A program made the position numbers and the translations under genes. This document shows, one piece after another, positions 1 through 64,000 of a stretch of DNA of 64,000 nucleotides. Location: assembly GCA_001782235.1 (NCBI GenBank), contig MFOC01000004.1, positions 32,945 to 96,944 on the forward strand. The letters are read 5' to 3'. Under the pieces are notes generated by a model. It made no database searches, was not told where the DNA came from, and saw only the letters and a list, made by a program, of their open reading frames with translations. How positions within the stretch are numbered: the stretch's first letter is position 1; each line of letters begins with the position of its first letter. The DNA is from Candidatus Levybacteria bacterium RIFCSPHIGHO2_02_FULL_40_18. Its GTDB lineage: Bacteria > Patescibacteriota > Microgenomatia > Levybacterales > GWA1-39-11.

Positions 1-664
1 CGAAGGCTGAGGCTATTTTGTCGAGAATTTCAAATGCCGCTTCTTCGGTTTCCTTTGATACGCTCGCGCCCTCCTGATAAGTATATGCGATTAGCACATA
101 CGTATTTTGATTGATTTTAAACTCCCTAAAAGTAAAAGGAGCAAAGTTTTTTAACTTTTCAGAGCCGTATTCGGCGCTATTAAACTTAAGTATCGAGATT
201 AAAACTGGCTTTTCGCCTTGAACAATTGTTTTTGAAAAAGACGGCGAAACACCGTTTGTTACTGAAGATTCATCGGCAATACTCCAATCGGGAGGATATT
301 TAAGAGAGAATCCTTCGGCAGAATTAATGTACGTTTTCCAAGTTGTGGGGCCGGTGGCCACCGGCCCGGAGGGCCCCTGGCCCGTAGGGCAGGGAGTAAA
401 TTCACAGTTCGGTCCTGTGCGACCAACTGACGAACCATCAGGGCAGATTTTTGCCTCTTGAGTACATGCTTTCTGTTTGCTCGGATTGTTCAAAAATAAA
501 TACACTGCCGATGCGGTTCCGACTATAGCAAGAAGTATAAGCATTGCGGCGACTATTGGCAGTTTAAGTTTCGAGTTAGTTTGTTGAGGAGGGGTTTCTG
601 TTGTTTGTTCGACTGGCGAACTTTGAAATGGATCTTGATTCGGATTTTGCTTATCTTCTTCCAT
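1..664 (-). CDS. Hypothetical membrane-anchored, Cys-rich secreted protein (N-terminal part; ORF runs off the window edge)
   Basis: My manual reverse-strand translation from an ATG at 664 reads through to position 1 with no stop. It has one TM helix, then a Cys-rich region (CTQEAKICPDGSSVGRTGPNCEFTPCP) and a G/P-rich segment encoded by a GC-rich repeat. It is absent from the ORF track because it has no in-window stop. Confidence 0.4.
   Translation of the reverse strand, partial: MEEDKQNPNQDPFQSSPVEQTTETPPQQTNSKLKLPIVAAMLILLAIVGTASAVYLFLNNPSKQKACTQEAKICPDGSSVGRTGPNCEFTPCPTGQGPSGPVATGPTTWKTYINSAEGFSLKYPPDWSIADESSVTNGVSPSFSKTIVQGEKPVLISILKFNSAEYGSEKLKNFAPFTFREFKINQNTYVLIAYTYQEGASVSKETEEAAFEILDKIASAF
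345..395. repeat. GC-rich palindromic short repeat inside the minus-strand ORF 1..664
   Basis: gtggggccggtggccaccggcccggagggcccctggcccgtagggcaggg. It is in frame and encodes PTGQGPSGPVATGP on the minus strand. Confidence 0.5.
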
Positions 665-769
665 TCATCAAGTATTGCATAGGATAATCAGAGTTTCAAT
701 GGCATTCAAATTCAGCTAACATAATGTCTTGGTTCTAGCACAATAAAACCCCGTTTCAAACCTGTCTTA

Positions 770-1195
770 TTGAAATATGAATTTTGTTGTGATAAGAATA
801 AGGATATGTCAGAAGTAAACCCAGAGACTTCAATTCGGCCGGCAAAAATCCCTACAGAATTGCTTCATATCTCCAAGCGTAATCCCAACCGCGCGATATT
901 AATAGCACAACAAAGAACAGGAAGAGATGTTGCTGCCGCAGTCTCTGATGGGATCAGGTCGGCTGTTGATGTGGAACAAGAGCTTTTCAAAAAAGCGCAA
1001 GATTTCCAAACAAACCCGGCAGCAGAAGAGATGGCGGAAGTGCTATTTGCAAATTATGCTGACAAGCTTGCCATAGGTAGCGTACAAAGGGAAGGGTTAA
1101 CCGGTGTCAGCGGGCCTGAGATTAACAGACGAGCAAACAACATATACACCTATCTTCAAAGAGAGTTTCGCAGAAGGCGTTTACAGAAAGTTTAA
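770..1195 (+). CDS. Hypothetical protein
   Basis: 141-aa ORF. I recognise no motif. The start may be further in (MSEVNPE). Confidence 0.3.
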   Translation: MKYEFCCDKNKDMSEVNPETSIRPAKIPTELLHISKRNPNRAILIAQQRTGRDVAAAVSDGIRSAVDVEQELFKKAQDFQTNPAAEEMAEVLFANYADKLAIGSVQREGLTGVSGPEINRRANNIYTYLQREFRRRRLQKV

Positions 1196-1215
1196 ATCCT
1201 GTATTATTAATCTTA

Positions 1216-2310
1216 ATGTCCGAAAACGATTTTTGTCTTGCTTTTTCTCTGGCGCCTGGGGTGGGACCAAAAAGATTTCAGAATCTCCTAGAGATATTTG
1301 GATGGGCTGAAAAAGCATGGAATGGTTCGGAAGACAAATTTAAAGCTGCGGGAATTGGTAAGGTTAATTTTTCAAAATTCCAAGCATTTCGAAAGACATT
1401 CGATCTCGCCGGATACCGAAAGAAGCTCCGCAAAGCAAAAGTTGAGTTTATCCCGTTTGGTGATCGATATTATCCTAAACGACTTGCAAACATCGATAGT
1501 CCGCCAATTGGTCTTTTTATCAAGGGAAATAAAAAATTACTGGGTGAACCAAACGCTATTGCAGTTGTCGGTGCCCGAAAAATCACTTCATATGGCAGAC
1601 AAGTGACGGAAGATTTAGTTAGCGAACTTTGTTCGGCAGGGTTTATGGTAGTTTCGGGGATGGCGCTTGGCGTTGATGGAGATGCGCATAAATCGGCGAT
1701 CGATGCTCGAGGACCGACAATTGCAGTGCTTGGTTGCGGTGTGGACTGCCCATATCCCCGAGAGAACGAAAAACTGTATGAGGAAATTCTGGATTCGGGT
1801 GGCTTAGCAATTTCAGAGTATCCGCTCGGTATGCCGGCGAATGCGGGAACATTTCCGGCACGGAATCGGCTCATCGCCGCTCTTTCGATGGCGGTTTTAA
1901 TAACAGAAGCAGCAGAGGATTCTGGTTCGCTTATCACTGCACAATGCGCTGTCGATCAGGGTAAAAAGGTATTTGCTGTTCCGGGCCCTATTACTTCGCA
2001 AATGTCGAAAGGCACTCTGAAATTATTAAAACAGGGAGCAAATTTGGTAAGCTCGGCGGAAGACATCCTAAAGGAACTGGAAGTCAAAATTCAAAAGGCA
2101 AAAGGCAAAATTGAAAGTCAAAAGTTTAAAAGTTTAAATAAGGAAGAAAGAAAGATATTCGAATGCTTGGAGAATGAGGGGAAGACGGTTGATGAAATTT
2201 CGCGCGAAGCAAAAATCTCTATTGCAAAGCTCTCAACTATTTTATCAGGAATGGAACTAAAAGGAATTATTGCAAATTCGAACGGAAAATTTTCGATGAA
2301 TTTTATATAA
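1216..2310 (+). CDS. dprA: DNA processing protein DprA (Smf)
   Basis: Rossmann-like DprA core (AVVGARKITSYG ... VVSGMALGVDGDAHK ... AVLGCGVD) plus a C-terminal winged-helix tail. The length is typical. Confidence 0.85.
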   Translation: MSENDFCLAFSLAPGVGPKRFQNLLEIFGWAEKAWNGSEDKFKAAGIGKVNFSKFQAFRKTFDLAGYRKKLRKAKVEFIPFGDRYYPKRLANIDSPPIGLFIKGNKKLLGEPNAIAVVGARKITSYGRQVTEDLVSELCSAGFMVVSGMALGVDGDAHKSAIDARGPTIAVLGCGVDCPYPRENEKLYEEILDSGGLAISEYPLGMPANAGTFPARNRLIAALSMAVLITEAAEDSGSLITAQCAVDQGKKVFAVPGPITSQMSKGTLKLLKQGANLVSSAEDILKELEVKIQKAKGKIESQKFKSLNKEERKIFECLENEGKTVDEISREAKISIAKLSTILSGMELKGIIANSNGKFSMNFI

Positions 2311-2318
2311 TAAAACCC

Positions 2319-2717
2319 ATGTCAGGCGCGAATGAGACATTTTTTACGGTTGTAGGATGCATGGATGGGAGAGTCCAGAAAGCAATTTCAGAATTCGGCC
2401 GAACAAAATTCGGAGCAGAGTATCCTGACACAATTACCGAAGCAGGAATAGCCGGTATAATTGCAAATAACCCCGATCCTAAATTCGTTGAAAATTTAAA
2501 AACAAAACTTCTGGTTTCAATTGAAAAACACCACTCGAAAGGAATTGTTGTCGATGGTCACCAGGAATGCGCCGGAAATCCAGTAGATGATGAGCGCCAC
2601 AAAGAAGATATAAGAAGGTCTATTGAATTTATTCGCAATCTTATCGAAAACAAAATCCCAATCATTGGAGTCTTCGTTGTTAGGAATGACGAATCCTGGC
2701 AAGCCGAGGAAGTTTAG
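2319..2717 (+). CDS. Beta-carbonic-anhydrase-like protein
   Basis: CMDGR and GHQECAG motifs resemble the Cys-x-Asp-x-Arg and His-x-x-Cys zinc ligand motifs of beta-class carbonic anhydrases. The protein is only 132 aa, so the assignment is tentative. Confidence 0.4.
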   Translation: MSGANETFFTVVGCMDGRVQKAISEFGRTKFGAEYPDTITEAGIAGIIANNPDPKFVENLKTKLLVSIEKHHSKGIVVDGHQECAGNPVDDERHKEDIRRSIEFIRNLIENKIPIIGVFVVRNDESWQAEEV

Positions 2718-2851
2718 ATATTGATTTGTCCTCAAACTTCTGCTAAACTACGTTTTATCCTAAGACAGCAAGTGGTGAGTGAAATCGAACCATAAATCTT
2801 GCCGAGGGCCAGTCAGTTTATAAAGTTACAGGTTTGTAAAGTTATAAAGTT

Positions 2852-2873
2852 GCGTCCTCGAGGGCGCTTTTTT
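2852..2873 (+). terminator. Rho-independent terminator-like hairpin + T tract downstream of the dprA/CA-like operon
   Basis: GC-rich palindrome gcgtcctcgagggcgc followed by tttttt. Confidence 0.5.
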
Positions 2874-2938
2874 ATTGCTCCAAATCTTCTTAGGAAAAAA
2901 TATTTTATATTTAATATTTAATTTTTTATATTACTACT

Positions 2939-3460
2939 ATGCCTAGTCAGAGAAACATACAATTACTAGAAGAACTAAAACAAAAGGTTGATAAGGCAGC
3001 CGCTCTGTTTTTTGTTGACTATTCGGGATTAACCCACAGACAGCTTGAAGAGGTAAGACGCGAGCTAAAAGATAATGATTCAGAAATCGGAATTATTAAA
3101 AATACTCTTATGAACCTTGCATTACAAGAAAAGAAAATAGATGCAAAAGACCGTCTTCAGGGTCCATTCGCGACCCTATTTTCCTACGAAGATCCTATTA
3201 AAACCGTTAGGGTTTTGGCGGCTTTTATAAAGAAGTATGGCCTTCCAAAAATCAAATTCGGCTGGTTTGAAAATTCGATAATAGACGAAACCATGATAAC
3301 AAAGCTTGCTACATTGCCATCTCGAGAAATTCTTGTCGCAAAACTCTTGGGGACTTTAAATGCGCCAATCTCAGGTCTCGTTTATACACTAAGTGGAAAT
3401 ATCCAGAAGCTGGCAATGGTGCTAAAGGCAGTCGAAAGTAAGAAGCAGCCAGCTTCGTAA
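2939..3460 (+). CDS. rplJ: 50S ribosomal protein L10
   Basis: Typical L10 N-terminus (NIQLLEELKQKV ... ALFFVDYSGLT). It lies immediately upstream of rplL. Confidence 0.9.
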   Translation: MPSQRNIQLLEELKQKVDKAAALFFVDYSGLTHRQLEEVRRELKDNDSEIGIIKNTLMNLALQEKKIDAKDRLQGPFATLFSYEDPIKTVRVLAAFIKKYGLPKIKFGWFENSIIDETMITKLATLPSREILVAKLLGTLNAPISGLVYTLSGNIQKLAMVLKAVESKKQPAS

Positions 3461-3462
3461 CC

Positions 3463-3590
3463 TAGAAAATAGTTCTTGGAAAATGGAAAATAGTAATGGA
3501 AAGTGGAAACTAGAAAATAGATAAATTAAAACTAATTTCCAATCTCTAATTTCCATACCATTTTCTAATTTCTAATAACCAATTTCTATT
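3463..3590 (+). repeat. MITE-like AT-rich hairpin repeat, copy A (rplJ-rplL spacer)
   Basis: The left arm ctagaaaatagttcttggaaaatggaaaatagtaatggaaagtgg pairs with the right arm ...ctaatttccataccattttctaatttctaataaccaatttctatt. It is homologous to copies at 20628, 34531, 35818 and 40661. Confidence 0.6.
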
Positions 3591-3610
3591 GAACGGGGGT
3601 GAATTAATTT

Positions 3611-4009
3611 ATGGCAAAAGCAACAAAAGATGATTTGTTAAAACAAATTGAAGAAATGTCAGTTCTGGAGGTATCCGAATTAGTCAAGGCGCTTGAGGAG
3701 AAATTCGGCGTGACTGCAGCCGCCCCCGTAGGGGCGAGCCCTGCACAGACTGGTGCTGGGGTAGCACCTGAGGCTGGAGAGCCGGCAGAAGAACAAACCG
3801 TATTTAATGTTTGGATTCAGGCAGCAGGAGATAACAAGCTTTCAGTCATTAAGACTCTCAGGGAATTAGTTCCAACTTTGGGCCTTAAAGAAGCAAAAGA
3901 TTTAGTTGACACCGCTCCAAAAGAGGTAATGACCGCCGTCAACAAGAAAACCGCTGATGAAGCCAAGGAAAAGTTAACAGCAGCAGGCGCAACAGTCGAA
4001 CTCAAATAG
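3611..4009 (+). CDS. rplL: 50S ribosomal protein L7/L12
   Basis: Conserved N-terminal dimerisation helix, an Ala/Pro/Glu-rich hinge and a C-terminal domain ([12 protein letters not shown] ... ATVELK). Confidence 0.92.
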
Positions 4010-4103
4010 TTTCCAGTTTCGAGTCTCCAATTTCCAATTAGTCAACGAGTTGATCAATTGGCAACTGGAAATTGAGCTGTAATCTCGCTATAATACCTAA
4101 ACT

Positions 4104-4394
4104 ATGGCTTTTAAATGTGATAATTGCGGAAGAGGAATTAGGTGGGGGCACCGCGTGTCTCATTCAAAGAGAAGAACTGGTCGTGCCTTCAGACCAAATA
4201 TTCAGAAGAAAACAATCATGATTGACGGCAGATTAATTCATGCCAAACTCTGCACAAACTGCCTCAAAACCCTCAGAAAAGTCAAGAAAGCTCGCTTCGC
4301 GTCGACGAACGACGGCGGGTCGAAGCGGGTGAAAGCTTCGAAAGAATCTCCCGTCCTTCAGGATAGCCGTTTACAAAATCCGACAGCTTCATAA
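4104..4394 (+). CDS. rpmB: 50S ribosomal protein L28 (with C-terminal extension)
   Basis: N-terminus CDNCGRGIRWGHRVSHSKRRTGRAFRPNIQKK matches the L28 family. The 3' ~110 nt overlap the convergent fmt gene. Confidence 0.75.
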   Translation: MAFKCDNCGRGIRWGHRVSHSKRRTGRAFRPNIQKKTIMIDGRLIHAKLCTNCLKTLRKVKKARFASTNDGGSKRVKASKESPVLQDSRLQNPTAS

Positions 4395-5160
4395 CGTTTT
4401 TCCCCTCAACCTGAATTTGGTCGTTTGGCAGCAATTTCGCTATCCGTTTGATGCCGTTTAGTTTTGCCTTGAACCAGACCGCGGGCCATGGATAATATGC
4501 CCGGATCATGCGGTCTAGCTGTTGGCTTTTGGCTGTTGGCTTTTGGCTAATGTCGATAAAACCAGATTCGCGAGTTAGCCTTTTGGTAAACGTCGCTTTC
4601 GAATGATCCTGCTCAATAGGTTTTAATTCTCCCGAAATATACCTCGGCAGAACTTCCGAAAGTAAATCGGCGCCTTTTTCAAACAGCCTTCGATACAAAG
4701 TTTCCGAAGTATCATTGGGTTCGATTTTTTCTTCGACCTTTGCCAACATCGGTCCATGGTCAACTTCTTCATCTAACTTTATGATCGAAACGCCGGTTTT
4801 TGATTCGCCAGCCAAAATTGCGGACTGAACAGGCGTCGGGCCTCGGTATTTAGGGAGAAAAGAAGGGTGGATATTAAGAATTCCAAATTCAAATAAGTTT
4901 AAAATTTCTTTCGGAACAATAAGCCCAAAGAACGCAAGAACCCCAATTTTTGCCCCAATTTTCTTTAGGTCGGTGATAATTCTCCGATCAAATTTGTTGA
5001 TCGAAAAACAGGGAGTGTTGCTCTTATTACAGTATAAAATTAAAGGGGAATTTGGGTCTTTTTCAGTGGTAAAAACTATTAAATCAAATCTGTAACGTAA
5101 AACCTCGACAATCCGTGAAAAGTACGGTCCTGCCCCAAAAAAAACAATTTTTTCTTTCAT
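4282..5160 (-). CDS. fmt: Methionyl-tRNA formyltransferase
   Basis: Formyltransferase N-domain (KIVFFGAGPYF ... NIHPSFLPKYRGPTPVQSAILAGESKTGVSIIKL) plus a C-terminal domain. Confidence 0.85.
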   Translation of the reverse strand: MKEKIVFFGAGPYFSRIVEVLRYRFDLIVFTTEKDPNSPLILYCNKSNTPCFSINKFDRRIITDLKKIGAKIGVLAFFGLIVPKEILNLFEFGILNIHPSFLPKYRGPTPVQSAILAGESKTGVSIIKLDEEVDHGPMLAKVEEKIEPNDTSETLYRRLFEKGADLLSEVLPRYISGELKPIEQDHSKATFTKRLTRESGFIDISQKPTAKSQQLDRMIRAYYPWPAVWFKAKLNGIKRIAKLLPNDQIQVEGKNVMKLSDFVNGYPEGREILSKLSPASTRRRSSTRSELS

Positions 5161-5260
5161 AATGATATTATACAGGAGAAATTAAACGCGGGCGGAGTTT
5201 TTCAGCAATACATCCTATAGGGTTTGAAATGATCCGGCGTTTGAGGTAGAATATTGTTGT

Positions 5261-6412
5261 ATGACAAGTCGAGTGGAAGGACAAAGACCAACCGTACGGG
5301 AAGGCCAAATTGTGGCCAAAGCAAAGGACATAAGGGGAGAGATGCGGACTGCCCCCGTTCTAATAATTGCCGAAAATCCCGCCATGCACGAGGCTGTTAA
5401 GCCACATCCGGAGCTGGTCGAGGGTGAGGGAAGACTGAAAGTGGGTCCTTTATACGGGACAGTTTGGGTAACGACGTACCACCAGCCAAGTGAACGCAGA
5501 CTTCAAACAATGACAGGTAAGGACATCATTGGTCGCATAGGGGAAGGAGAGCCCAAAACCGTTAGAGCGCTGAGATGGAACCATTGTCAGGATATAGAAA
5601 CGGCTTTTCGTTTTATGGGTCATGTTGGTGAAGTGTACGACAGAAGAGATGGAAAAGAAGTGCAAAAAACAAAAAGGGCAATTGGCGCGATGAAGCGCAT
5701 TATCCGTGATTTTCGAAGTGAAGAGACCATGACGCAGGAGAGACTTGATAGCTTGCGCGAAGCAACCGTTAGCGATCTTGCCCAAGCGGGCTTTTACAAT
5801 GCAAGAAAAGAGGTAAAGAAACAAATTGCATCTCAAGGTACACTTGCTTCAGGCCGTGACAGCGAAGGCAGGATTAATGACTTAGTTTCAAGATCTAGAG
5901 CGGCCTCAGCATGGCTGAAGGCAATACACGAGCTTATGTTTGCAGGGCAAGTCCGTGAGAAATTTCCATATCTTCGGGACCTGGTTTTGCTTGAACGTGC
6001 CAGAGAGCGTCTTGATCTTGAGTTTGCTGTAAGAATAATAGACAATGTTTTAAGGCTTGGTAACAACAACCGAGACATTTCCAGGACCTTGTCCTCAGTC
6101 GCACATTTTAGCAGAAGAAACCTTACATCAAACAGGCCGAAGGCAAACCCCTATAAAGGGCCTGCAGTTATTGCTCACGTTAGCCTTTTTGGTTCAAGGC
6201 ACGAGGGCACGGTGAGAATACTCGAAGCATATCTGGGAGAGGAGCGCGCACGACAAATGTTGTCAGTGCCATCAATTATTGCCGTTTACCGTGACACAAC
6301 AAGAAGTGCGATGGGCAGGTGGGAGGAAATAAGCGAGAGGTTGAGTGCGGCAAGAAGCGAACTGGCCCTGGCGCTTGAAGTGGGCGATGACGGCCTTGTG
6401 GAGGCTGCCTAA
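5261..6412 (+). CDS. Hypothetical Arg-rich protein encoded by a GC-rich (~53%) ORF
   Basis: 383-aa uninterrupted ORF with composition clearly different from its ~38% GC neighbours. I recognise no conserved motif. It sits between fmt and def on the opposite strand. Confidence 0.4.
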   Translation: MTSRVEGQRPTVREGQIVAKAKDIRGEMRTAPVLIIAENPAMHEAVKPHPELVEGEGRLKVGPLYGTVWVTTYHQPSERRLQTMTGKDIIGRIGEGEPKTVRALRWNHCQDIETAFRFMGHVGEVYDRRDGKEVQKTKRAIGAMKRIIRDFRSEETMTQERLDSLREATVSDLAQAGFYNARKEVKKQIASQGTLASGRDSEGRINDLVSRSRAASAWLKAIHELMFAGQVREKFPYLRDLVLLERARERLDLEFAVRIIDNVLRLGNNNRDISRTLSSVAHFSRRNLTSNRPKANPYKGPAVIAHVSLFGSRHEGTVRILEAYLGEERARQMLSVPSIIAVYRDTTRSAMGRWEEISERLSAARSELALALEVGDDGLVEAA

Positions 6413-6415
6413 ATC

Positions 6416-7030
6416 TTATACTTCGATCTCTTCAAATTCATCTTCTCCTGCGGCGTTTTTGTAGGAGCGGTAGAGTTGCTCTTTTTGTTCAAGAACATGT
6501 TTTGTAAAGAGGATTCCATTGAGGTGGTCAAGCTCATGCTGGATTATTGTTGAATCAAACCCACTAAAGTTTTGGATGTTTTCCTTACCCGCAACATCCT
6601 GATATCGTAACTTGATCTCCTTTTTTCTTGCAACATTTCCCCAAATATTTGGTACAGAAAGGCAGCCTTCAAGAAGCCTTTTTTTTGATTTTGCAGGCTT
6701 TTTAGCCTCAATTTTCTTGGAATTGGTAAATGACGGTACTTTTTTCTCGCCCGATGACGTGATAATTTCAGGATTTATGAAAGTAAGTATTTTGCCGTTC
6801 TCCTGCGGTCTTGCAATAAACATTCGTTTGAAGATCCCAACTTGTGGTGCGGCAAGGCCAACGCCAACTGGATCACGCGTTGCCGAAAGAGTTTTTTTCA
6901 TCTTAGAAATTTCTTTCGCAAGTTTTCTATCGAAGAGAGTCACCGGCGATGATTTTTCAAGAAGCTTTGAGTTTGGAGTAACCAAAATTTTAAACATGGG
7001 TAAATTATAACAGAATACAATTCGGTTCAA
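6416..7030 (-). CDS. def: Peptide deformylase (with Lys-rich insertion)
   Basis: All three Def motifs are present: GVGLAAPQVG, EGCLSVP and HELDHLNG. The start is probably the internal Met (MFKILV). A ~25-aa Lys-rich insert precedes the EGCLS motif. Confidence 0.85.
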   Translation of the reverse strand: MNRIVFCYNLPMFKILVTPNSKLLEKSSPVTLFDRKLAKEISKMKKTLSATRDPVGVGLAAPQVGIFKRMFIARPQENGKILTFINPEIITSSGEKKVPSFTNSKKIEAKKPAKSKKRLLEGCLSVPNIWGNVARKKEIKLRYQDVAGKENIQNFSGFDSTIIQHELDHLNGILFTKHVLEQKEQLYRSYKNAAGEDEFEEIEV

Positions 7031-7141
7031 TAATTTTCATGCAAATTTCATGCGAATCTAAATACTGTTAATGTATGCGAATAATTATTAGTATAAATTC
7101 GTACTAATTAAATTCGAATGTATTCGTATAAGAAGTAATAC

Positions 7142-9520
7142 CTATAGGTTTTTCAGGAGCTCTTTGGAAGGTTCGTGGTTTGGGTCAATATTCTTAAGTA
7201 TATATTCAAGTGATTCACGGGCCTTTTTGTTATATTCAAAAGATCGTGAAGGATCGCTCTTCGCTAAGCTTGAGTAGAAAAGCCCCATAGCATAGTACGC
7301 ATCAAGATAATTAGGTTTAATTTTTAATGCTTCATTAAAATATCGAACGGCGGAATCTATATCTTGCTTTTGGTTATAAAAGAGCGCCAGATTATAAACA
7401 AGCTTTGCATCAGTCGGCGCAAGTTTTCGAGCCTGATTTACGGTATCGATTGCAAGATCCAGGTATTTTGGATCTGCTTGTGCTAACGCGTAAAAAACGC
7501 GCGCCCGGGTCTTAAGAAATATGACGTTCTTGGGATGTCTTCCTGTTATTGCATCGCTTAAACGTTCTGCCTCTTCTCTAAACTCTGCCGCCTGTGTTGA
7601 TTGTTTTTGATCCGAGAGTAGGAGAGAAAGAGTTGCCATATTAATTGAAAGTTCATCCTTGTATAAATCTTCTCCCGGAAGCATTTTTGATGCATCTGTT
7701 AAATAAGTGTATGCCTGTACATACTCGCCTGCTTTGTTCAGGTTATAACCTAATGCATATTTCCTGTCTGCAAGAAAAAAATTTAAGAGATAAAATTCAA
7801 GATATAACGCAACTAAAGCGATAACTACTATGAATGAAGCTCGACTTGGGCTTATCTTTCCAACCTCCTCTTTTGCCAAAGAGATTGTTCGAAGACGCGA
7901 CAGAGTTTTATCTTGAGAAAGATCAAAATAAAGAATCGGAAACGTAAACAAAAACAAATTCAAAATTACAACCGAGAAGCCAAAAAAATTAGAGACGGCT
8001 ATAGCAAGATATGCTCCTATTATTCCTATTAATATTGGATGATAGGAGTTTTTAGATTTTAGTGATTGCCTCAGGGCGTAATAGAGAAAAAGAACGATTA
8101 TTAATAAATAGGAGGCAAGTCCCGCGGCGCCGGTAGTTGCAAGATAATTTAGATATTCGTTGTGCGCCTTATTATAGAGGTAATCCCATTCAGAAGTTAG
8201 GTTATGGGCTAGCGGCTTAACATTGTAATAAGCATACGCATAAGTTTCAACACCTGTTCCAAACAAGGGATTTCTCTTGAACAATTCAATTGCGCCTCTC
8301 CAGACAATAAGGCGAATTTTGCTTGATTCTGTGCCGCCAAGTTGAATGTTATTTGCTCCTTCTAGGCCCTCGCTTGTCGCTTTTCGAATTTCGCTTGTCG
8401 CGGGTGATTTGTTCGTTAAGTTTTGTAAACCAGAAAGTGTTAGGTATTTATTGAGAGATTCGATTGGAGTTCCAATCAGGAAAGTGACGATTGCAAAAAT
8501 TAAGACAGAAACTATTATATATCTTCCTAAATCGTTCCTAAGGATTTTTCGCTTAAGTTCATTTAGGTTTTTGAATAATAAGATACCAAAGAAGAATAGA
8601 AGTCCGATTCCGAGACCTACAAAACTCGATTGGGAAGCTGTCCACAAGAGCCCAACGTAAAAGAGAATAGACAATAGTAAATAGATAATAGGGAATAGGT
8701 TGTTTCGGCCCTCGCGAAGTTTGTAAAACCCGAATCCTAATCCGATTGGGATCAGCGCCGCAAGATAGGTGCCAAGCCAGTTTGGCTGACCAAGAGTTGA
8801 GAAAATTCGAACAGTCGGCTGGAAAGCCTCTGTCCAACAGGAAACATTAAAGCTCCCACGAAAAACAAAGCATGTTGGATCGTAGCCAAAGTGAGAGGGG
8901 AGGCCCCACAACGTAACGACGAGCCCAGACAGTAAGGAAATAGTTAATAGTGAATAGGAGATAGGTTGTCGTTGATCGGTTAGGAAGCCCGTTTCGTTGT
9001 TCGGTGATGCTGAACGTAATTCTTTACCGATACGGGCATTGTTACCGTTTACCGATTGACGACCTGTGAGGTTGGTGGCAAATGCGTAGTACAAAAATAT
9101 GTAAGCGATAATCGAGAGGAGGCCGCCATTGAATCTTGAATAATAACCCCAGAGAGAAACGTGAGAGTCTATGGACAGAATTGTAGAAATAATTTGCGAG
9201 ACTAAAAAGAGAGCGATTGGAATATCAAGGGGAGTTCGCCTAATTTCGACCTTTCCCAAAAGAATGCTTTTTGCCGACCATAAAAAGAAGATAAAAATAG
9301 TAAATCCAAAAACCAACCACATTTTATTAAATTCAAAGAGTTCATATGTGTCGGGCCACATCGCGAGGGGAGTGATAAAGAAGAGAAGGTAAAAGGAATA
9401 TTTAATGGCAGAATTAATTCGATCAATCCAATCCGAAACCATGAATAAATTTGATCCCGATTGAATCGGGATTTCGCTCACCCCGCCAAAGCGAGGTTCG
9501 CTCAAGTTTAGCATAATCAA
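7142..9520 (-). CDS. Polytopic membrane protein with O-antigen-ligase-like (Wzy_C) domain and C-terminal TPR repeats
   Basis: About ten predicted TM helices in the N-terminal two-thirds. The C-terminal third has TPR-like repeats (AYTYLTDASKMLPGE ... AVRYFNEALKIKPNYLDAYYAMG). Confidence 0.65.
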   Translation of the reverse strand: MIMLNLSEPRFGGVSEIPIQSGSNLFMVSDWIDRINSAIKYSFYLLFFITPLAMWPDTYELFEFNKMWLVFGFTIFIFFLWSAKSILLGKVEIRRTPLDIPIALFLVSQIISTILSIDSHVSLWGYYSRFNGGLLSIIAYIFLYYAFATNLTGRQSVNGNNARIGKELRSASPNNETGFLTDQRQPISYSLLTISLLSGLVVTLWGLPSHFGYDPTCFVFRGSFNVSCWTEAFQPTVRIFSTLGQPNWLGTYLAALIPIGLGFGFYKLREGRNNLFPIIYLLLSILFYVGLLWTASQSSFVGLGIGLLFFFGILLFKNLNELKRKILRNDLGRYIIVSVLIFAIVTFLIGTPIESLNKYLTLSGLQNLTNKSPATSEIRKATSEGLEGANNIQLGGTESSKIRLIVWRGAIELFKRNPLFGTGVETYAYAYYNVKPLAHNLTSEWDYLYNKAHNEYLNYLATTGAAGLASYLLIIVLFLYYALRQSLKSKNSYHPILIGIIGAYLAIAVSNFFGFSVVILNLFLFTFPILYFDLSQDKTLSRLRTISLAKEEVGKISPSRASFIVVIALVALYLEFYLLNFFLADRKYALGYNLNKAGEYVQAYTYLTDASKMLPGEDLYKDELSINMATLSLLLSDQKQSTQAAEFREEAERLSDAITGRHPKNVIFLKTRARVFYALAQADPKYLDLAIDTVNQARKLAPTDAKLVYNLALFYNQKQDIDSAVRYFNEALKIKPNYLDAYYAMGLFYSSLAKSDPSRSFEYNKKARESLEYILKNIDPNHEPSKELLKNL

Positions 9521-9599
9521 AAATTTCGAACAAGGGCAAAAATGATCTACTTTGCACTATTGACAGGCAAACAAAAAGGGATGTTATACTAATTCCCCT

Positions 9600-9800
9600 A
9601 TGAAAAATAGACAAGCGCAGGATAGAAAATTTGAGAAAAAGATGAAATACTACGAATTAATTTTCGAACGCTGGGAAAACGAGAACAGATTGTGGCATGA
9701 ATATCCTGACGAAATGTCACAGTCAACATTGAGGTTGTCCGAAAAGATGCTTAAGTACGAGTTAATAAAATGCAAACACGAAAAACCAATCGATAAATAA
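9600..9800 (+). CDS. Small hypothetical protein
   Basis: 66-aa ORF preceded by a TGTTATACT extended -10-like element. Confidence 0.3.
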   Translation: MKNRQAQDRKFEKKMKYYELIFERWENENRLWHEYPDEMSQSTLRLSEKMLKYELIKCKHEKPIDK

Positions 9801-9815
9801 TGTTATACTTAGTAT

Positions 9816-10166
9816 ATGGTTAAATCAATAAAGAAAAATAATCAAGTCGCAACAAAAACCGATGTTCAGACATTAAAAGTAGATATCCAAAGACTGGAGA
9901 AAAGCACAAAAGCCGATATTCAGGAGTTAAAGAAAGACTTGAAAGAAGAAGTGTTGGATTTGCGCGAAGGGATAGTAGACCAGGTTAATGGCAAAATGAA
10001 GCTGTATAAAGATGAGGTATTAACAAAACTGGATGGGATTTCGAAAGAGCTTCAGGATCTGAGGGAGGAAAATGCTGCCAGCACTTTGCATTTTGAAAGA
10101 CTAGACGAAAAAGTCGACAATCATGAAAAAAGAATCGCCCGCCTTGAACCTACACAAACTTCCTGA
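9816..10166 (+). CDS. Hypothetical coiled-coil protein
   Basis: 116 aa with a heptad-like charged pattern. It is preceded by the same TGTTATACT motif. Confidence 0.35.
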   Translation: MVKSIKKNNQVATKTDVQTLKVDIQRLEKSTKADIQELKKDLKEEVLDLREGIVDQVNGKMKLYKDEVLTKLDGISKELQDLREENAASTLHFERLDEKVDNHEKRIARLEPTQTS

Positions 10167-10211
10167 TTTTTCCATTGATTTATTTTGAAGTTTCGGCTAT
10201 AGTTTTAAATT

Positions 10212-11351
10212 ATGTTCGATAGTTTATTTCGTCTCTTTTCTCATGATTTGGGGATCGACTTGGGGACTGCAAATATATTAGTGCATGTAAGAGGAAAGGG
10301 GATTGCAATAAGAGAGCCTTCAATTGTTGCGCGGCACAATAAAACAAAAAAAGTTATTGCCGTGGGTAGTGAAGCAAAGAAAATGCTTGGTAAAACACCG
10401 GGAACAATCGACGCGATTAAGCCACTTGAACATGGAGTTATCTCGGATTTTGATGCGGCAACTTATATGTTTCAGTATTACATTCGCAAAGTCCATGAGG
10501 TAGGAACACCATTCTATCAATTTGCAAGACCTCGGGTGGCGGTGGGAATTCCTTCCGGTGTCACAGAAGTAGAACGGCGCGCGGTTTGGGAGTCGGCCCT
10601 GCAAGCCGGAGCGCGCGAGTGTTACTTGATTGAGGAGCCAATGGCCGCGGCAGTTGGAGCAGGAGTTTCAGTCTTTGAGCCGACAGGAGTTCTGATAGTT
10701 GATATTGGAGGGGGAACAACAGAGATTGCGGTAATCTCGCTTGGCGGAATCGTAGTGAACCGGTCTTTAAAAATTGCAGGAAATGAAATGGATCAGGCAA
10801 TCATTCATTATATAAGGCTTCGTCACGGATTATTAATTGGTGAAAAAACGGCTGAGGAGGTAAAAATAAAAATAGGGAGTGCTTATAAAGGAAAATCCCC
10901 CGCCAAGCGGAGTCAGCCTGTGGCTGAAAAAGTCGAGAAAGAGCTTGCTAAAGAAGGATTAGAAAAGGTAGAAATAGAAAAAGAAGGGCGGGAGAAGATT
11001 GCGATTATTCGGGGCCGCGATATTGAAACCGGATTGCCTAAATCCCTTCGTATTAACGAGACCGAAATTCGGGAAGCAATTGGGCCGGTGGTTTCAGAGA
11101 TTGTTGATGCGATTATGGAGGTTATTGAAGAGACACCGCCAGAATTAACGGCAGATATTCTGGAGCATGGGATAATGTTGACGGGTGGAGGTTCGCTTCT
11201 GCCGGGGGTGGACGAACTAATAATTGAACGGACAAAAATTCCAGTTATTCTTGTCGAGGATCCTTTAACTACGGTTGTCCGCGGCACCGCAAAGCTTCTT
11301 GAAGACACATCCCTCCTAAATCAAGTCAAAGTCACCGGCGGATTAAGATAG
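10212..11351 (+). CDS. mreB: Rod shape-determining protein MreB (with ~35-aa charged insertion)
   Basis: Actin-fold motifs (GIDLGTANILV, EEPMAAAVGAG, LIVDIGGGTTEIAV, GIMLTGGGSLL). There is a K/E-rich insertion after GSAYKG. Confidence 0.9.
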   Translation: MFDSLFRLFSHDLGIDLGTANILVHVRGKGIAIREPSIVARHNKTKKVIAVGSEAKKMLGKTPGTIDAIKPLEHGVISDFDAATYMFQYYIRKVHEVGTPFYQFARPRVAVGIPSGVTEVERRAVWESALQAGARECYLIEEPMAAAVGAGVSVFEPTGVLIVDIGGGTTEIAVISLGGIVVNRSLKIAGNEMDQAIIHYIRLRHGLLIGEKTAEEVKIKIGSAYKGKSPAKRSQPVAEKVEKELAKEGLEKVEIEKEGREKIAIIRGRDIETGLPKSLRINETEIREAIGPVVSEIVDAIMEVIEETPPELTADILEHGIMLTGGGSLLPGVDELIIERTKIPVILVEDPLTTVVRGTAKLLEDTSLLNQVKVTGGLR

Positions 11352-11388
11352 AATTGATTTCAATTTCTAAAAGAGCTACAATAGCTCC

Positions 11389-11811
11389 ATGTTAGAAGCC
11401 GAAAGAGAACGTCATCAACGAGAACAGACAAGAGAAATGGCTAAAGGGTTTGTAAACGATGCGCTGTTACCTTTGGTGTCCGGTAAGGGCGAGGTGACGT
11501 ATAGAGATGTTTCAATCCTTCTTCTAGGATATAGAACAGCAAAAAGATTTAGAATTACTGAAACTGCTATTATCAATGCGATCGGTGATCAAATAAGAAC
11601 TATTGAAAATGCTCCAATCAACGATTCATCCGTTTTAAATTTAGTTAAAAGCGCATTGTTGTTTCATGACTCTATTGAGGATAGAAGAAGAATCAGAGAA
11701 GTTATTAATATGTTAAAGCCGCACCCCGATTTACTCGCAAGCGCTATTCAAATTATGACACATGAACAACTTGAAATGTATCTTTTTGGAAAAGACGAAG
11801 AAGACAATTAA
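11389..11811 (+). CDS. Hypothetical protein
   Basis: 140-aa ORF with no recognisable motif. Confidence 0.3.
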   Translation: MLEAERERHQREQTREMAKGFVNDALLPLVSGKGEVTYRDVSILLLGYRTAKRFRITETAIINAIGDQIRTIENAPINDSSVLNLVKSALLFHDSIEDRRRIREVINMLKPHPDLLASAIQIMTHEQLEMYLFGKDEEDN

Positions 11812-11872
11812 GATCGATTGCTTCGAAGTCAAAAGTCACGGGAGGGTTGAGATAATGTGATATAATCGATTC

Positions 11873-12055
11873 ATGATGGAGAAACAACCAAAACCTACCA
11901 AGCTAATTGTAGAAAGAGCCGATCCGGTTTTATTAAAGAAAGCCATTGAAGAATTTCGAGGAGCAATAAGAAGAGATGCTGAGACCAAACGTTATGCTCC
12001 GCCTCCTGTAATTCCTGTTGAATGGCAAGATGCGTTTCCTCATCTCCCTCGGTAA
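11873..12055 (+). CDS. Small hypothetical protein
   Basis: 60-aa ORF preceded by a TGaTATAAT extended -10-like element. Confidence 0.25.
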   Translation: MMEKQPKPTKLIVERADPVLLKKAIEEFRGAIRRDAETKRYAPPPVIPVEWQDAFPHLPR

Positions 12056-12086
12056 AATCGGCACTTACCCTGAAGAATTTGAAGGG

Positions 12087-12115
12087 TTGACAACAGCCTC
12101 GTGGTGTACTATTAT
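12087..12115 (+). promoter_or_regulatory. Sigma-70-type promoter upstream of 16S rRNA (TTGACA-17 bp-TATTAT)
   Basis: Perfect -35 hexamer and a near-consensus -10 with 17-bp spacing, ~360 nt upstream of the mature 16S 5' end. Confidence 0.5.
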
Positions 12116-12470
12116 ATAGAGACTGATTTGGAAGATCGCGGTACATTTGAGGATGACAGCTAATGACACGTTCATAATTACAATTTCCTTCAAATTTTAG
12201 GGACAAATTTTTTGCCCCGTAGCAATCTCCCGAAATCACTCATTTAAAGTTCGCTCTTTAAAAATTATTGTTCAGAAAACAAGACAATCGCAAAGATTGG
12301 ATTTCTTTGGAGTTTTGTTTTTGTTGGACAAACCATAAAGTTGTTCAGATAGTGGTAGGATCTTTTTCGAACATTTTTGTTCGAGAATTTTCTTTGACAG
12401 AGTACATTTTTTTGCCAGGTACCATTCGGTACCTGACTGCAAAAATTTTGACTCCGTCAAAATTTTTTTG

Positions 12471-14066
<1,596 letters not shown>

Positions 14067-14248
14067 AGTTTTTAAGATGTAAGTAATCTATCTTACATCT
14101 TACATCTTAGTTACTTATTTACTAGTTTTTCCTGGCTCCTGGGACCTTTTAGTACAAAAGGAATGGAGTATCCCGATTTAATCGGGAAAACCTATTCCTA
14201 CCACTATCTGAGCAACCTTCTGGCGAAGCCAGATCCCGCTCCGCGGGA

Positions 14249-14524
14249 TTATTGCTTTCCCCAGCTTTTTGTAATTTGTAATTTCAAGTCTTCTTTCGCT
14301 CTGTGGTTTAATTTTAACCGTTTCTCTCTTTTCGTGGCATCGAATTTATTTCTGTAGGCTTCATAGTAAATTAACAGCCAAGGTGCATATCGCTTGGTGT
14401 AATTACTTAATCCTTTATTATGTTGTTCGACTCGTTTTTTTAAATCGCGAGCAAATCCAATATATAAATCTCCGTTTTTTGAGCTTTTTAAAGCGTAAAC
14501 GTAATACATAATTTTATTATACAA
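14249..14524 (-). CDS. GIY-YIG nuclease family protein (UPF0213/YhbQ-like)
   Basis: YVYALKSSKNGDLYIGFARDLKKRVEQHN matches the GIY-YIG core. It is a ~90-aa single-domain protein. Confidence 0.75.
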   Translation of the reverse strand: MYNKIMYYVYALKSSKNGDLYIGFARDLKKRVEQHNKGLSNYTKRYAPWLLIYYEAYRNKFDATKREKRLKLNHRAKEDLKLQITKSWGKQ

Positions 14525-14639
14525 TCTACGAATAAAAGTGGAATGTCTTTATGTTTCCCCTCAGTGTTTGCCGCAGGGGATTTTTTGTAATGTTAATTAC
14601 ATACTTGTTTTTTCTTTTTGCTATTTTATAATTATTCTC

Positions 14640-15560
14640 ATGAAAGAAGACGAACGAATACTTCTAAGAGAACATAGAGAAAGTGCTTTGGCTTCTGATT
14701 TGCTTGCTCAGGAGGCGCTGGATGTAGCACGAAGACTATTTCCCCAAGATACAGCTCTTTCCCTTATGTCCACAAAATATGATTCAAAAAATCCAAATTC
14801 TTACGCATTTTATAGTACAATAGTTAGTCATATTAGGCAATATCCGAGTGAAGATCAAAATAATTTTTTTTTGGAAGTTTGGGGTCCTAATGGCATAGAC
14901 GTTCCAAATGCTGAATTATTAGCGAGCTATCTTACGAGGTGTAATACTATTCCGTGGTTCTCTCCAAAAGAAGAAGTAGATGTAGCAATTTTACAAGCAC
15001 ATATCAGCGAGCATTTGTCCGCCTTAAATTCGGAAAGTTTACCAATAACGCTTATCAAAAATGATTGGAGCGTAGAAGTTACAACAGAAATGGAACAGGA
15101 GGAGATAGAGGATGGTCCTGGAACCCAATTTTTTGCCGCTTTTGGAAATGTTAAGAGTAGAGAATTGGAGGGTATGGGAAGTCCAATATGGTCATCGATT
15201 TGGGTAACTGCTTCGAATCCTGTTTTTGAAGCAATCAGCAAAGACAGCGAAGATAAGTTCATGGGTAAATTAGAAGGAAGGTTGATGTTTGGAGGTGGAA
15301 TAGAAGATTTTAAAGAAGACGAAAAGAGAAGTACGGGATTATACTTTGCTGGTTGGACAGCTGCAAGTCATGCGTCAACTGGCGCAAAATATTATGTATA
15401 CATGGATGAGATGAAAAAGTTTGGATTTTCTAATAATCCCATGGAATCATTGATTGATATTTATAAACTAGGATATTATCCGATGGGAGTTTTAGAGCAA
15501 GAAGTAGATGGTGAGAAAAAAAGAGTATTTGGAATTTTCCAGCCTCCAATACAATCTTGA
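14640..15560 (+). CDS. Hypothetical protein
   Basis: The ORF track gives 14538..15560. The likely start is the internal Met (MKEDERILL). No motif recognised. Confidence 0.4.
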   Translation: MKEDERILLREHRESALASDLLAQEALDVARRLFPQDTALSLMSTKYDSKNPNSYAFYSTIVSHIRQYPSEDQNNFFLEVWGPNGIDVPNAELLASYLTRCNTIPWFSPKEEVDVAILQAHISEHLSALNSESLPITLIKNDWSVEVTTEMEQEEIEDGPGTQFFAAFGNVKSRELEGMGSPIWSSIWVTASNPVFEAISKDSEDKFMGKLEGRLMFGGGIEDFKEDEKRSTGLYFAGWTAASHASTGAKYYVYMDEMKKFGFSNNPMESLIDIYKLGYYPMGVLEQEVDGEKKRVFGIFQPPIQS

Positions 15561-15589
15561 GCATCTATTATCTATTTTCTATTCCCTAT

Positions 15590-15925
15590 TTACTGCTTCG
15601 GTAAAGTGCAGCAGAAAGATTCGCGGCCTAAAGAGGTGGTACACATTTCATTACCTTCGTACTTAACAATTTCTCCGGGGTTACAAAAAGTTTGAGACCG
15701 GCAAGTATTTGTAGATCCGTCTGGGTTTACGGCAGGACATCCGGGAGATGTAGTAACTTGCGCAGACGGGACTTCAGTTGCTTGAGGTGTCAAGGTTTGG
15801 CGCTGGTTAACAAGGAATATCGTTACTGGAAGAGAGATTGCCACAAAAAGAAAAACCAATCCCCCGAGAACCTTCATCCCATCATTCATTAAATTTAGTA
15901 TCGCGCGAATAGAGCAATTTGTCAA
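15590..15925 (-). CDS. Small secreted/membrane-anchored Cys-rich protein
   Basis: An N-terminal TM/signal segment (KVLGGLVFLFVAISLPVTIFLV) followed by a domain with 8 Cys. The start may be an internal Met. Confidence 0.4.
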   Translation of the reverse strand: MTNCSIRAILNLMNDGMKVLGGLVFLFVAISLPVTIFLVNQRQTLTPQATEVPSAQVTTSPGCPAVNPDGSTNTCRSQTFCNPGEIVKYEGNEMCTTSLGRESFCCTLPKQ

Positions 15926-15983
15926 ATCTTGCCAAGACTTAATAGATTTCGAAGCTAATTTATGTTAAACTGTTAAGTCTTTT

Positions 15984-16055
15984 GATCCGGTGGCGAAGTG
16001 GTAACGCGGGGGTCTGCAAAACCTCTATGCGAGGGTTCGATTCCCTTCCGGATCT
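15984..16055 (+). tRNA. tRNA-Cys (GCA)
   Basis: Cloverleaf folded by hand. Acceptor GATCCGG/CCGGATC, anticodon stem GGGGT/ACCTC with loop CTGCAAA, T-arm GAGGG-TTCGATT-CCCTT, and U73 discriminator. Confidence 0.8.
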
Positions 16056-16080
16056 CAAAATTTGTTAAAATATGTAGTTC

Positions 16081-16124
16081 GGGCAACTAGTTCATCGGTT
16101 AGAACGGTCGCCTAAGGCGACAGG
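16081..16124 (+). pseudogene. Truncated tRNA-like sequence (5' half only: acceptor strand, D-arm, hairpin), abutting the GIY-YIG ORF
   Basis: GGGCAAC-TA-GTTC-ATCGGTTA-GAAC-G-GTCGCCTAAGGCGAC has an Asp/Arg-like D-arm but no T-arm or 3' acceptor strand. The 3' portion is replaced by the GTG start of the GIY-YIG ORF. Confidence 0.4.
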
Positions 16125-16127
16125 CGC

Positions 16128-16373
16128 GTGATTAAATATTTTGTATATGTTTTGAGAAGCGAAGTAAATGGCCGACTCTATACTGGATCAGCCGTTGATC
16201 CGGACTTAAGACTTGAGCAACATAATACGGGTAAAAGTAAATATACAAAATCAACGCGACCATTTAAATTAGTCTACAAGGAGGAATATAATACTAGATC
16301 GGATGCGGTTCGAAGAGAAAGATTTCTGAAGACAGGAAAAGGAAGAGAGTTTTTAAAGAAAAAATTGGGGTGA
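16128..16373 (+). CDS. GIY-YIG nuclease family protein (UPF0213/YhbQ-like), paralog of 14249..14524
   Basis: YFVYVLRSEVNGRLYTGSAVDPDLRLEQHN. It has a GTG start, and its stop overlaps the first bases of tRNA-Ile. Confidence 0.7.
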   Translation: MIKYFVYVLRSEVNGRLYTGSAVDPDLRLEQHNTGKSKYTKSTRPFKLVYKEEYNTRSDAVRRERFLKTGKGREFLKKKLG

Positions 16374-16440
16374 TTGGCTCAGTGGTAGAGCGCGTTCCTG
16401 ATAAGAACGAGGTCGATGGTTCGATCCCATCATCACCCAC
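16368..16440 (+). tRNA. tRNA-Ile (GAT)
   Basis: Acceptor GGGTGAT/ATCACCC, D-arm GCTC-AGTGGTA-GAGC, anticodon stem CGTTC/GAACG with loop CTGATAA, T-arm GATGG-TTCGATC-CCATC, and A73. Confidence 0.8.
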
Positions 16441-16447
16441 ACTCATT

Positions 16448-17089
16448 TTATTGTCCCGCGGGAGTTGCAGTCGGGAATATAGTCACAGGGACAAATGGAG
16501 ATGTTGTTTGCGTTGATAGAACAATATTTAAAGGCATTGTCTCTTTGAGTGCGGATTCATTTTCTCCAAGCACCGTAACGAGCGTTTTTTCAAGGAAGGC
16601 TACAGTTGTAGCGCCTCGAGAATTAAATGCCTTTTGGAAAGAGAATGTTGCAATTTTTCCCACGCCCTTCTTAGGTCTCTGATTAGAAGAGATAGCTATA
16701 GCGTAAGAAATTCTTCCGGATTCTTGGATTACATCATTAAATAATATTATGGAATCCGTTCCAAAGAAGCTTGAGGCGTCTACTGAAGGGAACAGTTTCA
16801 CATTGACGAGCGCATTCGGGTCATATTGGATTTCCGCTTGCACACCGGCGATTTCCGAGTTTCCCGTATCAACAAAAATATCAACAGTGGGAGAACTTGT
16901 AGCGGATCCGGTTGATAAGTCAATATTGGCAGGGCTAAAAAAAACCTTTGCGGTTTTCTCAAGCGGCTTTTTTGTGGGAACAGTGGCTGTGGTAGGTTGT
17001 TTTCCAGTTTCTGATCTTACTGCAAGAAACAAGAGTATGCCCGTGACTACGGACAATATCAGGATCAGTATGGTAGTTTTCTTAGGCAC
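16448..17089 (-). CDS. Hypothetical membrane-anchored extracellular protein
   Basis: N-terminal TM segment. The remainder is Thr/Ser-rich and beta-rich. Confidence 0.45.
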   Translation of the reverse strand: MPKKTTILILILSVVTGILLFLAVRSETGKQPTTATVPTKKPLEKTAKVFFSPANIDLSTGSATSSPTVDIFVDTGNSEIAGVQAEIQYDPNALVNVKLFPSVDASSFFGTDSIILFNDVIQESGRISYAIAISSNQRPKKGVGKIATFSFQKAFNSRGATTVAFLEKTLVTVLGENESALKETMPLNIVLSTQTTSPFVPVTIFPTATPAGQ

Positions 17090-17130
17090 ATATTTATTAT
17101 CAAATGTTAAATGTTAAATGTCAACCCACC

Positions 17131-18762
17131 TTAGTCTCCAAACCTATGCGCAAAACCAAAATATAGGATGTTAAGGTCAATTTCGTCAATTTTATCGTCA
17201 TCGTTAAAGTCAAAAAGCTTTCGATCCATGCTAAAATCTGCTATAGAAGATGTGAAATCGCCCGGGTTAAACTCGGTGTTGCAAGATGGGTTCTGAAGAC
17301 AGCTTATCATAAGAGTATAATCGGTAAGATTTATTTCATTGTCCTGATTCACGTCTCCTGAAACGAGTGCGGCAACCGGTGCTTGATGTGTTGTGCCCGA
17401 CGTAATATTTTGTATTCCGGGTACAAGTTTAAAGAGAGTATTATTCATCCTTGTTTTAACAAGATATGGTCCGGAGGCAAAATTTACCCCTAGGTTAAGC
17501 GTCCCTTTATATATGCCTTCCAATGCGGCAAAGTTTACATCTGCGTCAAAAGAGGCAACGTTTGCATTTTGCGAGTCGGTTAAACTTGCCTGAATGTCTC
17601 TTTGCGCTCGGGCAGGATTGTTATTTATGCCTGCCGATGTTGTTGCTCCAATTCCCGTAAGTGATAAGGAAAGATTAAGAAGGGTGGTGGCGGAGGGCGT
17701 GGCCGTAGGAGTGACGGTTATAATTTCTTTTACTCCAAAATTTTTTTCGGTTTGGGAATCTCCATTGATTATTGTTATGTCATATTTGCCGCCTTGAGGC
17801 CCAGTGATTGTCCATCCCGCTCTCTGTTTTAGGCTGAGGGTATAGTTTCCGTCACAAACCCCCGTAAAACTAAAGCCCCCGGAGCTGTCTGTTGTGAAGA
17901 TTAAAACCTGATTGCTCTCTGTCTTAAGTTCTGTGTCCCAACCTGATTGAGTTTGCTCATCTTGGTCGTAAGTTCCGTTTCCATTCGTATCATTATACAC
18001 GAATCCCGTTATAGATCCTTTGCCTACAATTTGAGAGATCTGATTGTAAATTGACTTTAGATCATCAGCGGAAGGGGCGGCAAAATACTTTCCTCCCGTT
18101 AAGTTAGCAATTTCCTCAAGGAAGTCCGTCTGAATATCTTTACCCAAGCCGATAGTAAAGAAGACAGTATTATTTTGAGAAAATCCATTCTTTATCTCAT
18201 CAAGTGCCGCTTTTGATGCCAAAATAAAATCTTCCCGCACATCACTGTCAATTGTTCTATTTGCCCGGCCATCAGTGAGAATTATAACAACGTTTTTAAC
18301 ATTCACACTTTTATTTGCCGAAATCTCTTCATTCGCCTTTTTTATTCCGCATTGAGTGCAGGTTTCGCCGTCTGCGGGGAGGTTGTCTATTTTTGAATTT
18401 ACATCTTGGAAATTGTTCGTAAGCGGGCTGTTAAGTTGTGTCTTGGATGGCGTTGAAAATGAAACCAGACCTATCCTGTTGTTTGTATCGCCGGATATAA
18501 GGTTTACAAAATTTTTTGCAGCCTCGGAAGCTTTCTTTATCGCGTCATTTTGCCTCATGCTTCCCGACTTGTCAATGACAAGTATTATGTCAGCAGCTAC
18601 ATTTGCGCATACTTGCGCTGCGCGTTGGCGTATATCTCGTTGCTCGCCAAGCAAGGAGAGCGTAACAGGTATGGCAAGAGTTAGTGCCGCTATAAAAAAA
18701 ATTGCAGCTGCCCTTTTATATGAGGAAAAAATAAATTCAAAACCGGCTATCAATTTTTCCAT
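17131..18762 (-). CDS. Secreted von Willebrand factor type A (VWA) domain protein with C-terminal dockerin-like repeats
   Basis: MIDAS motif ILVIDKSGSM ... LVSFS ... LTDG. C-terminus DVNQDNEINLTDYTLM ... DFNDDDKIDEIDLNILYF resembles dockerin Ca-binding repeats. Confidence 0.7.
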   Translation of the reverse strand: MEKLIAGFEFIFSSYKRAAAIFFIAALTLAIPVTLSLLGEQRDIRQRAAQVCANVAADIILVIDKSGSMRQNDAIKKASEAAKNFVNLISGDTNNRIGLVSFSTPSKTQLNSPLTNNFQDVNSKIDNLPADGETCTQCGIKKANEEISANKSVNVKNVVIILTDGRANRTIDSDVREDFILASKAALDEIKNGFSQNNTVFFTIGLGKDIQTDFLEEIANLTGGKYFAAPSADDLKSIYNQISQIVGKGSITGFVYNDTNGNGTYDQDEQTQSGWDTELKTESNQVLIFTTDSSGGFSFTGVCDGNYTLSLKQRAGWTITGPQGGKYDITIINGDSQTEKNFGVKEIITVTPTATPSATTLLNLSLSLTGIGATTSAGINNNPARAQRDIQASLTDSQNANVASFDADVNFAALEGIYKGTLNLGVNFASGPYLVKTRMNNTLFKLVPGIQNITSGTTHQAPVAALVSGDVNQDNEINLTDYTLMISCLQNPSCNTEFNPGDFTSSIADFSMDRKLFDFNDDDKIDEIDLNILYFGFAHRFGD

Positions 18763-18852
18763 AGATACTCAATCTAGGATAAGTAATTTACAAGAATCTG
18801 TCAATCCTGTTAAATAGGCTTTGCATTTAACAGGATCAACAATATATAATGG

Positions 18853-19434
18853 TTGACAATTATGGTTTTGTCTGACCGGGATATCAAAGCAGCATTAAAA
18901 GAAAAAAGAATTGTAGTTGCTCCCGCCCCCGATTTAAAAACACAACTTGGTACCTGTTCGCTAGATCTGCGACTTGGTAACATTTTCCGAGTTTTCGATC
19001 ATAGTAGATACCCTTATATAGATCCTGCGAGACGCGATTATAGTAATGAAATTACAAAAAAAGTTGTTATTAAAAACGGAGAAGATTTTATTATGCAGCC
19101 GGGCGATTTTGTTCTGGCTATGACACTTGAGAGAGTCAGGCTCCCAAATAACATGATGGGAAGACTCGAAGGAAGGTCGTCGCTTGGGAGGATTGGAATA
19201 GTGGTACATTCAACTGCCTCAATTTTTGATGCGGGATGGGATGGACACTGCGTACTTGAACTTGGGAATCTTGGGAAAATGGCTGTAAAACTTACTCCTG
19301 GAATGAGAATATGCGCCATGAGCTTTGAGGAGCTTAAGAGCGAGGTAGAAACGCCTTATGTAAAAAAGAAAAATTCAAAATATAAAATTCAAAAAGAGCC
19401 TACGGAATCAAAATTTCACGAAGATAAAAAATGA
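18853..19434 (+). CDS. dcd: dCTP deaminase
   Basis: dUTPase-superfamily fold with a Dcd-like N-terminus (LSDRDIKAALKEKRIVVAP) and GWDGHCVLELGN. Its stop overlaps the tmk start (ATGA). Confidence 0.8.
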   Translation: MTIMVLSDRDIKAALKEKRIVVAPAPDLKTQLGTCSLDLRLGNIFRVFDHSRYPYIDPARRDYSNEITKKVVIKNGEDFIMQPGDFVLAMTLERVRLPNNMMGRLEGRSSLGRIGIVVHSTASIFDAGWDGHCVLELGNLGKMAVKLTPGMRICAMSFEELKSEVETPYVKKKNSKYKIQKEPTESKFHEDKK

Positions 19435-20090
19435 AGCATAAAGTTTCTTTCGAGTTAGAATTAAAAAAGCATGATTATCCTGGGAAATTCATTGTGCTTG
19501 AGGGAATTGATGCGGCCGGCAAGACAACCCATTCATTTGAGCTTGTTGATAAATTGAAAAGAGAAGGGCATAAAACAGTTTATACAAAAGAACCGACAGA
19601 CGGAGAAATAGGAAGGTTAATAAGACAGGTTTTGGTCGAAAATATTAAGGTTCCGCCGGTTGCCCTTCAATATCTTTTTTGTGCGGATCGCGCAGTGCAT
19701 CAGGAAAAGATTATTTCATATCTTAAAAAAGGACACACTGTCATTTCAGACAGATATTTCTGGTCGGCTGTCGCTTATGGAATTGCTGATCTCTCAGGAG
19801 TTATGGATTATTATCTGACAGTATATTCTGTTCTTTCTTTTTACAACCAGTTTATAAGTCCTGATTTTACATTTTTTCTAGATGTCGAGGTAGATGAAGC
19901 AGTTAGAAGAATCAAGAAGAGCCACGAACACAGGGAAATTTATGATGATCGCGACAAAATTATCAAAATAAAAGATTCTTATGAAAAGCTGATCAACATG
20001 TTTCCCGAAGAATTTATAGTCATCAATGCCAACAAACCTATTGACGCTGTTTCAAAGGAATTATTGGAGCAAATGAGAAGGAAGATATGA
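19431..20090 (+). CDS. tmk: Thymidylate kinase
   Basis: P-loop FIVLEGIDAAGKTT, the DRY motif (SDRYFWS) and a lid region. Confidence 0.85.
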   Translation: MKHKVSFELELKKHDYPGKFIVLEGIDAAGKTTHSFELVDKLKREGHKTVYTKEPTDGEIGRLIRQVLVENIKVPPVALQYLFCADRAVHQEKIISYLKKGHTVISDRYFWSAVAYGIADLSGVMDYYLTVYSVLSFYNQFISPDFTFFLDVEVDEAVRRIKKSHEHREIYDDRDKIIKIKDSYEKLINMFPEEFIVINANKPIDAVSKELLEQMRRKI

Positions 20091-20626
20091 TTCTTGGACC
20101 GCGAAAATTGCTAGAGCTGGTTCGTAAAAAAAAGTTGGTCGAGGGATTGTCAGAGCGCGAGCTAACGAATCCTGAAGGAGCGGGTTTTGATTTGAGGTTG
20201 GGGGAGGTTTATAAAATAAGCGGTTCGGCTTTTCTTGGTGAAACACACCGAAAGACCCCGAGCATAAAACTTGTTCAAAAATACAAAGAAGGCCAGAAGA
20301 GAACAATAAAAATAAAACCCGGAGATTTTTATCTTGCAACTACAATTGAATCGGTTAATACTCCAAAAAATTTGACAATAAATTTTAAACCTCGAACCAC
20401 AACTTTTCGTTCCGGTCTATTTCTTAGAACCGGAAATGTCGCTCCGGGATATCGCGGAAAATTGACATTCGCGATTAAAAATGAGGGACCAATAACCGTT
20501 GAGATTGAAATGGGCGCCCGTATTGTTCATGCGCAGTTTGAGGAGGTAAAAGGCGGCGGCTCGTCCTACCGCGGTCAATGGCAAGGCGGCCGCGTAACAA
20601 CAACCAATCGTGAAAAACAAATATAA
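20087..20626 (+). CDS. dCTP deaminase/dUTPase-family protein (second paralog)
   Basis: GAGFDLRLGEVYK ... IKPGDFYLATTIE is the dUTPase/Dcd beta-jelly-roll signature. It overlaps tmk by 4 nt. Confidence 0.65.
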   Translation: MILGPRKLLELVRKKKLVEGLSERELTNPEGAGFDLRLGEVYKISGSAFLGETHRKTPSIKLVQKYKEGQKRTIKIKPGDFYLATTIESVNTPKNLTINFKPRTTTFRSGLFLRTGNVAPGYRGKLTFAIKNEGPITVEIEMGARIVHAQFEEVKGGGSSYRGQWQGGRVTTTNREKQI

Positions 20627-20627
20627 A

Positions 20628-20763
20628 CTAGAAAATAGTTATTGGAAAATGGAAATTAGTAATGGAAAATAGAGAATAGAAAATAGTTAATAATTAATAT
20701 ATTGCCAATTTATAATATCTAATTTCCATAACCATTATCCAATTACTAATAACCAATTTCTAT
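20628..20763 (+). repeat. MITE-like AT-rich hairpin repeat, copy B (ends at the thyA start codon)
   Basis: ctagaaaatagttattggaaaatggaaattagtaatggaaaatag ... taatttccataaccattatccaattactaataaccaatttctATG. Confidence 0.6.
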
Positions 20764-21718
20764 GAAAAAACATCAAGAATACCAATACCTAGATTTGCTT
20801 CGTGACATTATGAAAAATGGTGTTAAGAAGCCTGTTTTTAATAATCCGGGAGTAACTATTATAAGTGTGTTCGGGCGTCAGATGCGATTCGATTTGTCAA
20901 CCGACTTTCCACTTCTGACAACTAAGAAATTGTTTACGCGAGGAATTATTGAGGAACTTCTGTGGTTTATAAAAGGTGATTCTAACATTAAATATTTAGT
21001 TGACCGCAATGTTCATATTTGGGATGAGTGGGCATATAAACCGTATAAAAATCAAAAACTTAAAACTAAAAACTCAAAACTACTTTCGCAGGAAGAATTC
21101 ATAGAAAAAATAAAAACTCTACCAGCAAGTAATCCTTTTGTTAAAAAATGGGGAGATCTTGGGAATGTTTATGGAGTGCAGTGGAGGAGATGGAAAACTT
21201 CGGACGGAAGAACAATAGATCAGCTCTTATGGGCAATTGACAAACTTAAAAAAACACCAACTCGAAAACACATTATTGTTTCCGCATGGAATCCGGAGTT
21301 TATATATGAAATGGCCTCACCCGGCAAATCAATGGCCTTACCTCCTTGCCACACACTGTTTCAGTTGGATGTTCGTAATAAAAAACTATCCCTCCATTTA
21401 TACATGAGAAGCGCTGATTTTTTCCTAGGTGTCCCTTTTAATATCGCAAGCTATTCACTTCTGACCATGATGCTTGCTCAAGTAACGGGATTAAAAGTGG
21501 GTGAGTTTATTTTGACTTTTGGCGATGTTCATCTTTACAGCAACCACTTCAAACAAGTTCGTGAACAATTAAAAAGGAAGCCAAGACCTTTTCCAAGGAT
21601 GAAAATTAATCTCAAAATTAAAGATATTGATGATTTCAAAATCGAAGATTTCAAACTAGTCGGTTACAATCCCCATGATCCAATAAAGGCTCCCGTAACA
21701 GTAGTCGGAGGATTTTAG
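20762..21718 (+). CDS. thyA: Thymidylate synthase ThyA (with internal insertion)
   Basis: Active-site region MALPPCHTLFQLDV, plus DLLRDIMKNG and SAWNPE motifs. A ~50-aa insertion is comparable to the L. casei-type ThyA. Confidence 0.9.
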   Translation: MKKHQEYQYLDLLRDIMKNGVKKPVFNNPGVTIISVFGRQMRFDLSTDFPLLTTKKLFTRGIIEELLWFIKGDSNIKYLVDRNVHIWDEWAYKPYKNQKLKTKNSKLLSQEEFIEKIKTLPASNPFVKKWGDLGNVYGVQWRRWKTSDGRTIDQLLWAIDKLKKTPTRKHIIVSAWNPEFIYEMASPGKSMALPPCHTLFQLDVRNKKLSLHLYMRSADFFLGVPFNIASYSLLTMMLAQVTGLKVGEFILTFGDVHLYSNHFKQVREQLKRKPRPFPRMKINLKIKDIDDFKIEDFKLVGYNPHDPIKAPVTVVGGF

Positions 21719-21719
21719 C

Positions 21720-22235
21720 ATGAGAATTTCAATGATTGCGGCAATTGGGAAAAATCGCGAACTTGGTAAAAACAATAAATTAATTTGGAAGATCCCTTCG
21801 GATATTGCAAGATTTCGAGATATAACGCGGGGGCACCCTGTTATCATGGGAAGAAAAACATATGAATCAATTGGCAGGTTATTGCCGGATAGAACCAATA
21901 TAATAGTAAGTCGAGATTCGAATTATAAAGTAGAGGGGGCAGTGGTTGTAAATTCTGTCGAACAAGCCCTTCGATGGGTTCGACAGGCTCACCACAAGCA
22001 AGCTCAGGGTAAACAAGTCGAGGGGAATGAAGAAGTTTTTATAATTGGAGGCGCACAAATCTATGCCCTTGGGATGCCGTATGCTGATAAATTGTACTTG
22101 ACAAAAATAGACGCGAAGGAGCCCGCTGCTGATGCATTTTTTCCTGATTATTCAGATTTTAAAAAAATTGTTGGATCTAAAAAAAAAGAAGAAAACGGTA
22201 TCAAATTCGAATACCTCGATCTTGAAAAATCGTAG
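21720..22235 (+). CDS. folA: Dihydrofolate reductase
   Basis: ISMIAAIGKNRELGKNNKLIWKIPSDIARFRDITRGHPVIMGRKTYESIG is the classic DHFR N-terminus. Confidence 0.85.
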   Translation: MRISMIAAIGKNRELGKNNKLIWKIPSDIARFRDITRGHPVIMGRKTYESIGRLLPDRTNIIVSRDSNYKVEGAVVVNSVEQALRWVRQAHHKQAQGKQVEGNEEVFIIGGAQIYALGMPYADKLYLTKIDAKEPAADAFFPDYSDFKKIVGSKKKEENGIKFEYLDLEKS

Positions 22236-22237
22236 TA

Positions 22238-23500
22238 TTACTTTTTGTTTGAGGCAATAACATTTAGCCAGTCAGATCCCAAAGACTTAAAGGGTTTTCT
22301 AAAAAGATAATCCCAGTGGCGCCCGTCAAAAAAACCTCCAAAAATTTCTACTTTTGCGAAACCCTCGTTTTTTAAAACATCGACTATTCTTTTTTCATCT
22401 GTATACGCCATAAGACTGTTTCTAACCCCAAAGGATTTCCAACGTTTCCCGTCCGATGACAGAACTACAAAGGATTTAAGAATGGTTTTATTAATCGGGT
22501 AATCATAATACTCGATAAAGCAAAACTCTTTTATCTTGCTATCTGGACCTTGGACAAAATTGAAGCTCAAAACTCTCCTGTCTCTTTTTAAGACCTTCTC
22601 AAAATTCGTAATCTGGAAGACCATAACACCGTTGTCAGACAAGGAATTTGCAGCGCTTTTTATAAGGTGTCTGTAATTGTCTGGATTGTGGGAGAGAGTG
22701 TTCCCCATAAAAATTATGGCATCATAAGAAACATCGAGATCATAAAGAAGATCTTCTGTATCTTTGTGCCAAAAATGTATTCTTCCATATGCCTTGTTTG
22801 AAAGACCAACTTTGTGGCGATTTGCCTCCGATATCATTGCCGCACTTCTGTCTACCCCAACAACTGTGAACCCGTGCTTTGCCAATTCTATTGCGTGTTC
22901 TCCTGTTCCGCATCCTGCATCCAAGACTGTTTTTACGTTATGCTTTTTGAATAATTTTAATAGGTCGGGCATTTCATACTTAAGCCTGTTTTCCCAGTCA
23001 ACGGTTGTGTAATAAGTTCTGGAGAGAAAATCATTGTAATCTTCATTTTCGGTGAATAATAATTTTTCTCCAATAAGACTTCTGAACACGTCTCCCTTTG
23101 AGATGATGCCGATAATTCTTCCTTGTTCGTCAACAACAGGCAACCTTCCTATGTTTTTTACATTCATAAGAGACTGGGCGCGAAGAAGGGGGGTGTCAGG
23201 CTTTACGGCTGTCGGTTTTTTGCTCATCATTTGGGATACGGGGAGGGACATTATTGTTGCCGCTTTTTCTTCCATGGTCTCAAAGTTTGCCTCGTGCACA
23301 GTGTCCTGTATTAGTTCGTGGATAGTCGGAAAGAATTTGTTTAGAATATCTTGTTCTGTTATAAGTCCTACAAGTTTTTTGCCTTCGCACACTGGTACGC
23401 CATTTATGTCTCTTCCAAAAATAAGCAACACCGCCCGCTCAACCTTATCTGTTGGCCTTACATATTCAACCTGTCTTGACATAACATCCGCTACTTTCAT
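22238..23500 (-). CDS. CBS-domain pair(s) fused to a class I SAM-dependent methyltransferase
   Basis: Four CBS-like segments in the N-terminus (VADVMSRQVEYVRP ..., MMSKKPTAVKPDT ...). The C-terminus carries the VLDAGCGTGEHAIELAKHG SAM-binding motif. Confidence 0.7.
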   Translation of the reverse strand: MKVADVMSRQVEYVRPTDKVERAVLLIFGRDINGVPVCEGKKLVGLITEQDILNKFFPTIHELIQDTVHEANFETMEEKAATIMSLPVSQMMSKKPTAVKPDTPLLRAQSLMNVKNIGRLPVVDEQGRIIGIISKGDVFRSLIGEKLLFTENEDYNDFLSRTYYTTVDWENRLKYEMPDLLKLFKKHNVKTVLDAGCGTGEHAIELAKHGFTVVGVDRSAAMISEANRHKVGLSNKAYGRIHFWHKDTEDLLYDLDVSYDAIIFMGNTLSHNPDNYRHLIKSAANSLSDNGVMVFQITNFEKVLKRDRRVLSFNFVQGPDSKIKEFCFIEYYDYPINKTILKSFVVLSSDGKRWKSFGVRNSLMAYTDEKRIVDVLKNEGFAKVEIFGGFFDGRHWDYLFRKPFKSLGSDWLNVIASNKK

Positions 23501-23677
23501 ATTGCTGGCTTAATTTATCATCAAATCTGAAAAAAAGCAAGAAGAAACCATACAGAACCTGCGTAAGATTTCTTACACATTTAAGGTTATTTTACTTACA
23601 GACCGCCAGTATAGATAATTTGATAAAATTAGCCATAAACCATTATCTAGTCCAAATTAATGTGACTAAGTTTTTAT

Positions 23678-23697
23678 ATGGACAGAATAATGTCCAT
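23678..23697. promoter_or_regulatory. Palindrome ATGGACA-N6-TGTCCAT in a divergent intergenic region (candidate operator)
   Basis: Perfect 7-6-7 inverted repeat between the minus-strand CBS-MTase gene and the plus-strand 23754 gene. Confidence 0.3.
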
Positions 23698-23753
23698 GTG
23701 ATAGAATATGCCTCACTCCCTTAGTAGAGGGAGAGCTTTTTTGTAGGTAAAAT

Positions 23754-25121
23754 ATGATTACCGAAGCATTACAAAGTAATGGACGCAACCACTTAAAAGG
23801 TGCTGAGATAATACCTTCAGCATGGCAAAAACCAGATGCAGATGCGATAATCAGGAATACTAAGCCATATAAGCGACCTGAGGTCTGGTCCAGATCTGTT
23901 GAGGCAGATCGTTTGACAATTCGGGATAAAGTAGAAGAATTGGTTCTAGAGCTGGCATTCGGAGCTACCCCTGCATTTAGGAAATTGACGGACTTAGGAT
24001 ATGGGAGAGAATCGCACGGAGAGGTAGAGGGGAGAGAAGGGGAAGACGAGGAATTAGAGATTGATACTAAGGCAGAAGCTAGGGCAGAGGAAATAGTTGA
24101 ACGAGTCGCCGACAGATTTGGGCTATCTCTATTTGTTTTTTCGGAGCACAATAGTTTTGGAGTAGGAGATAGACGGCCTGATGTTGTTGCTTTCCTTGAT
24201 CCAATAGACAACTCCGGAGAATATGAGGATGGGCATAATACTCCTCCTTATATTGCAATAAGCTTTTTTGATAAAAGGGGGGTTTCCTTAGCAGGACTTG
24301 TGTCAAACCTAATGACAGGTCATATATTCATAAATAAACGTGGGAAAAACTACGAGTATAATCCAAATATACGAAACGTTGAACGGCGATTGAGGATATT
24401 GCCTAAACCCAGAAAAATAGTAAGTATACATGACCGCCGCTTTAGTCTAAGTAGCTATGATGGAAAATACAAATACACGGCCCCATTTAGAACCAATTTC
24501 GACTTATTAGATCGTGATAGAAATCAAAATAATATTTTTCATGGGAAAGCTGGAGCACATAGTGGAGAGGCTATTTCAACGGGATCTATGGGGATGTATA
24601 TTGCCCCTTTCGAACCTTTGGCCGAGTCTCTTACATTAATTCCTTTTGCGAAAGCGGCCGGATACATATGTGCCGAGGTAAGTCTTGAGGATGGAAGCTG
24701 GAAGGAATTTGAATTGAGCGAAGATCTTATCAAAATGTTCCTTAGTTATCCTCATACATATAATAACGCAAGGACACCACTATTAATTGTCGCTAAAAGC
24801 AGAGAGCTAATTTATCAAGCTATAAGATATGGCTTCTCAAAACCACTGCTACTTCATGAGAGTCATAGAGAGAATGAACCCGGGTTTCAAAAAATATCCC
24901 CAAGAAATGTCGGAAAGGATTGGAGCACTTACGAAGCTATATGGGAAAGAGATAAAGAGAGTAATAAAACATCATCTTTGGTGGAAGGAGACAGGAACCG
25001 CTCCAGTTCAAATAGCGAACAAGTACTCCTTCCGGGGCTTGAAGCAACACTACGAGCTGGAGATTTACAAAAGACCCGTCATCCCAAATCCTTTCTTAGG
25101 GTAGTGGAAACAGGGAAGTAA
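23754..25121 (+). CDS. Hypothetical protein with inositol-monophosphatase/FBPase (FIG)-like central region
   Basis: VAFLDPIDNSGEY resembles the FIG-family DPIDGT metal-binding motif. An acidic EE..EEIVE stretch lies upstream. The rest is unassigned. Confidence 0.35.
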   Translation: MITEALQSNGRNHLKGAEIIPSAWQKPDADAIIRNTKPYKRPEVWSRSVEADRLTIRDKVEELVLELAFGATPAFRKLTDLGYGRESHGEVEGREGEDEELEIDTKAEARAEEIVERVADRFGLSLFVFSEHNSFGVGDRRPDVVAFLDPIDNSGEYEDGHNTPPYIAISFFDKRGVSLAGLVSNLMTGHIFINKRGKNYEYNPNIRNVERRLRILPKPRKIVSIHDRRFSLSSYDGKYKYTAPFRTNFDLLDRDRNQNNIFHGKAGAHSGEAISTGSMGMYIAPFEPLAESLTLIPFAKAAGYICAEVSLEDGSWKEFELSEDLIKMFLSYPHTYNNARTPLLIVAKSRELIYQAIRYGFSKPLLLHESHRENEPGFQKISPRNVGKDWSTYEAIWERDKESNKTSSLVEGDRNRSSSNSEQVLLPGLEATLRAGDLQKTRHPKSFLRVVETGK

Positions 25122-26418
25122 AAGACGTGACTTCAAAACTAATCTTTAATAACTTTTTATCTTTGGCGAGTTCTTTTTTTAGATTTGAGAAGTATTTTGA
25201 ACGTTCTTCCCTTTGTTCGGGGAGTTTATAATTCCTAACTTCCTCGATCACTCTATTGATCCAATCTCCTATTTTTCCCATGTCTTTTTCTCGCACGCCG
25301 CGGGTTGTGATTGCCGGGGTTCCTAAGCGAATCCCCGAAGGGTAGAAAGGGGGCATTGTGTCGCGGGGCACTGCATTTTTATTAACAATAATTCCTGCTA
25401 CTTCAAGAGCAAAAGCGGCAACCGCACCGTTCACGCCCTTATTCCGAAGGTCTATTAATATTAAATGATTATCCGTTCCGCCGGAGATGAGTTGAAACCC
25501 ATTTTTGATCAATTCATCCGCTAAGAACTTTGAATTGAGCACAATTTGTTTTGCATATTTTTTGAATTCCGGCTCGCTCGCTTCTTTTAAGGCAACCGCA
25601 ATTGCCGCGGTTTGATTGTCATGGGGTCCTCCTTGTAGTCCTGGGAAAACCGCTTTATCGATTTTATCGGAGAGTTCAGGATCCTTCGCAAGACCCTTAT
25701 CAGTCACCATTAATAATGCTCCCCGAGGTCCCCTCAAAGTTTTGTGAGTTGTTGTCATAATAATATGGGCATGTTTTGAGGGAGATGGGTGAATGCCTCC
25801 CACAACAAGACCCGCGATATGTGAAATGTCGGCCAAAAGATACGCGCCAACCTCGTCTGCAATTTTTCCGAACCGCTCGAAATCTATTATCCGGGGGTAG
25901 GCCGTTGCGCCGCATACAATTATTCTGGGTTTTTCGCGCTTTGCGATTTTTTCGATTTTCAAATAATCAAGTAAACCGTTTTTATCAAGCTCATAGGGGA
26001 CAGCTTTATAATACTTCCCCGATATTGAAACGGGTGATCCGTGGGTCAAATGGCCTCCAAATGAAAGATTGAGGCCCATAATTTTATCCTTGAGTGGTTC
26101 AAGCAAGGCAAAATACACAGCGGTGTTTGCAGGAGACCCTGAATAGCTTTGCATATTTACATGCGAAACTTCGAATAATTTTTTTGCTCTTTCTTGGGCT
26201 AATATCTCAATATTATCTATTATGCTATTTCCCTGATAATAGCGCCTTTTCGCATAACCTTCGGAGTATTTGTTATTCAGTACGCTTCCAAGAGCTTCTA
26301 AGACGGCACTTGAGGCGTAGTTTTCAGAGGGAATCATTTCAAGGACTTCTGTTTGTCGCCTCATCTCGTCCTTAATCAATTCGAAGATTTTAGGATCTGT
26401 TTTTTTAAGATTTTGCAT
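25096..26418 (-). CDS. glyA: Serine hydroxymethyltransferase
   Basis: EMIPSENYASSAVLEALGSVLNNKYSEGY ... PLP-lysine region TTTHKTLRGPRGA. The length is typical. Confidence 0.92.
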   Translation of the reverse strand: MQNLKKTDPKIFELIKDEMRRQTEVLEMIPSENYASSAVLEALGSVLNNKYSEGYAKRRYYQGNSIIDNIEILAQERAKKLFEVSHVNMQSYSGSPANTAVYFALLEPLKDKIMGLNLSFGGHLTHGSPVSISGKYYKAVPYELDKNGLLDYLKIEKIAKREKPRIIVCGATAYPRIIDFERFGKIADEVGAYLLADISHIAGLVVGGIHPSPSKHAHIIMTTTHKTLRGPRGALLMVTDKGLAKDPELSDKIDKAVFPGLQGGPHDNQTAAIAVALKEASEPEFKKYAKQIVLNSKFLADELIKNGFQLISGGTDNHLILIDLRNKGVNGAVAAFALEVAGIIVNKNAVPRDTMPPFYPSGIRLGTPAITTRGVREKDMGKIGDWINRVIEEVRNYKLPEQREERSKYFSNLKKELAKDKKLLKISFEVTSFTSLFPLP

Positions 26419-26481
26419 TATTCAATGGAACCAATATAACCTAAAAGGTTGTGTGCGTCAATAAGATCATTTGAATGAAAA

Positions 26482-27333
26482 CTACTGGCAGATTTTCTGA
26501 GTTATAGAGGAAAGAATGGTTATGGCATCATCCGCACTTCTTGCTTCAAGATAATTCTCTGGTCTTGAAGCGATACTTCTCATCAGGCTGGCAAGATTCG
26601 GGTTATCTGCTTGTCCGGACCCGTCGTATATCGCGAGCGCATAGATTTCAACACCAAGATTCTTTATCTGATCTACTGGATTTGGATTGTAGTCTCTTGG
26701 ATCTTGAGTTCCTCCATGACCGTCACCAGGAACAGGGTGTCCGTCCGATACAAATATGAAATTAAACTTTCTTTCAGGAAATCGCGGCAAAGCTCCTCTC
26801 AACACATCGTAGGAAAAGACTAGCGCATCGTGGGTAGGAGTGTTTCCCTGAGCCACAAGGACATTAATTTTCTGGGGAATTAAGTCTCTAACTTCACTAT
26901 AATAGGAAACGGGAACTTCCTCTTTTATTTCCCTGCTGTTAAAAGATTGTATGCCAATAACTGACGTGTCAGTCAGTTTATCAGCCAATGCAAGTACTGC
27001 CTGTTTTAGTCTATTGATTTTGCTCTCGCCTGTTGGAGTAGAGTTCTGCATGGAACCAGTATGGTCAAGCAGAAGATCCAAAGTCACAGTTTCCGAGCAT
27101 TCTTTAAACTTTAATGTTTCAAGCTGTAGGGATTTTTTTTCTTGAGGTGTTAAAGAGGATGGATCCGGAATCGCTTCAGTAACGGGACTCTTAACTGCTG
27201 GCTCTTTTGAGGCTAACCCGCCGACCAACATGACACTTCCTACAATTACTACAAGAAGTATTATTGAAATTGTGATAGATCCTCTAACGAATTTTAATAT
27301 GGAAAATTTTTTTCGGGCAGTTTTTTTTCTCAT
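26482..27333 (-). CDS. Membrane-anchored VWA-domain protein
   Basis: N-terminal TM segment, then DLLLDHTGSM ... IGIQSF ... FVSDG MIDAS-like motifs. Confidence 0.6.
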   Translation of the reverse strand: MRKKTARKKFSILKFVRGSITISIILLVVIVGSVMLVGGLASKEPAVKSPVTEAIPDPSSLTPQEKKSLQLETLKFKECSETVTLDLLLDHTGSMQNSTPTGESKINRLKQAVLALADKLTDTSVIGIQSFNSREIKEEVPVSYYSEVRDLIPQKINVLVAQGNTPTHDALVFSYDVLRGALPRFPERKFNFIFVSDGHPVPGDGHGGTQDPRDYNPNPVDQIKNLGVEIYALAIYDGSGQADNPNLASLMRSIASRPENYLEARSADDAITILSSITQKICQ

Positions 27334-27364
27334 GAGTAATATTATTGTAGAGCAAGAAAAACCA

Positions 27365-27393
27365 TTGCGTCAAGCCCGCCTTTCTGCTATAAT
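27365..27393 (+). promoter_or_regulatory. Sigma-70-type promoter for rpsB-tsf (TTGCGT-17 bp-TATAAT)
   Basis: Near-consensus -35 and a perfect -10 with 17-bp spacing. The following ~130-nt leader contains the hairpin ctccgatttaatcggag. Confidence 0.5.
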
Positions 27394-27524
27394 TTCTATA
27401 TCTTTACCCTGCATAGAGCTTACTCCGATTTAATCGGAGGGCGCTTATACGGGGCAAGCACACACGCTCTAGTGTTCTAATCCTGGGCAAATTCCCAAAG
27501 GAGCGGAGGTAAAAAGGATTAACT

Positions 27525-28328
27525 ATGCACGAGATTACACTTGAAGAACTTTTAGAAGCCGGTTGTCATTTTGGACATCAGGTAAACCGCAGAAACCCAA
27601 AAGCGGACATCTTTATTTTTGAGGCTCGTTCCAATATCCACATTATTAATCTTGAAAAAACTCGCGAAGGATTGGTTGCCGCAGGAAAATATCTTTTAGA
27701 TTTATCTTCAAAAGGCGGATACATCGTCTTTGTAGGCACAAAGCGTCAGGCAAAGGAAATCGTCAAGGAAGAGGTTGGTAGGGCGAAAAGCCTGAGCGCA
27801 AAAGGAATTTTCTATGTTACCTCACGATGGGTTGGAGGAACATTAACTAATTTTTCCGAGGTCGCAAAAAATTTTAAACGCCTTTCCCAGTTGAATGAAT
27901 TTATACAAAATCCACAACAAGAATATACAAAACGCGAGATAGTTCTATTCACTCGCGAGAGGGATAAATTAAAAAATCTTTATGAGGGGATTTCTGAAAT
28001 GGATAGAATTCCAGACGCCCTGGTAATAATTGGTACACAGCATGAAACTACAGCAGTTAGGGAAGCAATTAAAAATGACATGACAACTGTTGGAATCGTT
28101 GATACGAATGCGGACCCGACGGTAATAGAGTATCCGATTCCTGCAAACGACGATGCGGTCGGCTCAATCAAATTGATAACGTCATATTTAGTTGATGCCT
28201 GGATCGAGGGGGCGGACCGAGCCTCGGCTCCGGCGAAAGGCGAGGGAGCCCGGCCGCGAGGGGAGCGAGACAGCGGTGGAAAGGAATCTAAAGATACCAC
28301 AGGTACAAAGAGTACTAAGGGGGAATAA
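27525..28328 (+). CDS. rpsB: 30S ribosomal protein S2 (with GC-rich charged C-terminal tail)
   Basis: LLEAGCHFGHQVNRRNPK ... FVGTKRQA ... WVGGTLTNF. Confidence 0.92.
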   Translation: MHEITLEELLEAGCHFGHQVNRRNPKADIFIFEARSNIHIINLEKTREGLVAAGKYLLDLSSKGGYIVFVGTKRQAKEIVKEEVGRAKSLSAKGIFYVTSRWVGGTLTNFSEVAKNFKRLSQLNEFIQNPQQEYTKREIVLFTRERDKLKNLYEGISEMDRIPDALVIIGTQHETTAVREAIKNDMTTVGIVDTNADPTVIEYPIPANDDAVGSIKLITSYLVDAWIEGADRASAPAKGEGARPRGERDSGGKESKDTTGTKSTKGE

Positions 28329-28333
28329 AGTAT

Positions 28334-28789
28334 ATGACTATAGATATTAAACTAATTAAGCAATTACGCGAACAAACCTCTGCTGGAGTAGCGGATGTTC
28401 GTGAGGCTCTTGAAGAAGCTTCCGGAGACTTAAAAAAAGCAGAAGAGCTTCTTCGTCAAAAAGGATTTGAAAGGGCGGCCAAAAAGGGAGGCCGCGCAAC
28501 AGGCGCGGGGCTAATCGATGCGTATATTCATCAAGGGAGAGCGGGAGCCATTGTCGAAGTTCTGTGCGAGACAGACTTTGTCGCAAGAACTTCGGAGTTC
28601 AAAACATTGACACACGAACTTGCAATGCAGGTTGCATCCATGAATCCAAAAGACAATCCTGACCTTCTAAAACAAGAATATATTCGTGACCCCTCAAAAA
28701 CCATTAGCGATTTAATAAAAGAAACAATCGCAAAACTAGGCGAGAATATAACCGTTGGCAGATTTTCAAGATTTGAATTAGGAAAATAA
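28334..28789 (+). CDS. tsf: Elongation factor Ts (short form)
   Basis: IKQLREQTSAGVADVREALEEASGDLKKAEELLRQKG is the EF-Ts N-terminal UBA-like domain. At 151 aa it is a reduced form. Confidence 0.85.
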   Translation: MTIDIKLIKQLREQTSAGVADVREALEEASGDLKKAEELLRQKGFERAAKKGGRATGAGLIDAYIHQGRAGAIVEVLCETDFVARTSEFKTLTHELAMQVASMNPKDNPDLLKQEYIRDPSKTISDLIKETIAKLGENITVGRFSRFELGK

Positions 28790-29090
28790 AGAGGTATAAT
28801 CGACATTCTCATAAATCATTTTGGGGCAGGACATAAAATGAGCTTAAAAGAACTGTTAGTAAAATATCCTCCTCCACTTGCAAGAATCGAACGCGGATGG
28901 AGTGCCAAAGATATAACAGGATACCGTAAAGCTAAACAAGAGTTAGGAGAGTGGATGCTAACGAGGAGAAATCCATATAGGCCCATTCCCAGACGTAAAA
29001 TAGCGTAGTTTTACTTTTACTCATAGTAATTATCCTGTATAATCATCTAATATTCGGATTCATTCGAATAAGCAATTCGTATATATTTGT

Positions 29091-30206
29091 ATGATACTTA
29101 CTGTTGTTGCCTTTGTTGTAATACTCTCAATCCTTGTTCTTATCCACGAGCTTGGACATTTTCTATTCGCAAAGAGATTTGGAATTAGGGTTGAGGAGTT
29201 TGGTTTTGGATTTCCTCCTCGAGTTTTTGGCAAAAAGATCGGCGAAACGTTATATTCAATAAACCTTCTTCCGGTAGGTGGTTTCGTAAAGCTCTATGGC
29301 GAAGACCCAGCCGGCGGCGGCAATATCAGACAAACAGGCCACGAGCCACCTGCCACGAGCCAACAGCTAAAACGCGCCTTCTACGCACGTCCCGCTTGGC
29401 AGCGAGCAACAATAGTTTTGGCGGGCGTAATTATGAACTTTATCCTTGCTGTTGTCCTTATCTCTTATCTTTTCTCGGCTCACGGCGTTGCTGTCCCAAC
29501 AGAGAATATCAAGATAGTAGAAATCGTTAAGAACTCGCCGGCTGCGGCCGCCGATATTCAGAAAGGAGACGAGGTAATAACGATTGATGGAGAAAGGATT
29601 AATGAGACAGAGGATTTTGCAAAAATTGCGAAAGATGCAGCAGGGCAACCGATCTGGCTCGTACTTGAGAGGGATGGAAAAGAATTTAAAGTTACAGTTA
29701 CTCCTCGAACAAAAGTTCCCCAGGGCCAAGGTCCGATTGGTGTTGCCATTTCAAATATTGAAGTGAAGAAATATCCGTGGTATTCAGCGCCTTTTTTTGG
29801 AACGATCGAGGCATTTAAGTTTTCATTTATGATTTTGCAAGGGCTTTCCGAGATGGTTATTAATCTTGTAATTTATGGAAAGACTCCCGTTGGCGTTGCA
29901 GGACCTGTTGGCGTTGCGCAGTTGACAGGTCAAGCAGTATCATATGGTTTGGTTGCGACATTATGGTTTGTCTCGCTTCTTTCTTTAAACCTTGCCGTAG
30001 TTAATGTTTTGCCTATTCCGGCGCTTGATGGTGGCCGTCTGTTTTTCATTATGATAGAGCTTACAACCGGCAAAAAAATATCTGCCCGCTATGAGGCAAT
30101 GGCCCATGCAATCGGTCTTGCAATGTTGCTCGCACTGATATTATTTATCACGTTTTTCGACATTGTGCGCGTTCTGTCAGGACAATCCATTATTCCCCGT
30201 ATGTAG
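29091..30206 (+). CDS. rseP: Site-2 protease RseP (M50 zinc metalloprotease with PDZ domain)
   Basis: HELGHF zinc motif in TM1, a central PDZ segment (IVEIVKNSPAAAADIQKGDEVITIDGERI) and the C-terminal LNLAVVNVLPIPALDGG motif. Confidence 0.85.
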   Translation: MILTVVAFVVILSILVLIHELGHFLFAKRFGIRVEEFGFGFPPRVFGKKIGETLYSINLLPVGGFVKLYGEDPAGGGNIRQTGHEPPATSQQLKRAFYARPAWQRATIVLAGVIMNFILAVVLISYLFSAHGVAVPTENIKIVEIVKNSPAAAADIQKGDEVITIDGERINETEDFAKIAKDAAGQPIWLVLERDGKEFKVTVTPRTKVPQGQGPIGVAISNIEVKKYPWYSAPFFGTIEAFKFSFMILQGLSEMVINLVIYGKTPVGVAGPVGVAQLTGQAVSYGLVATLWFVSLLSLNLAVVNVLPIPALDGGRLFFIMIELTTGKKISARYEAMAHAIGLAMLLALILFITFFDIVRVLSGQSIIPRM

Positions 30207-30219
30207 TATAATTTACTTT

Positions 30220-30780
30220 ATGGACAATATAGTTTCGGCCGTTCGGCAGAATATGCAGAAGGCTTTTTCGGTTTTGAGGGAGGATTTTGCGACGGTTAGA
30301 ACAGGAAAAGCCTCGCCTTCGCTCGTCGAAAATATTATTATAAATGCCTATGGCGGGACTCAGCCCCTCAGGGTTTTGGAACTTGCAACTATTCATATCG
30401 AAAGCAATACTACAATAGTAATTAACCCCTTTGACAAATCTATTATTTCGGAAATTGAGAGGGGTATCGCGAACTCAAACGTTGGTCTTAATCCAATCCT
30501 AGACCGCGAGGTTTTGAGAATTAATATCCCTCCGTTAACTGAAGAGCGTAGGGAAGAGTTAGTAAAATTAATTAAGCAAAAAGCAGAGCAGGGGAAAGTA
30601 ATGCTCCGTCAGGCAAGACATGAGGGAATGGAAGATGTTAAAAAGCAAGCTGAAGGGCAAGGCCATTCGGAAGATGAAGTTATACGAATAGAGAAAGAAA
30701 TTCAAAAACTAACAGATGAATTTTCAGAAAAAGTAGATTTATTGGCAAGCGAAAAAGAAAAAGAACTAATGACGCTGTAG
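30220..30780 (+). CDS. frr: Ribosome recycling factor
   Basis: The ORF track gives 30163. The start is probably MDNIVSAVRQNMQKAF. Conserved TVRTGKASPSLVENI ... LNPILDREVLRINIPPLTEERR. Confidence 0.88.
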   Translation: MDNIVSAVRQNMQKAFSVLREDFATVRTGKASPSLVENIIINAYGGTQPLRVLELATIHIESNTTIVINPFDKSIISEIERGIANSNVGLNPILDREVLRINIPPLTEERREELVKLIKQKAEQGKVMLRQARHEGMEDVKKQAEGQGHSEDEVIRIEKEIQKLTDEFSEKVDLLASEKEKELMTL

Positions 30781-30971
30781 TATAAAAAATCAAATATTAA
30801 AAATAAAAAATACATATTAAAAATATAATATAGTTATGGTTAAAGGGTTGGGGTTTAGGTATTTAACCAAAGACCACAACTATACCCATACTGGCAGCCC
30901 TAACTCAAACCAAACCTAAACCTATTTGATATTTTATATGTATATTTGCTATTTACTATTTAATATTTAAT

Positions 30972-31646
30972 ATGAGGCTTCCTAAGGCATTACAGCGGGT
31001 GATTGAGAATTTTGAGAAATTGCCGGGTATTGGTCCCAAGACCGCCCAGCGTCTTGCATTTTATTTACTTCATGTTCCGCAATCTGATCTTGATGAATTC
31101 TCAGAGAGCCTATCGAACCTAAAGAATCAAACGGTTCTCTGTTCAACTTGTTTTAACATTGGCGAATCCGACCCTTGTTTTATTTGTTCGGATCCGGCGC
31201 GGGATAATTCGATGATTTGCATTGTCGAGGACGCACTTGATTTATTAGCAATTGAGAAAAGCGGGAAATATAAAGGTGTTTATCATGTCCTGCATGGGGT
31301 AATCGATCCTCTCAACAGTATCGGTCCCGACGACATATATCTACCCCAACTGATGAATAGAATCAAGAAGTCCTTCGATTCCGCTCAGGACAAGCATGAA
31401 TCCCCTCGACAAGGCTCGGGGCAAGCGAGAATCAAGGAGATAATATTGGCGACGAATCCAACTATGGAAGGGGAAGCAACATCGCTATATATAGTTCGCG
31501 AAATCAAAAATAGCTTAAATGGTCAGAATGGTTTAAATAGTTTAAAGATCACGAGAATTGGTCGAGGCCTACCAATTGGTTCGGATATTGAATATGCTGA
31601 TGAAGTAACCATCGAACGCGCTCTCGAAGGCCGCCGCGAATACTAA
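30972..31646 (+). CDS. recR: Recombination protein RecR (with ~25-aa insertion)
   Basis: HhH (LPGIGPKTAQRLAFYLL), the C4 zinc finger (CSTCFNIGESDPCFIC) and Toprim (ICIVEDALD) are all present. Confidence 0.88.
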   Translation: MRLPKALQRVIENFEKLPGIGPKTAQRLAFYLLHVPQSDLDEFSESLSNLKNQTVLCSTCFNIGESDPCFICSDPARDNSMICIVEDALDLLAIEKSGKYKGVYHVLHGVIDPLNSIGPDDIYLPQLMNRIKKSFDSAQDKHESPRQGSGQARIKEIILATNPTMEGEATSLYIVREIKNSLNGQNGLNSLKITRIGRGLPIGSDIEYADEVTIERALEGRREY

Positions 31647-31688
31647 GTTGACTTAAAATCCTCAAATTGATATAAATACAAAATTATT

Positions 31689-32660
31689 ATGACGACATCA
31701 AGAGAAGCGGGTGGAGCACCTGACGGCGCCCAAAACTTTAGAGCAAGATCAATTTATCCTGTAGAATTTGCTCACGTTGGTGAATGGGGAGTTACTTATC
31801 CCCCATATGATCTTCTGGAAGACATAGGCTTTTCCCTTGAGAGAGTTGCCGAGGAGAGAGAAAACAGAGAGTTAGCAGGAGAGGTAATTGTTGTTGCAGG
31901 AGTAAGCGAAAAAGGGATTGGAGAAGCAACTGCCATAGAAATAGCAAGACAAGGCGGAATACCCGTCTGTGTTTCAAGAAAATCTGGGAATGACCCAGAA
32001 GTTTTAAGAATTCTTGACAGAATTAAAAAAGCAGGTGCGCCTTCCGTTGCTTGGATGCAAGCAGATTTAACGATTAATGAGCAGAGAAGAAGAATTATCC
32101 CAGGTACAATAAGTGCCTTTGGGAAAGTTGATGGGCTTGCTCTTGTTGCAGCAAAAATTGATGATAAAGCATTCACAGACTATACGGACGAAGAGATCGA
32201 TAATATGATTTCGTTAAACGCTTCTTCGCATACAAAACTAGCAAGAGACTTTTGCGAAGTTTTAAATACTAGCAAAAAAGGTAGAGTAGTAGAATTTTCA
32301 AGTCTTGCCGAGGCCGGTTCTGTTGGACAGGGTGTATATCCCGGAACAAAAGCGTATTTAAATAGCATGGCAAGAAGCCTTGGAGCAGAATACGCTCTAA
32401 GATTTATAAGGGATAGAGATGCAAATGTCGCATTTTCCTCAATAGTTATAGATTATGTTCCCGAGACACATATGACAGCCTATCTAAGAGACGCTAAAAA
32501 TAGAAGAAAAGAAGAAAGAATTCGTAATTTAACAAAAAGCGAAAGAGAACTTAGGCCTGGAGAGGTAGGCGCAGTAGCAGCTCATCTCTTAAATCCACGA
32601 ACTGACGCAAACAGTAAGGTTGTTTCAATTAGCGGTAGGGGCCGAATAATTGGAGAATAG
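31689..32660 (+). CDS. Short-chain dehydrogenase/reductase (SDR) family oxidoreductase
   Basis: Gly-rich NAD(P)-binding segment VVAGVSEKGIGEATA and the catalytic YPGTKAYL (YxxxK). Confidence 0.65.
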   Translation: MTTSREAGGAPDGAQNFRARSIYPVEFAHVGEWGVTYPPYDLLEDIGFSLERVAEERENRELAGEVIVVAGVSEKGIGEATAIEIARQGGIPVCVSRKSGNDPEVLRILDRIKKAGAPSVAWMQADLTINEQRRRIIPGTISAFGKVDGLALVAAKIDDKAFTDYTDEEIDNMISLNASSHTKLARDFCEVLNTSKKGRVVEFSSLAEAGSVGQGVYPGTKAYLNSMARSLGAEYALRFIRDRDANVAFSSIVIDYVPETHMTAYLRDAKNRRKEERIRNLTKSERELRPGEVGAVAAHLLNPRTDANSKVVSISGRGRIIGE

Positions 32661-33549
32661 TATTATGGGAACAGAACAAAGACCAGAACAACCAGGAGAA
32701 GAGAGGATGGCCGATCGTCCGAGAGTGATTCGGCGTCCCAATGTTCAGTTTGAGCATCATTCTTATGAGGAGTTTTCCAATAGGCCTTTCTATGTGGCAA
32801 TTGATAGATATACAGTAAGTTTTGCTCCGGTCGCTCGTAGGGTAATTGATAACGCCGCAGGAACTGGCGCTATGATTGAAAGGCTTAGCGAAGAAGAAAA
32901 GCTAGCTCCCAATTTCGAAGTCATTGCGGCAGACATTGATAGAGGAGCACTCCTTTCGATTAAAAGGAATCTTGAGCCTGTTGGGGGAAGAATTAATGTG
33001 GTGCAAGCGGATGCCTCAAGATTGCCTGTTCCCGATGGGTGGGCAGAGCTTATGATCCTTGGTAATTCAGTTCATTTATTTGAAAATCCACAAGACACGT
33101 TTGCAGAAACATATCGCACCTTGGGATCAGATGGAGTGTTGATTATAAACACAGCATACGAGAGGCTTAGAGGGTATGGAGATCAACAATCCAAAAGAAT
33201 CTTGGGCGCAATGATTTTACAGGCAAGAGGTTCTATTATTAAGAAAGGATATCCAGAAGAAATCCCTGCGCCTTTGGATTTGATGAAGCATACAGCCGGA
33301 GATTTGGTGAATATGGCAGTACAGGCAGGGTTTAGAGATGTTAGCTTTAAGACTCGACCCGTAAGAATGGACAGAGATGACATTAGAGCAATTTTTTCTT
33401 ATAGAGACTTTGCAGCTGGTGCTCTCCCTAACGTTCCATTTGAATTGGCAAAAGGCGAATTATTACCAACTGTAGATCCAAATCTTCAGAGAAGAAATAT
33501 AGATGCGCTTAATCGAAATTGGGGCATTTTAATAGCAACAAAAGTCTAG
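32650..33549 (+). CDS. Class I SAM-dependent methyltransferase
   Basis: VIDNAAGTGAMIERL (motif I) ... ADID ... VVQADASRLPVPDGWAELMI. Confidence 0.65.
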   Translation: MENSIMGTEQRPEQPGEERMADRPRVIRRPNVQFEHHSYEEFSNRPFYVAIDRYTVSFAPVARRVIDNAAGTGAMIERLSEEEKLAPNFEVIAADIDRGALLSIKRNLEPVGGRINVVQADASRLPVPDGWAELMILGNSVHLFENPQDTFAETYRTLGSDGVLIINTAYERLRGYGDQQSKRILGAMILQARGSIIKKGYPEEIPAPLDLMKHTAGDLVNMAVQAGFRDVSFKTRPVRMDRDDIRAIFSYRDFAAGALPNVPFELAKGELLPTVDPNLQRRNIDALNRNWGILIATKV

Positions 33550-33561
33550 ACTCGATGTCAT

Positions 33562-34485
33562 TTATTTGATCTCGAAATAATTGAAGACGTTGCGGGCGAG
33601 TTGGGCTATGCGTTCGGCGGCACCCTGAGGCGAATTTGATTCGGATAGAACTACAAATAGTATTGGATCTTTTCCAAAAATAATTCCCGCGTCATGTTTA
33701 AATCCGCCTATTTCTCCGGTTTTATGAGCAACTTCAACTTCAGCCGGTAAATATTTAGGAATCCTGTCATTTAACTTTTGCTGGACTAATAGATCGAGCA
33801 TTTTTTTGGAATATTCGCTGTCAATCATTATTCCCTGATATAACTTTTCAAAAAAGAGAGCAATGTCTTCCGCTGTAGTTTTTGGCGGCTGGCCAAGTCG
33901 TGAATTCCTAAATCCTTGATCGCTCATAAAACTTGAAACATTCGAATTTCTGATCTCTGAGACTAAGAGAAGAGCGGCGTAATTATGGGAGATAGTAATC
34001 ATTTGATAGATTGCATCACTAACTTTCATTGTGACCATTCCTTCTGTGAGCTCCGCCGAATCTGTCCCAATTTTAAACAGCTCATCTAATTCTTTTACAT
34101 CACGGCTTAAGGTTTTATCTTGCGGGAGTCTTCCTTCCTTAATAAATTTATAAGAAGTTCCCAAAACCCAAAGTTTATAAAGACTTGCGGGTTCATATAT
34201 CCTTTTTTCGTTTTGGGAAAAGGATTCGCCTGTCCGAAGATTTTTGATTACAATTGCATAAGCACCTCGCGTTCCCGAAAGGGAAGATGTAATCACATCC
34301 GCAAGAGACTTGCCCGCAATGCTTTCTAATAAAGTCTTTGTTTCGGAGAGACCTTGGGCCAAGGGGGAAATAATCTCTTGAAATTTTTGCTGTCGAGAAA
34401 AAGGGGATGGGAAAAAGTGAGACAGAACAAAAGAGAAAATTATTCCACCAATTATTATAAAAAGAAAATCGCGACCGCGCAGCAT
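33562..34485 (-). CDS. Serine hydrolase of the class A beta-lactamase / PBP-like family
   Basis: SLYKL (SxxK), SHN (SDN-like) and HKTGEIGG (KTG) motifs appear in the expected order. It has an N-terminal signal/TM segment. Confidence 0.6.
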   Translation of the reverse strand: MLRGRDFLFIIIGGIIFSFVLSHFFPSPFSRQQKFQEIISPLAQGLSETKTLLESIAGKSLADVITSSLSGTRGAYAIVIKNLRTGESFSQNEKRIYEPASLYKLWVLGTSYKFIKEGRLPQDKTLSRDVKELDELFKIGTDSAELTEGMVTMKVSDAIYQMITISHNYAALLLVSEIRNSNVSSFMSDQGFRNSRLGQPPKTTAEDIALFFEKLYQGIMIDSEYSKKMLDLLVQQKLNDRIPKYLPAEVEVAHKTGEIGGFKHDAGIIFGKDPILFVVLSESNSPQGAAERIAQLARNVFNYFEIK

Positions 34486-34530
34486 TACATCGAATTATAC
34501 CATCCCCTTCGGTTAAAATTCTAAGCACGA

Positions 34531-34672
34531 AATCCTAAATTCTAAACAATATTAACTAATAGACAATGGTTGTTAGAAAATAGAAAATGGTAATGGAAAA
34601 TAGAGAATGGAAAATGGAATAGTATTGTTTCCAATTACCAATTTCTATTACTGGTATTTGTTTAGGATTTCG
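34531..34672 (+). repeat. MITE-like AT-rich hairpin repeat, copy C (with terminal inverted repeats AAATCCTAAA...TTTAGGATTT)
   Basis: aatcctaaattctaaacaatattaactaatagacaatggttgttagaaaatagaaaatggtaatggaaaatagagaatggaaaatggaatagtattgtttccaattaccaatttctattactggtatttgtttaggattt. Its exact reverse complement is at 40661..40802. Confidence 0.65.
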
Positions 34673-34690
34673 ATATTCGAATTTCGGATT

Positions 34691-35809
34691 TTAGAGTCTG
34701 GCGGGGTTTATTCGTAGGATTTTGTCGTTGCCTTGGCGCACGGTTCCCCTGCCGTCGCGGTTGCTTGTTGTCACATAGAGCATACCGTCTGGTCCCAAAA
34801 CTACTTCCCGCAGCCTTCCATACTCGTTTTTAAAATGTTCGACCAATTTTTGTTCGCTTATTTTATATTCATAAAGCGCAGATCCCCTAAGCCCTGCAAA
34901 GAATATCGAGCCATTAAAATATGCCGTTCCGGCCGGTGCCCAAGTATCGCCTGATCCAGAATTAATAATTGGTGTTATTAAGCCTGATCGCGTTTCGACT
35001 CCCTGAATTTCAGGCCATCCGTAGTTTTTTCCAGCCTGGATCAGGTTAAGTTCGTCGAGTCCGCCCGGTGATCTTCCATGTTCTGTTGACCACAATTGAC
35101 CATTGTCATCCCAAGTAATTCCTTGAGGATTACGGTGTCCGTATGAGTAAATTATAGTATCAAATGGGTTACTTGGTCCTCTATTTCCATCTCTTGTAAC
35201 ACGCAGGATTTTTCCCGCAAAAGAATTCCTATCCTGCGCTAGAGATGGTTGCTGAGCATCTCCTGTAGTTATATATAGAAGCCCATCAGGGCCGAATTTT
35301 ATCCGGCCCCCATCGTGATTTGGCGCTCCCGGAATTTGGCCGACGATTATTTTTTCTTCCAAAAGTTTCTCTCCCTCAAACTTATATCGAACAACACGGT
35401 TTAGAGTGTTGCTGCCCGAGGATCGGTAGGTATAATAGAGGTAGATATTTTTATTAGTTTCAAAATTGGGATCAACGGCCACCCCGTGAAGTCCGCTTTC
35501 TGAGACTTGATGAACGGGAATTGTTGCGATTGGGTCGGATACGTTCCCGTTTGTATCAACCAGGCGAACACGTCCCGGCCGTTCGGTGACAAGCATTCGG
35601 CCATCAGGAAGAAAAGCCATTGCCCACGGCACTTCAAGATTCTCCGAAAGGATAGAAACAGTTTGGGCTTCACGCTCCGAAGGAGTGATAGTATCCGAAG
35701 GCTGCAAAATTCGGGACTCGGGGGGCCTGATTAGAACGATTGCTACCAGAAGCAAAACAAAGATACCAAGCCCGACTATTATTTTTGTCATAGTTTTGAT
35801 ATTATACAT
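34691..35809 (-). CDS. Soluble PQQ-dependent sugar (glucose/sorbosone) dehydrogenase-family beta-propeller protein
   Basis: LEVPWAMAFLPDGRMLVTERPGRVRLV ... HDGGRIKFGPDGLLYITTGD ... EHGRSPGGLDELN are typical sGDH/Ylil-family blades. It has an N-terminal TM anchor. Confidence 0.8.
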   Translation of the reverse strand: MYNIKTMTKIIVGLGIFVLLLVAIVLIRPPESRILQPSDTITPSEREAQTVSILSENLEVPWAMAFLPDGRMLVTERPGRVRLVDTNGNVSDPIATIPVHQVSESGLHGVAVDPNFETNKNIYLYYTYRSSGSNTLNRVVRYKFEGEKLLEEKIIVGQIPGAPNHDGGRIKFGPDGLLYITTGDAQQPSLAQDRNSFAGKILRVTRDGNRGPSNPFDTIIYSYGHRNPQGITWDDNGQLWSTEHGRSPGGLDELNLIQAGKNYGWPEIQGVETRSGLITPIINSGSGDTWAPAGTAYFNGSIFFAGLRGSALYEYKISEQKLVEHFKNEYGRLREVVLGPDGMLYVTTSNRDGRGTVRQGNDKILRINPARL

Positions 35810-35817
35810 TAGAAAAT

Positions 35818-35940
35818 AGTTATTGGAAAATGGAAATTAGTAATGGAATGTGGAAAATAGAAAATGGATATTAAAATACTAATTTCTAATATCTAATTTC
35901 CGAACCATTTTCTAATTTCGAATAACTAATTTCTTATTTC
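35818..35940 (+). repeat. MITE-like AT-rich hairpin repeat, copy D (immediately upstream of the cupredoxin RBS)
   Basis: ttagaaaatagttattggaaaatggaaattagtaatggaatgtggaaaatagaaaatgg ... ctaatttccgaaccattttctaatttcgaataactaatttc. Confidence 0.6.
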
Positions 35941-35956
35941 AAGGGGGTGAGAAATA

Positions 35957-36397
35957 TTGAATAGAAATTTAATAATAATTGCGGTTGTTGTGATAGCTAT
36001 AATAGCGGGTGCGGTTTTGTTTTTAGGAGGACAGAGCTTAGGTCCTTCAGTATCTCCAACACCAACTGGGACTGTTCAAGAACAGCTGTCTCCAACCGAC
36101 GCAGTGATGAAAGAAGAAGGGCAGGCTACGGATGAAGCAATGATGGAAAAGGAAGTGTCTATCGATATCGCCAATTTTGCTTTTTTACCTAAAACCATGA
36201 CACTTAAAAAAGGGGCAACTGTTACCTGGATCAATCAGGATACGGTCGCACATACTGCAACAGCTGACGATGCAAGTTTTGACACGGGACTTTTAGCAAA
36301 GGGAGAATCCGGATCAGTAACCTTTGACAAGCCCGGAACTTACTCTTATCATTGCACGCCGCATCCAAACATGAAGGCAACAATAGTAGTTGAGTAG
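35957..36397 (+). CDS. Membrane-anchored cupredoxin (plastocyanin/pseudoazurin-like blue copper protein)
   Basis: Type-1 Cu ligands in the canonical spacing: H (VAHTAT) ... C-x2-H-x4-M (YHCTPHPNMKATIVV). It has an N-terminal TM helix. Confidence 0.8.
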   Translation: MNRNLIIIAVVVIAIIAGAVLFLGGQSLGPSVSPTPTGTVQEQLSPTDAVMKEEGQATDEAMMEKEVSIDIANFAFLPKTMTLKKGATVTWINQDTVAHTATADDASFDTGLLAKGESGSVTFDKPGTYSYHCTPHPNMKATIVVE

Positions 36398-36405
36398 CTC
36401 AGCTG

Positions 36406-37758
36406 TTATTCTTCAGGAAGGTCGTATTCATAATGGTCATCTTGATCAACAAAACGGGAGGATTTCTGTTCATGAGAGAGCAGGGGATTTACATAAAATC
36501 CCTTTAAATCGCGCCTCCCTATGATTATAGGAAATTGAAGGTGGGAGCGGTCGGCAACTGATGCAATTGTTGATATTTTTTTTCCGCCAAGGTTAAACTC
36601 AAGTTTTATCGCGGGTCTTACCCCTCCGCCGGATGCTGAAGATACATGAATATTATCAGGAAGAAGGTGAAATCCAAATTCTTCAACAATCGATTTGTCG
36701 ATAGAGCTCCTGTATGCCCCGGTGTCAATTTTTGCCTTGTATTCACCGGATTTGCCGTTAAAAAAAATTGTTACAGGTTCTATTACAGATAGAATTTTTC
36801 TTTCCTCCTTAACTTTATGGGAAAATTTCTCCGCAAAAATAGACCTTGCTATTTCAACGCCTCGTTCGGCATTGGGGACATTTAATGCCTCGACCCGCTC
36901 GAGTCTTTCACGAAGAGACGCAAGATTTGCATTTTGTATCGAGAGGCCGGGCCTTGCATTAATCTCAAGAACAATCGGACCCCTTTTTTTTTCCACAACT
37001 ATATCTACGCCCGCAAATCCGAGTCCCGATACAATTTGAGCGCGCGTGGCCAATAGCATAATTTCTTCCCAATTAGGTATTTTAATTCCGGAAGTTTTAA
37101 TCTTAGTACCAGGGATAAACTTAAGATATTTGTTTCTTAGGATTGCATATTTAGTGATACCGGTTCGCAGTCCTATTCCAACACCTATTGCCCCTTGGTG
37201 TAAATTAGCCCTTCCATGAGATTCTTCAGTGGGAATTCTCAGCATAGCCATTATTGGAATTTTGTTAAAAACAATTATTCTAATATCAGGCAGTCCCATT
37301 GATCCAAACTTTTTAAAAAACCGATGAGGGACAATTCGTCCTTCAATGTACGCCTTATCTGGAATCGATTGGAGAGAGTAAATCCCATCAAAAATATCAA
37401 GGATATGAGATTTAATTTGTTTTAATGTATAAGCCCTACTGCTAATTGTTGTCCCGGAAAGCCCATCCCAATTCTTAAAGACCAATATCCCTTCCCCCCC
37501 ATAGCCTCTTGCCGGTTTTATGGCAAAACCTTCTTTTGGTAAGTCCCAGGAGTAGTTTTTAAGCCCCTTTCTTGTCGCAAAAGCCTGAATGATCGTGGCC
37601 GTGGGGATATTGTTCTTGATAAATAGCTTCTTTGTCGTGAGTTTATCATCCGCTGCAAATTTTGCCCTTCCCTTGTTGTAGCGATTCAAATAGAGAAAAT
37701 TACGGGCATTCATGCCCAATACTTGATTACTGACTGACATAGCGTCGAAGCTCGGCAA
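36406..37758 (-). CDS. RimK-like ATP-grasp ligase fused to a C-terminal retropepsin-like (DUF785-type) domain
   Basis: N-terminal ~330 aa have an ATP-grasp layout (Gly-rich loop ARGYGGEGI, the EINARPG-like VLEINARPGLS). The C-terminal ~110 aa carry a D-T/S-G aspartyl-protease motif (KIDTGAYRSSI) as in RimK-associated DUF785. Confidence 0.65.
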   Translation of the reverse strand: MPSFDAMSVSNQVLGMNARNFLYLNRYNKGRAKFAADDKLTTKKLFIKNNIPTATIIQAFATRKGLKNYSWDLPKEGFAIKPARGYGGEGILVFKNWDGLSGTTISSRAYTLKQIKSHILDIFDGIYSLQSIPDKAYIEGRIVPHRFFKKFGSMGLPDIRIIVFNKIPIMAMLRIPTEESHGRANLHQGAIGVGIGLRTGITKYAILRNKYLKFIPGTKIKTSGIKIPNWEEIMLLATRAQIVSGLGFAGVDIVVEKKRGPIVLEINARPGLSIQNANLASLRERLERVEALNVPNAERGVEIARSIFAEKFSHKVKEERKILSVIEPVTIFFNGKSGEYKAKIDTGAYRSSIDKSIVEEFGFHLLPDNIHVSSASGGGVRPAIKLEFNLGGKKISTIASVADRSHLQFPIIIGRRDLKGFYVNPLLSHEQKSSRFVDQDDHYEYDLPEE

Positions 37759-38644
37759 ATCTCTTATATTCCGTAAGTCTCAAGCCAAAGTAGCGTCCTA
37801 AAACTATATTCAGCGGCAGCAGGACAAGAATTATTTCAGGATAAAGCAATATATAGCCTCTTATAAATTCAATAGATAAAATCGCATACCCAATACTTCC
37901 CAAAAGAAGCGTAAAAAAAGTTACAACTATTGCCGGCTTTGTGCCTCTTGAGAGCTGGAGGCCCACGATTTTATCACTTAGAAGAATAAGAAGCAGCACC
38001 GGAAAGAAGGAAAGCTGGGTAATAGAGATAAGACCAAATGAAGCGCTTGTTACCAGACTGACAAACACGAAGACTGAAACTATAAGCATAGATATAGCCA
38101 TTTTTGGAAGCTGCATTATCCTGATTCGTTTAAGAATATATCTTGCAATGATCGAGGCTAAAAGTATGGTTGATAGAAGTATAGCACCGGCCTCCGGGCC
38201 TGTTGCTACCAGGGTAATTGCCAAAGCTATAGGGACGAGCATTTCAAGAGTTGGAAATCCAAGAATATTTCTCACAAATACAACCATGGTAGCAAGAAAA
38301 GGTAGAAGGAGAATTAATATAATTGTATTGGCAGGGATGCCGTTTCTCACCGCATATTGAACAAAAAAGCCCATAAAGTCGGTTAGCCCCGGGTCATTAA
38401 TTTGTCTTTTTGAGAAAAGAGCCAAGAATTCTTTCTTTGCCTTCTCCTCCTCAGGCTTTGTCAAATCTTCTTCCTTTCTTTTTTCAAGTTCCTTTTGTTG
38501 TTCTGCAGATGGGGTGGCAAGTTCTCCTGATTCGGTCGAAATTAAAGGCGTAGGCAAAACATTTATGGGTATTTGAGCAAACGACTGCCCGCTAAAGACT
38601 ACAGAGAAAGTTGCCAAGAATAATGCAAAAATCTTCCGCTTCAC
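37727..38644 (-). CDS. Polytopic membrane protein (7-8 TM) co-encoded with the ATP-grasp/protease gene
   Basis: Signal peptide, an extracytoplasmic charged segment, then ~7 hydrophobic helices. Its 3' end overlaps the ATP-grasp start. Confidence 0.5.
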   Translation of the reverse strand: MKRKIFALFLATFSVVFSGQSFAQIPINVLPTPLISTESGELATPSAEQQKELEKRKEEDLTKPEEEKAKKEFLALFSKRQINDPGLTDFMGFFVQYAVRNGIPANTIILILLLPFLATMVVFVRNILGFPTLEMLVPIALAITLVATGPEAGAILLSTILLASIIARYILKRIRIMQLPKMAISMLIVSVFVFVSLVTSASFGLISITQLSFFPVLLLILLSDKIVGLQLSRGTKPAIVVTFFTLLLGSIGYAILSIEFIRGYILLYPEIILVLLPLNIVLGRYFGLRLTEYKRFAELRRYVSQ

Positions 38645-38689
38645 GTGCTTATATTATCAAAAATCGATAAAATAAGCTATATAGTCCGC

Positions 38690-38945
38690 ATAGCACTCCG
38701 CGACGCCATCCAAGACCTCTGATGGTAGTCGCTGCGCGGCAGAAAATTATCTTCGTTTCAAACCGGGAGAGGGCCTCGATTGTCGCTGGTTGTAGCCCAT
38801 TGCGCTTAATCTTCTGCGAATTTCATTTGGATTGCTTCTTGGATGATTGCCCCAGTATGCTTCCAAACCTCGCAGTCCACTCGCAATATATACAGTCGTA
38901 TCTCTTCCTCTAGGTTCGCCTTCGGCCTGAACCATAATGGTCCTG
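38690..38945 (-). ncRNA. GC-rich (~50%) structured non-coding region: candidate small RNA or riboswitch-like leader of the 7TM/ATP-grasp operon
   Basis: No credible ORF on either strand. GC content is well above surroundings. There are multiple long-range inverted repeats (GCGACTACCATC/GATGGCGTCGC; ggttcaggccgaaggcgaacc). A consensus promoter lies immediately upstream on the minus strand. Confidence 0.35.
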
Positions 38946-38950
38946 TCTAA

Positions 38951-38980
38951 TATATAATTATATTCACACTTTTCACGGCC
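38951..38980 (-). promoter_or_regulatory. Sigma-70-type promoter (minus strand) TTGACA-18 bp-TATAAT
   Basis: Reverse complement reads cttgacaggccgtgaaaagtgtgaatataat. Confidence 0.45.
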
Positions 38981-39000
38981 TGTCAAGCACGAGTTGACTA

Positions 39001-40167
39001 CTAAATAAGTTTCTTCTGTTTAAGTTCTGTATAGTAGATTTTCTTCAGCGCAAGCAGGGCTCCAACCCCCGAAAGCGTAATTAAAATGTCTGTTATGAAA
39101 TTAACAATAGGGATAATGGTTAATATAAGGTAGACCACGATGCCGACAATATAGGCCCAAGCTTTTGCATTTTTATTCCCAGCCTTTGCGAGGACAAAGC
39201 GCCCAAGCGTATAGATCGCAAAAATTCGTCCAAACCAGAACATAAGAAGAAAAACTATGAAGAGAGTAATTGCTGCGGGGATTCCAAAAAGGGTTATGAA
39301 TAGAATTATTCCTAAAATTGGGGTCACTATTAAGGCCATAAAGCCTATTAGAAGAGCCAACCCGAATTTTGTTCTTATGTAGTCTGATGCACGAGTAGTA
39401 TAGTTTGGGAAAAAGAACATTAATGCCAATCCTACAATGATTAACCACAGAATATCGACAAGTTTTACCATGAGCGCAAATCCCGCAATAGCGGTAGCAA
39501 TTCCTTTGTCAAAATCTTTACCTTTGGTGGCCGCGCGAGGAGGTGTTTCATGCTTAATTTTACCCGAAACAGACGCGCCCTCTTGGATATTTACTTCGTT
39601 CTCGCTCCAATAAGTGAGATTTCCGTCAACATTGGCCTCAGGAGATAAAGAAAGCTCGCCGACTCCTGCCAGGATATCCCCGCCAACAGAATTTCCGATC
39701 AAAACACTTCCTCCGCCAATTGTTACTCCCCGTCCTATTGGAGCAAAAATCTGTACGCTTCCGCCGCCGGCGACAAGGCTCCCCTGAATAACGGTTAATC
39801 TATCAATCGTGATATTTCCACCGCCAACAGTAACATTTCCGCCAATATCAGCGCCGTTTAAAATAACGTTACCGCCGGCGGCTCTAATATCTCCCTGAAT
39901 ATTGCCTGAGACCGTTACGTTTCCGCCACCAGTCAGAAGGTCACCATTTATTTTCCCTTCAACTATAATTGTTCCACCGGCAACATACGCATCGCCATTA
40001 ACAGTTCCCAATATCTTTACAGTATCTCCTGCTGCAAAATAGTCGTGGTCCACCATTTCTGTTGCAGGCAGAAGCACATTCTTATTTTTCTCAACGGCGA
40101 AAACTGGGATTGCAACTATTAGAGTTAAGACGAAAAGAACAAGAATCGAACTAATTATTCTCTTCAT
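39001..40167 (-). CDS. Membrane protein with bactofilin-like Gly-rich beta-helical repeats and C-terminal TM helices
   Basis: Signal peptide, then ~10 repeats of the G-D/N-x-x-V/I-x-G-G type (GDAYVAGGTIIVEGKINGDLLTGGGNVTVSGNIQGDIRAAGGNVILNG ...), then 4 hydrophobic helices. Confidence 0.5.
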   Translation of the reverse strand: MKRIISSILVLFVLTLIVAIPVFAVEKNKNVLLPATEMVDHDYFAAGDTVKILGTVNGDAYVAGGTIIVEGKINGDLLTGGGNVTVSGNIQGDIRAAGGNVILNGADIGGNVTVGGGNITIDRLTVIQGSLVAGGGSVQIFAPIGRGVTIGGGSVLIGNSVGGDILAGVGELSLSPEANVDGNLTYWSENEVNIQEGASVSGKIKHETPPRAATKGKDFDKGIATAIAGFALMVKLVDILWLIIVGLALMFFFPNYTTRASDYIRTKFGLALLIGFMALIVTPILGIILFITLFGIPAAITLFIVFLLMFWFGRIFAIYTLGRFVLAKAGNKNAKAWAYIVGIVVYLILTIIPIVNFITDILITLSGVGALLALKKIYYTELKQKKLI

Positions 40168-40283
40168 AGTTCGAATATATCACCAGTGAACTGTTGTTTC
40201 AAGAGGTTAAATTCTCTATTGACCCCGCCCTTCGCGAAGGGCGGGGTTGACAAATAGTTTTCATTCGAATACTATTTAACCAA

Positions 40284-40610
40284 ATGGTTAAGAGTTCCAT
40301 GTTTCTTAGTGAGGTTTTTCATTCTCTGTCTGATCCAACAAGAAGGAAAATTCTTGAAGGATTAAGTAAGCGTCCTCTGACCGTTTCTGAGATTAAGGCT
40401 CCTTTTAGAATATCGCTTGTTGCCATTTCAAAACATTTAAAAGTTTTGGAGCGTGCAAAACTTATTCGCCGCCAGAAAATGGGGAGAGAGCATATGATTC
40501 GTCTTCATCCCCAGCCGCTTCGCGATGCTCATCGCTATATAGAAAGTTTTAAAAAAGACTGGAGCCGCCAACTAGACGCCCTTGAGAAATTCCTCGAACG
40601 CAATACTTAA
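40284..40610 (+). CDS. ArsR/SmtB-family transcriptional regulator
   Basis: LSDPTRRKILEGL ... LTVSEIKAPFRISLVAISKHLKVLERAKLI is a winged HTH of the ArsR type. Confidence 0.8.
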   Translation: MVKSSMFLSEVFHSLSDPTRRKILEGLSKRPLTVSEIKAPFRISLVAISKHLKVLERAKLIRRQKMGREHMIRLHPQPLRDAHRYIESFKKDWSRQLDALEKFLERNT

Positions 40611-40637
40611 AACACGAAAAACAAAATCCTAAACCCT

Positions 40638-40656
40638 AATATCCCTCCGGGCCGGA
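40638..40656. repeat. GC-rich palindromic short repeat (CCTCCGGGCCGGAGG) adjacent to MITE copy E
   Basis: ccctccgggccggagg shares the GGCCCGGAGGG / CCCTCCGGGCC core with repeats at 345-395, 45262-45335 and 47353-47398. Confidence 0.5.
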
Positions 40657-40660
40657 GGCT

Positions 40661-40802
40661 AAATCCTAAACAAATACCAGTAATAGAAATTGGTAATTGG
40701 AAACAATACTATTCCATTTTCCATTCTCTATTTTCCATTACCATTTTCTATTTTCTAACAACCATTGTCTATTAGTTAATATTGTTTAGAATTTAGGATT
40801 TC
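40661..40802 (-). repeat. MITE-like AT-rich hairpin repeat, copy E (exact inverted copy of copy C)
   Basis: The reverse complement of 40661..40802 matches 34531..34672 base for base in my comparison. Confidence 0.65.
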
Positions 40803-42026
40803 GTGCTTCGAATTTGGGAGTGGGTGTATAATGGATTTATTATGAAAAAGGGGGTTGCCACATTTACGCTGGATCACGGAAGGTGCCCGCCATGGCTGTT
40901 TAATCGAATGGTGAATTTAGGGCGGGAGATGACTCGGGTTTTGATCGAGGAATATGGTCCTGATGAATTTGTTGAACGAATCTCAGATCCGGTTTGGTTT
41001 CAATCATTAGGTACCGTTCTCGCCTTTGATTGGAACGCATCCGGACTTACAACAATCTTGACCGCCGCGTTAAAAGAGGCGATTCGTGGGCAAGAAAGGC
41101 AATTCGGAATCTTTATTTGTGGAGGAAAGGGCGGAACTTCAAGAAAAACTCCGGATCAAATTCAATTTTGGGGAGAAAGAATCAGTCTACCGGAGAAATC
41201 AACTGAACAGTTAATTACAAACTCCAAAATGTCAGCAAAAGTTGATTCGGCCCTCGTTCAAGATGGATACACACTTTATCACCACGCGTTTTTCTTTTCA
41301 AAAAATGGCGCATGGGCGGTAGTACAGCAGGGAATGAATACTAATGCGAAGTCTGCAAGGAGATATCATTGGTTCGACAGGTTAACAACTGACAATGGAC
41401 AACTGACAACTGACAATGAAACAATCGATTTCGTAAATGAGCCGCATAAAGCGATTTCTGCACAGACTCGGCATGCAAATGTTCTAAATTTAGTCGCCGG
41501 CAAGAGTTCTAAAACTCGCGAAACTTCGGTTGATCTAATTCGCGAAGGTTATAAAAGGGTGAAAAGCGATCTTGAGCTGCTTCGTAAACATTCAAATGAA
41601 ATGTCAAAAGTGGTCGCTTTTAGTCAGGATGGGGAGGAGTATATTGCCATGGAGCTTTCTCGAAATGATTTCTTTCATCATCCGGTTGAATTAGAAAATT
41701 TTGCTAACTCTAAATATCTGGATCGAATTTTGCAGAAACTTTCGGATAGAAAGCCCGAGGACTACAAATCGCTAGTTTCATTCCAGGGGGTAGGTCCAAA
41801 GACGGTTCGTGCGCTCTCTTTAGTCTCGGAAATAATTTACGGTGCAATGCCTTCCTATATAGATCCGGCACGATATTCATTTGCCCACGGCGGAAAAGAC
41901 GCAATACCGTATCCTGTGGATCGAGAAACCTATGACAAAACAATCGAAATTATGCGAAAAGCAGTAAATCGTTCGCGCATCCCATTCACTGACAAGCAAA
42001 AAGCCCTACGCCGCCTCGCGGCGTAA
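40803..42026 (+). CDS. Hypothetical protein, DUF763-like
   Basis: 407 aa. The N-terminal GVATFTLDHGRCPPWLFNRMVNLGREMTRVLIEEYGPDEF resembles DUF763 family members as I recall them. The start may be the internal MKKG. It contains a small in-frame tandem repeat (LTTDNGQLTTDNE). Confidence 0.35.
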   Translation: MLRIWEWVYNGFIMKKGVATFTLDHGRCPPWLFNRMVNLGREMTRVLIEEYGPDEFVERISDPVWFQSLGTVLAFDWNASGLTTILTAALKEAIRGQERQFGIFICGGKGGTSRKTPDQIQFWGERISLPEKSTEQLITNSKMSAKVDSALVQDGYTLYHHAFFFSKNGAWAVVQQGMNTNAKSARRYHWFDRLTTDNGQLTTDNETIDFVNEPHKAISAQTRHANVLNLVAGKSSKTRETSVDLIREGYKRVKSDLELLRKHSNEMSKVVAFSQDGEEYIAMELSRNDFFHHPVELENFANSKYLDRILQKLSDRKPEDYKSLVSFQGVGPKTVRALSLVSEIIYGAMPSYIDPARYSFAHGGKDAIPYPVDRETYDKTIEIMRKAVNRSRIPFTDKQKALRRLAA

Positions 42027-42068
42027 TACTACAAATGCCACAAATACTACCAATACTACAAATATTTC
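42024..42068. repeat. Left arm of the inverted repeat flanking the four-helix-bundle gene
   Basis: aatactacaaatgccacaaatactaccaatactacaaat. Its reverse complement (gtagtattggtagtatt) recurs at 42431..42478. Confidence 0.5.
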
Positions 42069-42069
42069 A

Positions 42070-42423
42070 ATGAAAACCTACGACATTCATGAAAGGATTT
42101 ATAAATTTACTGTTCGAGTAATAGTTCTAGTTAATAAACTTCCTAAAACTCCATCAAATCTTGTAATTATTACCCAAATCTTAAGGTCTGTTACATCTAT
42201 GGGAGCAAATGATCAAGAAGCAGATGGGACTTTAACAAAGAAAGACTTTATCAATAAATTTGGAATCGTCAGAAAAGAGAATAAAGAAACTAACTTTTGG
42301 TTAAGATTAATTGCTGATACTAATTCGAAGGAAATTGAAAAAGAAGCTATAGAAATCTTAGCTGAAGGAAAAGAGCTGGTTGCCATAATAAGTTCTATAT
42401 TAAACAAAACTCGAAAGAAATGA
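42070..42423 (+). CDS. Four-helix-bundle protein of the '23S rRNA intervening-sequence protein' family
   Basis: ERIYKFTVRVIVLVNKLPKT ... ITQILRSVTSMGANDQEA ... KKDFINKFGIVRKENKETNFWLRLI matches the family pattern (ExxYxF ... LPK ... QxxRS ... SIGANIAEA ... ETxYWL). Confidence 0.7.
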   Translation: MKTYDIHERIYKFTVRVIVLVNKLPKTPSNLVIITQILRSVTSMGANDQEADGTLTKKDFINKFGIVRKENKETNFWLRLIADTNSKEIEKEAIEILAEGKELVAIISSILNKTRKK

Positions 42424-42430
42424 TTGAACT

Positions 42431-42478
42431 ATTGGTGCGCATTGGTAGTATTGGTACTGTATTGGTAGTATTAATTGG
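42431..42478. repeat. Right arm of the inverted repeat flanking the four-helix-bundle gene
   Basis: attggtgcgcattggtagtattggtactgtattggtagtattaattgg. Confidence 0.5.
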
Positions 42479-42500
42479 TCTTGACAAGCAATAATGGTTT

Positions 42501-42713
42501 GTGTCTATACTTGAGTATATGGCAAAAAGGGCCAGAGGGAGCGCAAAAAGGAGAAGGGCAACAATTCACAGAAAACCTGATAGCTATCTTGTAATATATA
42601 AAGTTTCCATATTCGCGGCACTTGTCATCGTATTGGTAGCATTTTTAATGGCGCTTTTTACACCGCTTGTTTCAAATACAGTTAGCGTCCTTGGGATTTT
42701 CACCAGCAGATAG
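42501..42713 (+). CDS. Small hypothetical membrane protein
   Basis: 70 aa with a basic N-terminus and one TM helix. Confidence 0.3.
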   Translation: MSILEYMAKRARGSAKRRRATIHRKPDSYLVIYKVSIFAALVIVLVAFLMALFTPLVSNTVSVLGIFTSR

Positions 42714-42808
42714 TTTGACATTCGAATAAGCCACAATGAGATAGCACTTCGTGCATCTCAGAAGGTCCGTTGGATGTGAAACTGTCCAACGGGGGAGGTG
42801 AGAAGTTT

Positions 42809-42934
42809 ATGATGTGGGGATATGGAATGAGAGGAGACTATATTGGAGTTTTGGGGACTTTCTTTTGGATAGTTATTTTAATTGATCTTATTCTTTTGGG
42901 CCTCTGGCTTTGGAAACAACTCCAGAAAAAATAG
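42809..42934 (+). CDS. Small hydrophobic protein (41 aa) with strong RBS
   Basis: ggggaggtga sits 8 nt upstream of the ATG. The ORF encodes MMWGYGMRGDYIGVLGTFFWIVILIDLILLGLWLWKQLQKK. An 8-bp-stem hairpin (CCGTTGGA ... TCCAACGG) lies just upstream. It is below the ORF-track length cutoff. Confidence 0.35.
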   Translation: MMWGYGMRGDYIGVLGTFFWIVILIDLILLGLWLWKQLQKK

Positions 42935-42950
42935 TAGTATAATACGCTAA

Positions 42951-43595
42951 GTGGAACCAAGGCTTTTAGAAAAGCTTGATAACTTTTTCTCTCAATTCAA
43001 AACTCAAAGGTATAGAAAAGGAGAAATTTTAGTTAGGGCGGGAGATTCGCCTTCGGGTATTTTTTACCTTAAGAAGGGGAGAGTTCGAGAGTACGCAATT
43101 TCAACAAAAGGAGAAGAGATTGTAGTTAATATATTTAAGCCTTCAGCGTTTTTCCCAATGTCCTGGGCAATAAACAACGCCCCAAACATATACTTCTTTG
43201 AAGCAATGGAAGATCTTGAGCTTGTTCGTGCGCCTCGTGAAGAAGTTATTGAATTTATAAAGAGAGAGCCCGAGGTTTTATACAATCTTCTTTCCCGTGT
43301 CTATATTGGTACGGACGGCCTTTTATCCCGGATGACATATCTTATGTCCGGCAGTGCTTACGAGAGGTTAGTTGCAGAGCTAATAATTGTTGCAAAACGT
43401 TTTGGAGAGAGAAATAGTAAGCAAATTACCATTGAGACGACCGAAAGAGACCTTGCGTCTCAAATAGGAATGACAAGAGAAACCGTAAGCCGTGAGATTA
43501 GAAAGCTTCGTGCCGTAGGGCTTATATCATTCGGTAAGAAAAGCCTTGTTGTAAAAGACATAAAAAGACTTGAAGAAGAGCTTCTGGCGAGTTAG
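42951..43595 (+). CDS. Crp/Fnr-family transcriptional regulator
   Basis: cNMP-binding beta-barrel (YRKGEILVRAGDSPSGIFYLKKGRVREY) and a C-terminal HTH (ERDLASQIGMTRETVSREIRKLRAVGLI). GTG start. Confidence 0.8.
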   Translation: MEPRLLEKLDNFFSQFKTQRYRKGEILVRAGDSPSGIFYLKKGRVREYAISTKGEEIVVNIFKPSAFFPMSWAINNAPNIYFFEAMEDLELVRAPREEVIEFIKREPEVLYNLLSRVYIGTDGLLSRMTYLMSGSAYERLVAELIIVAKRFGERNSKQITIETTERDLASQIGMTRETVSREIRKLRAVGLISFGKKSLVVKDIKRLEEELLAS

Positions 43596-43996
43596 ATTAC
43601 AGATTTTGTGATAGCTTCATTCGTTGAAACGATTCTATTCCTCTTTTTTAAGCTGCGAGGTAAACCCGTTGGTAAAAGATATCCCTGCCATTGTCCATCT
43701 CCTACAAATAACTCAAGATGGACAAGGTCCGTAAATTCGGGCTCTCCTTTGACTTCATACAATCTATAGTTCCCCATAGACACGATATTGCTGGTGTTAA
43801 ATTTTCGACGAGTCGAAACTAATATGTCACCAATAGAATCAGCCTTAATCCAGGCATATCTTGCTTTATCATCAAGCGTTAATATCTTTGTATGGTCAAA
43901 AGTTTCGATCACAGAATACTTACCAGTTTTTAACAATTTTATCATAGCAAGAAGATAATATCGTATTAAATCAATTAAAACATTGATTTGGATCAC
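43592..43996 (-). CDS. Hypothetical protein
   Basis: 134 aa. No motif assigned. Confidence 0.3.
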   Translation of the reverse strand: MIQINVLIDLIRYYLLAMIKLLKTGKYSVIETFDHTKILTLDDKARYAWIKADSIGDILVSTRRKFNTSNIVSMGNYRLYEVKGEPEFTDLVHLELFVGDGQWQGYLLPTGLPRSLKKRNRIVSTNEAITKSVI

Positions 43997-44140
43997 GGAA
44001 AATCCGTGACTTGGATTACTGAAAAACTACTTTTCATACACAATAATTAGATTGACAATGAAAGGGGGCGGCAGGATAAGTGCTTTTCCTCACCAAGATT
44101 TGGTGAGGGATGGAACAGATTCTACATAAGCTGAAATAGA

Positions 44141-44542
44141 ATGGGAGCAATAACCGTAAAAACAACGAAAAAAAGAGAAATAATTGACATTACGGATCGA
44201 ATCAATGACGTTCTGTCAAAGGGTGCGTTAACAATTGGCGTGTGTCACTTATTTCTTAGGCATTCAACAGCCGGCTTGACCACCGTGTACATGGATCCCG
44301 AGGCAGAGTTTGATGTATTGGATGCATTAGATACGGCGGTCGTGCACGTGATACCTCGTGAAAAATATGCCCACAGCCATTTTAAAACAAGACTTCCAAA
44401 TCACGTTATTGCTTCTTTCCTTGGATCGTCTCTCTCGATCCCATTTGAGGACAAAAAGCTTTTACTTGGTGATTTGCAAAGCGTTGCGCTTGTGGAGCTG
44501 AATGGTCCCCGCAATCGCGAAATTTTAATCTATTCAGAATGA
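44141..44542 (+). CDS. yjbQ: YjbQ/UPF0047-family protein (secondary thiamine-phosphate synthase-like)
   Basis: EIIDITDRINDVL ... HSTAGLTTVYMDPEAEFDVLDALDTAV ... HSHFKTRLPNHVIASFLGSSLSIP. Typical length and motifs. Confidence 0.8.
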   Translation: MGAITVKTTKKREIIDITDRINDVLSKGALTIGVCHLFLRHSTAGLTTVYMDPEAEFDVLDALDTAVVHVIPREKYAHSHFKTRLPNHVIASFLGSSLSIPFEDKKLLLGDLQSVALVELNGPRNREILIYSE

Positions 44543-45003
44543 AATATACAATTTCAACAAAACTATTTCGTCTCTCGGATAAAGACTATAAATATATACA
44601 AAAGCTTGCAGAAAAGCTCTTGCAATTTATTCCTTTCAAGGATTCCGATTATCCGCTACTTGAAATTGTTCTTCGAAAAAACAAGAAGAAAAGTCTTAAG
44701 GTCCAGCCGCTTCACGGACATGAAGCAGCTGATAATCCCGTGTATTATGATGGCAAATTAGACCTAATCCTTCCCAAAAAGCGCCTTGTCTCAAAGATGC
44801 TTGGTAAAACAGTGGACGAGGCCATAAAAGACGGGTTCGATGAATTATTTAGGGAACTTGAAACCTATAAAGGTTTGCATTTTGGTTCAGACAGTGAATA
44901 TTACGATCATGGAACGGTTCGCGGCCGGGCAGAGGAGTATTTTGAGACTTCAGGCCCGTTCTCCGACTCGGAGAGGGGTCTCAAGGAGTCAGAGGAGAAT
45001 TAA
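44539..45003 (+). CDS. Possible ribosome hibernation factor (HPF/RaiA-like) with acidic C-terminal tail
   Basis: N-terminal pattern MKYTISTKLFRLSDKDYKYIQKLAEKLLQFIP ... LLEIVLRK resembles the beta-alpha-beta-beta-beta-alpha HPF fold consensus. The similarity is weak. Confidence 0.35.
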   Translation: MKYTISTKLFRLSDKDYKYIQKLAEKLLQFIPFKDSDYPLLEIVLRKNKKKSLKVQPLHGHEAADNPVYYDGKLDLILPKKRLVSKMLGKTVDEAIKDGFDELFRELETYKGLHFGSDSEYYDHGTVRGRAEEYFETSGPFSDSERGLKESEEN

Positions 45004-45879
45004 ATGAGCATTAGCGAGAGGATAAATATTCTTAAAAAGTTCAAAAACCTTACTTATCCTATTTTGACTATTTACTTAAGTTTTTTGGGATCAAAAACCC
45101 CTAGCACGAGCGAGTTAAAAAGGCAATTTCATTCCCTTATGACTCAAAATTTAACAGCGCGAGAGAAGAAGCACTTCGGAAATACCATCCAAAGCATTGA
45201 TGATTATTTTGATGAAACTTACGATAGCCGGGGGAAGAGAAGCGTTGCTTTTTTTGGCAACGGACAACGGCCCGGCCTCCGCCCAGAGGGCTCTGGCCCG
45301 GCGGGAGGGGCGTCTGGCCCGGAGGGCGGGCTATTTGAGATTTTAGAATTTGAATTTCCAATCGCGCCTTTGTGTCGTATCTCAAATTCTGTTTTTCTTG
45401 ATCCGATAACCTCAGCGCTCTTAGAACATAAAAGATATTTAGTACTTCTCATCGATAGGGAAAAAACAAGGCTATTCACTGTTCATTTAGGAGAAATCAA
45501 AGAGCATGAGGATGTATTTATAAATATTGTTCCTCAAAAAGTTAGAGCAGATGAAGAGCATTTTTATGGGAGGAGCGACAAAATTTTCCGGCATACTGAA
45601 GATCATTTAAATCGGCACCTTAGGCTTGTTGCTGAAAAGGCACGGGAATTTATGAAAGGCAAAAGAATTAATTTTATTATTCTCGGTGGACATGAAGAAT
45701 TGTTCGAGAAGATGAAGAGACATTTACGCAAGGACATAAGAGATAAAATCGCGGGCGAATTTGTCACGGAACTCAATGTTCCAATAAACAGCGTGTATCT
45801 TGCAAGTAAAAAAATAGCAAAGCACATAGAACAAGATAAGGTCTATGCGGAGATGGAGTCGTCATTGGCAGGGGTATGA
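45004..45879 (+). CDS. Hypothetical protein, possibly eRF1/Pelota-like (bacterial 'host-attachment/baeRF' type). Contains an in-frame GC-rich repeat insert
   Basis: VLLIDREKTRLFTVHLGEIKE ... FIILGGHEELFEKMKRHL is reminiscent of baeRF-family proteins. The assignment is from memory only. Residues GQRPGLRPEGSGPAGGASGPEGG are encoded by the GC-rich repeat at 45262..45335. Confidence 0.3.
   Translation: MSISERINILKKFKNLTYPILTIYLSFLGSKTPSTSELKRQFHSLMTQNLTAREKKHFGNTIQSIDDYFDETYDSRGKRSVAFFGNGQRPGLRPEGSGPAGGASGPEGGLFEILEFEFPIAPLCRISNSVFLDPITSALLEHKRYLVLLIDREKTRLFTVHLGEIKEHEDVFINIVPQKVRADEEHFYGRSDKIFRHTEDHLNRHLRLVAEKAREFMKGKRINFIILGGHEELFEKMKRHLRKDIRDKIAGEFVTELNVPINSVYLASKKIAKHIEQDKVYAEMESSLAGV
45262..45335. 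repeat. GC-rich palindromic short repeat (two tandem units) inside the ORF 45004..45879
   Basis: ggcccggcctccgcccagagggctctggcccggcgggaggggcgtctggcccggagggcggg. Confidence 0.5.
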
Positions 45880-46118
45880 AAATGATGCGCGATATAACAT
45901 TAATTGAACAAATGGAACTGAGATTAGCGGGCATTGCGCGGCCCTATGAATTGGATGCGAAGCTATCCAAAAGGGAGGTGGAGTATTTTGAGAGGCATTG
46001 AAACATTAGATTACGAAATCCAAGGGTTCATGGAATTTGGAGACAATCTTTCTGAATATGGCATATGGAAAGAACAGGTCCAGATGGATGCAATTCGACT
46101 ACCTAAAAGAATAGGCAA

Positions 46119-46709
46119 ATGGGAATCGGGTCAATTAACAGAATTAACAAGACCATGACAGATCAGGAAAAAGCAATATATCTATCATACCTTAATATCA
46201 GGCAAAGTATATCTATACTCCTTCTCAAGCTTGTCTCCGTAGATGTCTTAAGTGCATTTTTTATTATTATTTCTTATTTTGCGCTTATCCAAGGACGCGA
46301 ACTGTTGGGCTTTGATCTTACTAATATTCCTTCCTTCGTGATTATTTTTGGGATCCTGGGAACGTTAAAAATCCTTACAACAAGCTATATAGTTTTGCTT
46401 TGGTTAAATGAATATTATGAGATCACGCCCGAGGCAATAATTCACAAAAGCGGAATTATTTTTAAGAAAGAGGAGAAATATAGCCTTAATAATGTTCGAG
46501 CTATGAACATTTCAGAGAATTTTATTGGAGAGATATTGAATTGCGGGACAATAACGATTTATGATATGTATATGCGAGAGTACCTTTCCCTCTATCTTAT
46601 CCATAACCCTGTAAGATATATACGTGTACTTGAAACTTTAAAACCTAATATCGAAATCAAAAAACAAGAAACAATTGTGCCATTAGTTAAGCCAACGGAG
46701 GTAAGGTAA
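46119..46709 (+). CDS. Membrane protein with bacterial PH-like (DUF304/bPH_2) domain
   Basis: Two TM helices, then YYEITPEAIIHKSGIIFKKEEKYSLNNVRAMNISENFIGEILNCGTITIY, typical of YdbS/YdbT-type bPH domains. Confidence 0.55.
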   Translation: MGIGSINRINKTMTDQEKAIYLSYLNIRQSISILLLKLVSVDVLSAFFIIISYFALIQGRELLGFDLTNIPSFVIIFGILGTLKILTTSYIVLLWLNEYYEITPEAIIHKSGIIFKKEEKYSLNNVRAMNISENFIGEILNCGTITIYDMYMREYLSLYLIHNPVRYIRVLETLKPNIEIKKQETIVPLVKPTEVR

Positions 46710-46716
46710 ACAATTA

Positions 46717-47403
46717 ATGAAAAATGAGGCTATGAATAACCGTGAAACACGCGAACAGGAACCAATAAGGACGAATTGGGTTGTTATAACAGGCCCACCT
46801 AGTTCGGGGAAAACAACGACACTCAAGGATTTAATGGAGAAACTGCAAGCTCAGAATTACTCTCAGGTTGAAGAGCAGGCAAGAAAGCTTATAGAGGAGG
46901 ATAAAAAAAGAGGAGTGCAAAGATTTGGAGATAGGACTTATGAAATCAATCTTAATAATAGAGTTTTGTCGGAAAGAGAAAGAATTGAAGCTTCTTTGCC
47001 GAAGGATTCCAGCATACTAATGGACAGGGGAACGCCCGATGTAGTTTCCTACATGAGATATTACGACCAGAATGAACAAGCTGCTATCGAAGCGTCCAAA
47101 AAATTCAGATACGCCAAGGTTTTTTATCTTGAGCCGCTTGTTTCGTACGAGCAGGACGTAACAAGAGTAGAGAATCCCGAGTTTGCAAAATGGATGCACG
47201 AGAATTTACCAAAAGTATATGAGGAGTTGGGGTATGAGATTGTTCGGGTACCTGTTTTTCCATATAGTGAGAGAACTTACGAATCAGAAGAAGAGAAGAG
47301 AAAAGACTCGCTAGGCCAGCGGTCAAAATTTATTATGGAGAAAATAAGTGAAGGCCTCCGGCCCTTGAGGGCCTCTGGCCCGGAGGGAGGTGGGAGAGAA
47401 TGA
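46717..47403 (+). CDS. P-loop NTPase (AAA_28-like predicted ATPase/kinase) with a GC-repeat-encoded C-terminal tail
   Basis: Walker A VVITGPPSSGKTT and Walker B-like ILMDRG. The last ~17 aa (EGLRPLRASGPEGGGRE) are encoded by the GC-rich repeat. Confidence 0.55.
   Translation: MKNEAMNNRETREQEPIRTNWVVITGPPSSGKTTTLKDLMEKLQAQNYSQVEEQARKLIEEDKKRGVQRFGDRTYEINLNNRVLSERERIEASLPKDSSILMDRGTPDVVSYMRYYDQNEQAAIEASKKFRYAKVFYLEPLVSYEQDVTRVENPEFAKWMHENLPKVYEELGYEIVRVPVFPYSERTYESEEEKRKDSLGQRSKFIMEKISEGLRPLRASGPEGGGRE
47353..47398. repeat. GC-rich palindromic short repeat at the 3' end of the ORF 46717..47403
   Basis: gaaggcctccggcccttgagggcctctggcccggagggaggtggg. Confidence 0.5.
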
Positions 47404-47669
47404 TTAAAACTATACCTTTTGCAAACGCAGCCGCAATGGTTGCGGTTGGATTCTCTATAGTTTGCTGGGTATTGACATTGGTTGTGCCCGATTTTGCTTT
47501 TGGGATCGCCGCTTCCTGGTTCCATATGATTAATTTGGATGCTGTTAGAATGGAGAGTACCTCGACTTTTGGAGAAGCACTTACGGGGTTTGTATCTTTG
47601 GGAATAGTGGTTTGGGTTTCTACATACGTATTTATGGAATGCTACAATTATTTTGCCAAAGGCAAATGA
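47400..47669 (+). CDS. Small membrane protein (paralog of 57381..57647)
   Basis: 89 aa with 2-3 TM helices. It shares the pattern MIK.IP.A.A ... PD..F..A.S.FH.I.L ... W...Y.F with 57381..57647. Confidence 0.4.
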   Translation: MIKTIPFANAAAMVAVGFSIVCWVLTLVVPDFAFGIAASWFHMINLDAVRMESTSTFGEALTGFVSLGIVVWVSTYVFMECYNYFAKGK

Positions 47670-47720
47670 GAACTTGACAACGCATCCTAAAATGGGGTAT
47701 TATATCCCCCATAGGGGGAT

Positions 47721-48224
47721 ATGGAGAAGAAGTTTTTATTAATAATCGCGCTTGTTACGGCCGTAGTTTTATCCGGCGGAGTTTTTTTGTTTTCAAATTC
47801 GGGAGGTAGTGCTGCCAGAATCGAAAAGACATTAGGGGCTCAAATTCAGATTCCTCACAAAAACTTTGATTTTAAAGATATTAAATATAATGGTGGAAAC
47901 GTAACGCACGCGTTTCCTATAAAAAATAACGGCTCCAAAGAATTGGTTCTAGCAAATCTTTCTACGTCTTGTATGTGTACCCAGGTTTATCTAAAAAAAG
48001 GAGATGAAAAAAGCCCCAGTTTCGGAATGAAGGGGCACTCGGCCGCTTCCGATTGGAAGGGTGTTTTAATGCCCAAAGAAGAAGCAGAAGTAATTGTTGT
48101 TTTTGACCCAACCGCCCACGGGCCACAAGGGATAGGTCCGGTTGAACGATTTGTTAGTGCCGAAACAAATGATCCAGATAATCCCTATGTAGAATTTGCT
48201 TTTAACGGGGTGGTTGTTAAATGA
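47721..48224 (+). CDS. DUF1573-domain protein (membrane-anchored, CxC motif)
   Basis: HKNFDFKDIKYNGGNVTHAFPIKNNGSKELVLANLSTSCMCT is the canonical DUF1573 signature. Confidence 0.7.
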   Translation: MEKKFLLIIALVTAVVLSGGVFLFSNSGGSAARIEKTLGAQIQIPHKNFDFKDIKYNGGNVTHAFPIKNNGSKELVLANLSTSCMCTQVYLKKGDEKSPSFGMKGHSAASDWKGVLMPKEEAEVIVVFDPTAHGPQGIGPVERFVSAETNDPDNPYVEFAFNGVVVK

Positions 48225-49162
48225 AATCAGGCTCACTGAAGAAGTTATTTAGGTTCACTAAATCCATTAAGAAAAAGAAATTTTCTGCTCTCCTATTAGT
48301 AATTTCGATTCTTACGTCTTACATTTTTGGCGTTCTCTCTTTTTTTATTTTAGAGAAGACGATTATTCAAGAAGATGTAGTGTATGAGCAAGGTGTTAAT
48401 CTTTCAGAGATCCAGGCAAAAGTGCTTCCTCAAAAAGGATATAAAGTAAAAATAAAATGGTCTGATCTTGGGAAAAAAATGATTGAAGACGGAGTGATCG
48501 ATGAGCAAAAATTGGCAAAAGCCGTTTTTGGGAAAGATGAAATCCCTCAAGCTTTTAAAAAATACCTTGATGGATCAAAACAAAAAGAGATAATTGTAGA
48601 CCAAACAACGGCCCAGTTTTGGGTAGATCTATTTTGGGGTTTGGGTCTTGCAAATAAAAACCCGATTCTTGAAAGTGGGCCTATGGCAGAAGGCGGAAAC
48701 ACCGCAAATTATGCTTCAACCGGCGGCTGGACTTTGGGGAAGCAAGACGTAATGAATTATTATAGCAAATTTTCCTACGTTCAGCTTTCTGCCGAGCAAC
48801 AAAAAATAGTTCAAGAGATTGCAGATAATGTTTACCGACCATGTTGCGGAAACCCAACGTCATTTCCAGACTGCAATCACGGCATGGCGGCCCTTGCGGT
48901 AATAGAGCTTTTAGTGTCGCAAGGAAAATCAAAAAAAGATATATACAAAGACCTTCTTACGCTTAATTCCTATTGGTTTCCGCAAACTTATCTTGATATC
49001 GCATATCATTTTGAAAAAGCGGGTAGAGATTATGCAAAAGTACCGGCAGAACAGATCCTGTCCAAAACCTTTTCAAGCGCTATGGGCTACTCGGCTATAA
49101 AGCGAGAAATAGGACAAATTGCATGGCCGGCTTTAGGAGGTGCCGGTAGCTGTGGTGCCTAG
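48221..49162 (+). CDS. Hypothetical membrane-anchored protein with C-terminal Cys cluster
   Basis: N-terminal TM helix. The C-terminal region has CCGNPTSFPDCNHG. Function unknown. Confidence 0.4.
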   Translation: MKSGSLKKLFRFTKSIKKKKFSALLLVISILTSYIFGVLSFFILEKTIIQEDVVYEQGVNLSEIQAKVLPQKGYKVKIKWSDLGKKMIEDGVIDEQKLAKAVFGKDEIPQAFKKYLDGSKQKEIIVDQTTAQFWVDLFWGLGLANKNPILESGPMAEGGNTANYASTGGWTLGKQDVMNYYSKFSYVQLSAEQQKIVQEIADNVYRPCCGNPTSFPDCNHGMAALAVIELLVSQGKSKKDIYKDLLTLNSYWFPQTYLDIAYHFEKAGRDYAKVPAEQILSKTFSSAMGYSAIKREIGQIAWPALGGAGSCGA

Positions 49163-49175
49163 CTAATAAATTTTT

Positions 49176-50027
49176 ATGGAACTTATTTTCCAGACCTCGC
49201 TTATTGCCTCCTTTGTAGCCGGGATGGTTGCGCTTTTTGCGCCTTGTTGTATCACTTTTTTACTCCCTGCATATCTAGGTAGCGTTTTTAAAGAAAAAGA
49301 AAAAATCCTCTTGATGACTTTGATTTTCGGCCTTGGAATTGCCGTAACTTTGCTCCCTGCGGTATTAGGCGTTGCAATTATTTCAAAACTTTTATTCCGA
49401 TATCATAATATCATCTATATAATCGGCGGATTAGTTCTTGTCGCAGTTTCACTTATTACTTTTCTTGGAATAAAATCTCCGTTTATGGTAAGTCTTGGGG
49501 GAAGAACACAGGGAAGAACAGACCCCTTATCAATTTTTATTCTGGGAATATTTTCAGGAATTACAAGCGCGTGCTGCGCCCCGGTTCTTGTCGGAATTTT
49601 GGCATTTGCTCTAATCTCGCCAAGTTTCTGGGGATCAATCGTTGTTGGCGCAATGTATGTTTTGGGCATGGTTACTCCTCTTCTTATCATCTCTCTTTTC
49701 CTTTCAAATAAGGTCGATAAATTAATGCTTTTAAAAAAGCCGGTTATCGGCTTTAGTTTGTTTCGAAAGCGGTACGATGTTATTCTAAGCAACTTTATTG
49801 CAGCGGCCATATTTTTGGTAACCGGTATTGCAACGCTTATTTTGACAGTAACCGGCAATCTTTCCATGCAAAAGACACAAGATTTTAGCACGATGATCAT
49901 GAATACTGGTGGTTTTGTAAACAAATATGTTGGCGCAAATATATTTCTAAACTTATTATTTCTCATAGTAATCGCGTTTTTAATTTTTAAAATTGTAAGG
50001 AGGGCAGAAAATGGAAGAAAAGACTAG
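49176..50027 (+). CDS. DsbD_2/CcdA-like thiol-disulfide transmembrane electron-transfer protein
   Basis: N-terminal FAPCCITFLLPAYL Cys pair in TM1, a second Cys pair (TSACCAPVL) in a later TM, and 6+ TM helices. Paralog of 54489..55361. Confidence 0.65.
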   Translation: MELIFQTSLIASFVAGMVALFAPCCITFLLPAYLGSVFKEKEKILLMTLIFGLGIAVTLLPAVLGVAIISKLLFRYHNIIYIIGGLVLVAVSLITFLGIKSPFMVSLGGRTQGRTDPLSIFILGIFSGITSACCAPVLVGILAFALISPSFWGSIVVGAMYVLGMVTPLLIISLFLSNKVDKLMLLKKPVIGFSLFRKRYDVILSNFIAAAIFLVTGIATLILTVTGNLSMQKTQDFSTMIMNTGGFVNKYVGANIFLNLLFLIVIAFLIFKIVRRAENGRKD

Positions 50028-50445
50028 GGCGGTGATCATAGGGCTTTTAGGAGCGTTAATTCTCCTTGCTGTTTATTTTTCAATTATTACTTTAATCTCG
50101 GGGTGGGCGTTTGCATGGAGTCAATTTACATCCTTTTGGTACTTTATTTTAGCTCTGTCTCTAGGTTTTGGTATCCAAGTCGGGCTTTATGTTTTCCTTC
50201 AGGCAAAAATTAAGAATAATGCCGGTTCGAAAAAAATAGTTGCTGCGACGGGTGGAACATCGGGAGCCGCCATGATATCCTGCTGTTCTCATTATCTTGT
50301 AAATATCCTTCCGATCATCGGAATAAGCGGGGTCGCAAGCTTAATAGGGCAGTATCAAAAAGAGCTTTTTTGGGTGGCGATTGGCTTAAATATTATGGGA
50401 ATTTTGTTTATCGGAAACAGGGTTAGAAAGGTAGTTGCTGTATGA
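50011..50445 (+). CDS. Small polytopic membrane protein with intramembrane Cys pair (ISCCSHY)
   Basis: 4 TM helices. Organisation is similar to 56873..57379 (GSGCVVVCS). It is translationally coupled to the preceding DsbD-like gene. Confidence 0.4.
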   Translation: MEEKTRAVIIGLLGALILLAVYFSIITLISGWAFAWSQFTSFWYFILALSLGFGIQVGLYVFLQAKIKNNAGSKKIVAATGGTSGAAMISCCSHYLVNILPIIGISGVASLIGQYQKELFWVAIGLNIMGILFIGNRVRKVVAV

Positions 50446-50870
50446 AAAATCTATTTTTTTTATTCGGATTTTTGGTTTTATTAGTGGTTCTTTCGCTCGT
50501 TTCTTCGGCCTCATCCACCCCCGTTCCGACAAAACAGGTTTCTCAAAACACTCTTGCGACAAAGACTGATTCTCGCGGAGAAGTAACTGTTGAGGCAACC
50601 CCAAAAAACATTCAGGAAGATGTGTTTGAATTTGAGATTGTTATGGATACTCATTCTGTAGCGCTTGATCAGGATATGGCTGCCGTTTCAAAATTAATCG
50701 ACGATAGGGGTAGCGAGTACAAACCTACCTTATGGAAGGGAGACGGGCCAGGAGGCCATCACAGGAGCGGGATATTGCGGTTTGAGAGAATTGCCCAAAA
50801 GCCAAAGTCAATAAAACTTATAATAGGCAGCATTGGAGGGGCTGAAAGGAATTTTTCCTGGGATTTATGA
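50442..50870 (+). CDS. Secreted hypothetical protein
   Basis: Signal peptide. No motif. Confidence 0.35.
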   Translation: MKNLFFLFGFLVLLVVLSLVSSASSTPVPTKQVSQNTLATKTDSRGEVTVEATPKNIQEDVFEFEIVMDTHSVALDQDMAAVSKLIDDRGSEYKPTLWKGDGPGGHHRSGILRFERIAQKPKSIKLIIGSIGGAERNFSWDL

Positions 50871-51142
50871 ATATACATAGAGCAAGCGACCCACAAAAAA
50901 GAATTCTTCACCGCCTAAAAATTTCTCGCGGACATCTTGAAAAAGTTATTAGAATGATTGAGGATGATACTTACTGCATTGATGTTCTTCATCAGCTTCA
51001 GGCTGTTGAAAGCGGGCTCAGAGAAACAGGGCATGTGGTTTTAGAAAACCATCTTAAAAGTTGCGTAGCTGATGCCATAGGAAAAGGAAAAAAAGACGAA
51101 GCAATCTCAGAAATAATGCAAGTTTTTAAGAGAGGGGGGTGA
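50867..51142 (+). CDS. csoR: CsoR/RcnR-family metal-sensing transcriptional repressor
   Basis: RLKISRGHLEKVIRMIEDDTYCIDVLHQLQAVESGLRETGHVVLENHLKSCV has the family's C-H-C metal ligand positions (x-Y-C-I-D, H, C). Confidence 0.8.
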   Translation: MNIHRASDPQKRILHRLKISRGHLEKVIRMIEDDTYCIDVLHQLQAVESGLRETGHVVLENHLKSCVADAIGKGKKDEAISEIMQVFKRGG

Positions 51143-51148
51143 TTACTA

Positions 51149-51574
51149 GTGAATCAAAAAGAAATGTTATACGGAATAATTGGTTTAGTTTCAGGAATTT
51201 TACTTACTATTTTATTCACGACAAGTGTTGTCAATTCGAACAACACAGGGATGATGCGCGTGATGGGAATGAGAACTGACAGAATGATGGATGATGATAA
51301 GATGATGTCACGTGAAGACATGATGGGAGACCACGATGAGGATATGAGCATGGATGATATGGTAAATTCACTTAAAGGTAAAACAGGAGACGATTTTGAC
51401 AAAGCCTTTATAACAGGAATGATCGAGCATCATCAGGGAGCAATCGATATGGCAAATTTAGCACGGCAATACGCAGGGCGCGAAGAGATCAAAAATCTTG
51501 CTAACGATATAGTTTCAGCACAAACCAGCGAAATTGAGATGATGCTTGAATGGCAAAAAGCGTGGGGATATTAA
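51149..51574 (+). CDS. DUF305-domain protein with Met/Asp-rich N-terminal region
   Basis: FDKAFITGMIEHHQGAIDMA ... SAQTSEIEMMLEWQKAWGY (DUF305), preceded by MMRVMGMRTDRMMDDDKMMSREDMMGDHDEDMSMDDM. Confidence 0.75.
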   Translation: MNQKEMLYGIIGLVSGILLTILFTTSVVNSNNTGMMRVMGMRTDRMMDDDKMMSREDMMGDHDEDMSMDDMVNSLKGKTGDDFDKAFITGMIEHHQGAIDMANLARQYAGREEIKNLANDIVSAQTSEIEMMLEWQKAWGY

Positions 51575-51736
51575 TTAAATGCTTAGACTAATTCTCTCAA
51601 GAAAAATTATTTTTCCTGCAACAGTTGTTGCCACGGTTTTCTTATTGATTATTTCCTATTCAATATACGTTGTCTCAACTGGCAGAAGTTTGGAATTTGT
51701 CTGACGGTTGTGGCGGAGAAGGAGATCATGTAAATC

Positions 51737-52237
51737 ATGGCTAGTCTTAGTTCAGAAACAAAAATTATTGGAGGGATTGGAATTTTAACGTTCGTAGTTC
51801 TTGTTGGTGGAATTTTCTTTCTTTCTCTGGGTCAATCACAAACTCAAACCCAAGAATCAAATGTCCCGGAGGATCAGATTATTTCAAGAACAAGTCTTCA
51901 TTGGCACCCAAGGCTTGATATTTATATAAAAGGCGAGAAACAAGAAATTCCTACAAATATTGGAATCGGGGCTGTTCATCAGGAAATTCATACTCATGAT
52001 GAGGACGCAAAAGATGGAGTATTACACATGGAAATGGCAGGACTCGTGACGCGCGACGAAACAGAACTCGGAAGATTTTTTAAGATTTGGGGTAAGGAAT
52101 TTTCAAAAGACCAAATTTTCGAATATAAAACAGGGTCTGAAGGCAAAGTGAAAATGTTTGTGAATGGTAAAGAAAATAACGACTTTGAAAAATATCAAAT
52201 GAAAGATGGCGACAAAATAGAAATAAAATATGAATAA
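51737..52237 (+). CDS. Membrane-anchored hypothetical protein with His-rich motifs
   Basis: HWHPRLDIYIKG ... HQEIHTHDEDAKDGVLHME. Confidence 0.35.
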   Translation: MASLSSETKIIGGIGILTFVVLVGGIFFLSLGQSQTQTQESNVPEDQIISRTSLHWHPRLDIYIKGEKQEIPTNIGIGAVHQEIHTHDEDAKDGVLHMEMAGLVTRDETELGRFFKIWGKEFSKDQIFEYKTGSEGKVKMFVNGKENNDFEKYQMKDGDKIEIKYE

Positions 52238-54443
52238 AGACTACACATGTCCAATGCATCCGGAGGTTGTTTCGGATAAACCCGGAAGGTGCCCCAAATG
52301 CGGAATGGCGCTTGTCGAACGCGCGGAGCATGGTTCGATGGAACATGATGAGCACATGAGACATGACATGAAACCGGTCGATAAAATGTCGTTTTGGGAA
52401 AAGTTTAAGATGAGCATGACGATGACGATGGGAATGGAGCACGGAGGTATGGCGGGACGCGAGATGGCGCGCCTCATGGAGCTTGATATTAAGAATAAGT
52501 TCTTTTTCTCGCTAATTATTTCAATCCCTATAATTGCTTATTCCCCGTTTGTAATTGAATTTCTAAAACTGCGATTACCGTCTCCGATCCCTGTCGCTTG
52601 GCTTTTATTCTTCTTAACGACTCCCGTCTTTTTTTACTCAGGCTGGATATTTCTGTATTCAAGCTATAAAGCGCTGCAAAAAAGGAGTTTAAATATGGCA
52701 GTTTTGATAGCTGTCGGCATAACGGCCGCATATGTATTTAGTGTAGTTTTGACAATTCTTGGATCAAGCGATTCATATTATGAAGCGGCGGCGCTTCTTA
52801 TCACGTTTGTTTTATTTGGGCATTGGATGGAAATGAAATCAAGAAGAGGCACGACAGATGCGCTACAAGCATTGTTTGCTCTTGTTCCACCACAAGCAAG
52901 AGTAATTCGAAATGGAAAAGAGGAGCTTATACCAACATCAGAGGTAAAGGTTGGAGACACCGTGGTCTTAAAACCCGGAGACAAGGTAGCGGTTGACGGA
53001 GAAATAAGCGATGGGGAAACCGCTATTGATGAGTCTTTAGTGACCGGAGAATCAATTCCGGTTGCAAAGAAAAAAGGCGATGCCGTAATTGGCGGCTCGA
53101 TCAATACATCTGGTTCGGTCAAGTTTCGCGCTACAAAAATAGGGGAGGATACGGCTTTAGCGCAAATCGTAAAGTTAGTTGAAATTGCCCAGAGCTCAAA
53201 AGCTCCTGGACAAAAAATTGCCGATCGATTTGCTCAGTACCTTGTTGTTGTCGCGGTTGGCGGAGGATTACTTACGTTTGGAGTTTGGTTTTTTATTATT
53301 GGTCAGCCGTTATTATTTGCTTTAACCTTTGCAATTTCAACAGTAGTTATTGCTTGTCCCGATGCCTTAGGACTTGCAACCCCGACAGCCGTTGCTGTAG
53401 GCACGGGTTTAGGAGCAAAGCATAATATTTTAATAAAAGACGCACCCACACTTGAACAGGTCTCAAAAATTCAGGCGGTAGTTCTGGATAAAACCGGAAC
53501 ATTAACCGAAGGCAAACCTAAAATTACAGATGTTGTTGCCGCCGCGGGTTTCGATGATGATGAGATTATCAAACTGGACGCCGCGGCCGAAGCAAAATCT
53601 TCCCACCCCCTAAGCCAGGCGGTAATGGATGAAGCAAAGAAAAGAAAAATCAGGGTCCCGACAAAAGTCGAAAAATTTAAAAATCTTGCAGGGTACGGTG
53701 TTGAGGCAGTGGTCGATAATAAGCATGTTTTGGTTGGTACTTTAAAACTTATGAGAAATAGAAAAGTAGATATAAGTTCGATACAAAAGCAAATAGATCA
53801 ACTGTTAAGCGATGGAAAAACCATTATGGTTTTGGCAGTTGATGGAAAAGTTGCGGGAGTTGCAGGAGCTCAGGATCCCATTAAGGAGAATGCAAGAAAG
53901 GCAATTGATGCTATGCGAACGTTAGGTTTAGAGGTTGCAATGATTACGGGAGACAACCAAAAAACCGCTGATTCAATTGCAAAGAAGATTGGCATAGAAC
54001 GCGTGTTCGCTGAGGTTCTTCCGGAAGATAAGGCAAAATATGTTAAGAAGCTTCAAGATGAAGGCAAGTTCGTCGCGATGGTTGGAGACGGCGTTAATGA
54101 CGCTCCGGCTCTGGCACAGGCGGATATCGGAATTGCAATAGGCGCTGGTACTGATGTCGCGATTGAAACCGCGAAAGTGGTTTTGATGAAGTCGGACCCG
54201 GCAGACGTTTTGCGAGCTATAAAACTTTCAAAAGCAACCGTTACAAAGATGAAGCAAAATCTTTTCTGGGCTTCGATCTACAATCTTTTAGCGATTCCTG
54301 TAGCCGCTGGAGTTTTATATCCGAGTTTTCAAATCTCCCTTCGTCCTGAGATTTCAGCTTTGCTTATGAGTATCTCATCGATTATTGTCGCAACAAATGC
54401 AGTACTTTTAAATCGCGCCGAAAAGGATCTAATTTCTGTTTGA
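52230..54443 (+). CDS. copA: Copper-translocating P1B-type ATPase (CopA-like) with unusual CPD transmembrane motif
   Basis: N-terminal CPMHPE ... CPKCGM metal-binding module. Met/His-rich linker. TGE, DKTGTLT, MVGDGVNDAPAL and YN ... MSISS are present. The TM6 motif reads IACPDALGLATP instead of CPC. Confidence 0.88.
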   Translation: MNKDYTCPMHPEVVSDKPGRCPKCGMALVERAEHGSMEHDEHMRHDMKPVDKMSFWEKFKMSMTMTMGMEHGGMAGREMARLMELDIKNKFFFSLIISIPIIAYSPFVIEFLKLRLPSPIPVAWLLFFLTTPVFFYSGWIFLYSSYKALQKRSLNMAVLIAVGITAAYVFSVVLTILGSSDSYYEAAALLITFVLFGHWMEMKSRRGTTDALQALFALVPPQARVIRNGKEELIPTSEVKVGDTVVLKPGDKVAVDGEISDGETAIDESLVTGESIPVAKKKGDAVIGGSINTSGSVKFRATKIGEDTALAQIVKLVEIAQSSKAPGQKIADRFAQYLVVVAVGGGLLTFGVWFFIIGQPLLFALTFAISTVVIACPDALGLATPTAVAVGTGLGAKHNILIKDAPTLEQVSKIQAVVLDKTGTLTEGKPKITDVVAAAGFDDDEIIKLDAAAEAKSSHPLSQAVMDEAKKRKIRVPTKVEKFKNLAGYGVEAVVDNKHVLVGTLKLMRNRKVDISSIQKQIDQLLSDGKTIMVLAVDGKVAGVAGAQDPIKENARKAIDAMRTLGLEVAMITGDNQKTADSIAKKIGIERVFAEVLPEDKAKYVKKLQDEGKFVAMVGDGVNDAPALAQADIGIAIGAGTDVAIETAKVVLMKSDPADVLRAIKLSKATVTKMKQNLFWASIYNLLAIPVAAGVLYPSFQISLRPEISALLMSISSIIVATNAVLLNRAEKDLISV

Positions 54444-54488
54444 TCTGGATCATGCAAATTTTGTGACTTTAATTATTGAAAATAGGAT

Positions 54489-55361
54489 ATGGACCCACTT
54501 ATAGGAGCATCTTTTACGGCATCTTTTTTTGCGGGCGTTGCGGCGCTTTTTGCTCCCTGTTGCATCACTGTTCTTTTGCCGGCCTATTTTGCATCAATTT
54601 TCAAGCAAAAAATTAAAATCTTTTTTATGACATTTGTTTTTTTCCTGGGTCTTCTAACAGTTTTTCTTCCTATAGGGATGGGTGCGTCTTTTATTTCTCA
54701 ATTAGTTAGTCAATATCACAACTTTATTTTTATTCTAGGCGCAGTTTTTTTAATTTTTTTGGGAATACTTCTCTTAACAAGAAGGGCATTTTCTCTTCCC
54801 ATTATGGTACATCCCAAGCTTGAAAACTACGACGTTGCGTCCATATTTGTTCTTGGAATCTTTTCAGGTCTTGCGACGCTCTGCTGCGCGCCGGTTTTGG
54901 CAGGCGTTGTCGCACTATCAATTTTGCCCGGGTCCGTTATTTTTGGAGCAGTTTATACATTAGCTTATGTTTTGGGCATGGTTTTGCCTCTTTTTATTAT
55001 TGCGTACTTCCTTGATAAAACAAATATTATGGAAAAAATATCTATATTTAAGAAAGGCATAAAGTATCGAGCCTTTGGTCAAAACTTTTCAACTTCCCTG
55101 TCAAATATTTTTTCAGGAGCAATGTTCTTAATTTTAGGCTTTGTGATTCTATATTTGGCAAGGACTAATCAATTAACTCAACATTCAAGCTATCAAATAA
55201 CAATAAATGCGACACTTGCAAACTTCACAAAATCGGTTTCGGTCTGGACCGGATTGATCCCCGGATATATTTGGATAGGAGTTTTTGCATTTGTATTTTT
55301 AATAATAATTAAATTAGCAAGAGACGAGTTTGTAAATAAAAAGAAGGGAGGTGGCAAATAA
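54489..55361 (+). CDS. DsbD_2/CcdA-like thiol-disulfide transmembrane protein (second paralog)
   Basis: FAPCCITVLLPAYF plus a second pair, LCCAPVL. Colinear with 49176..50027. Confidence 0.65.
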   Translation: MDPLIGASFTASFFAGVAALFAPCCITVLLPAYFASIFKQKIKIFFMTFVFFLGLLTVFLPIGMGASFISQLVSQYHNFIFILGAVFLIFLGILLLTRRAFSLPIMVHPKLENYDVASIFVLGIFSGLATLCCAPVLAGVVALSILPGSVIFGAVYTLAYVLGMVLPLFIIAYFLDKTNIMEKISIFKKGIKYRAFGQNFSTSLSNIFSGAMFLILGFVILYLARTNQLTQHSSYQITINATLANFTKSVSVWTGLIPGYIWIGVFAFVFLIIIKLARDEFVNKKKGGGK

Positions 55362-55997
55362 ATGAGATTTAAAGAAATTCTAATAGCCGTATTGGTTACG
55401 GCATTTGTCGTATCTCTGTTTTTTAAGATTACTGATGATAAAGTTCAAAAAGCCCCGGCGGCAAAAGGTGGCACATTGAGTCAATCGGCCGACCATCATA
55501 GTGGATCTCCTCAAATTTCAACAGAGGTTTTTGGGAAGCTTCTTGATAAAGAGGCGCCCGATTTTACACTGGAAAACTATGAAGGAAAGAAAGTTAATTT
55601 AAAAAGCCTTAGGGGGAAAAGCGTAATTTTGTTCTTTAGCGAAGGCCTTATGTGTTATCCGGCTTGTTGGGATCAAATTGCAGCTTTTGGAAAAGACCAA
55701 AAACTTAATAACGAGAATACGGTAACACTCACAATAGTTAATGACAGAAGAGCAGACTGGAAGAGTGCTCTTAAAAAAATGCCCGAGCTTGCAACTGCGC
55801 AAGTTTTATTTGATACGGACAGGTCTGCGTCGGTTGCATACGGCGTTTTGAGCCTGCCATCCTCAATGCATAGAGGACAATTAGCGGGTCATACGTACGT
55901 AGTTATTGACAAAGAAGGGATTGTCCGTTTTGTTAAGGATGACCCCCAGATGGCCATAAGAAACCAAGAGTTGTTAGGCGAAGTAAGCAAGTTTTAA
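55362..55997 (+). CDS. Thioredoxin-fold protein (redoxin / SCO1-SenC-like, CxxxC)
   Basis: Membrane anchor, then GKSVILFFSEGLMCYPACW (CxxxC after a beta-strand, as in Sco/TlpA-like proteins). Confidence 0.5.
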   Translation: MRFKEILIAVLVTAFVVSLFFKITDDKVQKAPAAKGGTLSQSADHHSGSPQISTEVFGKLLDKEAPDFTLENYEGKKVNLKSLRGKSVILFFSEGLMCYPACWDQIAAFGKDQKLNNENTVTLTIVNDRRADWKSALKKMPELATAQVLFDTDRSASVAYGVLSLPSSMHRGQLAGHTYVVIDKEGIVRFVKDDPQMAIRNQELLGEVSKF

Positions 55998-56012
55998 GAA
56001 AGGAGTGGATGA

Positions 56013-56195
56013 ATGATTTTTTTTGGATTCAAAAAAAATTCAAAGAAACAAAATAAAGCTAGGGATCCAATCTGCGGTATGAGCGTTGTTTTGGACAACG
56101 CAAAATACTCAACGGTATGGCGCGGAAAAAAATATGCCTTTTGTTCACCGGGATGCAAAGAGGAGTTTGATAAAAACCCTGCCCAGTATGCGTAA
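56013..56195 (+). CDS. YHS-domain metal-binding protein
   Basis: DPICGMSVV ... YAFCSPGCKEEFDKNP is the YHS/TRASH signature. Confidence 0.7.
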   Translation: MIFFGFKKNSKKQNKARDPICGMSVVLDNAKYSTVWRGKKYAFCSPGCKEEFDKNPAQYA

Positions 56196-56889
56196 GATCT
56201 TTATAATATTGCTAATTTTCCTGCCCGTTTTATTGTTGTTTTCTTTTTTGGCAGTTAAAATTTTCAATCCTCAAAAATCTACCCGTTCGTATTTTCCGGA
56301 GCAGGCGATTTCAGTTGACGATGATCCTGTCATGGGTGATAAAAATGCCCCCCTTACATTGATCGAGTTTTCGGACTTTGAATGTGGCAACTGCAGGCTT
56401 TTTTTTCTACAAACCCTCCCGCTTTTAAAAAAGAAATATATTAACACTGGAAAATTAAGGCTTGTTTATCGTGATTTTCCTGTCAAGTCCCATGATCCTT
56501 TGGCAACGCAAGAGGCAATGGCCGCAAACTGCGCAAGAGAGCAAAAAGGAGACGAGGGATATTTTGATTATCATGATGAAATCTTTAATACGACTACTTC
56601 CGGCGGAAGAGGACTTGAGGTGGCTCAACTGTTCTTAATAGCAAGTAATTTAAAGCTTGATCAAATACATTTTAAAGGATGTTTTGAATCGGAGAGATTC
56701 AAAGAGGAAGTTAAAAAGGATTTTTTTGACGGCATGAATAACGGGGTAACAGGTACGCCAACATTTTTTCTTGGATTAACTACACAAGGAGATGCTATAA
56801 AAGGAATTAAAATTTCAGGTGCAATGCCTTTTGCGGCTTTCAAAATAATTATTGAGGAGCTTTTGCAATCCGATGAAACAAATAATTAG
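56189..56889 (+). CDS. DsbA-like thioredoxin-domain protein
   Basis: TM anchor, then EFSDFECGNCRLFF (CxxC) ... C-terminal GTPTFF. The ORF track gives 56086. The probable start is MRKIFII, which overlaps the YHS gene's stop. Confidence 0.7.
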
Positions 56890-57379
56890 TAGAAATATTA
56901 TTCTTGCGACAATAGTAATTTCGTTTTTTTATTATATTTCAATTATGGCCTTGATAAACAAGGAGCTTGTTTTAAGCATCATTTTTTCCCAATTTTCTCT
57001 AGTCAATAAATTAGAATTGTTTTCCATTATTCTTTTTGGCTTTGTAGGCGTTAATAATATAAACTTCTTACTTCTTGTTTCTGTCGCGATCCTTACGGGA
57101 GCAAATCTTACTCTTTTATTCCAGAGATTTAAATACTTGATCAGACATAAAATCGGTCTATTTTCCGGAGGAAGTTTCCTTACCGGGGTGATCGGAAGCG
57201 GATGCGTTGTAGTTTGCAGCACCATTCCTTTTATTATAGCTTCAAGCTTTACGGGAGCCTCCATCTTTCTTCCTCTTTTTGAGAACCTCAAATATATTTC
57301 AGTTGTACTGCTGTCTTTGTCGCTTTATTTCCTGCTTAAAAATTATAAAGAAGCGTGCATGATAGAGGAGAGGAGGTGA
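56873..57379 (+). CDS. Small polytopic membrane protein with intramembrane CxxxC (GSGCVVVCS)
   Basis: 4-5 TM helices. The ORF track gives 56852. Confidence 0.4.
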   Translation: MKQIISRNIILATIVISFFYYISIMALINKELVLSIIFSQFSLVNKLELFSIILFGFVGVNNINFLLLVSVAILTGANLTLLFQRFKYLIRHKIGLFSGGSFLTGVIGSGCVVVCSTIPFIIASSFTGASIFLPLFENLKYISVVLLSLSLYFLLKNYKEACMIEERR

Positions 57380-57380
57380 G

Positions 57381-57647
57381 ATGTTTATGATTAAAAAATA
57401 TTCGATTCCAAATGCTTTGGCTGCCACAACAGCTATTGTTTATGTAATATGCCGAGCATTAGTGGGTCTATTCCCCGATGCATCATTTGCAGTTGCTCAA
57501 TCGTTGTTCCATGGAATAGAGCTGAGTCAATTGGGCGCATGGAACCTGACAGCGCAGTCCTTTGTCTTGGGCATAATTTCATCAACTGTAACAGCTTGGG
57601 TTATCGGCTATATTTTCGTAGCAGTACATAAAGCGTTTTCAAAATAG
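57381..57647 (+). CDS. Small membrane protein (paralog of 47400..47669)
   Basis: 88 aa with conserved positions shared with the 47400 ORF. Confidence 0.4.
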   Translation: MFMIKKYSIPNALAATTAIVYVICRALVGLFPDASFAVAQSLFHGIELSQLGAWNLTAQSFVLGIISSTVTAWVIGYIFVAVHKAFSK

Positions 57648-57789
57648 GCTTGACAAGCAATTTAAAATGTGCCTAAACTAGTACATATCTAAAGTTCTAT
57701 ATATTCTCGAATTGCTCGAATCTGTTCCGAATAATTCGAATTAATTCGATGGGCATTCGAGGAATTAGGGAAGGAGGTGACTTTATTAA

Positions 57790-57984
57790 ATGAATCAATA
57801 TAAACCGGTTTTAGTTTGGGTACTAATTGTTGCCGGACTCCTTGTTGGATACGAAGGTTTTGCCGGAGTTGAACTGCACGAGCAGATCCTCGGATCCCAG
57901 GTTGGTCAAATCCTTGAACTTATTGTTGGAGTAGCAGCAGTTGTTGTAGCTTATCTTAAACTCACAACAAAGGGAAGAAAATAA
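57790..57984 (+). CDS. Small membrane protein
   Basis: 64 aa with two hydrophobic helices and a strong RBS ggaaggaggtga. Confidence 0.35.
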   Translation: MNQYKPVLVWVLIVAGLLVGYEGFAGVELHEQILGSQVGQILELIVGVAAVVVAYLKLTTKGRK

Positions 57985-57987
57985 GTT

Positions 57988-58293
57988 TTATTCTTCCTGT
58001 CCTGTTCGATTTTGATTTTGGAAGCCACGGTTTTCATTTCTTGGTTCTCTTGGTCGTGCTTCACTGACAGAAATTGCTCTTTCGTCTAAAGTTTGTCCGT
58101 TAAGTTCGGCAATCGCTTTATCCGCCTCTTCATCAGTTGACATCTCAACAAAACCAAAACCACGAGATTTACCAGTGTATCTATCTTTTACTACGTTTGC
58201 TGAAGCGACATTACCAACTTTTGAAAAAAATGATGATAAAGAGTCGTCAGTGGTAGCCCAAGCAAGGCCTCCTACAAATAGTTTTTTAGCCAT
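57988..58293 (-). CDS. RRM-domain RNA-binding protein
   Basis: RNP2 (LFVGGL) and RNP1 (RGFGFVEM) motifs. Confidence 0.85.
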   Translation of the reverse strand: MAKKLFVGGLAWATTDDSLSSFFSKVGNVASANVVKDRYTGKSRGFGFVEMSTDEEADKAIAELNGQTLDERAISVSEARPREPRNENRGFQNQNRTGQEE

Positions 58294-58420
58294 TCATAAC
58301 ACCTCCTATCTTTTGTTCTTTCAGAAAATGTCAAATGGCTAATCAACTTATTATCGTCGAGAGCACTGCTTATTTTCTGAAGCAAGGATATTGTAACATA
58401 TTTTATGTTAAAATCTCAAT

Positions 58421-59164
58421 ATGCAAGTTCGCACAATAAAAACTGAAAAAATAATACCAAGGTCGATAGGACTGTTCGAATTGCTCGATAAGTATATTAA
58501 CGAGTTTTCTGAGGAATCCATTCTTGCTATTGCTTCAAAAGTTGTCTCGATTTGTGAGGGACGAGTAGCCCCGGTTGAGGGTTCGGACAAAGATGAATTG
58601 GTTAAAAAAGAGGCCGATTTTTATTTACCTAAAGAAGAAAATGACTACAATATTTATCTCACAATAAAAAATAATATACTTGTCCCTACAGCCGGGATTG
58701 ATGAATCAAATGGGGGAGGTTATTACATTTTATGGCCAAAAAACCCTCAAAAAACCGTGAATCAAATTCGAGAATACTTAACAAAGAGGTTTAATGTCAA
58801 ATGGGTCGGAGTAATTATTACTGACAGCAAAACTACTCCATTGCGATGGGGTACATCCGGCGTTTCAATCGCTCATTCAGGATTTTTGGCCTTGAAAAAT
58901 TATATTGGCAAACCTGACATCTTTGGCAAAAGCATGAGAATAACAAAAGGAGCTGTTGCCGATTCATTGGCCGCATCTGCGGTTCTTGTGATGGGAGAGG
59001 GGAATGAACAAACTCCCATGGCTATCATTTCGGATGTTCCTTTTGTTGAATTTCAAGACGGGAATCCTACAAAAAAAGAACTTGATGAATTAAAAATTGC
59101 AATCAAGAATGATGTTTATGGGTCAATTTTGAAAAGGGCGCCTTGGCATAGACACAAAAAGTAA
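58421..59164 (+). CDS. Putative gamma-glutamyl ligase (CofE/FbiB N-domain-like)
   Basis: ILAIASKVVSICEGR ... general CofE-like layout. The assignment is from memory and is moderate at best. Confidence 0.45.
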   Translation: MQVRTIKTEKIIPRSIGLFELLDKYINEFSEESILAIASKVVSICEGRVAPVEGSDKDELVKKEADFYLPKEENDYNIYLTIKNNILVPTAGIDESNGGGYYILWPKNPQKTVNQIREYLTKRFNVKWVGVIITDSKTTPLRWGTSGVSIAHSGFLALKNYIGKPDIFGKSMRITKGAVADSLAASAVLVMGEGNEQTPMAIISDVPFVEFQDGNPTKKELDELKIAIKNDVYGSILKRAPWHRHKK

Positions 59165-59183
59165 TTTGTTATAATAATACTTC

Positions 59184-60284
59184 ATGCGGAAAGTTCTTTT
59201 GTTAATTCTTCTTGTGTTTTTGACGGCAGGATATTTGGTTTTCTCTCGTTTTAACGCAGATTCTAACAATTTTCTAACTAATGAGCCTCAAGAAGAGCTA
59301 GACTCTCCTCTAGGCGGAGAGATGCCAGAAGACGGCCCACACCCATTGTCGATTGAAGCATTGCGGAGAGGTGATTATCCAGGTTCGGATATTACTATAG
59401 AGCAGACATTATCCCCAGGTTCAAATTACCAAAGATATATAGCATCATATAGGTCGGAAGGACTAAAAATTTATGGACTTCTGACTGTTCCAAACGGAGA
59501 CGCACCTCCCGGCGGGTGGCCGGCAATAATCTTCAATCACGGCTACATTCCGCCTGCCCAATACAGAACTACCGAAAGATATATTGCGTATACCGACGGT
59601 TTTTCAAGAAACGGATATGTTTTATTTCGTCCCGATTATCGCGGCCACGGAAATTCGGAAGGGCAGGCAACTGGTGCCTATGGATCCAATGGATATACCA
59701 TAGACGTTTTAAATGCGCTTGCATCCGTTAAAAAACTAAGAGATCCCTCAGTTGTCAGTAGTCAGCCTGCCCTGAGCGGAGTCGAAGGGTTGTCAATTGT
59801 CGACGGAAGTCACATAGGCATGTGGGGGCATTCACTTGGTGGATTTATAACTCTTCGTAGCATGGTTGTTTCGCGCGATATAGAAGCCGGAGTTATTTGG
59901 GCAGGAGTTGTTGGTTCCTATGAAGATTTGTTCGAACGTTGGCGAAGGCGCAATGTCCCAAGCGGTATTCCTTCGACTCGTGGCGGAAGCTGGAGACAAC
60001 AACTTTCGTCCAAATACGGAGAGCCGGATGAAAATCCTGAATTTTGGAACTCGCTTTCAGCCAATTCATATTTAGCCGATATTTCGGGACCGCTTCAATT
60101 ACATCACGGAACCGTTGACTCCTCAGTCCCTGTTGAATTCTCGGAAAAACTTTCAGATCAGATGAAAGCGGCAAGCAAAGTTGTCGAGTTGTATACGTAT
60201 CCCGGGGACGATCATGATATTACTTCTTATTTCGGTACTGCCATGCAAAGATCCATCGACTTCTTCAACAAACACCTCAAATAA
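59184..60284 (+). CDS. Alpha/beta hydrolase (S9/dienelactone-hydrolase-like), secreted
   Basis: Nucleophile elbow GHSLGG, a catalytic Asp/His toward the C-terminus (GDDHD) and a signal peptide. Confidence 0.7.
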   Translation: MRKVLLLILLVFLTAGYLVFSRFNADSNNFLTNEPQEELDSPLGGEMPEDGPHPLSIEALRRGDYPGSDITIEQTLSPGSNYQRYIASYRSEGLKIYGLLTVPNGDAPPGGWPAIIFNHGYIPPAQYRTTERYIAYTDGFSRNGYVLFRPDYRGHGNSEGQATGAYGSNGYTIDVLNALASVKKLRDPSVVSSQPALSGVEGLSIVDGSHIGMWGHSLGGFITLRSMVVSRDIEAGVIWAGVVGSYEDLFERWRRRNVPSGIPSTRGGSWRQQLSSKYGEPDENPEFWNSLSANSYLADISGPLQLHHGTVDSSVPVEFSEKLSDQMKAASKVVELYTYPGDDHDITSYFGTAMQRSIDFFNKHLK

Positions 60285-60329
60285 TCTAGCTAGATTTTTT
60301 ATTTCTCATCTTGTATAATAAATTTCACT

Positions 60330-60572
60330 ATGGCCAAGAAAAAAATCGCAGAAGTTTTACAATATACGGCAGTTTTTGAACCAGAGAAAACCGGAGGATA
60401 TTCTGTATCTATCCCTGTTCTTCCAGGATGTCTCTCTCAAGGCGAGACATTTGAAGAAGCTTTAGTAAATATAAAAGAAGCAGCCGAACTTTATTTGGAG
60501 GATCTTAAAAATTCTGAAATTCCCCAGGAAACAAGACCTATTGTCGTATCTCCAATAAATATTCGATTATGA
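60330..60572 (+). CDS. hicB: HicB-family antitoxin (UPF0150)
   Basis: YTAVFEPEKTGGYSVSIPVLPGCLSQGETFEEALVNIKEAAELYLE. Confidence 0.8.
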   Translation: MAKKKIAEVLQYTAVFEPEKTGGYSVSIPVLPGCLSQGETFEEALVNIKEAAELYLEDLKNSEIPQETRPIVVSPINIRL

Positions 60573-60766
60573 AATCTGTCAAGCCAAGGCAGATAATTAA
60601 AGTCTTGGAAGGCAAAGGATTTAAATTCATCAGACAAAAAGGCAGCCATAGATTATACCGCAAAGGCCAATTGCGAGTCACTATTCCGTATCACACAAAG
60701 GATTTAAAACCGGGAACACTTCGAAATATCCTCAAACAAGGAGAACTTACGGAGAAGGATCTATAG
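60569..60766 (+). CDS. hicA: HicA-family mRNA interferase toxin
   Basis: KPRQIIKVLEGKGFKFIRQKGSHRLYRK (YcfA/HicA dsRBD-like). It overlaps hicB by 4 nt. Confidence 0.8.
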   Translation: MKSVKPRQIIKVLEGKGFKFIRQKGSHRLYRKGQLRVTIPYHTKDLKPGTLRNILKQGELTEKDL

Positions 60767-60818
60767 TATTTCACACCGCTAGTTGGCGGGCAGCCTTCTA
60801 AAATGCTAAAATAATTAT

Positions 60819-61241
60819 ATGAATCCGGTAATTTTTGCCATTCTTGCCGCTGCTTCATTTGGCTTATGGACTGTTTTTCATAAACTTGCATCACCATATA
60901 TCAATCAAATCTTTGGAGCAATACTGGTTTCGCTAACTGCTGTAATTTTTGGCGGTATCATTTTTCTCTTTAATATGAAAGGCGTCCAGCTTTTTAGTGA
61001 TATTAGAGGTATTATTTTTGTCGTTCTTGCAGGTATAGCTGCATTTTTTATAGATTATTTGGCACTTCAAGCCTATTCGAAGGGCTTATCGCTGACAATA
61101 GGCGGACCGATTATTATTGGCGGAAGCATGGCCGTAGCGGTTTTAATTGGTTTATTATTGGGGGAGCCTTTAACTGCCATAAAAATTTTAGGAATAATTC
61201 TAATTGTTATTGGTGGAATTGTCCTTGCGTCAATAGGATAG
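60819..61241 (+). CDS. EamA-like (DMT superfamily) small membrane transporter subunit
   Basis: 4 TM helices and a single EamA-like domain. Confidence 0.55.
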   Translation: MNPVIFAILAAASFGLWTVFHKLASPYINQIFGAILVSLTAVIFGGIIFLFNMKGVQLFSDIRGIIFVVLAGIAAFFIDYLALQAYSKGLSLTIGGPIIIGGSMAVAVLIGLLLGEPLTAIKILGIILIVIGGIVLASIG

Positions 61242-61243
61242 AT

Positions 61244-62380
61244 TTATATAGAGGCTAGAGCATCTTTTGCTGCTTTAAGATTCGAATTGTAGAATATGCC
61301 CTTTTGGTATTCGGCGCGGGCGGCTTCGATATTCCCCTGGTTTTTGTAAATATTACCTCGAATAATATAGAGTTCTGAGAAGGCGCGGTTATAATTGTTT
61401 AAAACTCGATCAGTAATTTCGAATACTCGAGCGTAATTTCCAAGTTCGTAATATGCTTGAATCGGCTCTACCTGATACCAAAGAACCCGAAACGAGAGTT
61501 GCTGTTCGACTTGCTCGAATTCGGCAGCCGACCGTTCGTATTCTCCAACATTATATAGCGCGACAGACAAATTAAATCTTGCGGTTATGTCGTTCGGATT
61601 ATTCGAAAGTTCCGTTTCCGCATTTCGCACAGCCTTGCGCCATGCAACTTTTTCGTCTACATCCTCACCAAGTATGGCTTGCGCGACCTCGACTTTATCC
61701 TGCGGCACTAAGACTAAATATTCATAATTAAACTTTTTCCAAATAACATTAAAATCCTCATATGAAAATCTCAAGTTTTTGTTTTGAAGAGAATCGTCCT
61801 GAATTATCTCGCGCGTTGTTTCGTCGTACCCCTTTATAATGCGATAGTGCCCTATATCTTCATTTGGTTTTGTCCATGTCCGCGCGATTATTGGCATGTC
61901 ATAAGTTATGAAATACTTGATGAGTTCGGGATTTCCCATCGGCCGATGAAAGGGGACAAATCCGTATTCTTTTGATTTTTCAGCCAGTTCCTCAAGCGTC
62001 ACTGACTTATCATCATTATCACCGGACGCGATCTGATAGGGGCGAAGGTCATTCCCCAATTTTTCCTGCGTTTCATTTATTCCGTAATATGATAGCGTCA
62101 TTGATAAAGACGCAGGGCCGCAGTTATTAAAAGTTTGAAATACATGGGTTCCTCCGGTTAATATTTTCGAGTTTGGGGGTACCTCAAGGGGGACGGGAGT
62201 GGGCGAAGGAGCCTCGACAAATTTTTGAACAATGTTTTTCTGCGATGTGGTATTATTAGTATCTGTTTTTTGCGATTGATTATTTATGAAGAGAAAGCCG
62301 CTAAAAGCCAAAACACCAAAAGCAAAAGTCAAAAGAGTGGAGAAGAGGAGCTTTTTGAATTTGAGAAGATTATTAAACAT
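61244..62380 (-). CDS. Peptidase C39-like domain protein with C-terminal TPR repeats
   Basis: NCGPASLSMTLSYYG is the catalytic Cys context of C39-like peptidases. TPR-like repeats follow in the C-terminal half. Confidence 0.6.
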   Translation of the reverse strand: MFNNLLKFKKLLFSTLLTFAFGVLAFSGFLFINNQSQKTDTNNTTSQKNIVQKFVEAPSPTPVPLEVPPNSKILTGGTHVFQTFNNCGPASLSMTLSYYGINETQEKLGNDLRPYQIASGDNDDKSVTLEELAEKSKEYGFVPFHRPMGNPELIKYFITYDMPIIARTWTKPNEDIGHYRIIKGYDETTREIIQDDSLQNKNLRFSYEDFNVIWKKFNYEYLVLVPQDKVEVAQAILGEDVDEKVAWRKAVRNAETELSNNPNDITARFNLSVALYNVGEYERSAAEFEQVEQQLSFRVLWYQVEPIQAYYELGNYARVFEITDRVLNNYNRAFSELYIIRGNIYKNQGNIEAARAEYQKGIFYNSNLKAAKDALASI

Positions 62381-63008
62381 GAGCGTTAATTATACCATTA
62401 AATTAACAGCTCTTCATCTTATAGTAATGTCGATCGCTTTCTTGTTGTTGGGGTTTGTGGCTGCTTCTTTACTCCTGAATTCTAATTCCAATAATTTCGC
62501 AAGCTCGGCTCTTTCGGCCAGAGCAGAGAACGAATCATATTGGCTTTTACTTCACAGAAAATCTAATATTGAGTATTTATATAAAGGAGTTCCCGGTGAC
62601 GAATCGCAAAGCGAACTAATTAAGACCTTTAATGTTAAAACGGGAATTCCCGGAGAAAGACCAACTCCGCTGCCACATCTATTAGGACGAGAATATTTCA
62701 TTTTAATCGGTAAAATGAAAACTCCTGACAATCCTGAAACCGCCCCATATTTTTTGACCCTTGATGTTCCTGTCACGGATCAACCTCCATACGGGCCCGC
62801 GGATTATCCTGAATGTCCTGACGGCTGCAATTGGGAGCTTCCGGGATATTTTGGTTTGCACGGAGTGGGCGGGGACAATTCGAAATTATCAAAGGAAGAC
62901 CCGGGGAGCTCTGGGTGTATCAGACATTCAGATGAAGACATTACGTATTTATATAATAATCTTGATCCGAGTCTTGAAGAGATAAGGTACTATATCATTG
63001 ACAATTAA
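62379..63008 (+). CDS. L,D-transpeptidase (YkuD) domain protein
   Basis: HGVGGDNSKLSKEDPGSSGCIRH is the His/Cys catalytic motif. The ORF track gives 62286. The likely start is MSVNYT. Confidence 0.7.
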   Translation: MSVNYTIKLTALHLIVMSIAFLLLGFVAASLLLNSNSNNFASSALSARAENESYWLLLHRKSNIEYLYKGVPGDESQSELIKTFNVKTGIPGERPTPLPHLLGREYFILIGKMKTPDNPETAPYFLTLDVPVTDQPPYGPADYPECPDGCNWELPGYFGLHGVGGDNSKLSKEDPGSSGCIRHSDEDITYLYNNLDPSLEEIRYYIIDN

Positions 63009-63028
63009 CAAATTGACTAATTAACAAA

Positions 63029-64000
63029 ATGACAAGGATGAGAAATATATTTATTGGGCTAGTTAGTGTTTTGGTTTTGGTAGGGATTTTTATTTTTATT
63101 AAGGGGAAATCGAATAGTTCTAGTTTAATTATCGGTTTGATTCCTAATTCTATGACTACTGCCTCACCAACACCCTTTCCATTCCAGGAAATGACAATTC
63201 CATATTTAAGATCAAGAAGTTACGAAAGTAAACTTGGAGAGCTTCGCCAAGTTTCACAAAATTCCGATTACGCCTCTTATTTAACAAATTATAGTTCTGA
63301 CGGACTTCGCATTAACGGATTACTCACTATCCCAACCGGCACACGGCCCTCCGGCGGTTGGCCTGCCGTGGTGTTTATCCACGGCTATATTCCCCCTCAA
63401 AACTATCAAATTCTCGTAAATTATTCCTCTTACGTAGATTATTTGGCAAGAAACGGTTTTGTGGTTTTTAAAATTGATCTTCGCGGCCACGGCGATTCTG
63501 AAGGAGAGGCGGGAGGAGGGTATTACTCGGGCGATTACATTATCGATACCTTGAGCGCGCGTGCGGCGCTTCAAAATTCCGACTTTGTAAATCCTGACAG
63601 GATTGGTCTTTGGGGACATTCAATGGCGGGAAACGTTGTCGCACGCGCGCTTGCGGCTACCCCAAATATTCCTGCGATCGTTATATGGGCGGGAGCGGTT
63701 TACACATATGCAGACTTTTCCCAATATTCGATTGATGATAATTCTTACCAGCCGCCGTCGGAAGATTCTCCTCAAAGAAGAAAAAGGAACGAGCTGTTCG
63801 AAAAGTACGGAAGATTCGACTCAAATAGTGAATTTTGGCAACAGGTTCCCATGACTAATTATTTAGACGATATAAAAGGCGCAATTCAAATTAATCATGC
63901 TACTGATGATCCTGTTGTAAGTATAGACTACAGCCGGAATTTTAATTCGATACTTGATAAAACTCCGATTGTTCACGAGTTAAACGAATACTCGTCTGGC
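63029..64000 (+). CDS. Alpha/beta hydrolase, paralog of 59184..60284 (C-terminus beyond the window)
   Basis: Manually translated. No stop occurs before the window end. GWPAVVFIHGYIPPQNYQ and GLWGHSMAG parallel the paralog. Confidence 0.65.
   Translation, partial: MTRMRNIFIGLVSVLVLVGIFIFIKGKSNSSSLIIGLIPNSMTTASPTPFPFQEMTIPYLRSRSYESKLGELRQVSQNSDYASYLTNYSSDGLRINGLLTIPTGTRPSGGWPAVVFIHGYIPPQNYQILVNYSSYVDYLARNGFVVFKIDLRGHGDSEGEAGGGYYSGDYIIDTLSARAALQNSDFVNPDRIGLWGHSMAGNVVARALAATPNIPAIVIWAGAVYTYADFSQYSIDDNSYQPPSEDSPQRRKRNELFEKYGRFDSNSEFWQQVPMTNYLDDIKGAIQINHATDDPVVSIDYSRNFNSILDKTPIVHELNEYSSG

Follow-up and report, generated by a model that had tools for sequence, protein, structure and literature searches.

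The window analyzed here, a stretch of 64,000 nucleotides from a contig of Candidatus Levybacteria bacterium RIFCSPHIGHO2_02_FULL_40_18, carries four copies (A–D) of a short GC-rich repeat. Copy A lies in a gene for a membrane-anchored protein, copy B in a gene for a bacterial eRF1-like protein, copy C at the junction of an ATPase gene and a DUF5676 gene, and copy D between genes (Table 1). A preliminary description of this DNA had listed these four sites and the reading frames that run through them. Both proved correct, with the frame at A on the strand opposite to those at B and C.

Table 1. Features of the GC-rich element and its surroundings in the window.
Feature	Position	Strand	Description	Profile match or evidence
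Host ORF of copy A	2..664	-	Membrane-anchored protein, Cys-motif module, weak PsbP-like match	
Copy A	357..389	+	Full-length 33-nt copy, GCCACCGGCCCGGAGGGCCCCTGGCCCGTAGGG	HMM E=2.7e-7
S2 tail	28204..28290	+	Separate GC-rich family	Core HMM gives no match
Copy D	40643..40659	-	Short form GCCTCCGGCCCGGAGGG, intergenic	HMM E=0.3
Host ORF of copy B	45004..45879	+	Bacterial eRF1-like protein, baeRF_family10	
In-frame insertion with copy B	45265..45327	+	63 nt (21 codons)	Protein and DNA alignments
Copy B, unit pair	45275..45305	+	GCCTCCG-CCCAGAGGGC-TCTGGCCCGGCGGG	HMM E=4e-3
Copy B, extra partial unit	45313..45326	+	TCTGGCCCGGAGGG	HMM E=0.09
AAA_28 ATPase ORF	46717..47403	+	Last ~17 codons run through copy C; stop overlaps ATG of next gene	
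Copy C	47354..47387	+	Full-length 34-nt copy, GCCTCCGGCCCTTGAGGGCCTCTGGCCCGGAGGG	HMM E=1.2e-9
DUF5676 gene served by copy C	47400..47669	+		

No 11-mer is more over-represented in the window and its flanks (81 kb) than GGCCCGGAGGG, which has 4 copies against 0.0057 expected. With up to one mismatch, 7 matches are present against 0.42 expected – a number reached in none of 100 shuffles – and clusters of at least three GGCCC/GGGCC words within 30 nt occur in the 81 kb only at copies A, B, and C. A profile HMM built from public copies only recovered A, B with its partial unit, C, and D, and gave no further match in the 81 kb. One single-mismatch match, an isolated word at 38190 inside a 7TM ORF, was taken as chance. 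The dispersed repeat of the preliminary description is thus real, and its true unit is longer than was noted: GGCCCGGAGGG forms the 3' end of an element of 33–34 nt, GCC[G/T/A]CCGGCCC-loop-GGGCCTCTGGCCCGGAGGG.

This core consists of two tandem copies of a 16-nt unit, CCnCnGGCCCnGAGGG, and folds into two short hairpins, GGCCC-loop-GGGCC followed by CCC-GGA-GGG. The second of these has 3 bp and is weak. Over 59 variants the two-hairpin model yields 98.7% pairing and 12 compensatory cells, and 0 of 500 shuffles reached that level; the hairpin energies are strong in absolute terms but unremarkable relative to dinucleotide shuffles (z of only -1 to -1.9). The same core recurs in at least 117 public copies, among which variability is confined to the hairpin loop and position 4, and its 29–30 non-loop positions are nearly invariant in genomes of 37–71% GC. 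Rare variants of the core are compensatory, and these changes reflect few independent events, namely a CTC/GAG subfamily and two to three others. No Rfam covariance model matched the element in the window or at 12 public loci, whether at the gathering threshold or at E-values of 1–10, and we did not find the element described in the literature.

The surroundings of the core are heterogeneous. The flanks of the 33-nt form vary by context (TG|CA, CA|AG, TA|TA, AG|AG), neither a consistent target-site duplication nor terminal repeats of the core were found, and the sequence 3' of the element is AGGTGA/ATG, coding sequence, or mixed sequence. An intrinsic (Rho-independent) terminator was rejected, as no T run is visible in the inspected flanks of public, low-GC metagenome, or window copies.

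The preliminary view that the repeat sits in frame as an addition to its host protein is borne out at copy B. Here the insertion is exact and is missing from 16 of 16 orthologs in the protein alignment; it is also seen in the DNA alignment with the closest relative (L001). An AF2 model places the inserted residues between two strands as coil (pLDDT<50), a predicted disordered loop. The unit pair corresponds to a viral copy (L017 type) minus one base from each arm of hairpin 1, and the partial unit is offset by a 21-nt tandem duplication (spacing 21).

Copy A, which departs from the public consensus by two substitutions outside the loop, is antisense within its host ORF (226 amino acids in full, starting just beyond the window) and encodes PTGQGPSGPVA in a linker after a CEFxPCP motif. 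Levybacteria RIFCSPLOWO2_12_FULL_39_17 (L108) has a canonical copy at the same site and in the same orientation. Because linkers of orthologs that lack the element are similarly long, the comparison with L108 suggests rather than proves an insertion at A. For the same reason, the second half of the earlier proposal that such copies are tolerated or selected as linkers finds no support at this site.

Copy C had been described as a C-terminal tail of the ATPase. The ORF does read through it, as LRPLRASGPEG, but copy C fits better as an intercistronic element lying on the next gene's ribosome-binding site: directly 3' of it lies AGGTGG...ATG, which supplies the DUF5676 gene with its Shine-Dalgarno sequence and start. 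In the closest relative this position holds an ATPase without the tail and a 57-nt spacer, and other relatives have different GC hairpins there. DUF5676 genes also lie 3' of the element at four other loci (L068, L055, L166, and L167).

Copy D lies 33 nt past the stop of an ORF at 40284-40610 and adjoins an AT-rich 155-nt repeat of which it is not part. It lacks 16–17 nt, covering the loop and everything up to and including the second GGCCC word, a deletion between two GGCCC direct repeats. The tail of S2 (28195-28275), thought at first to be related, is GC-rich and goes unmatched by the element profile; it represents a different, second in-frame GC-rich repeat family, another copy of which lies upstream of the window in a DsbA-like gene (L003:2505-2575).

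These observations support a dispersed, hairpin-capable element at the level of DNA. A shared protein domain, named in the preliminary description as the finding that would overturn it, fails to account for copies that are used in different frames, on both strands, and between genes. Protein-level selection for Gly/Pro-rich linkers, with the shared DNA reflecting GGN/CCN codons, could draw on the facts that GP dipeptides force GGNCCN and that ortholog linkers at A are also Pro/Gly/Thr-rich. We consider it highly improbable, as it is contradicted on several counts. Identity over 33 nt includes third codon positions (GC3 is 0.65-0.94 in the inserts and 0.37 in the host genes), one DNA sequence serves three reading frames and both strands (as PPAQRASGPEG, AAGPxGPLARRE, and PPGQRPSGPVA), intergenic copies are identical, and the linker DNA of P0094 is not GC-rich. 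The commonest form of the element measures exactly 11 codons and its consensus contains no stop in any of the six frames. The ORF is not disrupted by a copy in a tolerant region such as a loop, linker, or tail.

Pattern scans located the element well beyond Levybacteria, at more than 100 loci (a lower bound) in species-representative genomes (Desulfobacterota, Candidate Phyla Radiation [CPR], Planctomycetota, and others), at 14 viral-contig loci, and at 41 low-GC metagenome loci. Some taxon labels of metagenome-assembled genomes may be wrong: loci labeled 'Gammaproteobacteria' at 39–40% GC look CPR-like. Deltaproteobacteria RBG_16_49_23 alone has at least 25 loci, and in a phage family spanning 49–67% GC its position, behind the head-protease gene, is conserved. 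A MITE of ~200 nt, whose terminal inverted repeat is CCCCGTTAGAAAT, surrounds the core in Desulfobacterota (the type-1 carrier), and identical MITE hairpins occur whether or not their apical loop contains the core. In TopA (L103) and a YbaK-like protein (L101), the element lies in frame and coincides with 9–10 extra loop residues relative to solved homologs.

Judged by sequence comparison, the element is a near sequence-invariant family across phyla and phages, not a genome-specific repeat. The earlier label of a REP-like element holds for a dispersed, hairpin-forming DNA repeat; the element is not restricted to one genome and lacks the GTAG/CGTC tag of REPs. Near-identity over 33 nt in unrelated, uncultivated subsurface and sediment bacteria and in phages implies frequent horizontal spread or a shared molecular partner. 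We favor, at a probability of roughly 70%, the reading that copies A to D represent an ultra-small GC-rich element that is non-autonomous and has spread horizontally. The element is copied at the DNA level into new sites, and a copy within a gene would then be translated as a Gly/Pro/Ala/Arg-rich segment. Counting against this reading are the small number of independent compensatory events, the weak second hairpin, the unremarkable fold z-scores, and the failure to find a consistent target-site duplication, terminal repeats, or a mobilizing gene. In addition, no allele without the inserts was found in the source population, for which reason recent mobility in this lineage is not demonstrated.

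The position of copies relative to genes bears on what such an element might do. In CPR genomes, most copies immediately precede a Shine-Dalgarno sequence and start codon and point the same way as the gene, with a 5' flank that is almost always ..AG and a 3' flank of AG/GA. Genes downstream include rpoA, rplL, atpE, TasA-like genes, and DUF5676 genes, as retrieved with a pattern that required AGGTGA, and in 39 of 41 public copies of the core followed by AGGTGA a start codon lies 3–10 nt downstream. Because the pattern of the metagenome scan itself required AGGTGA, that scan is no measure of the share of copies located at ribosome-binding sites. Among mid-GC loci sense copies outnumber antisense copies by 55:31, and among low-GC loci by 10:2. 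Each unit pairs an anti-Shine-Dalgarno-like CCUC with GGAGG, and at some loci tandem degenerate units lie upstream of the Shine-Dalgarno sequence. In CPR, the copies that are retained would mostly be sense copies abutting the Shine-Dalgarno sequence and start of a gene, in many cases a highly expressed one. At these sites the element probably exerts its effect in the mRNA, where it would form a 5' or intercistronic hairpin with an extra GGAGG, and in-gene copies such as A and B would be tolerated by-products.

Much of this evidence would also suit an RNA module that functions in cis, whether by enhancing translation or offering a standby site, by stabilizing the 5' end, or as a processing or protein-binding hairpin, and that genes recruit repeatedly, with in-gene copies arising by accident. 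Placement before rpoA, rplL, atpE, and major secreted proteins, the bias toward sense orientation, the conserved phage position, and the CCUC/GGAGG pairing with its tandem units all point that way. We nevertheless regard such a module as somewhat unlikely. About a third of copies are antisense to their nearest gene, many sit in MITE hairpin loops distant from gene starts, Rfam yields no match, the gene list was drawn from a pattern requiring AGGTGA, and the heterogeneity of the downstream genes argues against a riboswitch-type regulator.

Selfish or neutral DNA without function is a possibility that we entertain tentatively. Location would then reflect survivorship and a preference for certain insertion sites, such as purine-rich AG/GGAGG-like sequence and single-stranded loop DNA. 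No mobilizing or otherwise associated gene was found for the element; copies occupy loops and tails of coding sequences, MITE loops, and phage intergenic regions; the flanks of CPR copies resemble a 2-nt target; and the window holds decayed copies (D, and A with its substitutions). Set against this are the preference for sense orientation and the near-invariant positions with their compensatory changes, which argue for sequence constraint, though such constraint could equally serve mobilization.

A third alternative casts the element as a REP-like DNA site recognized in trans by an HUH/Y1 (RAYT-type) transposase, or by some other DNA-binding protein that acts on hairpins in single-stranded DNA. 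Its size, GC-rich imperfect palindrome, high copy number (as in RBG_16_49_23), and placement in the loops of other palindromes would suit such a site, and an orientation bias is expected of strand-specific single-stranded DNA mechanisms. RAYT proteins act in trans. No protein family recurs beside the element (8-kb flanks; the best reaches 10 of ~105 listed loci), the tag is lacking, and the element is common to several phyla, whereas REPs are typically lineage-specific (PMC3733652). We consider this alternative quite unlikely.

The most far-reaching reading joins mobility to function: a class of ultra-small, 33-nt mobile elements not described before, moving between phyla and probably carried by phages, would target hairpin loops and ribosome-binding sites and serve as a portable cassette of hairpin and Shine-Dalgarno sequence, raising or insulating expression of the downstream gene, with new Gly/Pro-rich loops in essential CPR proteins as a side effect. 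Taken as a whole, this picture is speculative and rather unlikely to hold in every part. The element is a simple candidate for a mobile expression signal and could mark DNA exchange among CPR bacteria, their neighbors, and phages. It also has consequences for annotation, in the form of odd Gly/Pro-rich inserts and tails and of ORF ends fused to the ribosome-binding site of the next gene.

Several known systems share parts of this behavior. REPs carry a GTAG/CGTC tag, are extragenic and lineage-specific, and have mRNA stabilization among their proposed roles (PMC3733652), a role that would fit intergenic copies of the element. Like REPs and BIMEs, the element is a GC-rich imperfect palindrome of 20–40 nt that forms hairpins and is present in many copies per genome. 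Unlike them, it has copies inside coding sequences, the same sequence in CPR, Desulfobacterota, Planctomycetota, and phage contigs, and a consensus (GCC[G/T/A]CC...GGAGGG) with neither GTAG nor CGTC. GTAG arises solely by mutation, in copy A and at L124. Bacterial MITEs (Correia, ERIC, BOX, and others) are likewise non-autonomous and can supply regulatory signals or in-frame fusions (PMC10969869). MITEs have terminal inverted repeats and target-site duplications and typically span 100–400 bp, in contrast to a 33-nt core that has no such repeats, shows no consistent duplication, and exists both with and without a surrounding MITE.

The element behaves like the palindromic elements of Rickettsia or the GC clusters of yeast mitochondria. 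The former are ~100–150 bp long, comprise several families restricted to Rickettsia, and encode a conserved peptide (Ogata et al. 2000, reviewed in PMC10969869). Like them, the element lies in frame in unrelated conserved genes of a small-genome bacterium as well as between genes, and would give rise to extra surface segments that the protein fold can accommodate; in-frame insertion at permissive sites, by which those elements are recognized, was found in baeRF, TopA, and the YbaK-like protein. Unlike them, it is GC-rich in an AT-rich genome, near-invariant across phyla and phages, mostly intergenic at ribosome-binding sites, and without sequence similarity to them. Membership in a Rickettsia palindromic element family was rejected given its 33–34 nt length and its hosts (CPR, Desulfobacterota, and phages). 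The element would extend to the CPR the phenomenon of 'selfish palindromes inside protein genes', best known so far from Rickettsia.

Yeast mitochondrial GC clusters are very small GC-rich hairpins (~40 nt, with a range of ~30–60 nt) in an AT-rich genome, found in tandem or merged arrays, and one of them, GC42, has an AG target dinucleotide (PMC4478555). The element shares this scale, composition, and arrangement; in both, loops vary and stems are constrained, and a transposase is known for neither. Most CPR copies also have AG flanks, as in GC42, which may instead reflect the purine-rich context of ribosome-binding sites. The two differ in their hosts, bacteria and phages as opposed to fungal mitochondria, and show no sequence relationship. 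If the cassette reading were true, the element would be the bacterial equivalent of these mitochondrial clusters and would have a function in the cell.

The repeat that the preliminary description reported as dispersed and GC-rich is real. We extended the sequence to 81,165 nt using independent ENA and JGI assemblies, which are identical to the window across the overlaps. The window has a GC content of 41% and encodes a 16S rRNA gene, ribosomal proteins, and typical CPR genes. Exact protein matches assign it to Candidatus Levybacteria MAGs of the Rifle aquifer. GGCCCGGAGGG ranks first among enriched 11-mers over the 81 kb, with 4 copies where 0.0057 are expected, and, with at most one mismatch, yields 7 matches against 0.42 expected; a match at 38190 is a lone word that we took as chance. 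Clusters of GGCCC/GGGCC words within the 81 kb occur solely at three in-ORF sites – copy A in ORF 2-664 (minus strand), copy B in a baeRF_family10 gene, and copy C in the tail of an AAA_28 ATPase ORF. The sequences and translations originally given for these sites and for an intergenic fourth (345-395, 45262-45335, 47353-47398, and 40638-40656) match ours. A profile made from public copies finds C, A, B, and the intergenic copy D in the window, and no other site.

Alignment of the sites revealed that the original motif makes up only the 3′ end of a longer sequence (see table). The core consists of two tandem 16-nt units, CCGCCGGCCCAGAGGG and CCTCTGGCCCGGAGGG, alike at 13 of 16 positions, which explains both the 16-nt spacing in copy A and the degenerate tandem units upstream of some public copies. 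Among 117 listed copies, only position 4 and the 3–4 nt loop vary. A two-hairpin model (GGCCC-loop-GGGCC and CCC-GGA-GGG) is 98.7% paired across 59 distinct variants and is equalled by no shuffle; three of its pairs show compensatory replacement of C-G by U-A (12 cells), behind which lie few independent events. Fold energies deviate from shuffles by only z = -1 to -1.9. An outer stem, GCCnCC/GGAGGG, was rejected, being 82% paired and not above shuffles. Two folds are possible, since the downstream GGCCC is an alternative partner for GGGCC.

Coordinates of the element copies and of other features (window positions, unless a locus handle precedes them)
Feature	Positions	Strand	Description
Copy A, full	357-389		consensus with C: GCC[A/T]CCGGCCC-(GGA/TTGA)-GGGCC[C/T]CTGGCCCG[T/G]AGGG
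Copy C, full	47354-47387		consensus with A, as for copy A
Copy B, one element	45275-45305		one base lost per arm of the GGCCC/GGGCC inverted repeat
Copy B, extra part	45313-45326		21-nt partial tandem duplication
Copy D	40643-40659	minus	GCCTCCGGCCCGGAGGG; stretch separating the element's two GGCCC direct repeats deleted
AT-rich 125-155 nt repeats	3463-3590, 20615-20764, 34516-34670, 35796-35937, 40661-40815		'MITE' of the preliminary description
S2 C-terminal tail	28204-28290		second GC-rich in-frame family
DsbA-like protein linker	L003:2505-2575		second GC-rich in-frame family; outside the window, ~34 kb upstream of S2
Third GC hairpin type	L002:1446-1475, L009:1589-1615		ATPase/DUF5676 junction of relatives without copy C
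Multi-hairpin MITE	L033:1300-1500, L033:4490-4670		Thermodesulfobacteriota MAG
16S rRNA gene	12464-14045
16S insertion	12545-12645		helix-6 region
Words similar to those of the 16S insertion	62998-63033
L10 leader	2741-2882		Rfam match

Comparison with relatives, proposed in the preliminary description, covered the three in-ORF copies. For copy B, exactly 21 residues of the baeRF protein are absent from 16 of 16 orthologs (62% identity downward), and the closest relative's DNA is short by exactly 63 nt with the flanks conserved. In an AlphaFold model, the insert is a low-confidence coil (pLDDT<50) joining two beta strands. For copy C, the closest relative's ATPase stops 16 residues sooner and is followed by an AT-rich 57-nt spacer, while at the junction with the DUF5676 gene other relatives have no GC hairpin or one of another kind. 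DUF5676 starts with the ATG at 47400, and the conserved GGAGGTG 3′ of copy C is its ribosome-binding site; the ATPase ORF just runs on across the copy. Copy A lies in a linker following a conserved Cys motif, and orthologs of ORF 2-664 lack the element yet have linkers about as long. A second Levybacteria genome has a canonical copy at this very site and in the same orientation, within a protein that has the N-terminal module alone in common; copy A is therefore old and shared, and has gained substitutions since. In other CPR-type genomes, a TopA loop and a YbaK-like beta-hairpin turn each gain 9–10 residues from the element relative to solved homologs. The element inserts into genes without breaking them, and the in-gene copies are probably tolerated accidents. 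Among cluster members from the source population, we found no insert-free allele that would indicate presence/absence polymorphism.

A shared protein domain as the explanation of these inserts is ruled out by the use of three frames and both strands, by intergenic copies, and by atypical GC3, which is 0.65–0.94 in the inserts versus 0.367 in 12,752 host codons. One DNA sequence gives several translations (xPPAQRASGPEG, AAGPxGPLARRE, and, from the opposite strand, xPPGQRPSGPVA). The commonest 33-nt form amounts to 11 codons and is stop-free in all six frames; the form with an ATA loop, frequent in Desulfobacterota, contains a TAG in one of the six.

Other repeats are distinct from the element. 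The charged tail of S2, previously listed as a related stretch, gave no profile match and belongs to a separate GC-rich in-frame family together with the linker of a DsbA-like protein. The two share ~75 nt (61 identical columns), partly in different reading frames, which places the homology at the DNA level; the S2-tail motif had no IMG/VR match. A third hairpin type, CCCGCCTTCGC...GCTTCGGCGGG, occupies the ATPase/DUF5676 junction of some relatives, with hairpins like it in a further metagenome contig and in contigs of phages (L141, L013/L022). GC hairpins seem to accumulate at this junction.

The AT-rich repeats are composed of the 7-nt words GGAAAAT/AGAAAAT and all lie immediately 5′ of genes (e.g., in the rplJ-rplL gap). 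Two copies, inverted relative to each other, are 99% identical, and a TATAAT-like box follows both of the fully read copies (34516-34670 and 40661-40815). They resemble shared promoter/UP regions more than they do transposons. We ruled out that copy D is part of this repeat, a second copy of which is without the D sequence. The 16S rRNA gene has an AT-rich, internally palindromic insertion built from TTAACAATT-type words, ~50–100 nt by eye in a gene only ~50 nt above the 1533-position Rfam model. Upstream of rplJ is an ordinary L10 leader (47.7 bits; gathering threshold 44). Residues ~30–95 of ORF 2-664 comprise an N-terminal TM helix and the motif CTxEAKICPDGSxVGRTGPNCEFxPCP, 60–89% identical across >700 proteins with unrelated C-terminal domains – a highly conserved, shuffled CPR secretion/anchor module.

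We searched public data with a pattern covering the element's middle alone, CCGGCCCN{2,4}AGGGCCNCTGGCCCG, and identified 14 loci in IMG/VR and at least 116 in a species-representative genome collection. Ten loci from genomes above ~58% GC lack flank extension and are apparent chance matches (e.g., L043, L071, L075). All remaining listed matches carry the same flanks, which the pattern had left free (5′ gcc[g/t/a], 3′ g[a/c]ggg). Their record titles include Deltaproteobacteria/Thermodesulfobacteriota/Syntrophaceae (RBG_16_49_23 alone has at least 25 loci), several Levy-, Woese-, and Curtissbacteria, Planctomycetota, Anaerolineae, an archaeon, and others, though some labels are doubtful: 'Gammaproteobacteria' at 39–40% GC have loci in common with Woesebacteria. 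Deposited phage genomes and plasmids gave no true match, no Rfam family covers the element, and its string retrieved only unrelated primers or variants from the searchable literature, where keywords found nothing on it. The element constitutes a genuine repeat family at the DNA level, dispersed, structured, and distributed across phyla.

Desulfobacterota copies of the core occupy the apical loop of longer hairpins whose stems differ in sequence (CCCCGCTGCA..., CCCCTCTTTG..., CCCCCCTTTA...). Identical hairpins exist without it, which makes the core separable from them. One carrier of the 33-nt core is a ~200-nt multi-hairpin MITE with terminal inverted repeats (CCCCGTTAGAAAT), seen in L033 and present in many Desulfobacterota MAGs. 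Clustering of ORFs around ~105 loci revealed no recurrent protein family and no associated transposase, and the genes bracketed by the two inverted L033 copies are housekeeping sugar-metabolism genes. One phage family carries the element directly 3′ of its head-maturation protease gene.

About three-quarters of the 117 listed copies are intergenic, and copies lie more often in sense than in antisense orientation to the nearest gene (55:31 at mid-GC and 10:2 at low-GC loci). A metagenome scan with the 3′ half plus AGGTGA found 41 loci, all at 37–45% GC; a start codon lies 3–10 nt downstream in 39 of these, as selected in part by the AGGTGA in the pattern. The downstream genes are diverse (rpoA, rplL, atpE, camelysin/TasA-like proteins, DUF5676, and others). 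Together with the sense bias, a ribosome-binding-site position, whether preferred or retained, suggests an effect on mRNA through the hairpin and an extra GGAGG. A terminator role was rejected, as no T run lies 3′ of the element. The 5′ flank of the AGGTGA-type copies ends in AG almost without exception, and a plain AGGAGGTGA site often reappears when the element is removed along with one AG. These features are suggestive of an insertion target, though one confounded with the purine-rich context of ribosome-binding sites.

The preliminary description called the element REP-like, but it departs from REPs in both tag and location; it also falls outside the definition of a MITE. Though a member of neither family, it resembles the Rickettsia palindromic elements (PMC10969869) in inserting in frame into conserved genes, and GC42 of the yeast mitochondrial GC clusters (PMC4478555) in being a tiny GC hairpin of an AT-rich genome with loop-only variation and AG flanks, the latter subject to the confounding just described.

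Follow-up and report, generated by a model that had tools for sequence, protein, structure and literature searches.

The closest described counterparts of the repeats analysed here are the intervening sequences (IVSs) of bacterial rRNA genes. Since the early 1990s it has been an open question how these arose and spread, and what the very abundant PF05635 ("four helix bundle protein") genes do outside diversity-generating retroelements (DGRs). The ORF-containing rRNA IVSs of Leptospira, Coxiella burnetii (23S helix 45), and Azospirillum carry a PF05635 (S23p) cargo gene between inverted arms made of tandem heptads, with the ORF start located beside or within the heptads; they encode no recombinase, and their distribution is sporadic and looks horizontal. 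In Coxiella, the heptads are GACAGAT, cleavage by RNase III occurs at the first of them, and their number varies between strains (PMC4990558). Similarly, we found five-heptad arms (GACRGAK x5) in the 23S helix-45 IVS of an Azospirillum lipoferum plasmid. A second type, the short ORF-less rRNA IVSs of Salmonella and other Enterobacteriaceae, comprises hairpins of about 90–150 nt that are tolerated as extensions of helices 25 and 45 and cleaved by RNase III, and short unclassified insertions also occur in the rRNA genes of CPR bacteria (PMC11270868). The window, that is, the whole 64-kb stretch of DNA analysed here, from Candidatus Levybacteria RIFCSPHIGHO2_02_FULL_40_18, has its own 111-nt insertion of this short ORF-less type in its 16S gene. 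Outside rRNA genes, the Correia/NEMIS elements of Neisseria and the ERIC elements of enterobacteria are MITE-like imperfect palindromes of about 100–155 bp, with short terminal repeats and TA duplications, that are found, in either orientation, within transcribed spacers between genes and form hairpins when co-transcribed; RNase III acts on those of Correia, which can also give rise to outward promoters, and we know of no PF05635 gene associated with any of these elements. The cyanobacterial STRR repeats, of unknown function, are tandem heptamers found in intergenic DNA and inside the P12 helix of RNase P RNA.

The window contains five repeats, which the original prediction had described as a MITE-like family of AT-rich hairpins and which, in our judgement, probably belong, as ORF-less copies, to a family of small palindromic IVS-type selfish elements. 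The existence of a five-copy family was confirmed: the exact 26-nt core TTRGAAAATRGAAANTRGTAATGGAA occurs five times with 0 mismatches against a chance expectation of 0 in 100 dinucleotide-preserving shuffles, there is no sixth match in the window at up to 3 mismatches, and an nhmmer search with a profile of 40 family members retrieved exactly the same five copies, with E-values of 1e-16 to 1e-30. All five positions were right except for the start of copy D, which is 35810 and not 35818. Each copy lies between protein-coding genes and has no ORF, and A, B, and D carry no strand assignment. Copy A (3463–3590, 128 bp) is a heptad-arm hairpin that fills the rplJ–rplL spacer and is followed by the Shine-Dalgarno sequence GGGGGTGA and the rplL ATG (3611). 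Copy B (20629–20764, 136 bp) is a hairpin that separates dcd (stop at 20626) from thyA, which is without a Shine-Dalgarno sequence, and the last base of this copy is given as the A of the thyA ATG (20762). Copy C (34516–34670, plus strand) is a 155-bp composite unit between a beta-lactamase-family gene and a GSDH gene, followed on the minus strand by the TATAAT-N8-ATG of the former. Copy D (35810–35937, 128 bp) is a hairpin occupying the divergent spacer between the GSDH gene (minus) and a cupredoxin gene (plus), where its left end is the source of a -35-like TTTCCA for an outward TATAAT-N9-ATG (35791), in the layout TTTCCA-17-TATAAT. Copy E (40661–40815, minus strand) is the inverted 155-bp unit of copy C, located between an ArsR-type gene and a DUF763 gene and followed by TGTATAAT-N9-ATG (40843).

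The arms of these elements are more than merely AT-rich, being ordered arrays of 8–9 heptads (T-R-G-A-A-A-W) among which two irregular units, TRGTTRT and the 6-nt TRGTAA, are conserved, and the period-7 arrays are present in all five window copies. The reverse-complement arms and the hairpin predicted for every copy were borne out for A, B, and D, which are full foldbacks of 128–136 bp with RNA folding energies of -27 to -41 kcal/mol, significant against shuffles (z from -3.4 to -5.5) on either strand; across the family, arms of 43–66 nt pair with each other in about 50 copies, and only the ends GAAAWTRGYT...ARCYAWTTTC are conserved. The C/E unit has a full left heptad arm and an inner right arm of only about 3 heptads. 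The terminal inverted repeats noted for C and E are indeed present as the outer pair AAATCCTAAA...TTTAGGATTT, but neither copy is a hairpin in its own right: the same unit occurs here twice, once in each orientation, with 99% identity and a separation of 5990 bp, and in it a truncated heptad hairpin is nested within another heptad motif of the GGATTTMG type. This combination recurs in three unrelated contigs (L005, L013, and L041), the unit itself has at least three different left flanks at 99–100% identity, and contigs break at it; in L081 there is an alternative junction, which may however have arisen from chimeric assembly through the 155-bp repeat. Selection at the RNA level is not supported, given that covariation in the family is weak and that folds of the sense strand do not surpass those of the antisense strand in stability (13 vs. 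12, p = 0.91).

Beyond the window, the exact core was found in 73 further loci, 18 from reference-genome contigs and 55 from metagenome contigs. The titles of the genome contigs name Levyi-, Curtiss-, Buchanan-, and Uhrbacteria, "Patescibacteria", and "TA06", and the loci as a whole span many CPR lineages plus contigs of about 50% GC, within which the elements still have a GC content of 24–28%. Element size is bimodal, with 107–146-bp ORF-less hairpins at about 49 loci and 516–543-bp elements at 6 loci (L012, L022, L072, L023, L026, and L033). The ORF-less copies, about 50 including those of the window, are all intergenic and lie in either orientation. In the longer elements, the same arms flank an ORF that matches PF05635 with 52–60 bits (cutoff 33.8). 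PF05635 is the 23S_rRNA_IVP family of Avd-like four-helix bundles, for which we know of no enzymatic activity, and the closest PDB match of the cargo ORF is 2GSC. None of at least 10 ORF-bearing copies encodes a recombinase or nuclease. In the reciprocal test, genes of the same IVP subfamily fetched by protein alone had TRGAAAW arms in four out of four cases (L086, L087, L090, and L091), and the profile search placed ORF-less copies next to two of these four genes. Other IVP subfamilies have other arm repeats, namely GCGTCTA heptads (L086b), the GACRGAK heptads of Azospirillum, and the AATACTACA 9-mers of an IVP element in the window itself, so that in these sequences the arm repeat co-varies with the IVP protein subfamily. 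That window element belongs to a different family of like architecture (42025–42472, plus strand): its ORF (42070–42423) matches PF05635 with an E-value of 6e-14 and 52.6 bits (cutoff 33.8), and it is flanked by inverted 9-mer arrays (AATACTACA x4.4 / TATTGGTAC...). An IVP gene cognate to the TRGAAAW arms was not found in the 64-kb window.

Compared with the ORF-containing rRNA IVSs, the family has in common the long stem from two inverted arms (in about 50 copies), the tandem heptads as in Coxiella and Azospirillum, the sporadic, horizontal-looking distribution, and the lack of an encoded recombinase, and its full-length relatives also share the PF05635 cargo, the arm–ORF–arm layout, and the ORF start beside or within the heptads. 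The window copies differ in having no ORF and in having longer arms (8–9 heptads) of another sequence, and the family is present in multiple copies per genome, for which we infer RNase III excision. As the full-length relatives with the same arms do have the PF05635 ORF between them, we file copies A–E as ORF-less derivatives. The window copies and their 73 relatives lie between protein-coding genes, not at an rRNA helix tip; no copy was found within an rRNA gene, and no rRNA sequence in the 73 external loci, and the strict definition of an IVS therefore does not apply to them. To the short rRNA IVSs they are alike in being AT-rich, ORF-less hairpins of about 100–150 nt, although placed in mRNA spacers, and we know of no similarity in sequence between the two. 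They share with Correia/NEMIS and ERIC the size, the hairpin-forming palindrome, and the co-transcribed intergenic location in either orientation, but differ in their heptad-array arms, in showing no duplication, and in having full-length relatives with an IVP gene. The heptads of STRR are different in sequence, and neither a PF05635 link nor an inverted-arm architecture is established for them. The cargo ORF and the DGR accessory protein Avd belong to one four-helix-bundle superfamily (PMC10053308). In contrast to DGRs, no reverse transcriptase, template repeat, or variable repeat adjoins the elements, and the window copies have no ORF.

The evidence supports the conclusion that the copies behave like insertions, since near-identical copies occupy at least three sites and there is presence/absence at orthologous sites, compared between species and not strains. 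The rplJ–rplL spacer is 150 nt here vs. 1 nt in L077 and L078, while in L075 and L076 unrelated hairpins stand in place of copy A; four relatives had no family copies in 6–20 kb of syntenic sequence. The search for termini and target-site duplications called for by the original prediction yielded the conserved ends given above and no duplication detectable beyond TA, there being no precise empty site for comparison at rplJ–rplL because the rplJ 3′ end has diverged. TA is found at both ends in only about one-third of the copies and is also the heptad consensus. Among the called window genes with Pfam hits there is no transposase, as had been noted, and no integrase or reverse transcriptase either, nor is there an rnc gene among the called genes of the window; viral contigs searched as a possible vector yielded no family copies. 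The elements are small (<300 bp), non-coding, multi-copy, and bounded by inverted repeats, and in this architecture the MITE-like description holds; however, it fits the architecture only, because the ORF-bearing relatives carry an IVP gene and not a transposase, and because no duplication is detectable. On the strength of these sequences, a better label would be ORF-less IVS-type palindromic element, MITE-like in form only.

Four other explanations have to be weighed. The heptad arrays might be host cis-regulatory or architectural DNA bound by a small protein (as RHH repressors bind heptad arrays), serving as operators, promoter parts, or RNA processing or terminator hairpins, and arising in situ by slippage and selection. 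The copies do abut promoters and start codons (TTTCCA-17-TATAAT at D, and TATAAT-N8/9-ATG by C and E), the number of heptads differs among copies as it does among Coxiella strains, and different heptad arrays occur in many other intergenic spacers of the window and its relatives. Nevertheless, we regard this explanation as unlikely, given that the neighbours are functionally unrelated (rplL, thyA, cupredoxin, DUF763, the beta-lactamase-family gene, and others), the orientation is random, no U-tract terminators were found, close relatives have an empty site, and the same arms enclose a gene elsewhere; besides, the irregular units TRGTTRT and TRGTAA are conserved across phyla, which argues for common descent over convergence.

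Somewhat less probable still is a classical MITE, derived by deletion from a DDE-transposase insertion sequence (e.g., IS630/Tc1-like, with a TA target) and mobilised in trans by a transposase whose gene lies elsewhere in the genome. The conserved terminal inverted repeats, the size of 120–140 bp, the multiple intergenic copies, the TA at both ends of some of them, and the empty orthologous site in relatives would all be expected from such an element, but every longer relative with the same arms has a PF05635 gene and never a transposase, none of the called window genes with Pfam hits is a transposase, the TA belongs to the heptad consensus without any longer duplication, and the arm is a heptad array of about 60 bp instead of a short terminal repeat. 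The short periodic repeats, the stable hairpins, and the CPR host might bring to mind a guide-RNA-type array, whether TIGR-Tas or CRISPR-like, or some other gene for a structured non-coding RNA, but this is very improbable: a TIGR-Tas array, with its edge/loop repeats, dual variable spacers, 36-nt units, and Nop-domain Tas gene, was rejected because the spacers, the 36-nt period, and the Nop-domain gene are absent, the window has no Cas gene, the elements favour neither strand with respect to transcription, and Rfam returned nothing at the gathering threshold, only chance miRNA-hairpin matches of 17–21 bits vs. cutoffs of 73–135. Finally, the chance similarity of low-complexity AT-rich intergenic DNA, the outcome that the original prediction itself had set against its claim, has a negligible probability despite the 21–27% GC and simple heptads of the window copies, being excluded by the core count, the profile E-values, and the identical core in the 73 external loci.

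We therefore return to the ORF-less, IVS-type selfish element. Its family membership, architecture, distribution, and presence/absence at an orthologous site are documented above, and its mobility, the mechanism of transposition, the RNA processing, and any role of IVP are what we infer in the following model. The full-length element of about 520–540 bp begins with a left arm of 8–9 TRGAAAW heptads and ends with a right arm complementary to it; between them lies a gene for a PF05635 four-helix bundle of about 130 aa, whose ATGGAAAAT start is itself made of heptads. In A, B, and D a short loop joins both arms directly, whereas C and E are probably a rearranged derivative that has multiplied recently. 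Such elements would have spread into the intergenic spacers of many CPR genomes and of some non-CPR genomes. Once folded back in the transcript, the insert would keep the flanking stop codon, Shine-Dalgarno sequence, and start codon side by side, and would therefore be tolerated inside operons, like an IVS at an rRNA helix tip. As has been shown for the rRNA IVSs of Coxiella and other bacteria, RNase III probably cleaves the imperfect stem, of about 55 bp, of a co-transcribed copy. Multiplication probably requires that some factor acting in trans recognise the heptad arrays; the obvious candidate is the cognate IVP protein. More tentatively, we suggest that PF05635 genes and their subfamily-specific heptad or 9-mer arms may form a widespread, unrecognised class of small bacterial mobile elements of which the rRNA IVSs would be the rRNA-resident subset, and in which a pentameric Avd-like protein might recognise its own array, as DNA or RNA, and drive the copying or maintenance of ORF-bearing and ORF-less copies, possibly via an RNA intermediate, as the DGR Avd works with reverse transcriptase.

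In summary, an IVS-type element also resides between ordinary genes, occurs with or without an ORF between identical arms, and crosses phylum-level boundaries. With each protein subfamily having its own repeat arms, the vague idea of the "selfish IVS" becomes a set of testable protein–repeat pairs, in which one can ask whether the IVP protein binds its heptads and mobilises the ORF-less copies. In practice, these repeats break CPR metagenome assemblies (as seen at the contig ends in L083 and L084) and can pass for CRISPR-like or regulatory arrays. Lying directly against the start codons and promoters of compact genomes, they may thus shape operon expression.

The arms of the five repeat copies A to E are made of 8–9 heptads of the form T-R-G-A-A-A-W in an ordered array, with the irregular units TRGTTRT and the 6-nt TRGTAA kept in every copy. 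Direct reading of the intervals found the arm motifs of the original prediction at all five, and a degenerate 26-nt core (TTRGAAAATRGAAANTRGTAATGGAA), with none expected in shuffles of the window, fits the five copies with 0 mismatches and nothing else in the window at ≤3 mismatches; a profile of 40 family members retrieves exactly A–E and no others. All five copies are intergenic. Copies A (3463–3590, in the rplJ-rplL spacer), B (20629–20764, in the dcd-thyA spacer, its last base being the A of the thyA ATG), and D (35810–35937, between the divergent GSDH and cupredoxin genes) are full foldback hairpins alignable end to end, and RNA folding bore out the foldback claimed for them, with long imperfect hairpins on either strand (z = -3.4 to -5.5). 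Copies C (34516–34670, between a beta-lactamase-family gene and the GSDH gene) and E (40661–40815, between an ArsR-type gene and the DUF763 gene) are one 155-bp unit in opposite orientation, at 99% identity and a spacing of 5990 bp, whose left arm is complete and common to A, B, and D, whose right arm has only about 3 heptads, and whose claimed terminal inverted repeats are present as the outer pair AAATCCTAAA/TTTAGGATTT. A second heptad motif of the GGATTTMG type (TTCGGAT/TTAGGAT) flanks the TRGAAAW hairpins in C/E (34516–34545 and 34655–34700) and also in the unrelated contigs L005, L013, and L041, and this recurrence suggests nested or composite heptad elements.

Outside the window, the exact core was found at 18 loci of the species-representative genome collection, assigned by their record titles to Levyibacteriota, Curtissbacteria, Buchananbacteria, Uhrbacteria, several “Patescibacteria”, a “TA06” MAG, and low-GC “Gammaproteobacteria” MAGs, and at 55 loci in metagenome contigs. 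When each left arm was paired with its best complementary partner, the element sizes were bimodal, with about 49 loci of 107–146 bp, hairpins like A, B, and D, and a long class of 516–543 bp at six loci (L012, L022, L072, L023, L026, and L033), besides a few loci of 175–210 bp in which an arm is duplicated or a small insert is present. Restricted to 118–150 bp and joined by three copies of the window, the hairpins amount to 40 distinct sequences. The long elements have the arms of the hairpins around an ORF of about 130 aa, which scores 52–60 bits on PF05635 (23S_rRNA_IVP; cutoff 33.8), has as its nearest solved structure the pentameric four-helix-bundle XCC0516 (PDB 2GSC), and starts with ATGGAAAAT, which is heptad sequence too. 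Full-length members of the A–E family have these arms on either side of a PF05635 gene.

A protein search with one cargo ORF gave 608 clusters, the top-scoring ones 67–99% identical to the query, and the few of the 608 named by source came from CPR and TA06. For a reciprocal test, four members (L086, L087, L090, and L091) were picked solely for their long contigs; TRGAAAW arms flank the IVP gene in all four, and an ORF-less copy, with the arms and no gene between them, lies within 1.5 kb in two. One of these contigs, L087, was recovered from the Rifle sample that also gave the window; at a tetranucleotide similarity of 0.915, it could belong to the same genome or to another. Other PF05635 genes have other arms: GCGTCTA heptads around the second IVP gene of L086, GACRGAK heptads around that of Azospirillum, and inverted 9-mer arrays of AATACTACA around the window's own IVP gene (42070–42423, in an element at 42025–42472 right after the DUF763 gene). 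Each of the subfamilies seen here (n = 4) thus has its own arm repeat. The 42025–42472 element has the architecture of the long TRGAAAW relatives with a different arm family and protein subfamily, and no cognate IVP gene for the A–E family lies within the window. In L086 (1–2952, Microgenomates), a run of T4SS_pilin-domain genes is interspersed with two IVP genes, each of a different subfamily, and a single ORF-less hairpin, and the IVP element of L087 and L091 adjoins pilin or TraC/TraG-like genes.

The window's L7/L12 protein is 100% identical to that recorded for Candidatus Levybacteria bacterium RIFCSPHIGHO2_02_FULL_40_18. Evidence for insertion comes from the rplJ-rplL spacer of four relatives (L075–L078), whose L12 is 85–89% identical to that of the window. 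In L077 and L078, the junction is TAA-T-ATG, with the Shine-Dalgarno inside rplJ; in L076 and L075, spacers of 57 and 90 nt each hold an unrelated hairpin, different in the two, upstream of the same Shine-Dalgarno; and in the window the spacer has 150 nt and contains copy A. No family copy was found in the 6–20 kb of syntenic sequence from each relative. The C/E unit has three left flanks (GSDH side, ArsR side, and, in the Rifle contig L081, cysS side) at 99–100% identity, and several metagenome contigs, including L083 and L084, end inside it, which indicates at least three near-identical copies and hence recent multiplication or homogenisation. In L081 (8740–9010, against 34516–34700 of the window), the beta-lactamase side of C is joined, through the 155-bp unit, to a cysS-S18-SSB-S6 region absent from the window, being either a third genomic copy with a real rearrangement or an assembly chimera. 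An inversion of the 6-kb C–E segment was considered and rejected: the GC skew dips there but follows the coding strand elsewhere too, and the alternative junction in L081, possibly chimeric, leads to the cysS region and not to an inverted arrangement. In the “TA06” contigs, where the flanks have about 50% GC, the element has 24–28%, and these contigs correlate with the window in tetranucleotides at only 0.27–0.32, which argues for horizontal spread; vertical persistence of copies is also possible, given one insertion common to the diverged genomes L024, L053, and L047. The family crosses deep lineages, occupies spacers that are empty in relatives, and has near-identical copies at several sites.

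Other heptad arrays were seen in the window and in its relatives. The rplL-rpmB spacer (4008–4094) holds an inverted heptad array that differs in every relative among L075–L078, with TTTCCAG/TTTCCAA in the window and GCATCTA/GCCGCTA in L076 and L078, and a TATAAT in or just past the hairpin (TGGAAA-17-TATAAT at 4066–4094); Levybacteria spacers in general seem to hold heptad hairpins, and these are of many sequence types. Coding regions have them too, GCTGTTG/GCTTTTG x4.4 at 4510–4548 (fmt, - strand) and GCCACGA x3.6 at 29338–29375 (peptidase M50 gene, + strand), 79% complementary to each other; the fmt ORF, with 292 aa against 277–284 aa in relatives, is 8–15 aa longer, which may be an in-frame repeat insertion.

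The copies fit the description as MITE-like in being small, multi-copy, bounded by terminal inverted repeats, and polymorphic in site occupancy; what did not stand is the transposase-encoding partner that the description implies. As the original prediction said, no transposase is seen in the window: the precomputed Pfam annotation of the called genes shows none, nor any integrase, Nop-domain protein, RNase III, or reverse transcriptase. No target-site duplication was visible in a search of the family copies, whose conserved ends are GAAAWTRGYT...ARCYAWTTTC, with a TA dinucleotide on both flanks in only about one-third of them. We found no prior description of MITEs in Patescibacteria in the literature searched, the coverage of which was incomplete.

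The copies are better labelled as elements of the intervening-sequence (IVS) type known from rRNA genes. In plasmids, the sole match to the cargo protein was an unannotated ORF of the Azospirillum lipoferum plasmid AZO_p2, which sits within a 23S rRNA gene, at the helix-45 site, between arms of five heptads (GACAGAG GACGGAT GACAGAG GACGGAG GACAGAA) and their complement; in viral contigs, neither the DNA core nor the cargo protein had a match. The helix-45 IVS of Coxiella burnetii likewise has a PF05635 ORF, with two or three GACAGAT heptads and a degenerate GACAGAA copy upstream, a repeat number that differs among strains, and RNase III cleavage at the first repeat (PMC4990558). From these two cases, heptad-repeat arms are common to the PF05635-type IVSs examined, and the window family is built likewise. 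In CPR 16S and 23S genes, PF05635 ORFs and many ORF-less insertions of <200 bp have been reported (PMC11270868). Short ORF-less rRNA IVSs are among the closest known systems to the window family, with the Correia/NEMIS and ERIC palindromic intergenic repeats close to it functionally. ORF-containing rRNA IVSs share its cargo family and heptad-arm layout but differ in location: rRNA sequence is absent from all 73 external loci, and about 50 ORF-less copies lie between protein-coding ORFs, so strictly speaking the family is not an IVS. In literature of incomplete coverage, we found no account of PF05635 genes that lie outside rRNA and have heptad arms specific to their subfamily, nor of ORF-less derivatives; one paper reports PF05635 genes inserted between cas genes and makes no remark on repeats (PMC3936711).

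The window's 16S gene (12464–14045) has a 111-nt AT-rich insertion (12544–12654) at the helix 6 tip, made of inverted 8-mer-type repeats (TTAACCAA/GTCAATTT) and missing from the 16S of the close relative L078, which looks like an ORF-less IVS or an expansion segment. Downstream of this unlinked 16S gene, two GIY-YIG ORFs (14249–14524, - strand, 86 aa; 16128–16373, + strand, 81 aa) lie on either side of tRNA-Cys, with tRNA-Ile after the second, and no 23S gene follows within the window.

The copies do not behave like a structured RNA tuned to one strand. Among 25 copies between co-directional genes, the sense and antisense folds were the more stable in 13 and 12 cases (p = 0.91), and the copies lie about 50:50 in the two orientations with respect to the flanking genes, which points to a DNA-level inverted repeat foldable either way. 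Stem covariation is weak (R:Y positions with GC/GU/AU and few AC pairs; double changes in 3 of 20 pairs), and Rfam gave nothing relevant at gathering or permissive thresholds. HutP/TRAP-like or CsrA-like RNA-binding arrays (NAG-N4 or GGA repeats), prompted by the UAG/UGG-N4 periodicity, were dropped because of the random orientation to transcription and the lack of a sense-strand folding advantage. A TIGR-Tas or CRISPR-like array was rejected on its architecture and because the window shows no Nop or Cas gene.

As to regulatory signals, scans gave no terminators, and promoter hits were not clearly over those in shuffles, save at the left end of D, which has a 10/12 match, with TTTCCA 17 nt upstream of TATAAT. 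Predicted start codons lie ≤10 nt from the element end in many copies, a figure inflated by longest-ORF calling, as D shows, since GSDH more likely starts 18 nt further in there. The flanking genes at C, D, and E have leaderless-type starts (TATAAT-N8/9-ATG): at the starts of the beta-lactamase-family gene (start region 34485–34497), the GSDH gene (35791–35806), and the DUF763 gene (40826–40845), TATAAT lies 8–9 nt before the ATG without a Shine-Dalgarno, suggesting mRNAs with no leader or almost none; a strong Shine-Dalgarno, GGGGGTGA, precedes rplL and the cupredoxin gene.

Copying of the family might need recognition of the heptad array by the cognate IVP pentamer, a speculative step for which the only support is the co-variation of arms with protein subfamilies. 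Copies A and B must be co-transcribed inside their operons, and a co-transcribed imperfect stem of about 55 bp would, by analogy with established IVS biology (PMC4990558 and references therein), be a plausible RNase III substrate. From its anatomy, the self-folding insert would let the flanking stop codon, Shine-Dalgarno, and start codon remain adjacent; the L024 copy lies between the Shine-Dalgarno and the ATG, and the thyA copy (B) ends at the ATG. Such adjacency would explain how these elements are tolerated in very compact spacers, and, after RNase III cleavage, the downstream cistron would be nearly leaderless, as would suit an organism in which three neighbouring genes have promoter-start spacing of the leaderless type.

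Follow-up and report, generated by a model that had tools for sequence, protein, structure and literature searches.

Heptamer-armed hairpins at gene starts of a Levybacteria genome and their relationship to PF05635 cassettes

Intervening sequences (IVSs) of rRNA, known from Coxiella, Leptospira, Azospirillum and other bacteria, are hosted by helix 25 or 45 of 23S rRNA. They form a long stem of terminal inverted repeats with arms composed of heptamer units, they lie inside the host transcript in the orientation of the host, and in the full form the loop carries a PF05635 gene. Enterobacteria have IVSs both with and without an ORF. The product of PF05635 genes is a four-helix bundle named '23S rRNA intervening sequence protein' (IVP, also S23p). 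The IVS of Coxiella, with tandem GACAGAT heptamers and a terminal-repeat stem, is excised by RNase III (PMC4990558).

Heptameric repeats are also present in cyanobacteria (STRRs; GGGGAYT in Nostoc) and in Xanthomonas (GGGAATC, often in convergent inverted pairs), where they occupy, among other sites, operon junctions such as pecE-pecF (PMC4692102). They have been discussed as G-quadruplex or slippage products and no link to PF05635 has been made (PMC4692102).

REP and REPIN sequences, which depend on a RAYT transposase gene, are short, abundant extragenic palindromes at gene ends, with 20-40 nt and a GTAG or CGTC head. Correia (NEMIS), ERIC, RUP and BOX elements are imperfect palindromes of 100-150 nt in transcribed intergenic DNA, which can form RNA hairpins in operon mRNAs and can create hybrid promoters. 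Each is confined to one genus or family; their terminal repeats are of the transposase type, their target duplications are defined, and they show no 7-nt periodicity.

We report here on a repeat in a window of 64,000 nt of the genome of Candidatus Levybacteria RIFCSPHIGHO2_02_FULL_40_18. A preliminary description had taken it for a miniature inverted repeat transposable element (MITE) which sits on translation starts, either brings a Shine-Dalgarno (SD) sequence or is selected for a place beside one, and could control mRNA stability or translation. Its arms recur around PF05635 genes, and we consider it probable that the repeat represents a selfish cassette of the IVS type in its ORF-less form, residing in stop-start junctions, where it is tolerated and co-transcribed.

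Copies, arms and fold of the repeat

Five copies (A-E) of an imperfect palindrome of ~125 nt are present in the window. Each arm (~55 nt) is composed of about 8 T-R-G-A-A-A-W units (0 expected by chance) and includes GTTRTT and GTAAT as conserved irregular units. For a degenerate 25-nt core of the left arm, the window has 5 occurrences versus 0.00 expected. The loops of the five copies span 10-25 nt and enclose neither a PF05635 gene nor any other ORF. Copies A, B and D have TA at either end. The features of the window are as follows:

3463-3590, plus strand: copy A, an ORF-less heptamer-armed hairpin filling the rplJ-rplL spacer
3595-3602 and 3611-3613, plus strand: SD GGGGGTGA and ATG of rplL, the SD ancestral and outside the element
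4010-4075, plus strand: short related heptamer hairpin, TTTCCAG.../...CTGGAAA, directly 3' of the rplL stop
20629-20762, plus strand: copy B, between a dcd-like gene and thyA, without SD
34516-34670, plus strand: composite of copy C nested in another heptamer hairpin (TTCGAAT/TTAGGAT type)
34558-34649: copy C, inside this composite, right arm partly deleted
35810-35937, plus strand: copy D, in the divergent spacer between a glucose/sorbosone dehydrogenase (GSDH) gene and a cupredoxin gene
40661-40815, minus strand: composite, inverted duplicate of 34516-34670, 99% identical, 5990 nt apart
40682-40773, minus strand: copy E, inside the second composite, partly deleted
42027-42475, plus strand: gene-carrying cassette with a PF05635 IVP gene at 42070-42423 (Pfam E = 6e-14)

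The gene-carrying cassette belongs to another arm family, with heptamer-periodic inverted arms of the TACTACA/TACCAAT type. Copies C and E, judged by eye, seem anti-oriented relative to their flanking genes. A heptamer run in fmt (4515-4547) was rejected as an in-frame insertion because alignment with a relative revealed no length change. TIGR-Tas arrays consist of direct arrays of ~36-nt units and are ruled out by layout, the element being a single heptamer-periodic palindrome. REPs share with it the short extragenic palindrome, the abundance and the position at gene ends, whereas its arms are about 55 nt long, heptamer-periodic and associated with PF05635.

As RNA, copy A is predicted to fold with -31.6 kcal/mol (z = -5.0 versus dinucleotide shuffles); minimum free energies of copies A, B and D range from -27 to -35 kcal/mol (z = -4 to -6), their terminal inverted repeats forming a long stem. 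Complementarity of the stem is only ~72-74%, with a mismatch at about every seventh position. The stem is longer and less perfect than that of rRNA IVSs and, as a substrate of RNase III, inferior to the near-perfect 28-bp stem of Coxiella. Across phyla, five of the seven positions of each heptamer unit are near-invariant; the other two, R and W, vary without constraint, and independently between the two arms.

Such a stable fold directly upstream of gene starts speaks for a cis-regulatory RNA, 5' UTR or intercistronic, selected for mRNA stabilisation or initiation control of rplL, thyA and the cupredoxin gene; so does the retention of the thyA copy in a second Levybacteria genome (L121) and of the copy upstream of the GSDH gene in L015. 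The evolution of the arms, however, points the other way. Complementarity of an arm to its own partner equals 0.714, versus 0.718 to arms of unrelated copies, so that no compensatory change was found by permutation of own and unrelated arms; RNAalifold detected no covariation (term +0.28), the R positions pairing as though independent. No strand asymmetry was observed either: G.U and A.C mismatches occur in similar numbers (99 vs 115), without an excess of G.U in the sense strand, and the antisense strand folds equally well or better (better for copies A and B). Rfam, searched with the whole window at gathering threshold and with positions 3400-3700 in E-value mode, returned no family for the element, Correia- or ERIC-like families included, its output being chance matches to microRNA hairpins far below threshold. 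Furthermore, the same element adjoins dozens of unrelated genes in many phyla. Since compensatory evolution, strand asymmetry and conservation across close relatives (see below) are all missing, a selected 5' UTR regulator is unlikely, and we assign this explanation a very low probability.

Junctions of copies A, B and D

The position of the repeat directly at translation starts is confirmed for all three junctions, those of rplL, thyA and cupredoxin. Copy A begins 2 nt after the rplJ stop (3458-3460) and ends 20 nt before the rplL ATG (3611), with GGGGGTGA at 3595-3602 in between. Copy B begins 2 nt after the stop of the dcd-like gene (20624-20626), and ends with the first nucleotide, A, of the thyA start codon (ATG, 20762-20764); an in-frame TAA at 20750 makes a thyA start further upstream impossible. 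Copy D is followed by GGGGGTGAG (35943-35951) and by the TTG start of the cupredoxin gene at 35957, and on its other side it adjoins the divergent GSDH gene (minus strand, ATG 35791).

The SD sequence itself does not come from the element. The comparison with element-free relatives that the preliminary description had proposed for the rplJ-rplL spacer was carried out: in two of them (L035 and L037) the spacer is 1 nt long and the SD is already there, as GGGGGTGActaatTAAtATG or GGAGGTGActaatTAAcATG. The same arrangement of SD, spacer and ATG precedes rplL in L034, L035 and L037. GG[AG]GGTGA is the generic SD of the genome, complementary to the 3' end of 16S rRNA and found upstream of four further genes of the window which have no element. 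The SD of rplL is thus older than the insertion.

The dcd-thyA junction is likewise empty in L122, where it reads TAAtATG, and contains a different hairpin family in L119 and L120, while the same element is kept in L121. At rplJ-rplL, L034 has an unrelated hairpin family. The insertions are therefore secondary and recurrent, the ancestral junctions being of the TAAtATG type, 1 nt long, and other families of heptamer hairpins occupy both junctions in sister lineages. Relatives lacking the element (L035, L037, L122) or having unrelated hairpins in its place (L034, L119, L120) speak, together with the folding tests above, against the suggestion of a selected structure for RNA stability or translation control. 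Among the near-identical strains L001-L004 of this organism no variation was found in or near the element, that is, no presence/absence or heptamer copy-number change at the population level.

The gene clusters that contain copies A and B are tight and co-directional, and the gene-carrying relatives of these copies are co-oriented with flanking genes, so that the hairpin is very probably part of the polycistronic transcript, as had been supposed. For thyA this creates a translation problem: in an essential operon of nucleotide metabolism, a coupled TAAtATG has been replaced by a hairpin of about 135 nt without SD. In these minimal bacteria, either RNA processing or hairpin-bridged re-initiation must operate.

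Alternatively, transcription may start inside or beside the element, as promoter-like sites overlap copies B and D. The repeat could then be an outward promoter donor comparable to Neisseria Correia elements, with the terminal heptamer TTTCCA as -35 and a nearby -10, giving short or leaderless transcripts; the many downstream ATGs without SD would agree with this. On the minus strand (35829->35801), TTTCCA in copy D and TATAAT in its flank, spaced by 17 nt, match in 10/12 positions and point toward GSDH, whose ATG lies about 10 nt past this -10. TGGAAA in the 3' arm of the hairpin behind rplL is followed after 17 nt by TATAAT toward rpmB (also 10/12), and TTAATA and TATAAT are 18 nt apart within copy B. 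Nevertheless, copy A has no promoter-like site, the region of copy D has 5 sites versus 4.2 +/- 2.3 in shuffles, and those of copy B, although above shuffles (7 vs 2.2 +/- 1.4), are mostly on the minus strand. An alignment of 16 copies shows no conserved -10 at a fixed distance from the element end, and copies A and B reside within operons that need no new promoter. We regard promoter donation as improbable.

Gene-carrying cassettes and placement across the family

In two other genomes (L021 and L010), a PF05635 gene lies between or beside the same arms as those of copies A-E. The full cassette measures about 500-540 nt and consists of a 5' heptamer arm, the PF05635 gene and a complementary 3' arm. 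A hidden Markov model of the arms matched directly beside the IVP gene in 54/80 metagenome loci. All 54 matches belong to the 64 IVPs with at least 52% identity to that of L021; the 16 IVPs of lower identity gave no match. Several IVPs without a match (L099, L103-L117) have other heptamer-periodic inverted arms on their flanks; the arm family changes together with the IVP subfamily. In a classical 23S rRNA IVS, that of an Azospirillum plasmid (LSU rRNA by Rfam), heptamer-periodic arms of GAGGACG/GATGACA surround the IVP gene. A four-helix-bundle gene of a cyanobacterium, located between cas6 and cas4, has (AAAAGCT)x15.6 and (AAAAGCC)x14 on its flanks. By sequence comparison, the arms of copies A-E are thus homologous to those of gene-carrying cassettes, and as homologous arms enclose a PF05635 ORF in L021, L010 and the 54/80 loci, we classify the five copies as ORF-less derivatives rather than full members. 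They lie between protein-coding genes and not in an rRNA helix, and no rRNA context was found by Rfam around 20 related IVP loci.

External copies were found by a near-consensus pattern or by IVP homology, and their gene contexts rest on crude ORF calls. With this qualification, 16/38 elements of the family lie in junctions that measure at most 25 nt once the element is removed, and such gaps make up 2.1% of intergenic bases in the same loci; this placement is not due to chance. The residual spacer of ORF-less copies has a median of 22 nt. Many downstream ATGs overlap the terminal ...TTTCTA, and many have no SD. Among gene-carrying elements, 14/19 are flanked by two genes of their own direction ('++'). 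The arms contain a polarity signal (21/24 correct in leave-one-out), by which 10 of the 12 callable ORF-less copies are co-oriented with flanking genes. Both forms thus reside in stop-start junctions of co-directional genes, and adjacency to starts is a property of the whole family, not peculiar to the three genes of the window.

These cassettes also bear on the label 'MITE', which is only loosely right. The repeat is short, non-coding and multi-copy, has terminal inverted repeats and is polymorphic in presence at orthologous sites. Its copies occur nested within other repeats, and the TA...TA bounds of copies A, B and D, with a thyA junction fitting insertion at the TA of T-ATG, would suit a conventional MITE, which would have arisen by deletion from an insertion sequence with its own transposase (of the IS630/mariner kind, for instance, duplicating a TA target) and be mobilised in trans by that enzyme. 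However, the longer elements found with these termini carry PF05635 only, whose four-helix-bundle product is, to our knowledge, no transposase or recombinase, and no transposase-encoding partner was found. A TA duplication could not be demonstrated: at thyA it predicts TAAacTATG, and the only empty thyA site, TAAtATG of L122 from another lineage, differs from this by 2 nt. The arms are 7-nt periodic throughout, unlike transposase-binding terminal repeats. Moreover, in contrast to Correia, ERIC, RUP and BOX elements, the family extends across many CPR phyla, in which its consensus is conserved, and has a long form carrying PF05635. The 6 kb between the 99% identical copies C and E were also considered as a composite transposon; the genes there (GSDH, cupredoxin, ATP-grasp, 7TM, bactofilin-like, ArsR) include no transposase, and their order at the C end is shared by a relative (L011). 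A conventional MITE is, in our opinion, a poor candidate. A pattern scan of viral contigs yielded no match and hence no sign of a phage vector.

The constancy of five heptamer positions across phyla, with R and W varying independently in the two arms, agrees with another possibility, that the arms are arrays of heptamer sites for a putative binder, most plausibly an oligomer of the cognate IVP on DNA or RNA, and that pairing of the arms is secondary. The concerted shift of arm family and IVP subfamily supports it and predicts specific binding; ORF-less copies could be bound in trans. Against this stands the membership of the window's own IVP gene in another arm family. An array alone leaves the junction placement unexplained. 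As the whole explanation it is rather unlikely, though compatible with an IVS-type cassette.

A model of tolerated insertion and its possible extent

In the explanation that we favour, the cassette would have no promoter of its own and would be transcribed within the host operon. By analogy with rRNA IVSs, for which RNase III excision was demonstrated (PMC4990558), the long stem would fold back and be cut out by RNase III; alternatively, the folded stem may merely hold the upstream stop and the downstream start together. Either way, a translationally coupled junction would take up an insertion with hardly any harm. Survival would be limited to insertions that leave the initiation signal intact. 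In SD-reliant genes (rplL and cupredoxin) the element would therefore be found upstream of the SD; at thyA, whose junction was ancestrally a bare TAAtATG, it would be flush with the start codon. Adjacency to starts is in this way explained as a footprint of landing and tolerance, not as a delivered or selected regulatory function: ribosome-binding sites are not supplied by the element, and there is no indication that it regulates rplL or thyA in a tuned manner. No rnc signature motif was found in the window, which is uninformative for a 64-kb piece.

Three poorly understood things would thereby be joined, namely rRNA IVSs, the very abundant PF05635 proteins and the heptamer repeats and hairpins of some genomes. 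Cassettes of this kind also settle in protein-coding operons, at stop-start junctions of a single nucleotide, and the function of S23p/IVP and the movement of IVSs become testable. The hairpins inflate intergenic regions of CPR genomes and may break assemblies or mislead gene callers in genome bins. The literature covered by us, which is incomplete, contained no description of the CPR hairpins and no link between heptamer repeats and PF05635, an absence that is only weak evidence of novelty.

More tentatively, heptamer-periodic inverted repeats with a PF05635 gene might constitute one pan-bacterial class of selfish cassettes inside host transcripts, a generalisation that we consider possible and do not favour in its entirety, with its parts on array, origin and excision. 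Its hosts would be rRNA helices in Proteobacteria, whereas in cyanobacteria and CPR bacteria it would reside in operon stop-start junctions. The arms with their heptamers would serve as the putative recognition array of the cognate PF05635 oligomer, as the tracking of protein subfamily by arm family suggests, and ORF-less derivatives would be the origin of unexplained CPR heptamer repeats and hairpins. By the same analogy, the hairpins would be 'mRNA intervening sequences' excised by RNase III, and in genes that have lost the coupled TAAtATG, thyA among them, translation would begin from a 5' end that is processed, rich in A/U and devoid of an SD.

Cyanobacterial STRRs and the GGGAATC pairs of Xanthomonas are possibly of the same origin. 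Like the CPR arms, they are tandem intergenic heptamers, frequently in inverted pairs; they differ in being near-perfect tandem arrays of variable length, whereas the CPR arms are degenerate, of fixed length and with conserved irregular units.

Copies of the element and their junctions

Five copies (A-E) of a palindromic element of about 125 nt are present in the window, whose GC content is 0.41. The L10 protein encoded in these 64 kb shares 100% identity with the one of Candidatus Levybacteria bacterium RIFCSPHIGHO2_02_FULL_40_18. Each arm consists of about eight units of 7 nt with the consensus TRGAAAW, and all copies also keep two irregular units, GTTRTT towards the outer end and GTAAT in mid-arm. 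A 25-nt degenerate core has five matches in the window, compared with 0.00 in 100 shuffles. RNA folding of the full copies A, B and D gives -27 to -35 kcal/mol (z = -4.0 to -6.2). The copies, together with the genes and related features discussed below, are located as follows.

2741-2882, L10 leader
2939-3460, rplJ
3463-3590, copy A, an imperfect palindrome
3611-4009, rplL
4010-4094 region, short hairpin made of related units, immediately downstream of the rplL stop codon
12464-14045, 16S rRNA gene
18853-22235, cluster of dcd, tmk-like, dcd-like, thyA and folA genes
20629-20762, copy B
34558-34649, copy C, partly deleted
35810-35937, copy D
40682-40773, minus strand, copy E, partly deleted
42027-42475, cassette of another heptamer family, enclosing a PF05635 gene at 42070-42423

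The preliminary description placed copies directly at the starts of rplL, thyA and a cupredoxin gene, and all three junctions proved exact to the base. Copy A starts 2 nt past the rplJ stop codon; 20 nt, with GGGGGTGA among them, separate its end from the rplL ATG. Copy B starts 2 nt past the stop codon of the dcd-like gene, and its final base, an A, is also the first base of the thyA ATG; thyA cannot start earlier, given a TAA in frame 12 nt upstream, and no Shine-Dalgarno (SD) sequence is present. Copy D is followed by GGGGGTGAG and the TTG start of the cupredoxin gene.

Two composites of 155 nt (34516-34670 and 40661-40815), in which a TRGAAAW hairpin is nested within a TTCGAAT/TTAGGAT hairpin, are 99% identical and inverted, the other copies being merely 65-93% alike. 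The 5990 nt between the composites carry glucose/sorbosone dehydrogenase (GSDH), cupredoxin, ATP-grasp, 7TM, bactofilin-like and ArsR genes and no transposase. Such a pair suggests that the sequence was duplicated recently, underwent gene conversion or bounds an invertible segment. Loci from other genomes of the Candidate Phyla Radiation (CPR) contain unrelated GC-rich palindromes nested in the arm or loop of TRGAAAW hairpins (L007, 3780-3860; L013, 450-500; L028, 7520-7610), so that these hairpins are evidently targets for further hairpins.

Insertion at ancestral gene junctions

It had been suggested that the element might deliver the SD sequence beside which it lies; comparison with relatives shows that it does not. 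Their rplJ-rplL junctions were retrieved through L10 homologues, and two loci without the element already carry the SD: L035 (L10 78% identical), with the junction ...gcgaGGGGGTGActaatTAAtATGgca, and L037 (76% identical), with ...gacGGAGGTGActaatTAAcATGgca. In both, the SD lies within the 3' end of rplJ and the distance from stop codon to ATG is 1 nt. The junction in the window reads ...cgTAAcc[element]ttgaacGGGGGTGAattaatttATGgca, where the former rplJ frame GGG GTG AAT TAA is still recognizable; thus the element entered the original final codons of rplJ, 5' of an SD already in place. The motif GG[AG]GGTGA, complementary to the 16S rRNA 3' end, is also found upstream of element-free genes at 42794, 51135, 57372 and 57773. 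Taken together, these sequence comparisons show that the SD of rplL is ancestral and predates the insertion.

The closest relative found (L034, L10 81% identical) has a different hairpin of about 75 nt between rplJ and rplL, built of ATTCGGA/TCCGAAT units and ending about 10 nt upstream of the end point of copy A. The dcd-thyA junction is empty in L122 (Dcd 85% identical; gttTAAtATGgca) and holds the window's element at the identical place in L121 (Levybacteria GW2011_GWB1_39_7), while in L119 and L120 a further hairpin family, with TTCAAAA units, is fitted exactly from TAA to ATG. Given such differing occupants, two or more hairpin families have entered each of the two junctions on separate occasions, and the junctions compared show the insertions to be secondary and recurrent.

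Relationship to PF05635 cassettes

Scanning one genome per species with the 25-nt core yielded 29 loci from Uhrbacteria, Saccharibacteria, Levybacteria, Curtissbacteria, Buchananbacteria, Liptonbacteria and other Patescibacteria bins, all with identical architecture and with conserved flanks beyond the searched core. Six loci titled 'uncultured Gammaproteobacteria' (L015, L007, L010, L012, L016 and L023) are bins of 32-39% GC with the CPR hairpin, and a gene product of L015 starts like the GSDH of the window (MTKIIVGLG); these labels look wrong.

The arms are about 400 nt apart in L021 (Uhrbacteria) and enclose an ORF of 135 aa; in L010 the right arm follows a homologous ORF. Both ORFs belong to PF05635, '23S rRNA intervening sequence protein' (IVP or S23p), as does the window ORF at 42070-42423, which is enclosed by inverted arms of another heptamer family (tactacaaatgccacaaatactaccaatactacaaata / ...attggtagtattggtactgtattggtagta). 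This window cassette is wedged between a small ORF and the DUF763 gene. When metagenomes were scanned with the L021 protein, 80 loci of 43-69% identity were obtained, 54 of which are matched by an arm HMM; as a rule the IVP gene is tightly enclosed, its start adjoining the end of one arm and its stop codon lying just before the other. All 54 matches fall within the 64 IVPs of at least 52% identity, against none of the 16 more distant ones. Several IVPs without TRGAAAW-arm matches (L099, L103-L117) are flanked by inverted, heptamer-periodic arms of ATTCGAA, GGGTTGT, GGGTTAG and AGATGTT/GAAATTG types. The family of the arm therefore tracks the subfamily of the protein.

Matches were also found outside the CPR. 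One, obtained by tblastn on an Azospirillum plasmid, sits within a 23S rRNA gene (Rfam LSU, 2549 bits) and is a classical intervening sequence (IVS) with arms of GAGGACG/GATGACA heptamers. Another, in Pseudanabaena, is a 'four helix bundle protein' gene that separates cas6 from cas4 and is flanked by (AAAAGCT)x15.6 and (AAAAGCC)x14; an IVP gene was noted between cmr3 and cmr2 in Pleurocapsa (PMC3936711). The IVS of Coxiella is a selfish element of 428 nt with a terminal-repeat stem, a variable number of tandem GACAGAT heptamers and an S23p ORF, and is excised by RNase III (PMC4990558). Insertions in CPR rRNA contain IVP ORFs (PMC11270868).

Arm homology shows that copies A-E share identity with the arms of IVP cassettes and, together with the IVS parallels, leads us to read them as IVS-type cassettes in their ORF-less form. 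Among known systems, the rRNA IVS with its S23p ORF comes nearest; copies A-E differ from it in lying in operon junctions, in lacking the ORF and in having a stem that is longer and less perfect. The element had been called a MITE; its behaviour is indeed similar to that of Correia/ERIC-type MITEs, but a transposase-bearing partner was not found. Heptamer repeats of Nostoc and Xanthomonas, often in inverted pairs and sometimes in operon junctions, have been described without a link to PF05635 (PMC4692102). We found no description of the CPR hairpins or of a heptamer-PF05635 link in the literature, our coverage of which is incomplete.

Placement, tests for RNA-level function and promoter-like sites

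Distances from element ends to neighbouring ORFs were measured for ORF-less copies in the genome loci and gene-carrying ones in the metagenome loci, external copies having been found by near-consensus pattern or IVP homology. By crude ORF calls, the two neighbouring genes point the same way in 15 of 19 cases in each set, ORF-less and gene-carrying; in 14 of the 19 gene-carrying cases, the IVP gene is read in the direction of both neighbours. Removal of ORF-less copies leaves a median spacer of 22 nt. Junctions of 25 nt or less hold 16 of 38 elements (crude ORF calls again), compared with 2.1% of intergenic bases and 38% of gaps by number in the same loci, so the elements are distributed per junction and not per non-coding base. 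Very frequently, the terminal ...TTTCTA shares bases with the ATG of the downstream gene (L017, L051, L054, L060, L072, L073, L076, L078, L079, L083 and copy B), which makes an SD impossible there. Abutment on translation starts is thus a general property of the family, extending beyond the three window genes, and these data show both junction placement and co-orientation of the cassettes.

We propose that the cassette would be co-transcribed with its host operon and that its stem folds back, to be removed by RNase III as in rRNA or merely to keep stop and start adjacent. Persistence would be limited to insertions sparing start signals, hence the element precedes the SD of rplL and of the cupredoxin gene and directly adjoins the thyA ATG. 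The ancestral thyA junction was a bare TAAtATG; initiation of thyA after the insertion might rely on an A/U-rich leader produced by processing, on the terminating ribosome melting the base of the stem, or on an internal promoter.

A control hairpin in the 5' UTR had also been considered. Own arms of ORF-less copies are as alike as arms of unrelated copies (0.714 vs 0.718); for gene-carrying copies the values are 0.735 vs 0.715, the observed one being reached in 41 of 2000 permutations. RNAalifold on 16 ORF-less copies gave a covariation term of +0.28, and their R positions form AU, GC, GU and AC pair types as if the sides were independent. With copies oriented by their IVP gene, G.U mismatches (99) and A.C mismatches (115) balance. 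Antisense folds are better than sense folds (copy A, -40.1 vs -31.6; copy B, -32.9 vs -27.2 kcal/mol). The arms carry a weak polarity signal (21 of 24 correct, leave-one-out), and of the 12 ORF-less copies whose polarity could be called, 10 run in the direction of their neighbours. Five of seven positions per unit are conserved in each arm separately, which resembles a series of protein sites more than a tuned helix.

A simple sigma-70 scan of copies and surroundings detected no promoter-like site in copy A, and TTAATA-18-TATAAT inside copy B. On the minus strand of copy D, TTTCCA within the element is followed after 17 nt by TATAAT in the flank, ending about 10 nt before the GSDH ATG. The hairpin past the rplL stop codon, which gives rplL heptamer hairpins on both sides, provides TGGAAA in its 3' arm, 17 nt before TATAAT (4089-4094), a promoter-like site (10/12) about 10 nt before the rpmB ATG. 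Counts around copies A and D do not exceed shuffle expectation; copy B has 7 vs 2.2 +/- 1.4, most on the minus strand. An outward-promoter effect may occur at some copies. TATAAT stands 9-12 nt before the ATG of several genes (rpmB, GSDH, DUF763), which suggests short or leaderless mRNAs.

Other heptamer repeats account for much of the 'excess' intergenic DNA of the window. Hairpins or runs of GGGTTGG/GGTTTAG, TTCGAAT, ATTCGTA and TTGACAA/TTAACAA types occur in longer intergenic regions (30840-30930, 57700-57760, 7040-7130, 62995-63040), the first type resembling arms of distant IVPs. The 16S rRNA gene exceeds the Rfam model by about 50 nt and contains, near its 5' end (12550-12640), an AT-rich palindrome of roughly 7-8-nt periodicity (TTAACCAATTAACAAATTTACCAATTAAC / GTTAATTTGTCAATTTGTT) that may represent an IVS-like insertion, lacking an ORF, within a 16S helix. 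Directly past its 3' end (14055-14120) lies a heptamer hairpin, TTAAGTT TTAAGTT TTTAAGA TGTAAGT ... CTTACAT CTTACAT CTTAGTT. About ten L10 homologues (P0040, P0048, P0057, P0062, P0063, P0068, P0069, P0088, P0089, P0109) are called 55-85 aa over the usual length of about 173 aa, and the extra length may stem from inserted hairpins being read through or from start codons mis-called within the L10 leader. Coding runs exist as well: in fmt (minus strand, 4515-4547), AGCCAAA AGCCAAC AGCCAAA AGCCAAC encodes SQKPTAKSQQ, a stretch without length difference from the Fmt of a relative, and its unit equals the (AAAAGCC)n beside the cyanobacterial four-helix-bundle gene; dprA (2081-2127) has a run of AAGTCAA/AATTCAA/AAGGCAA units.
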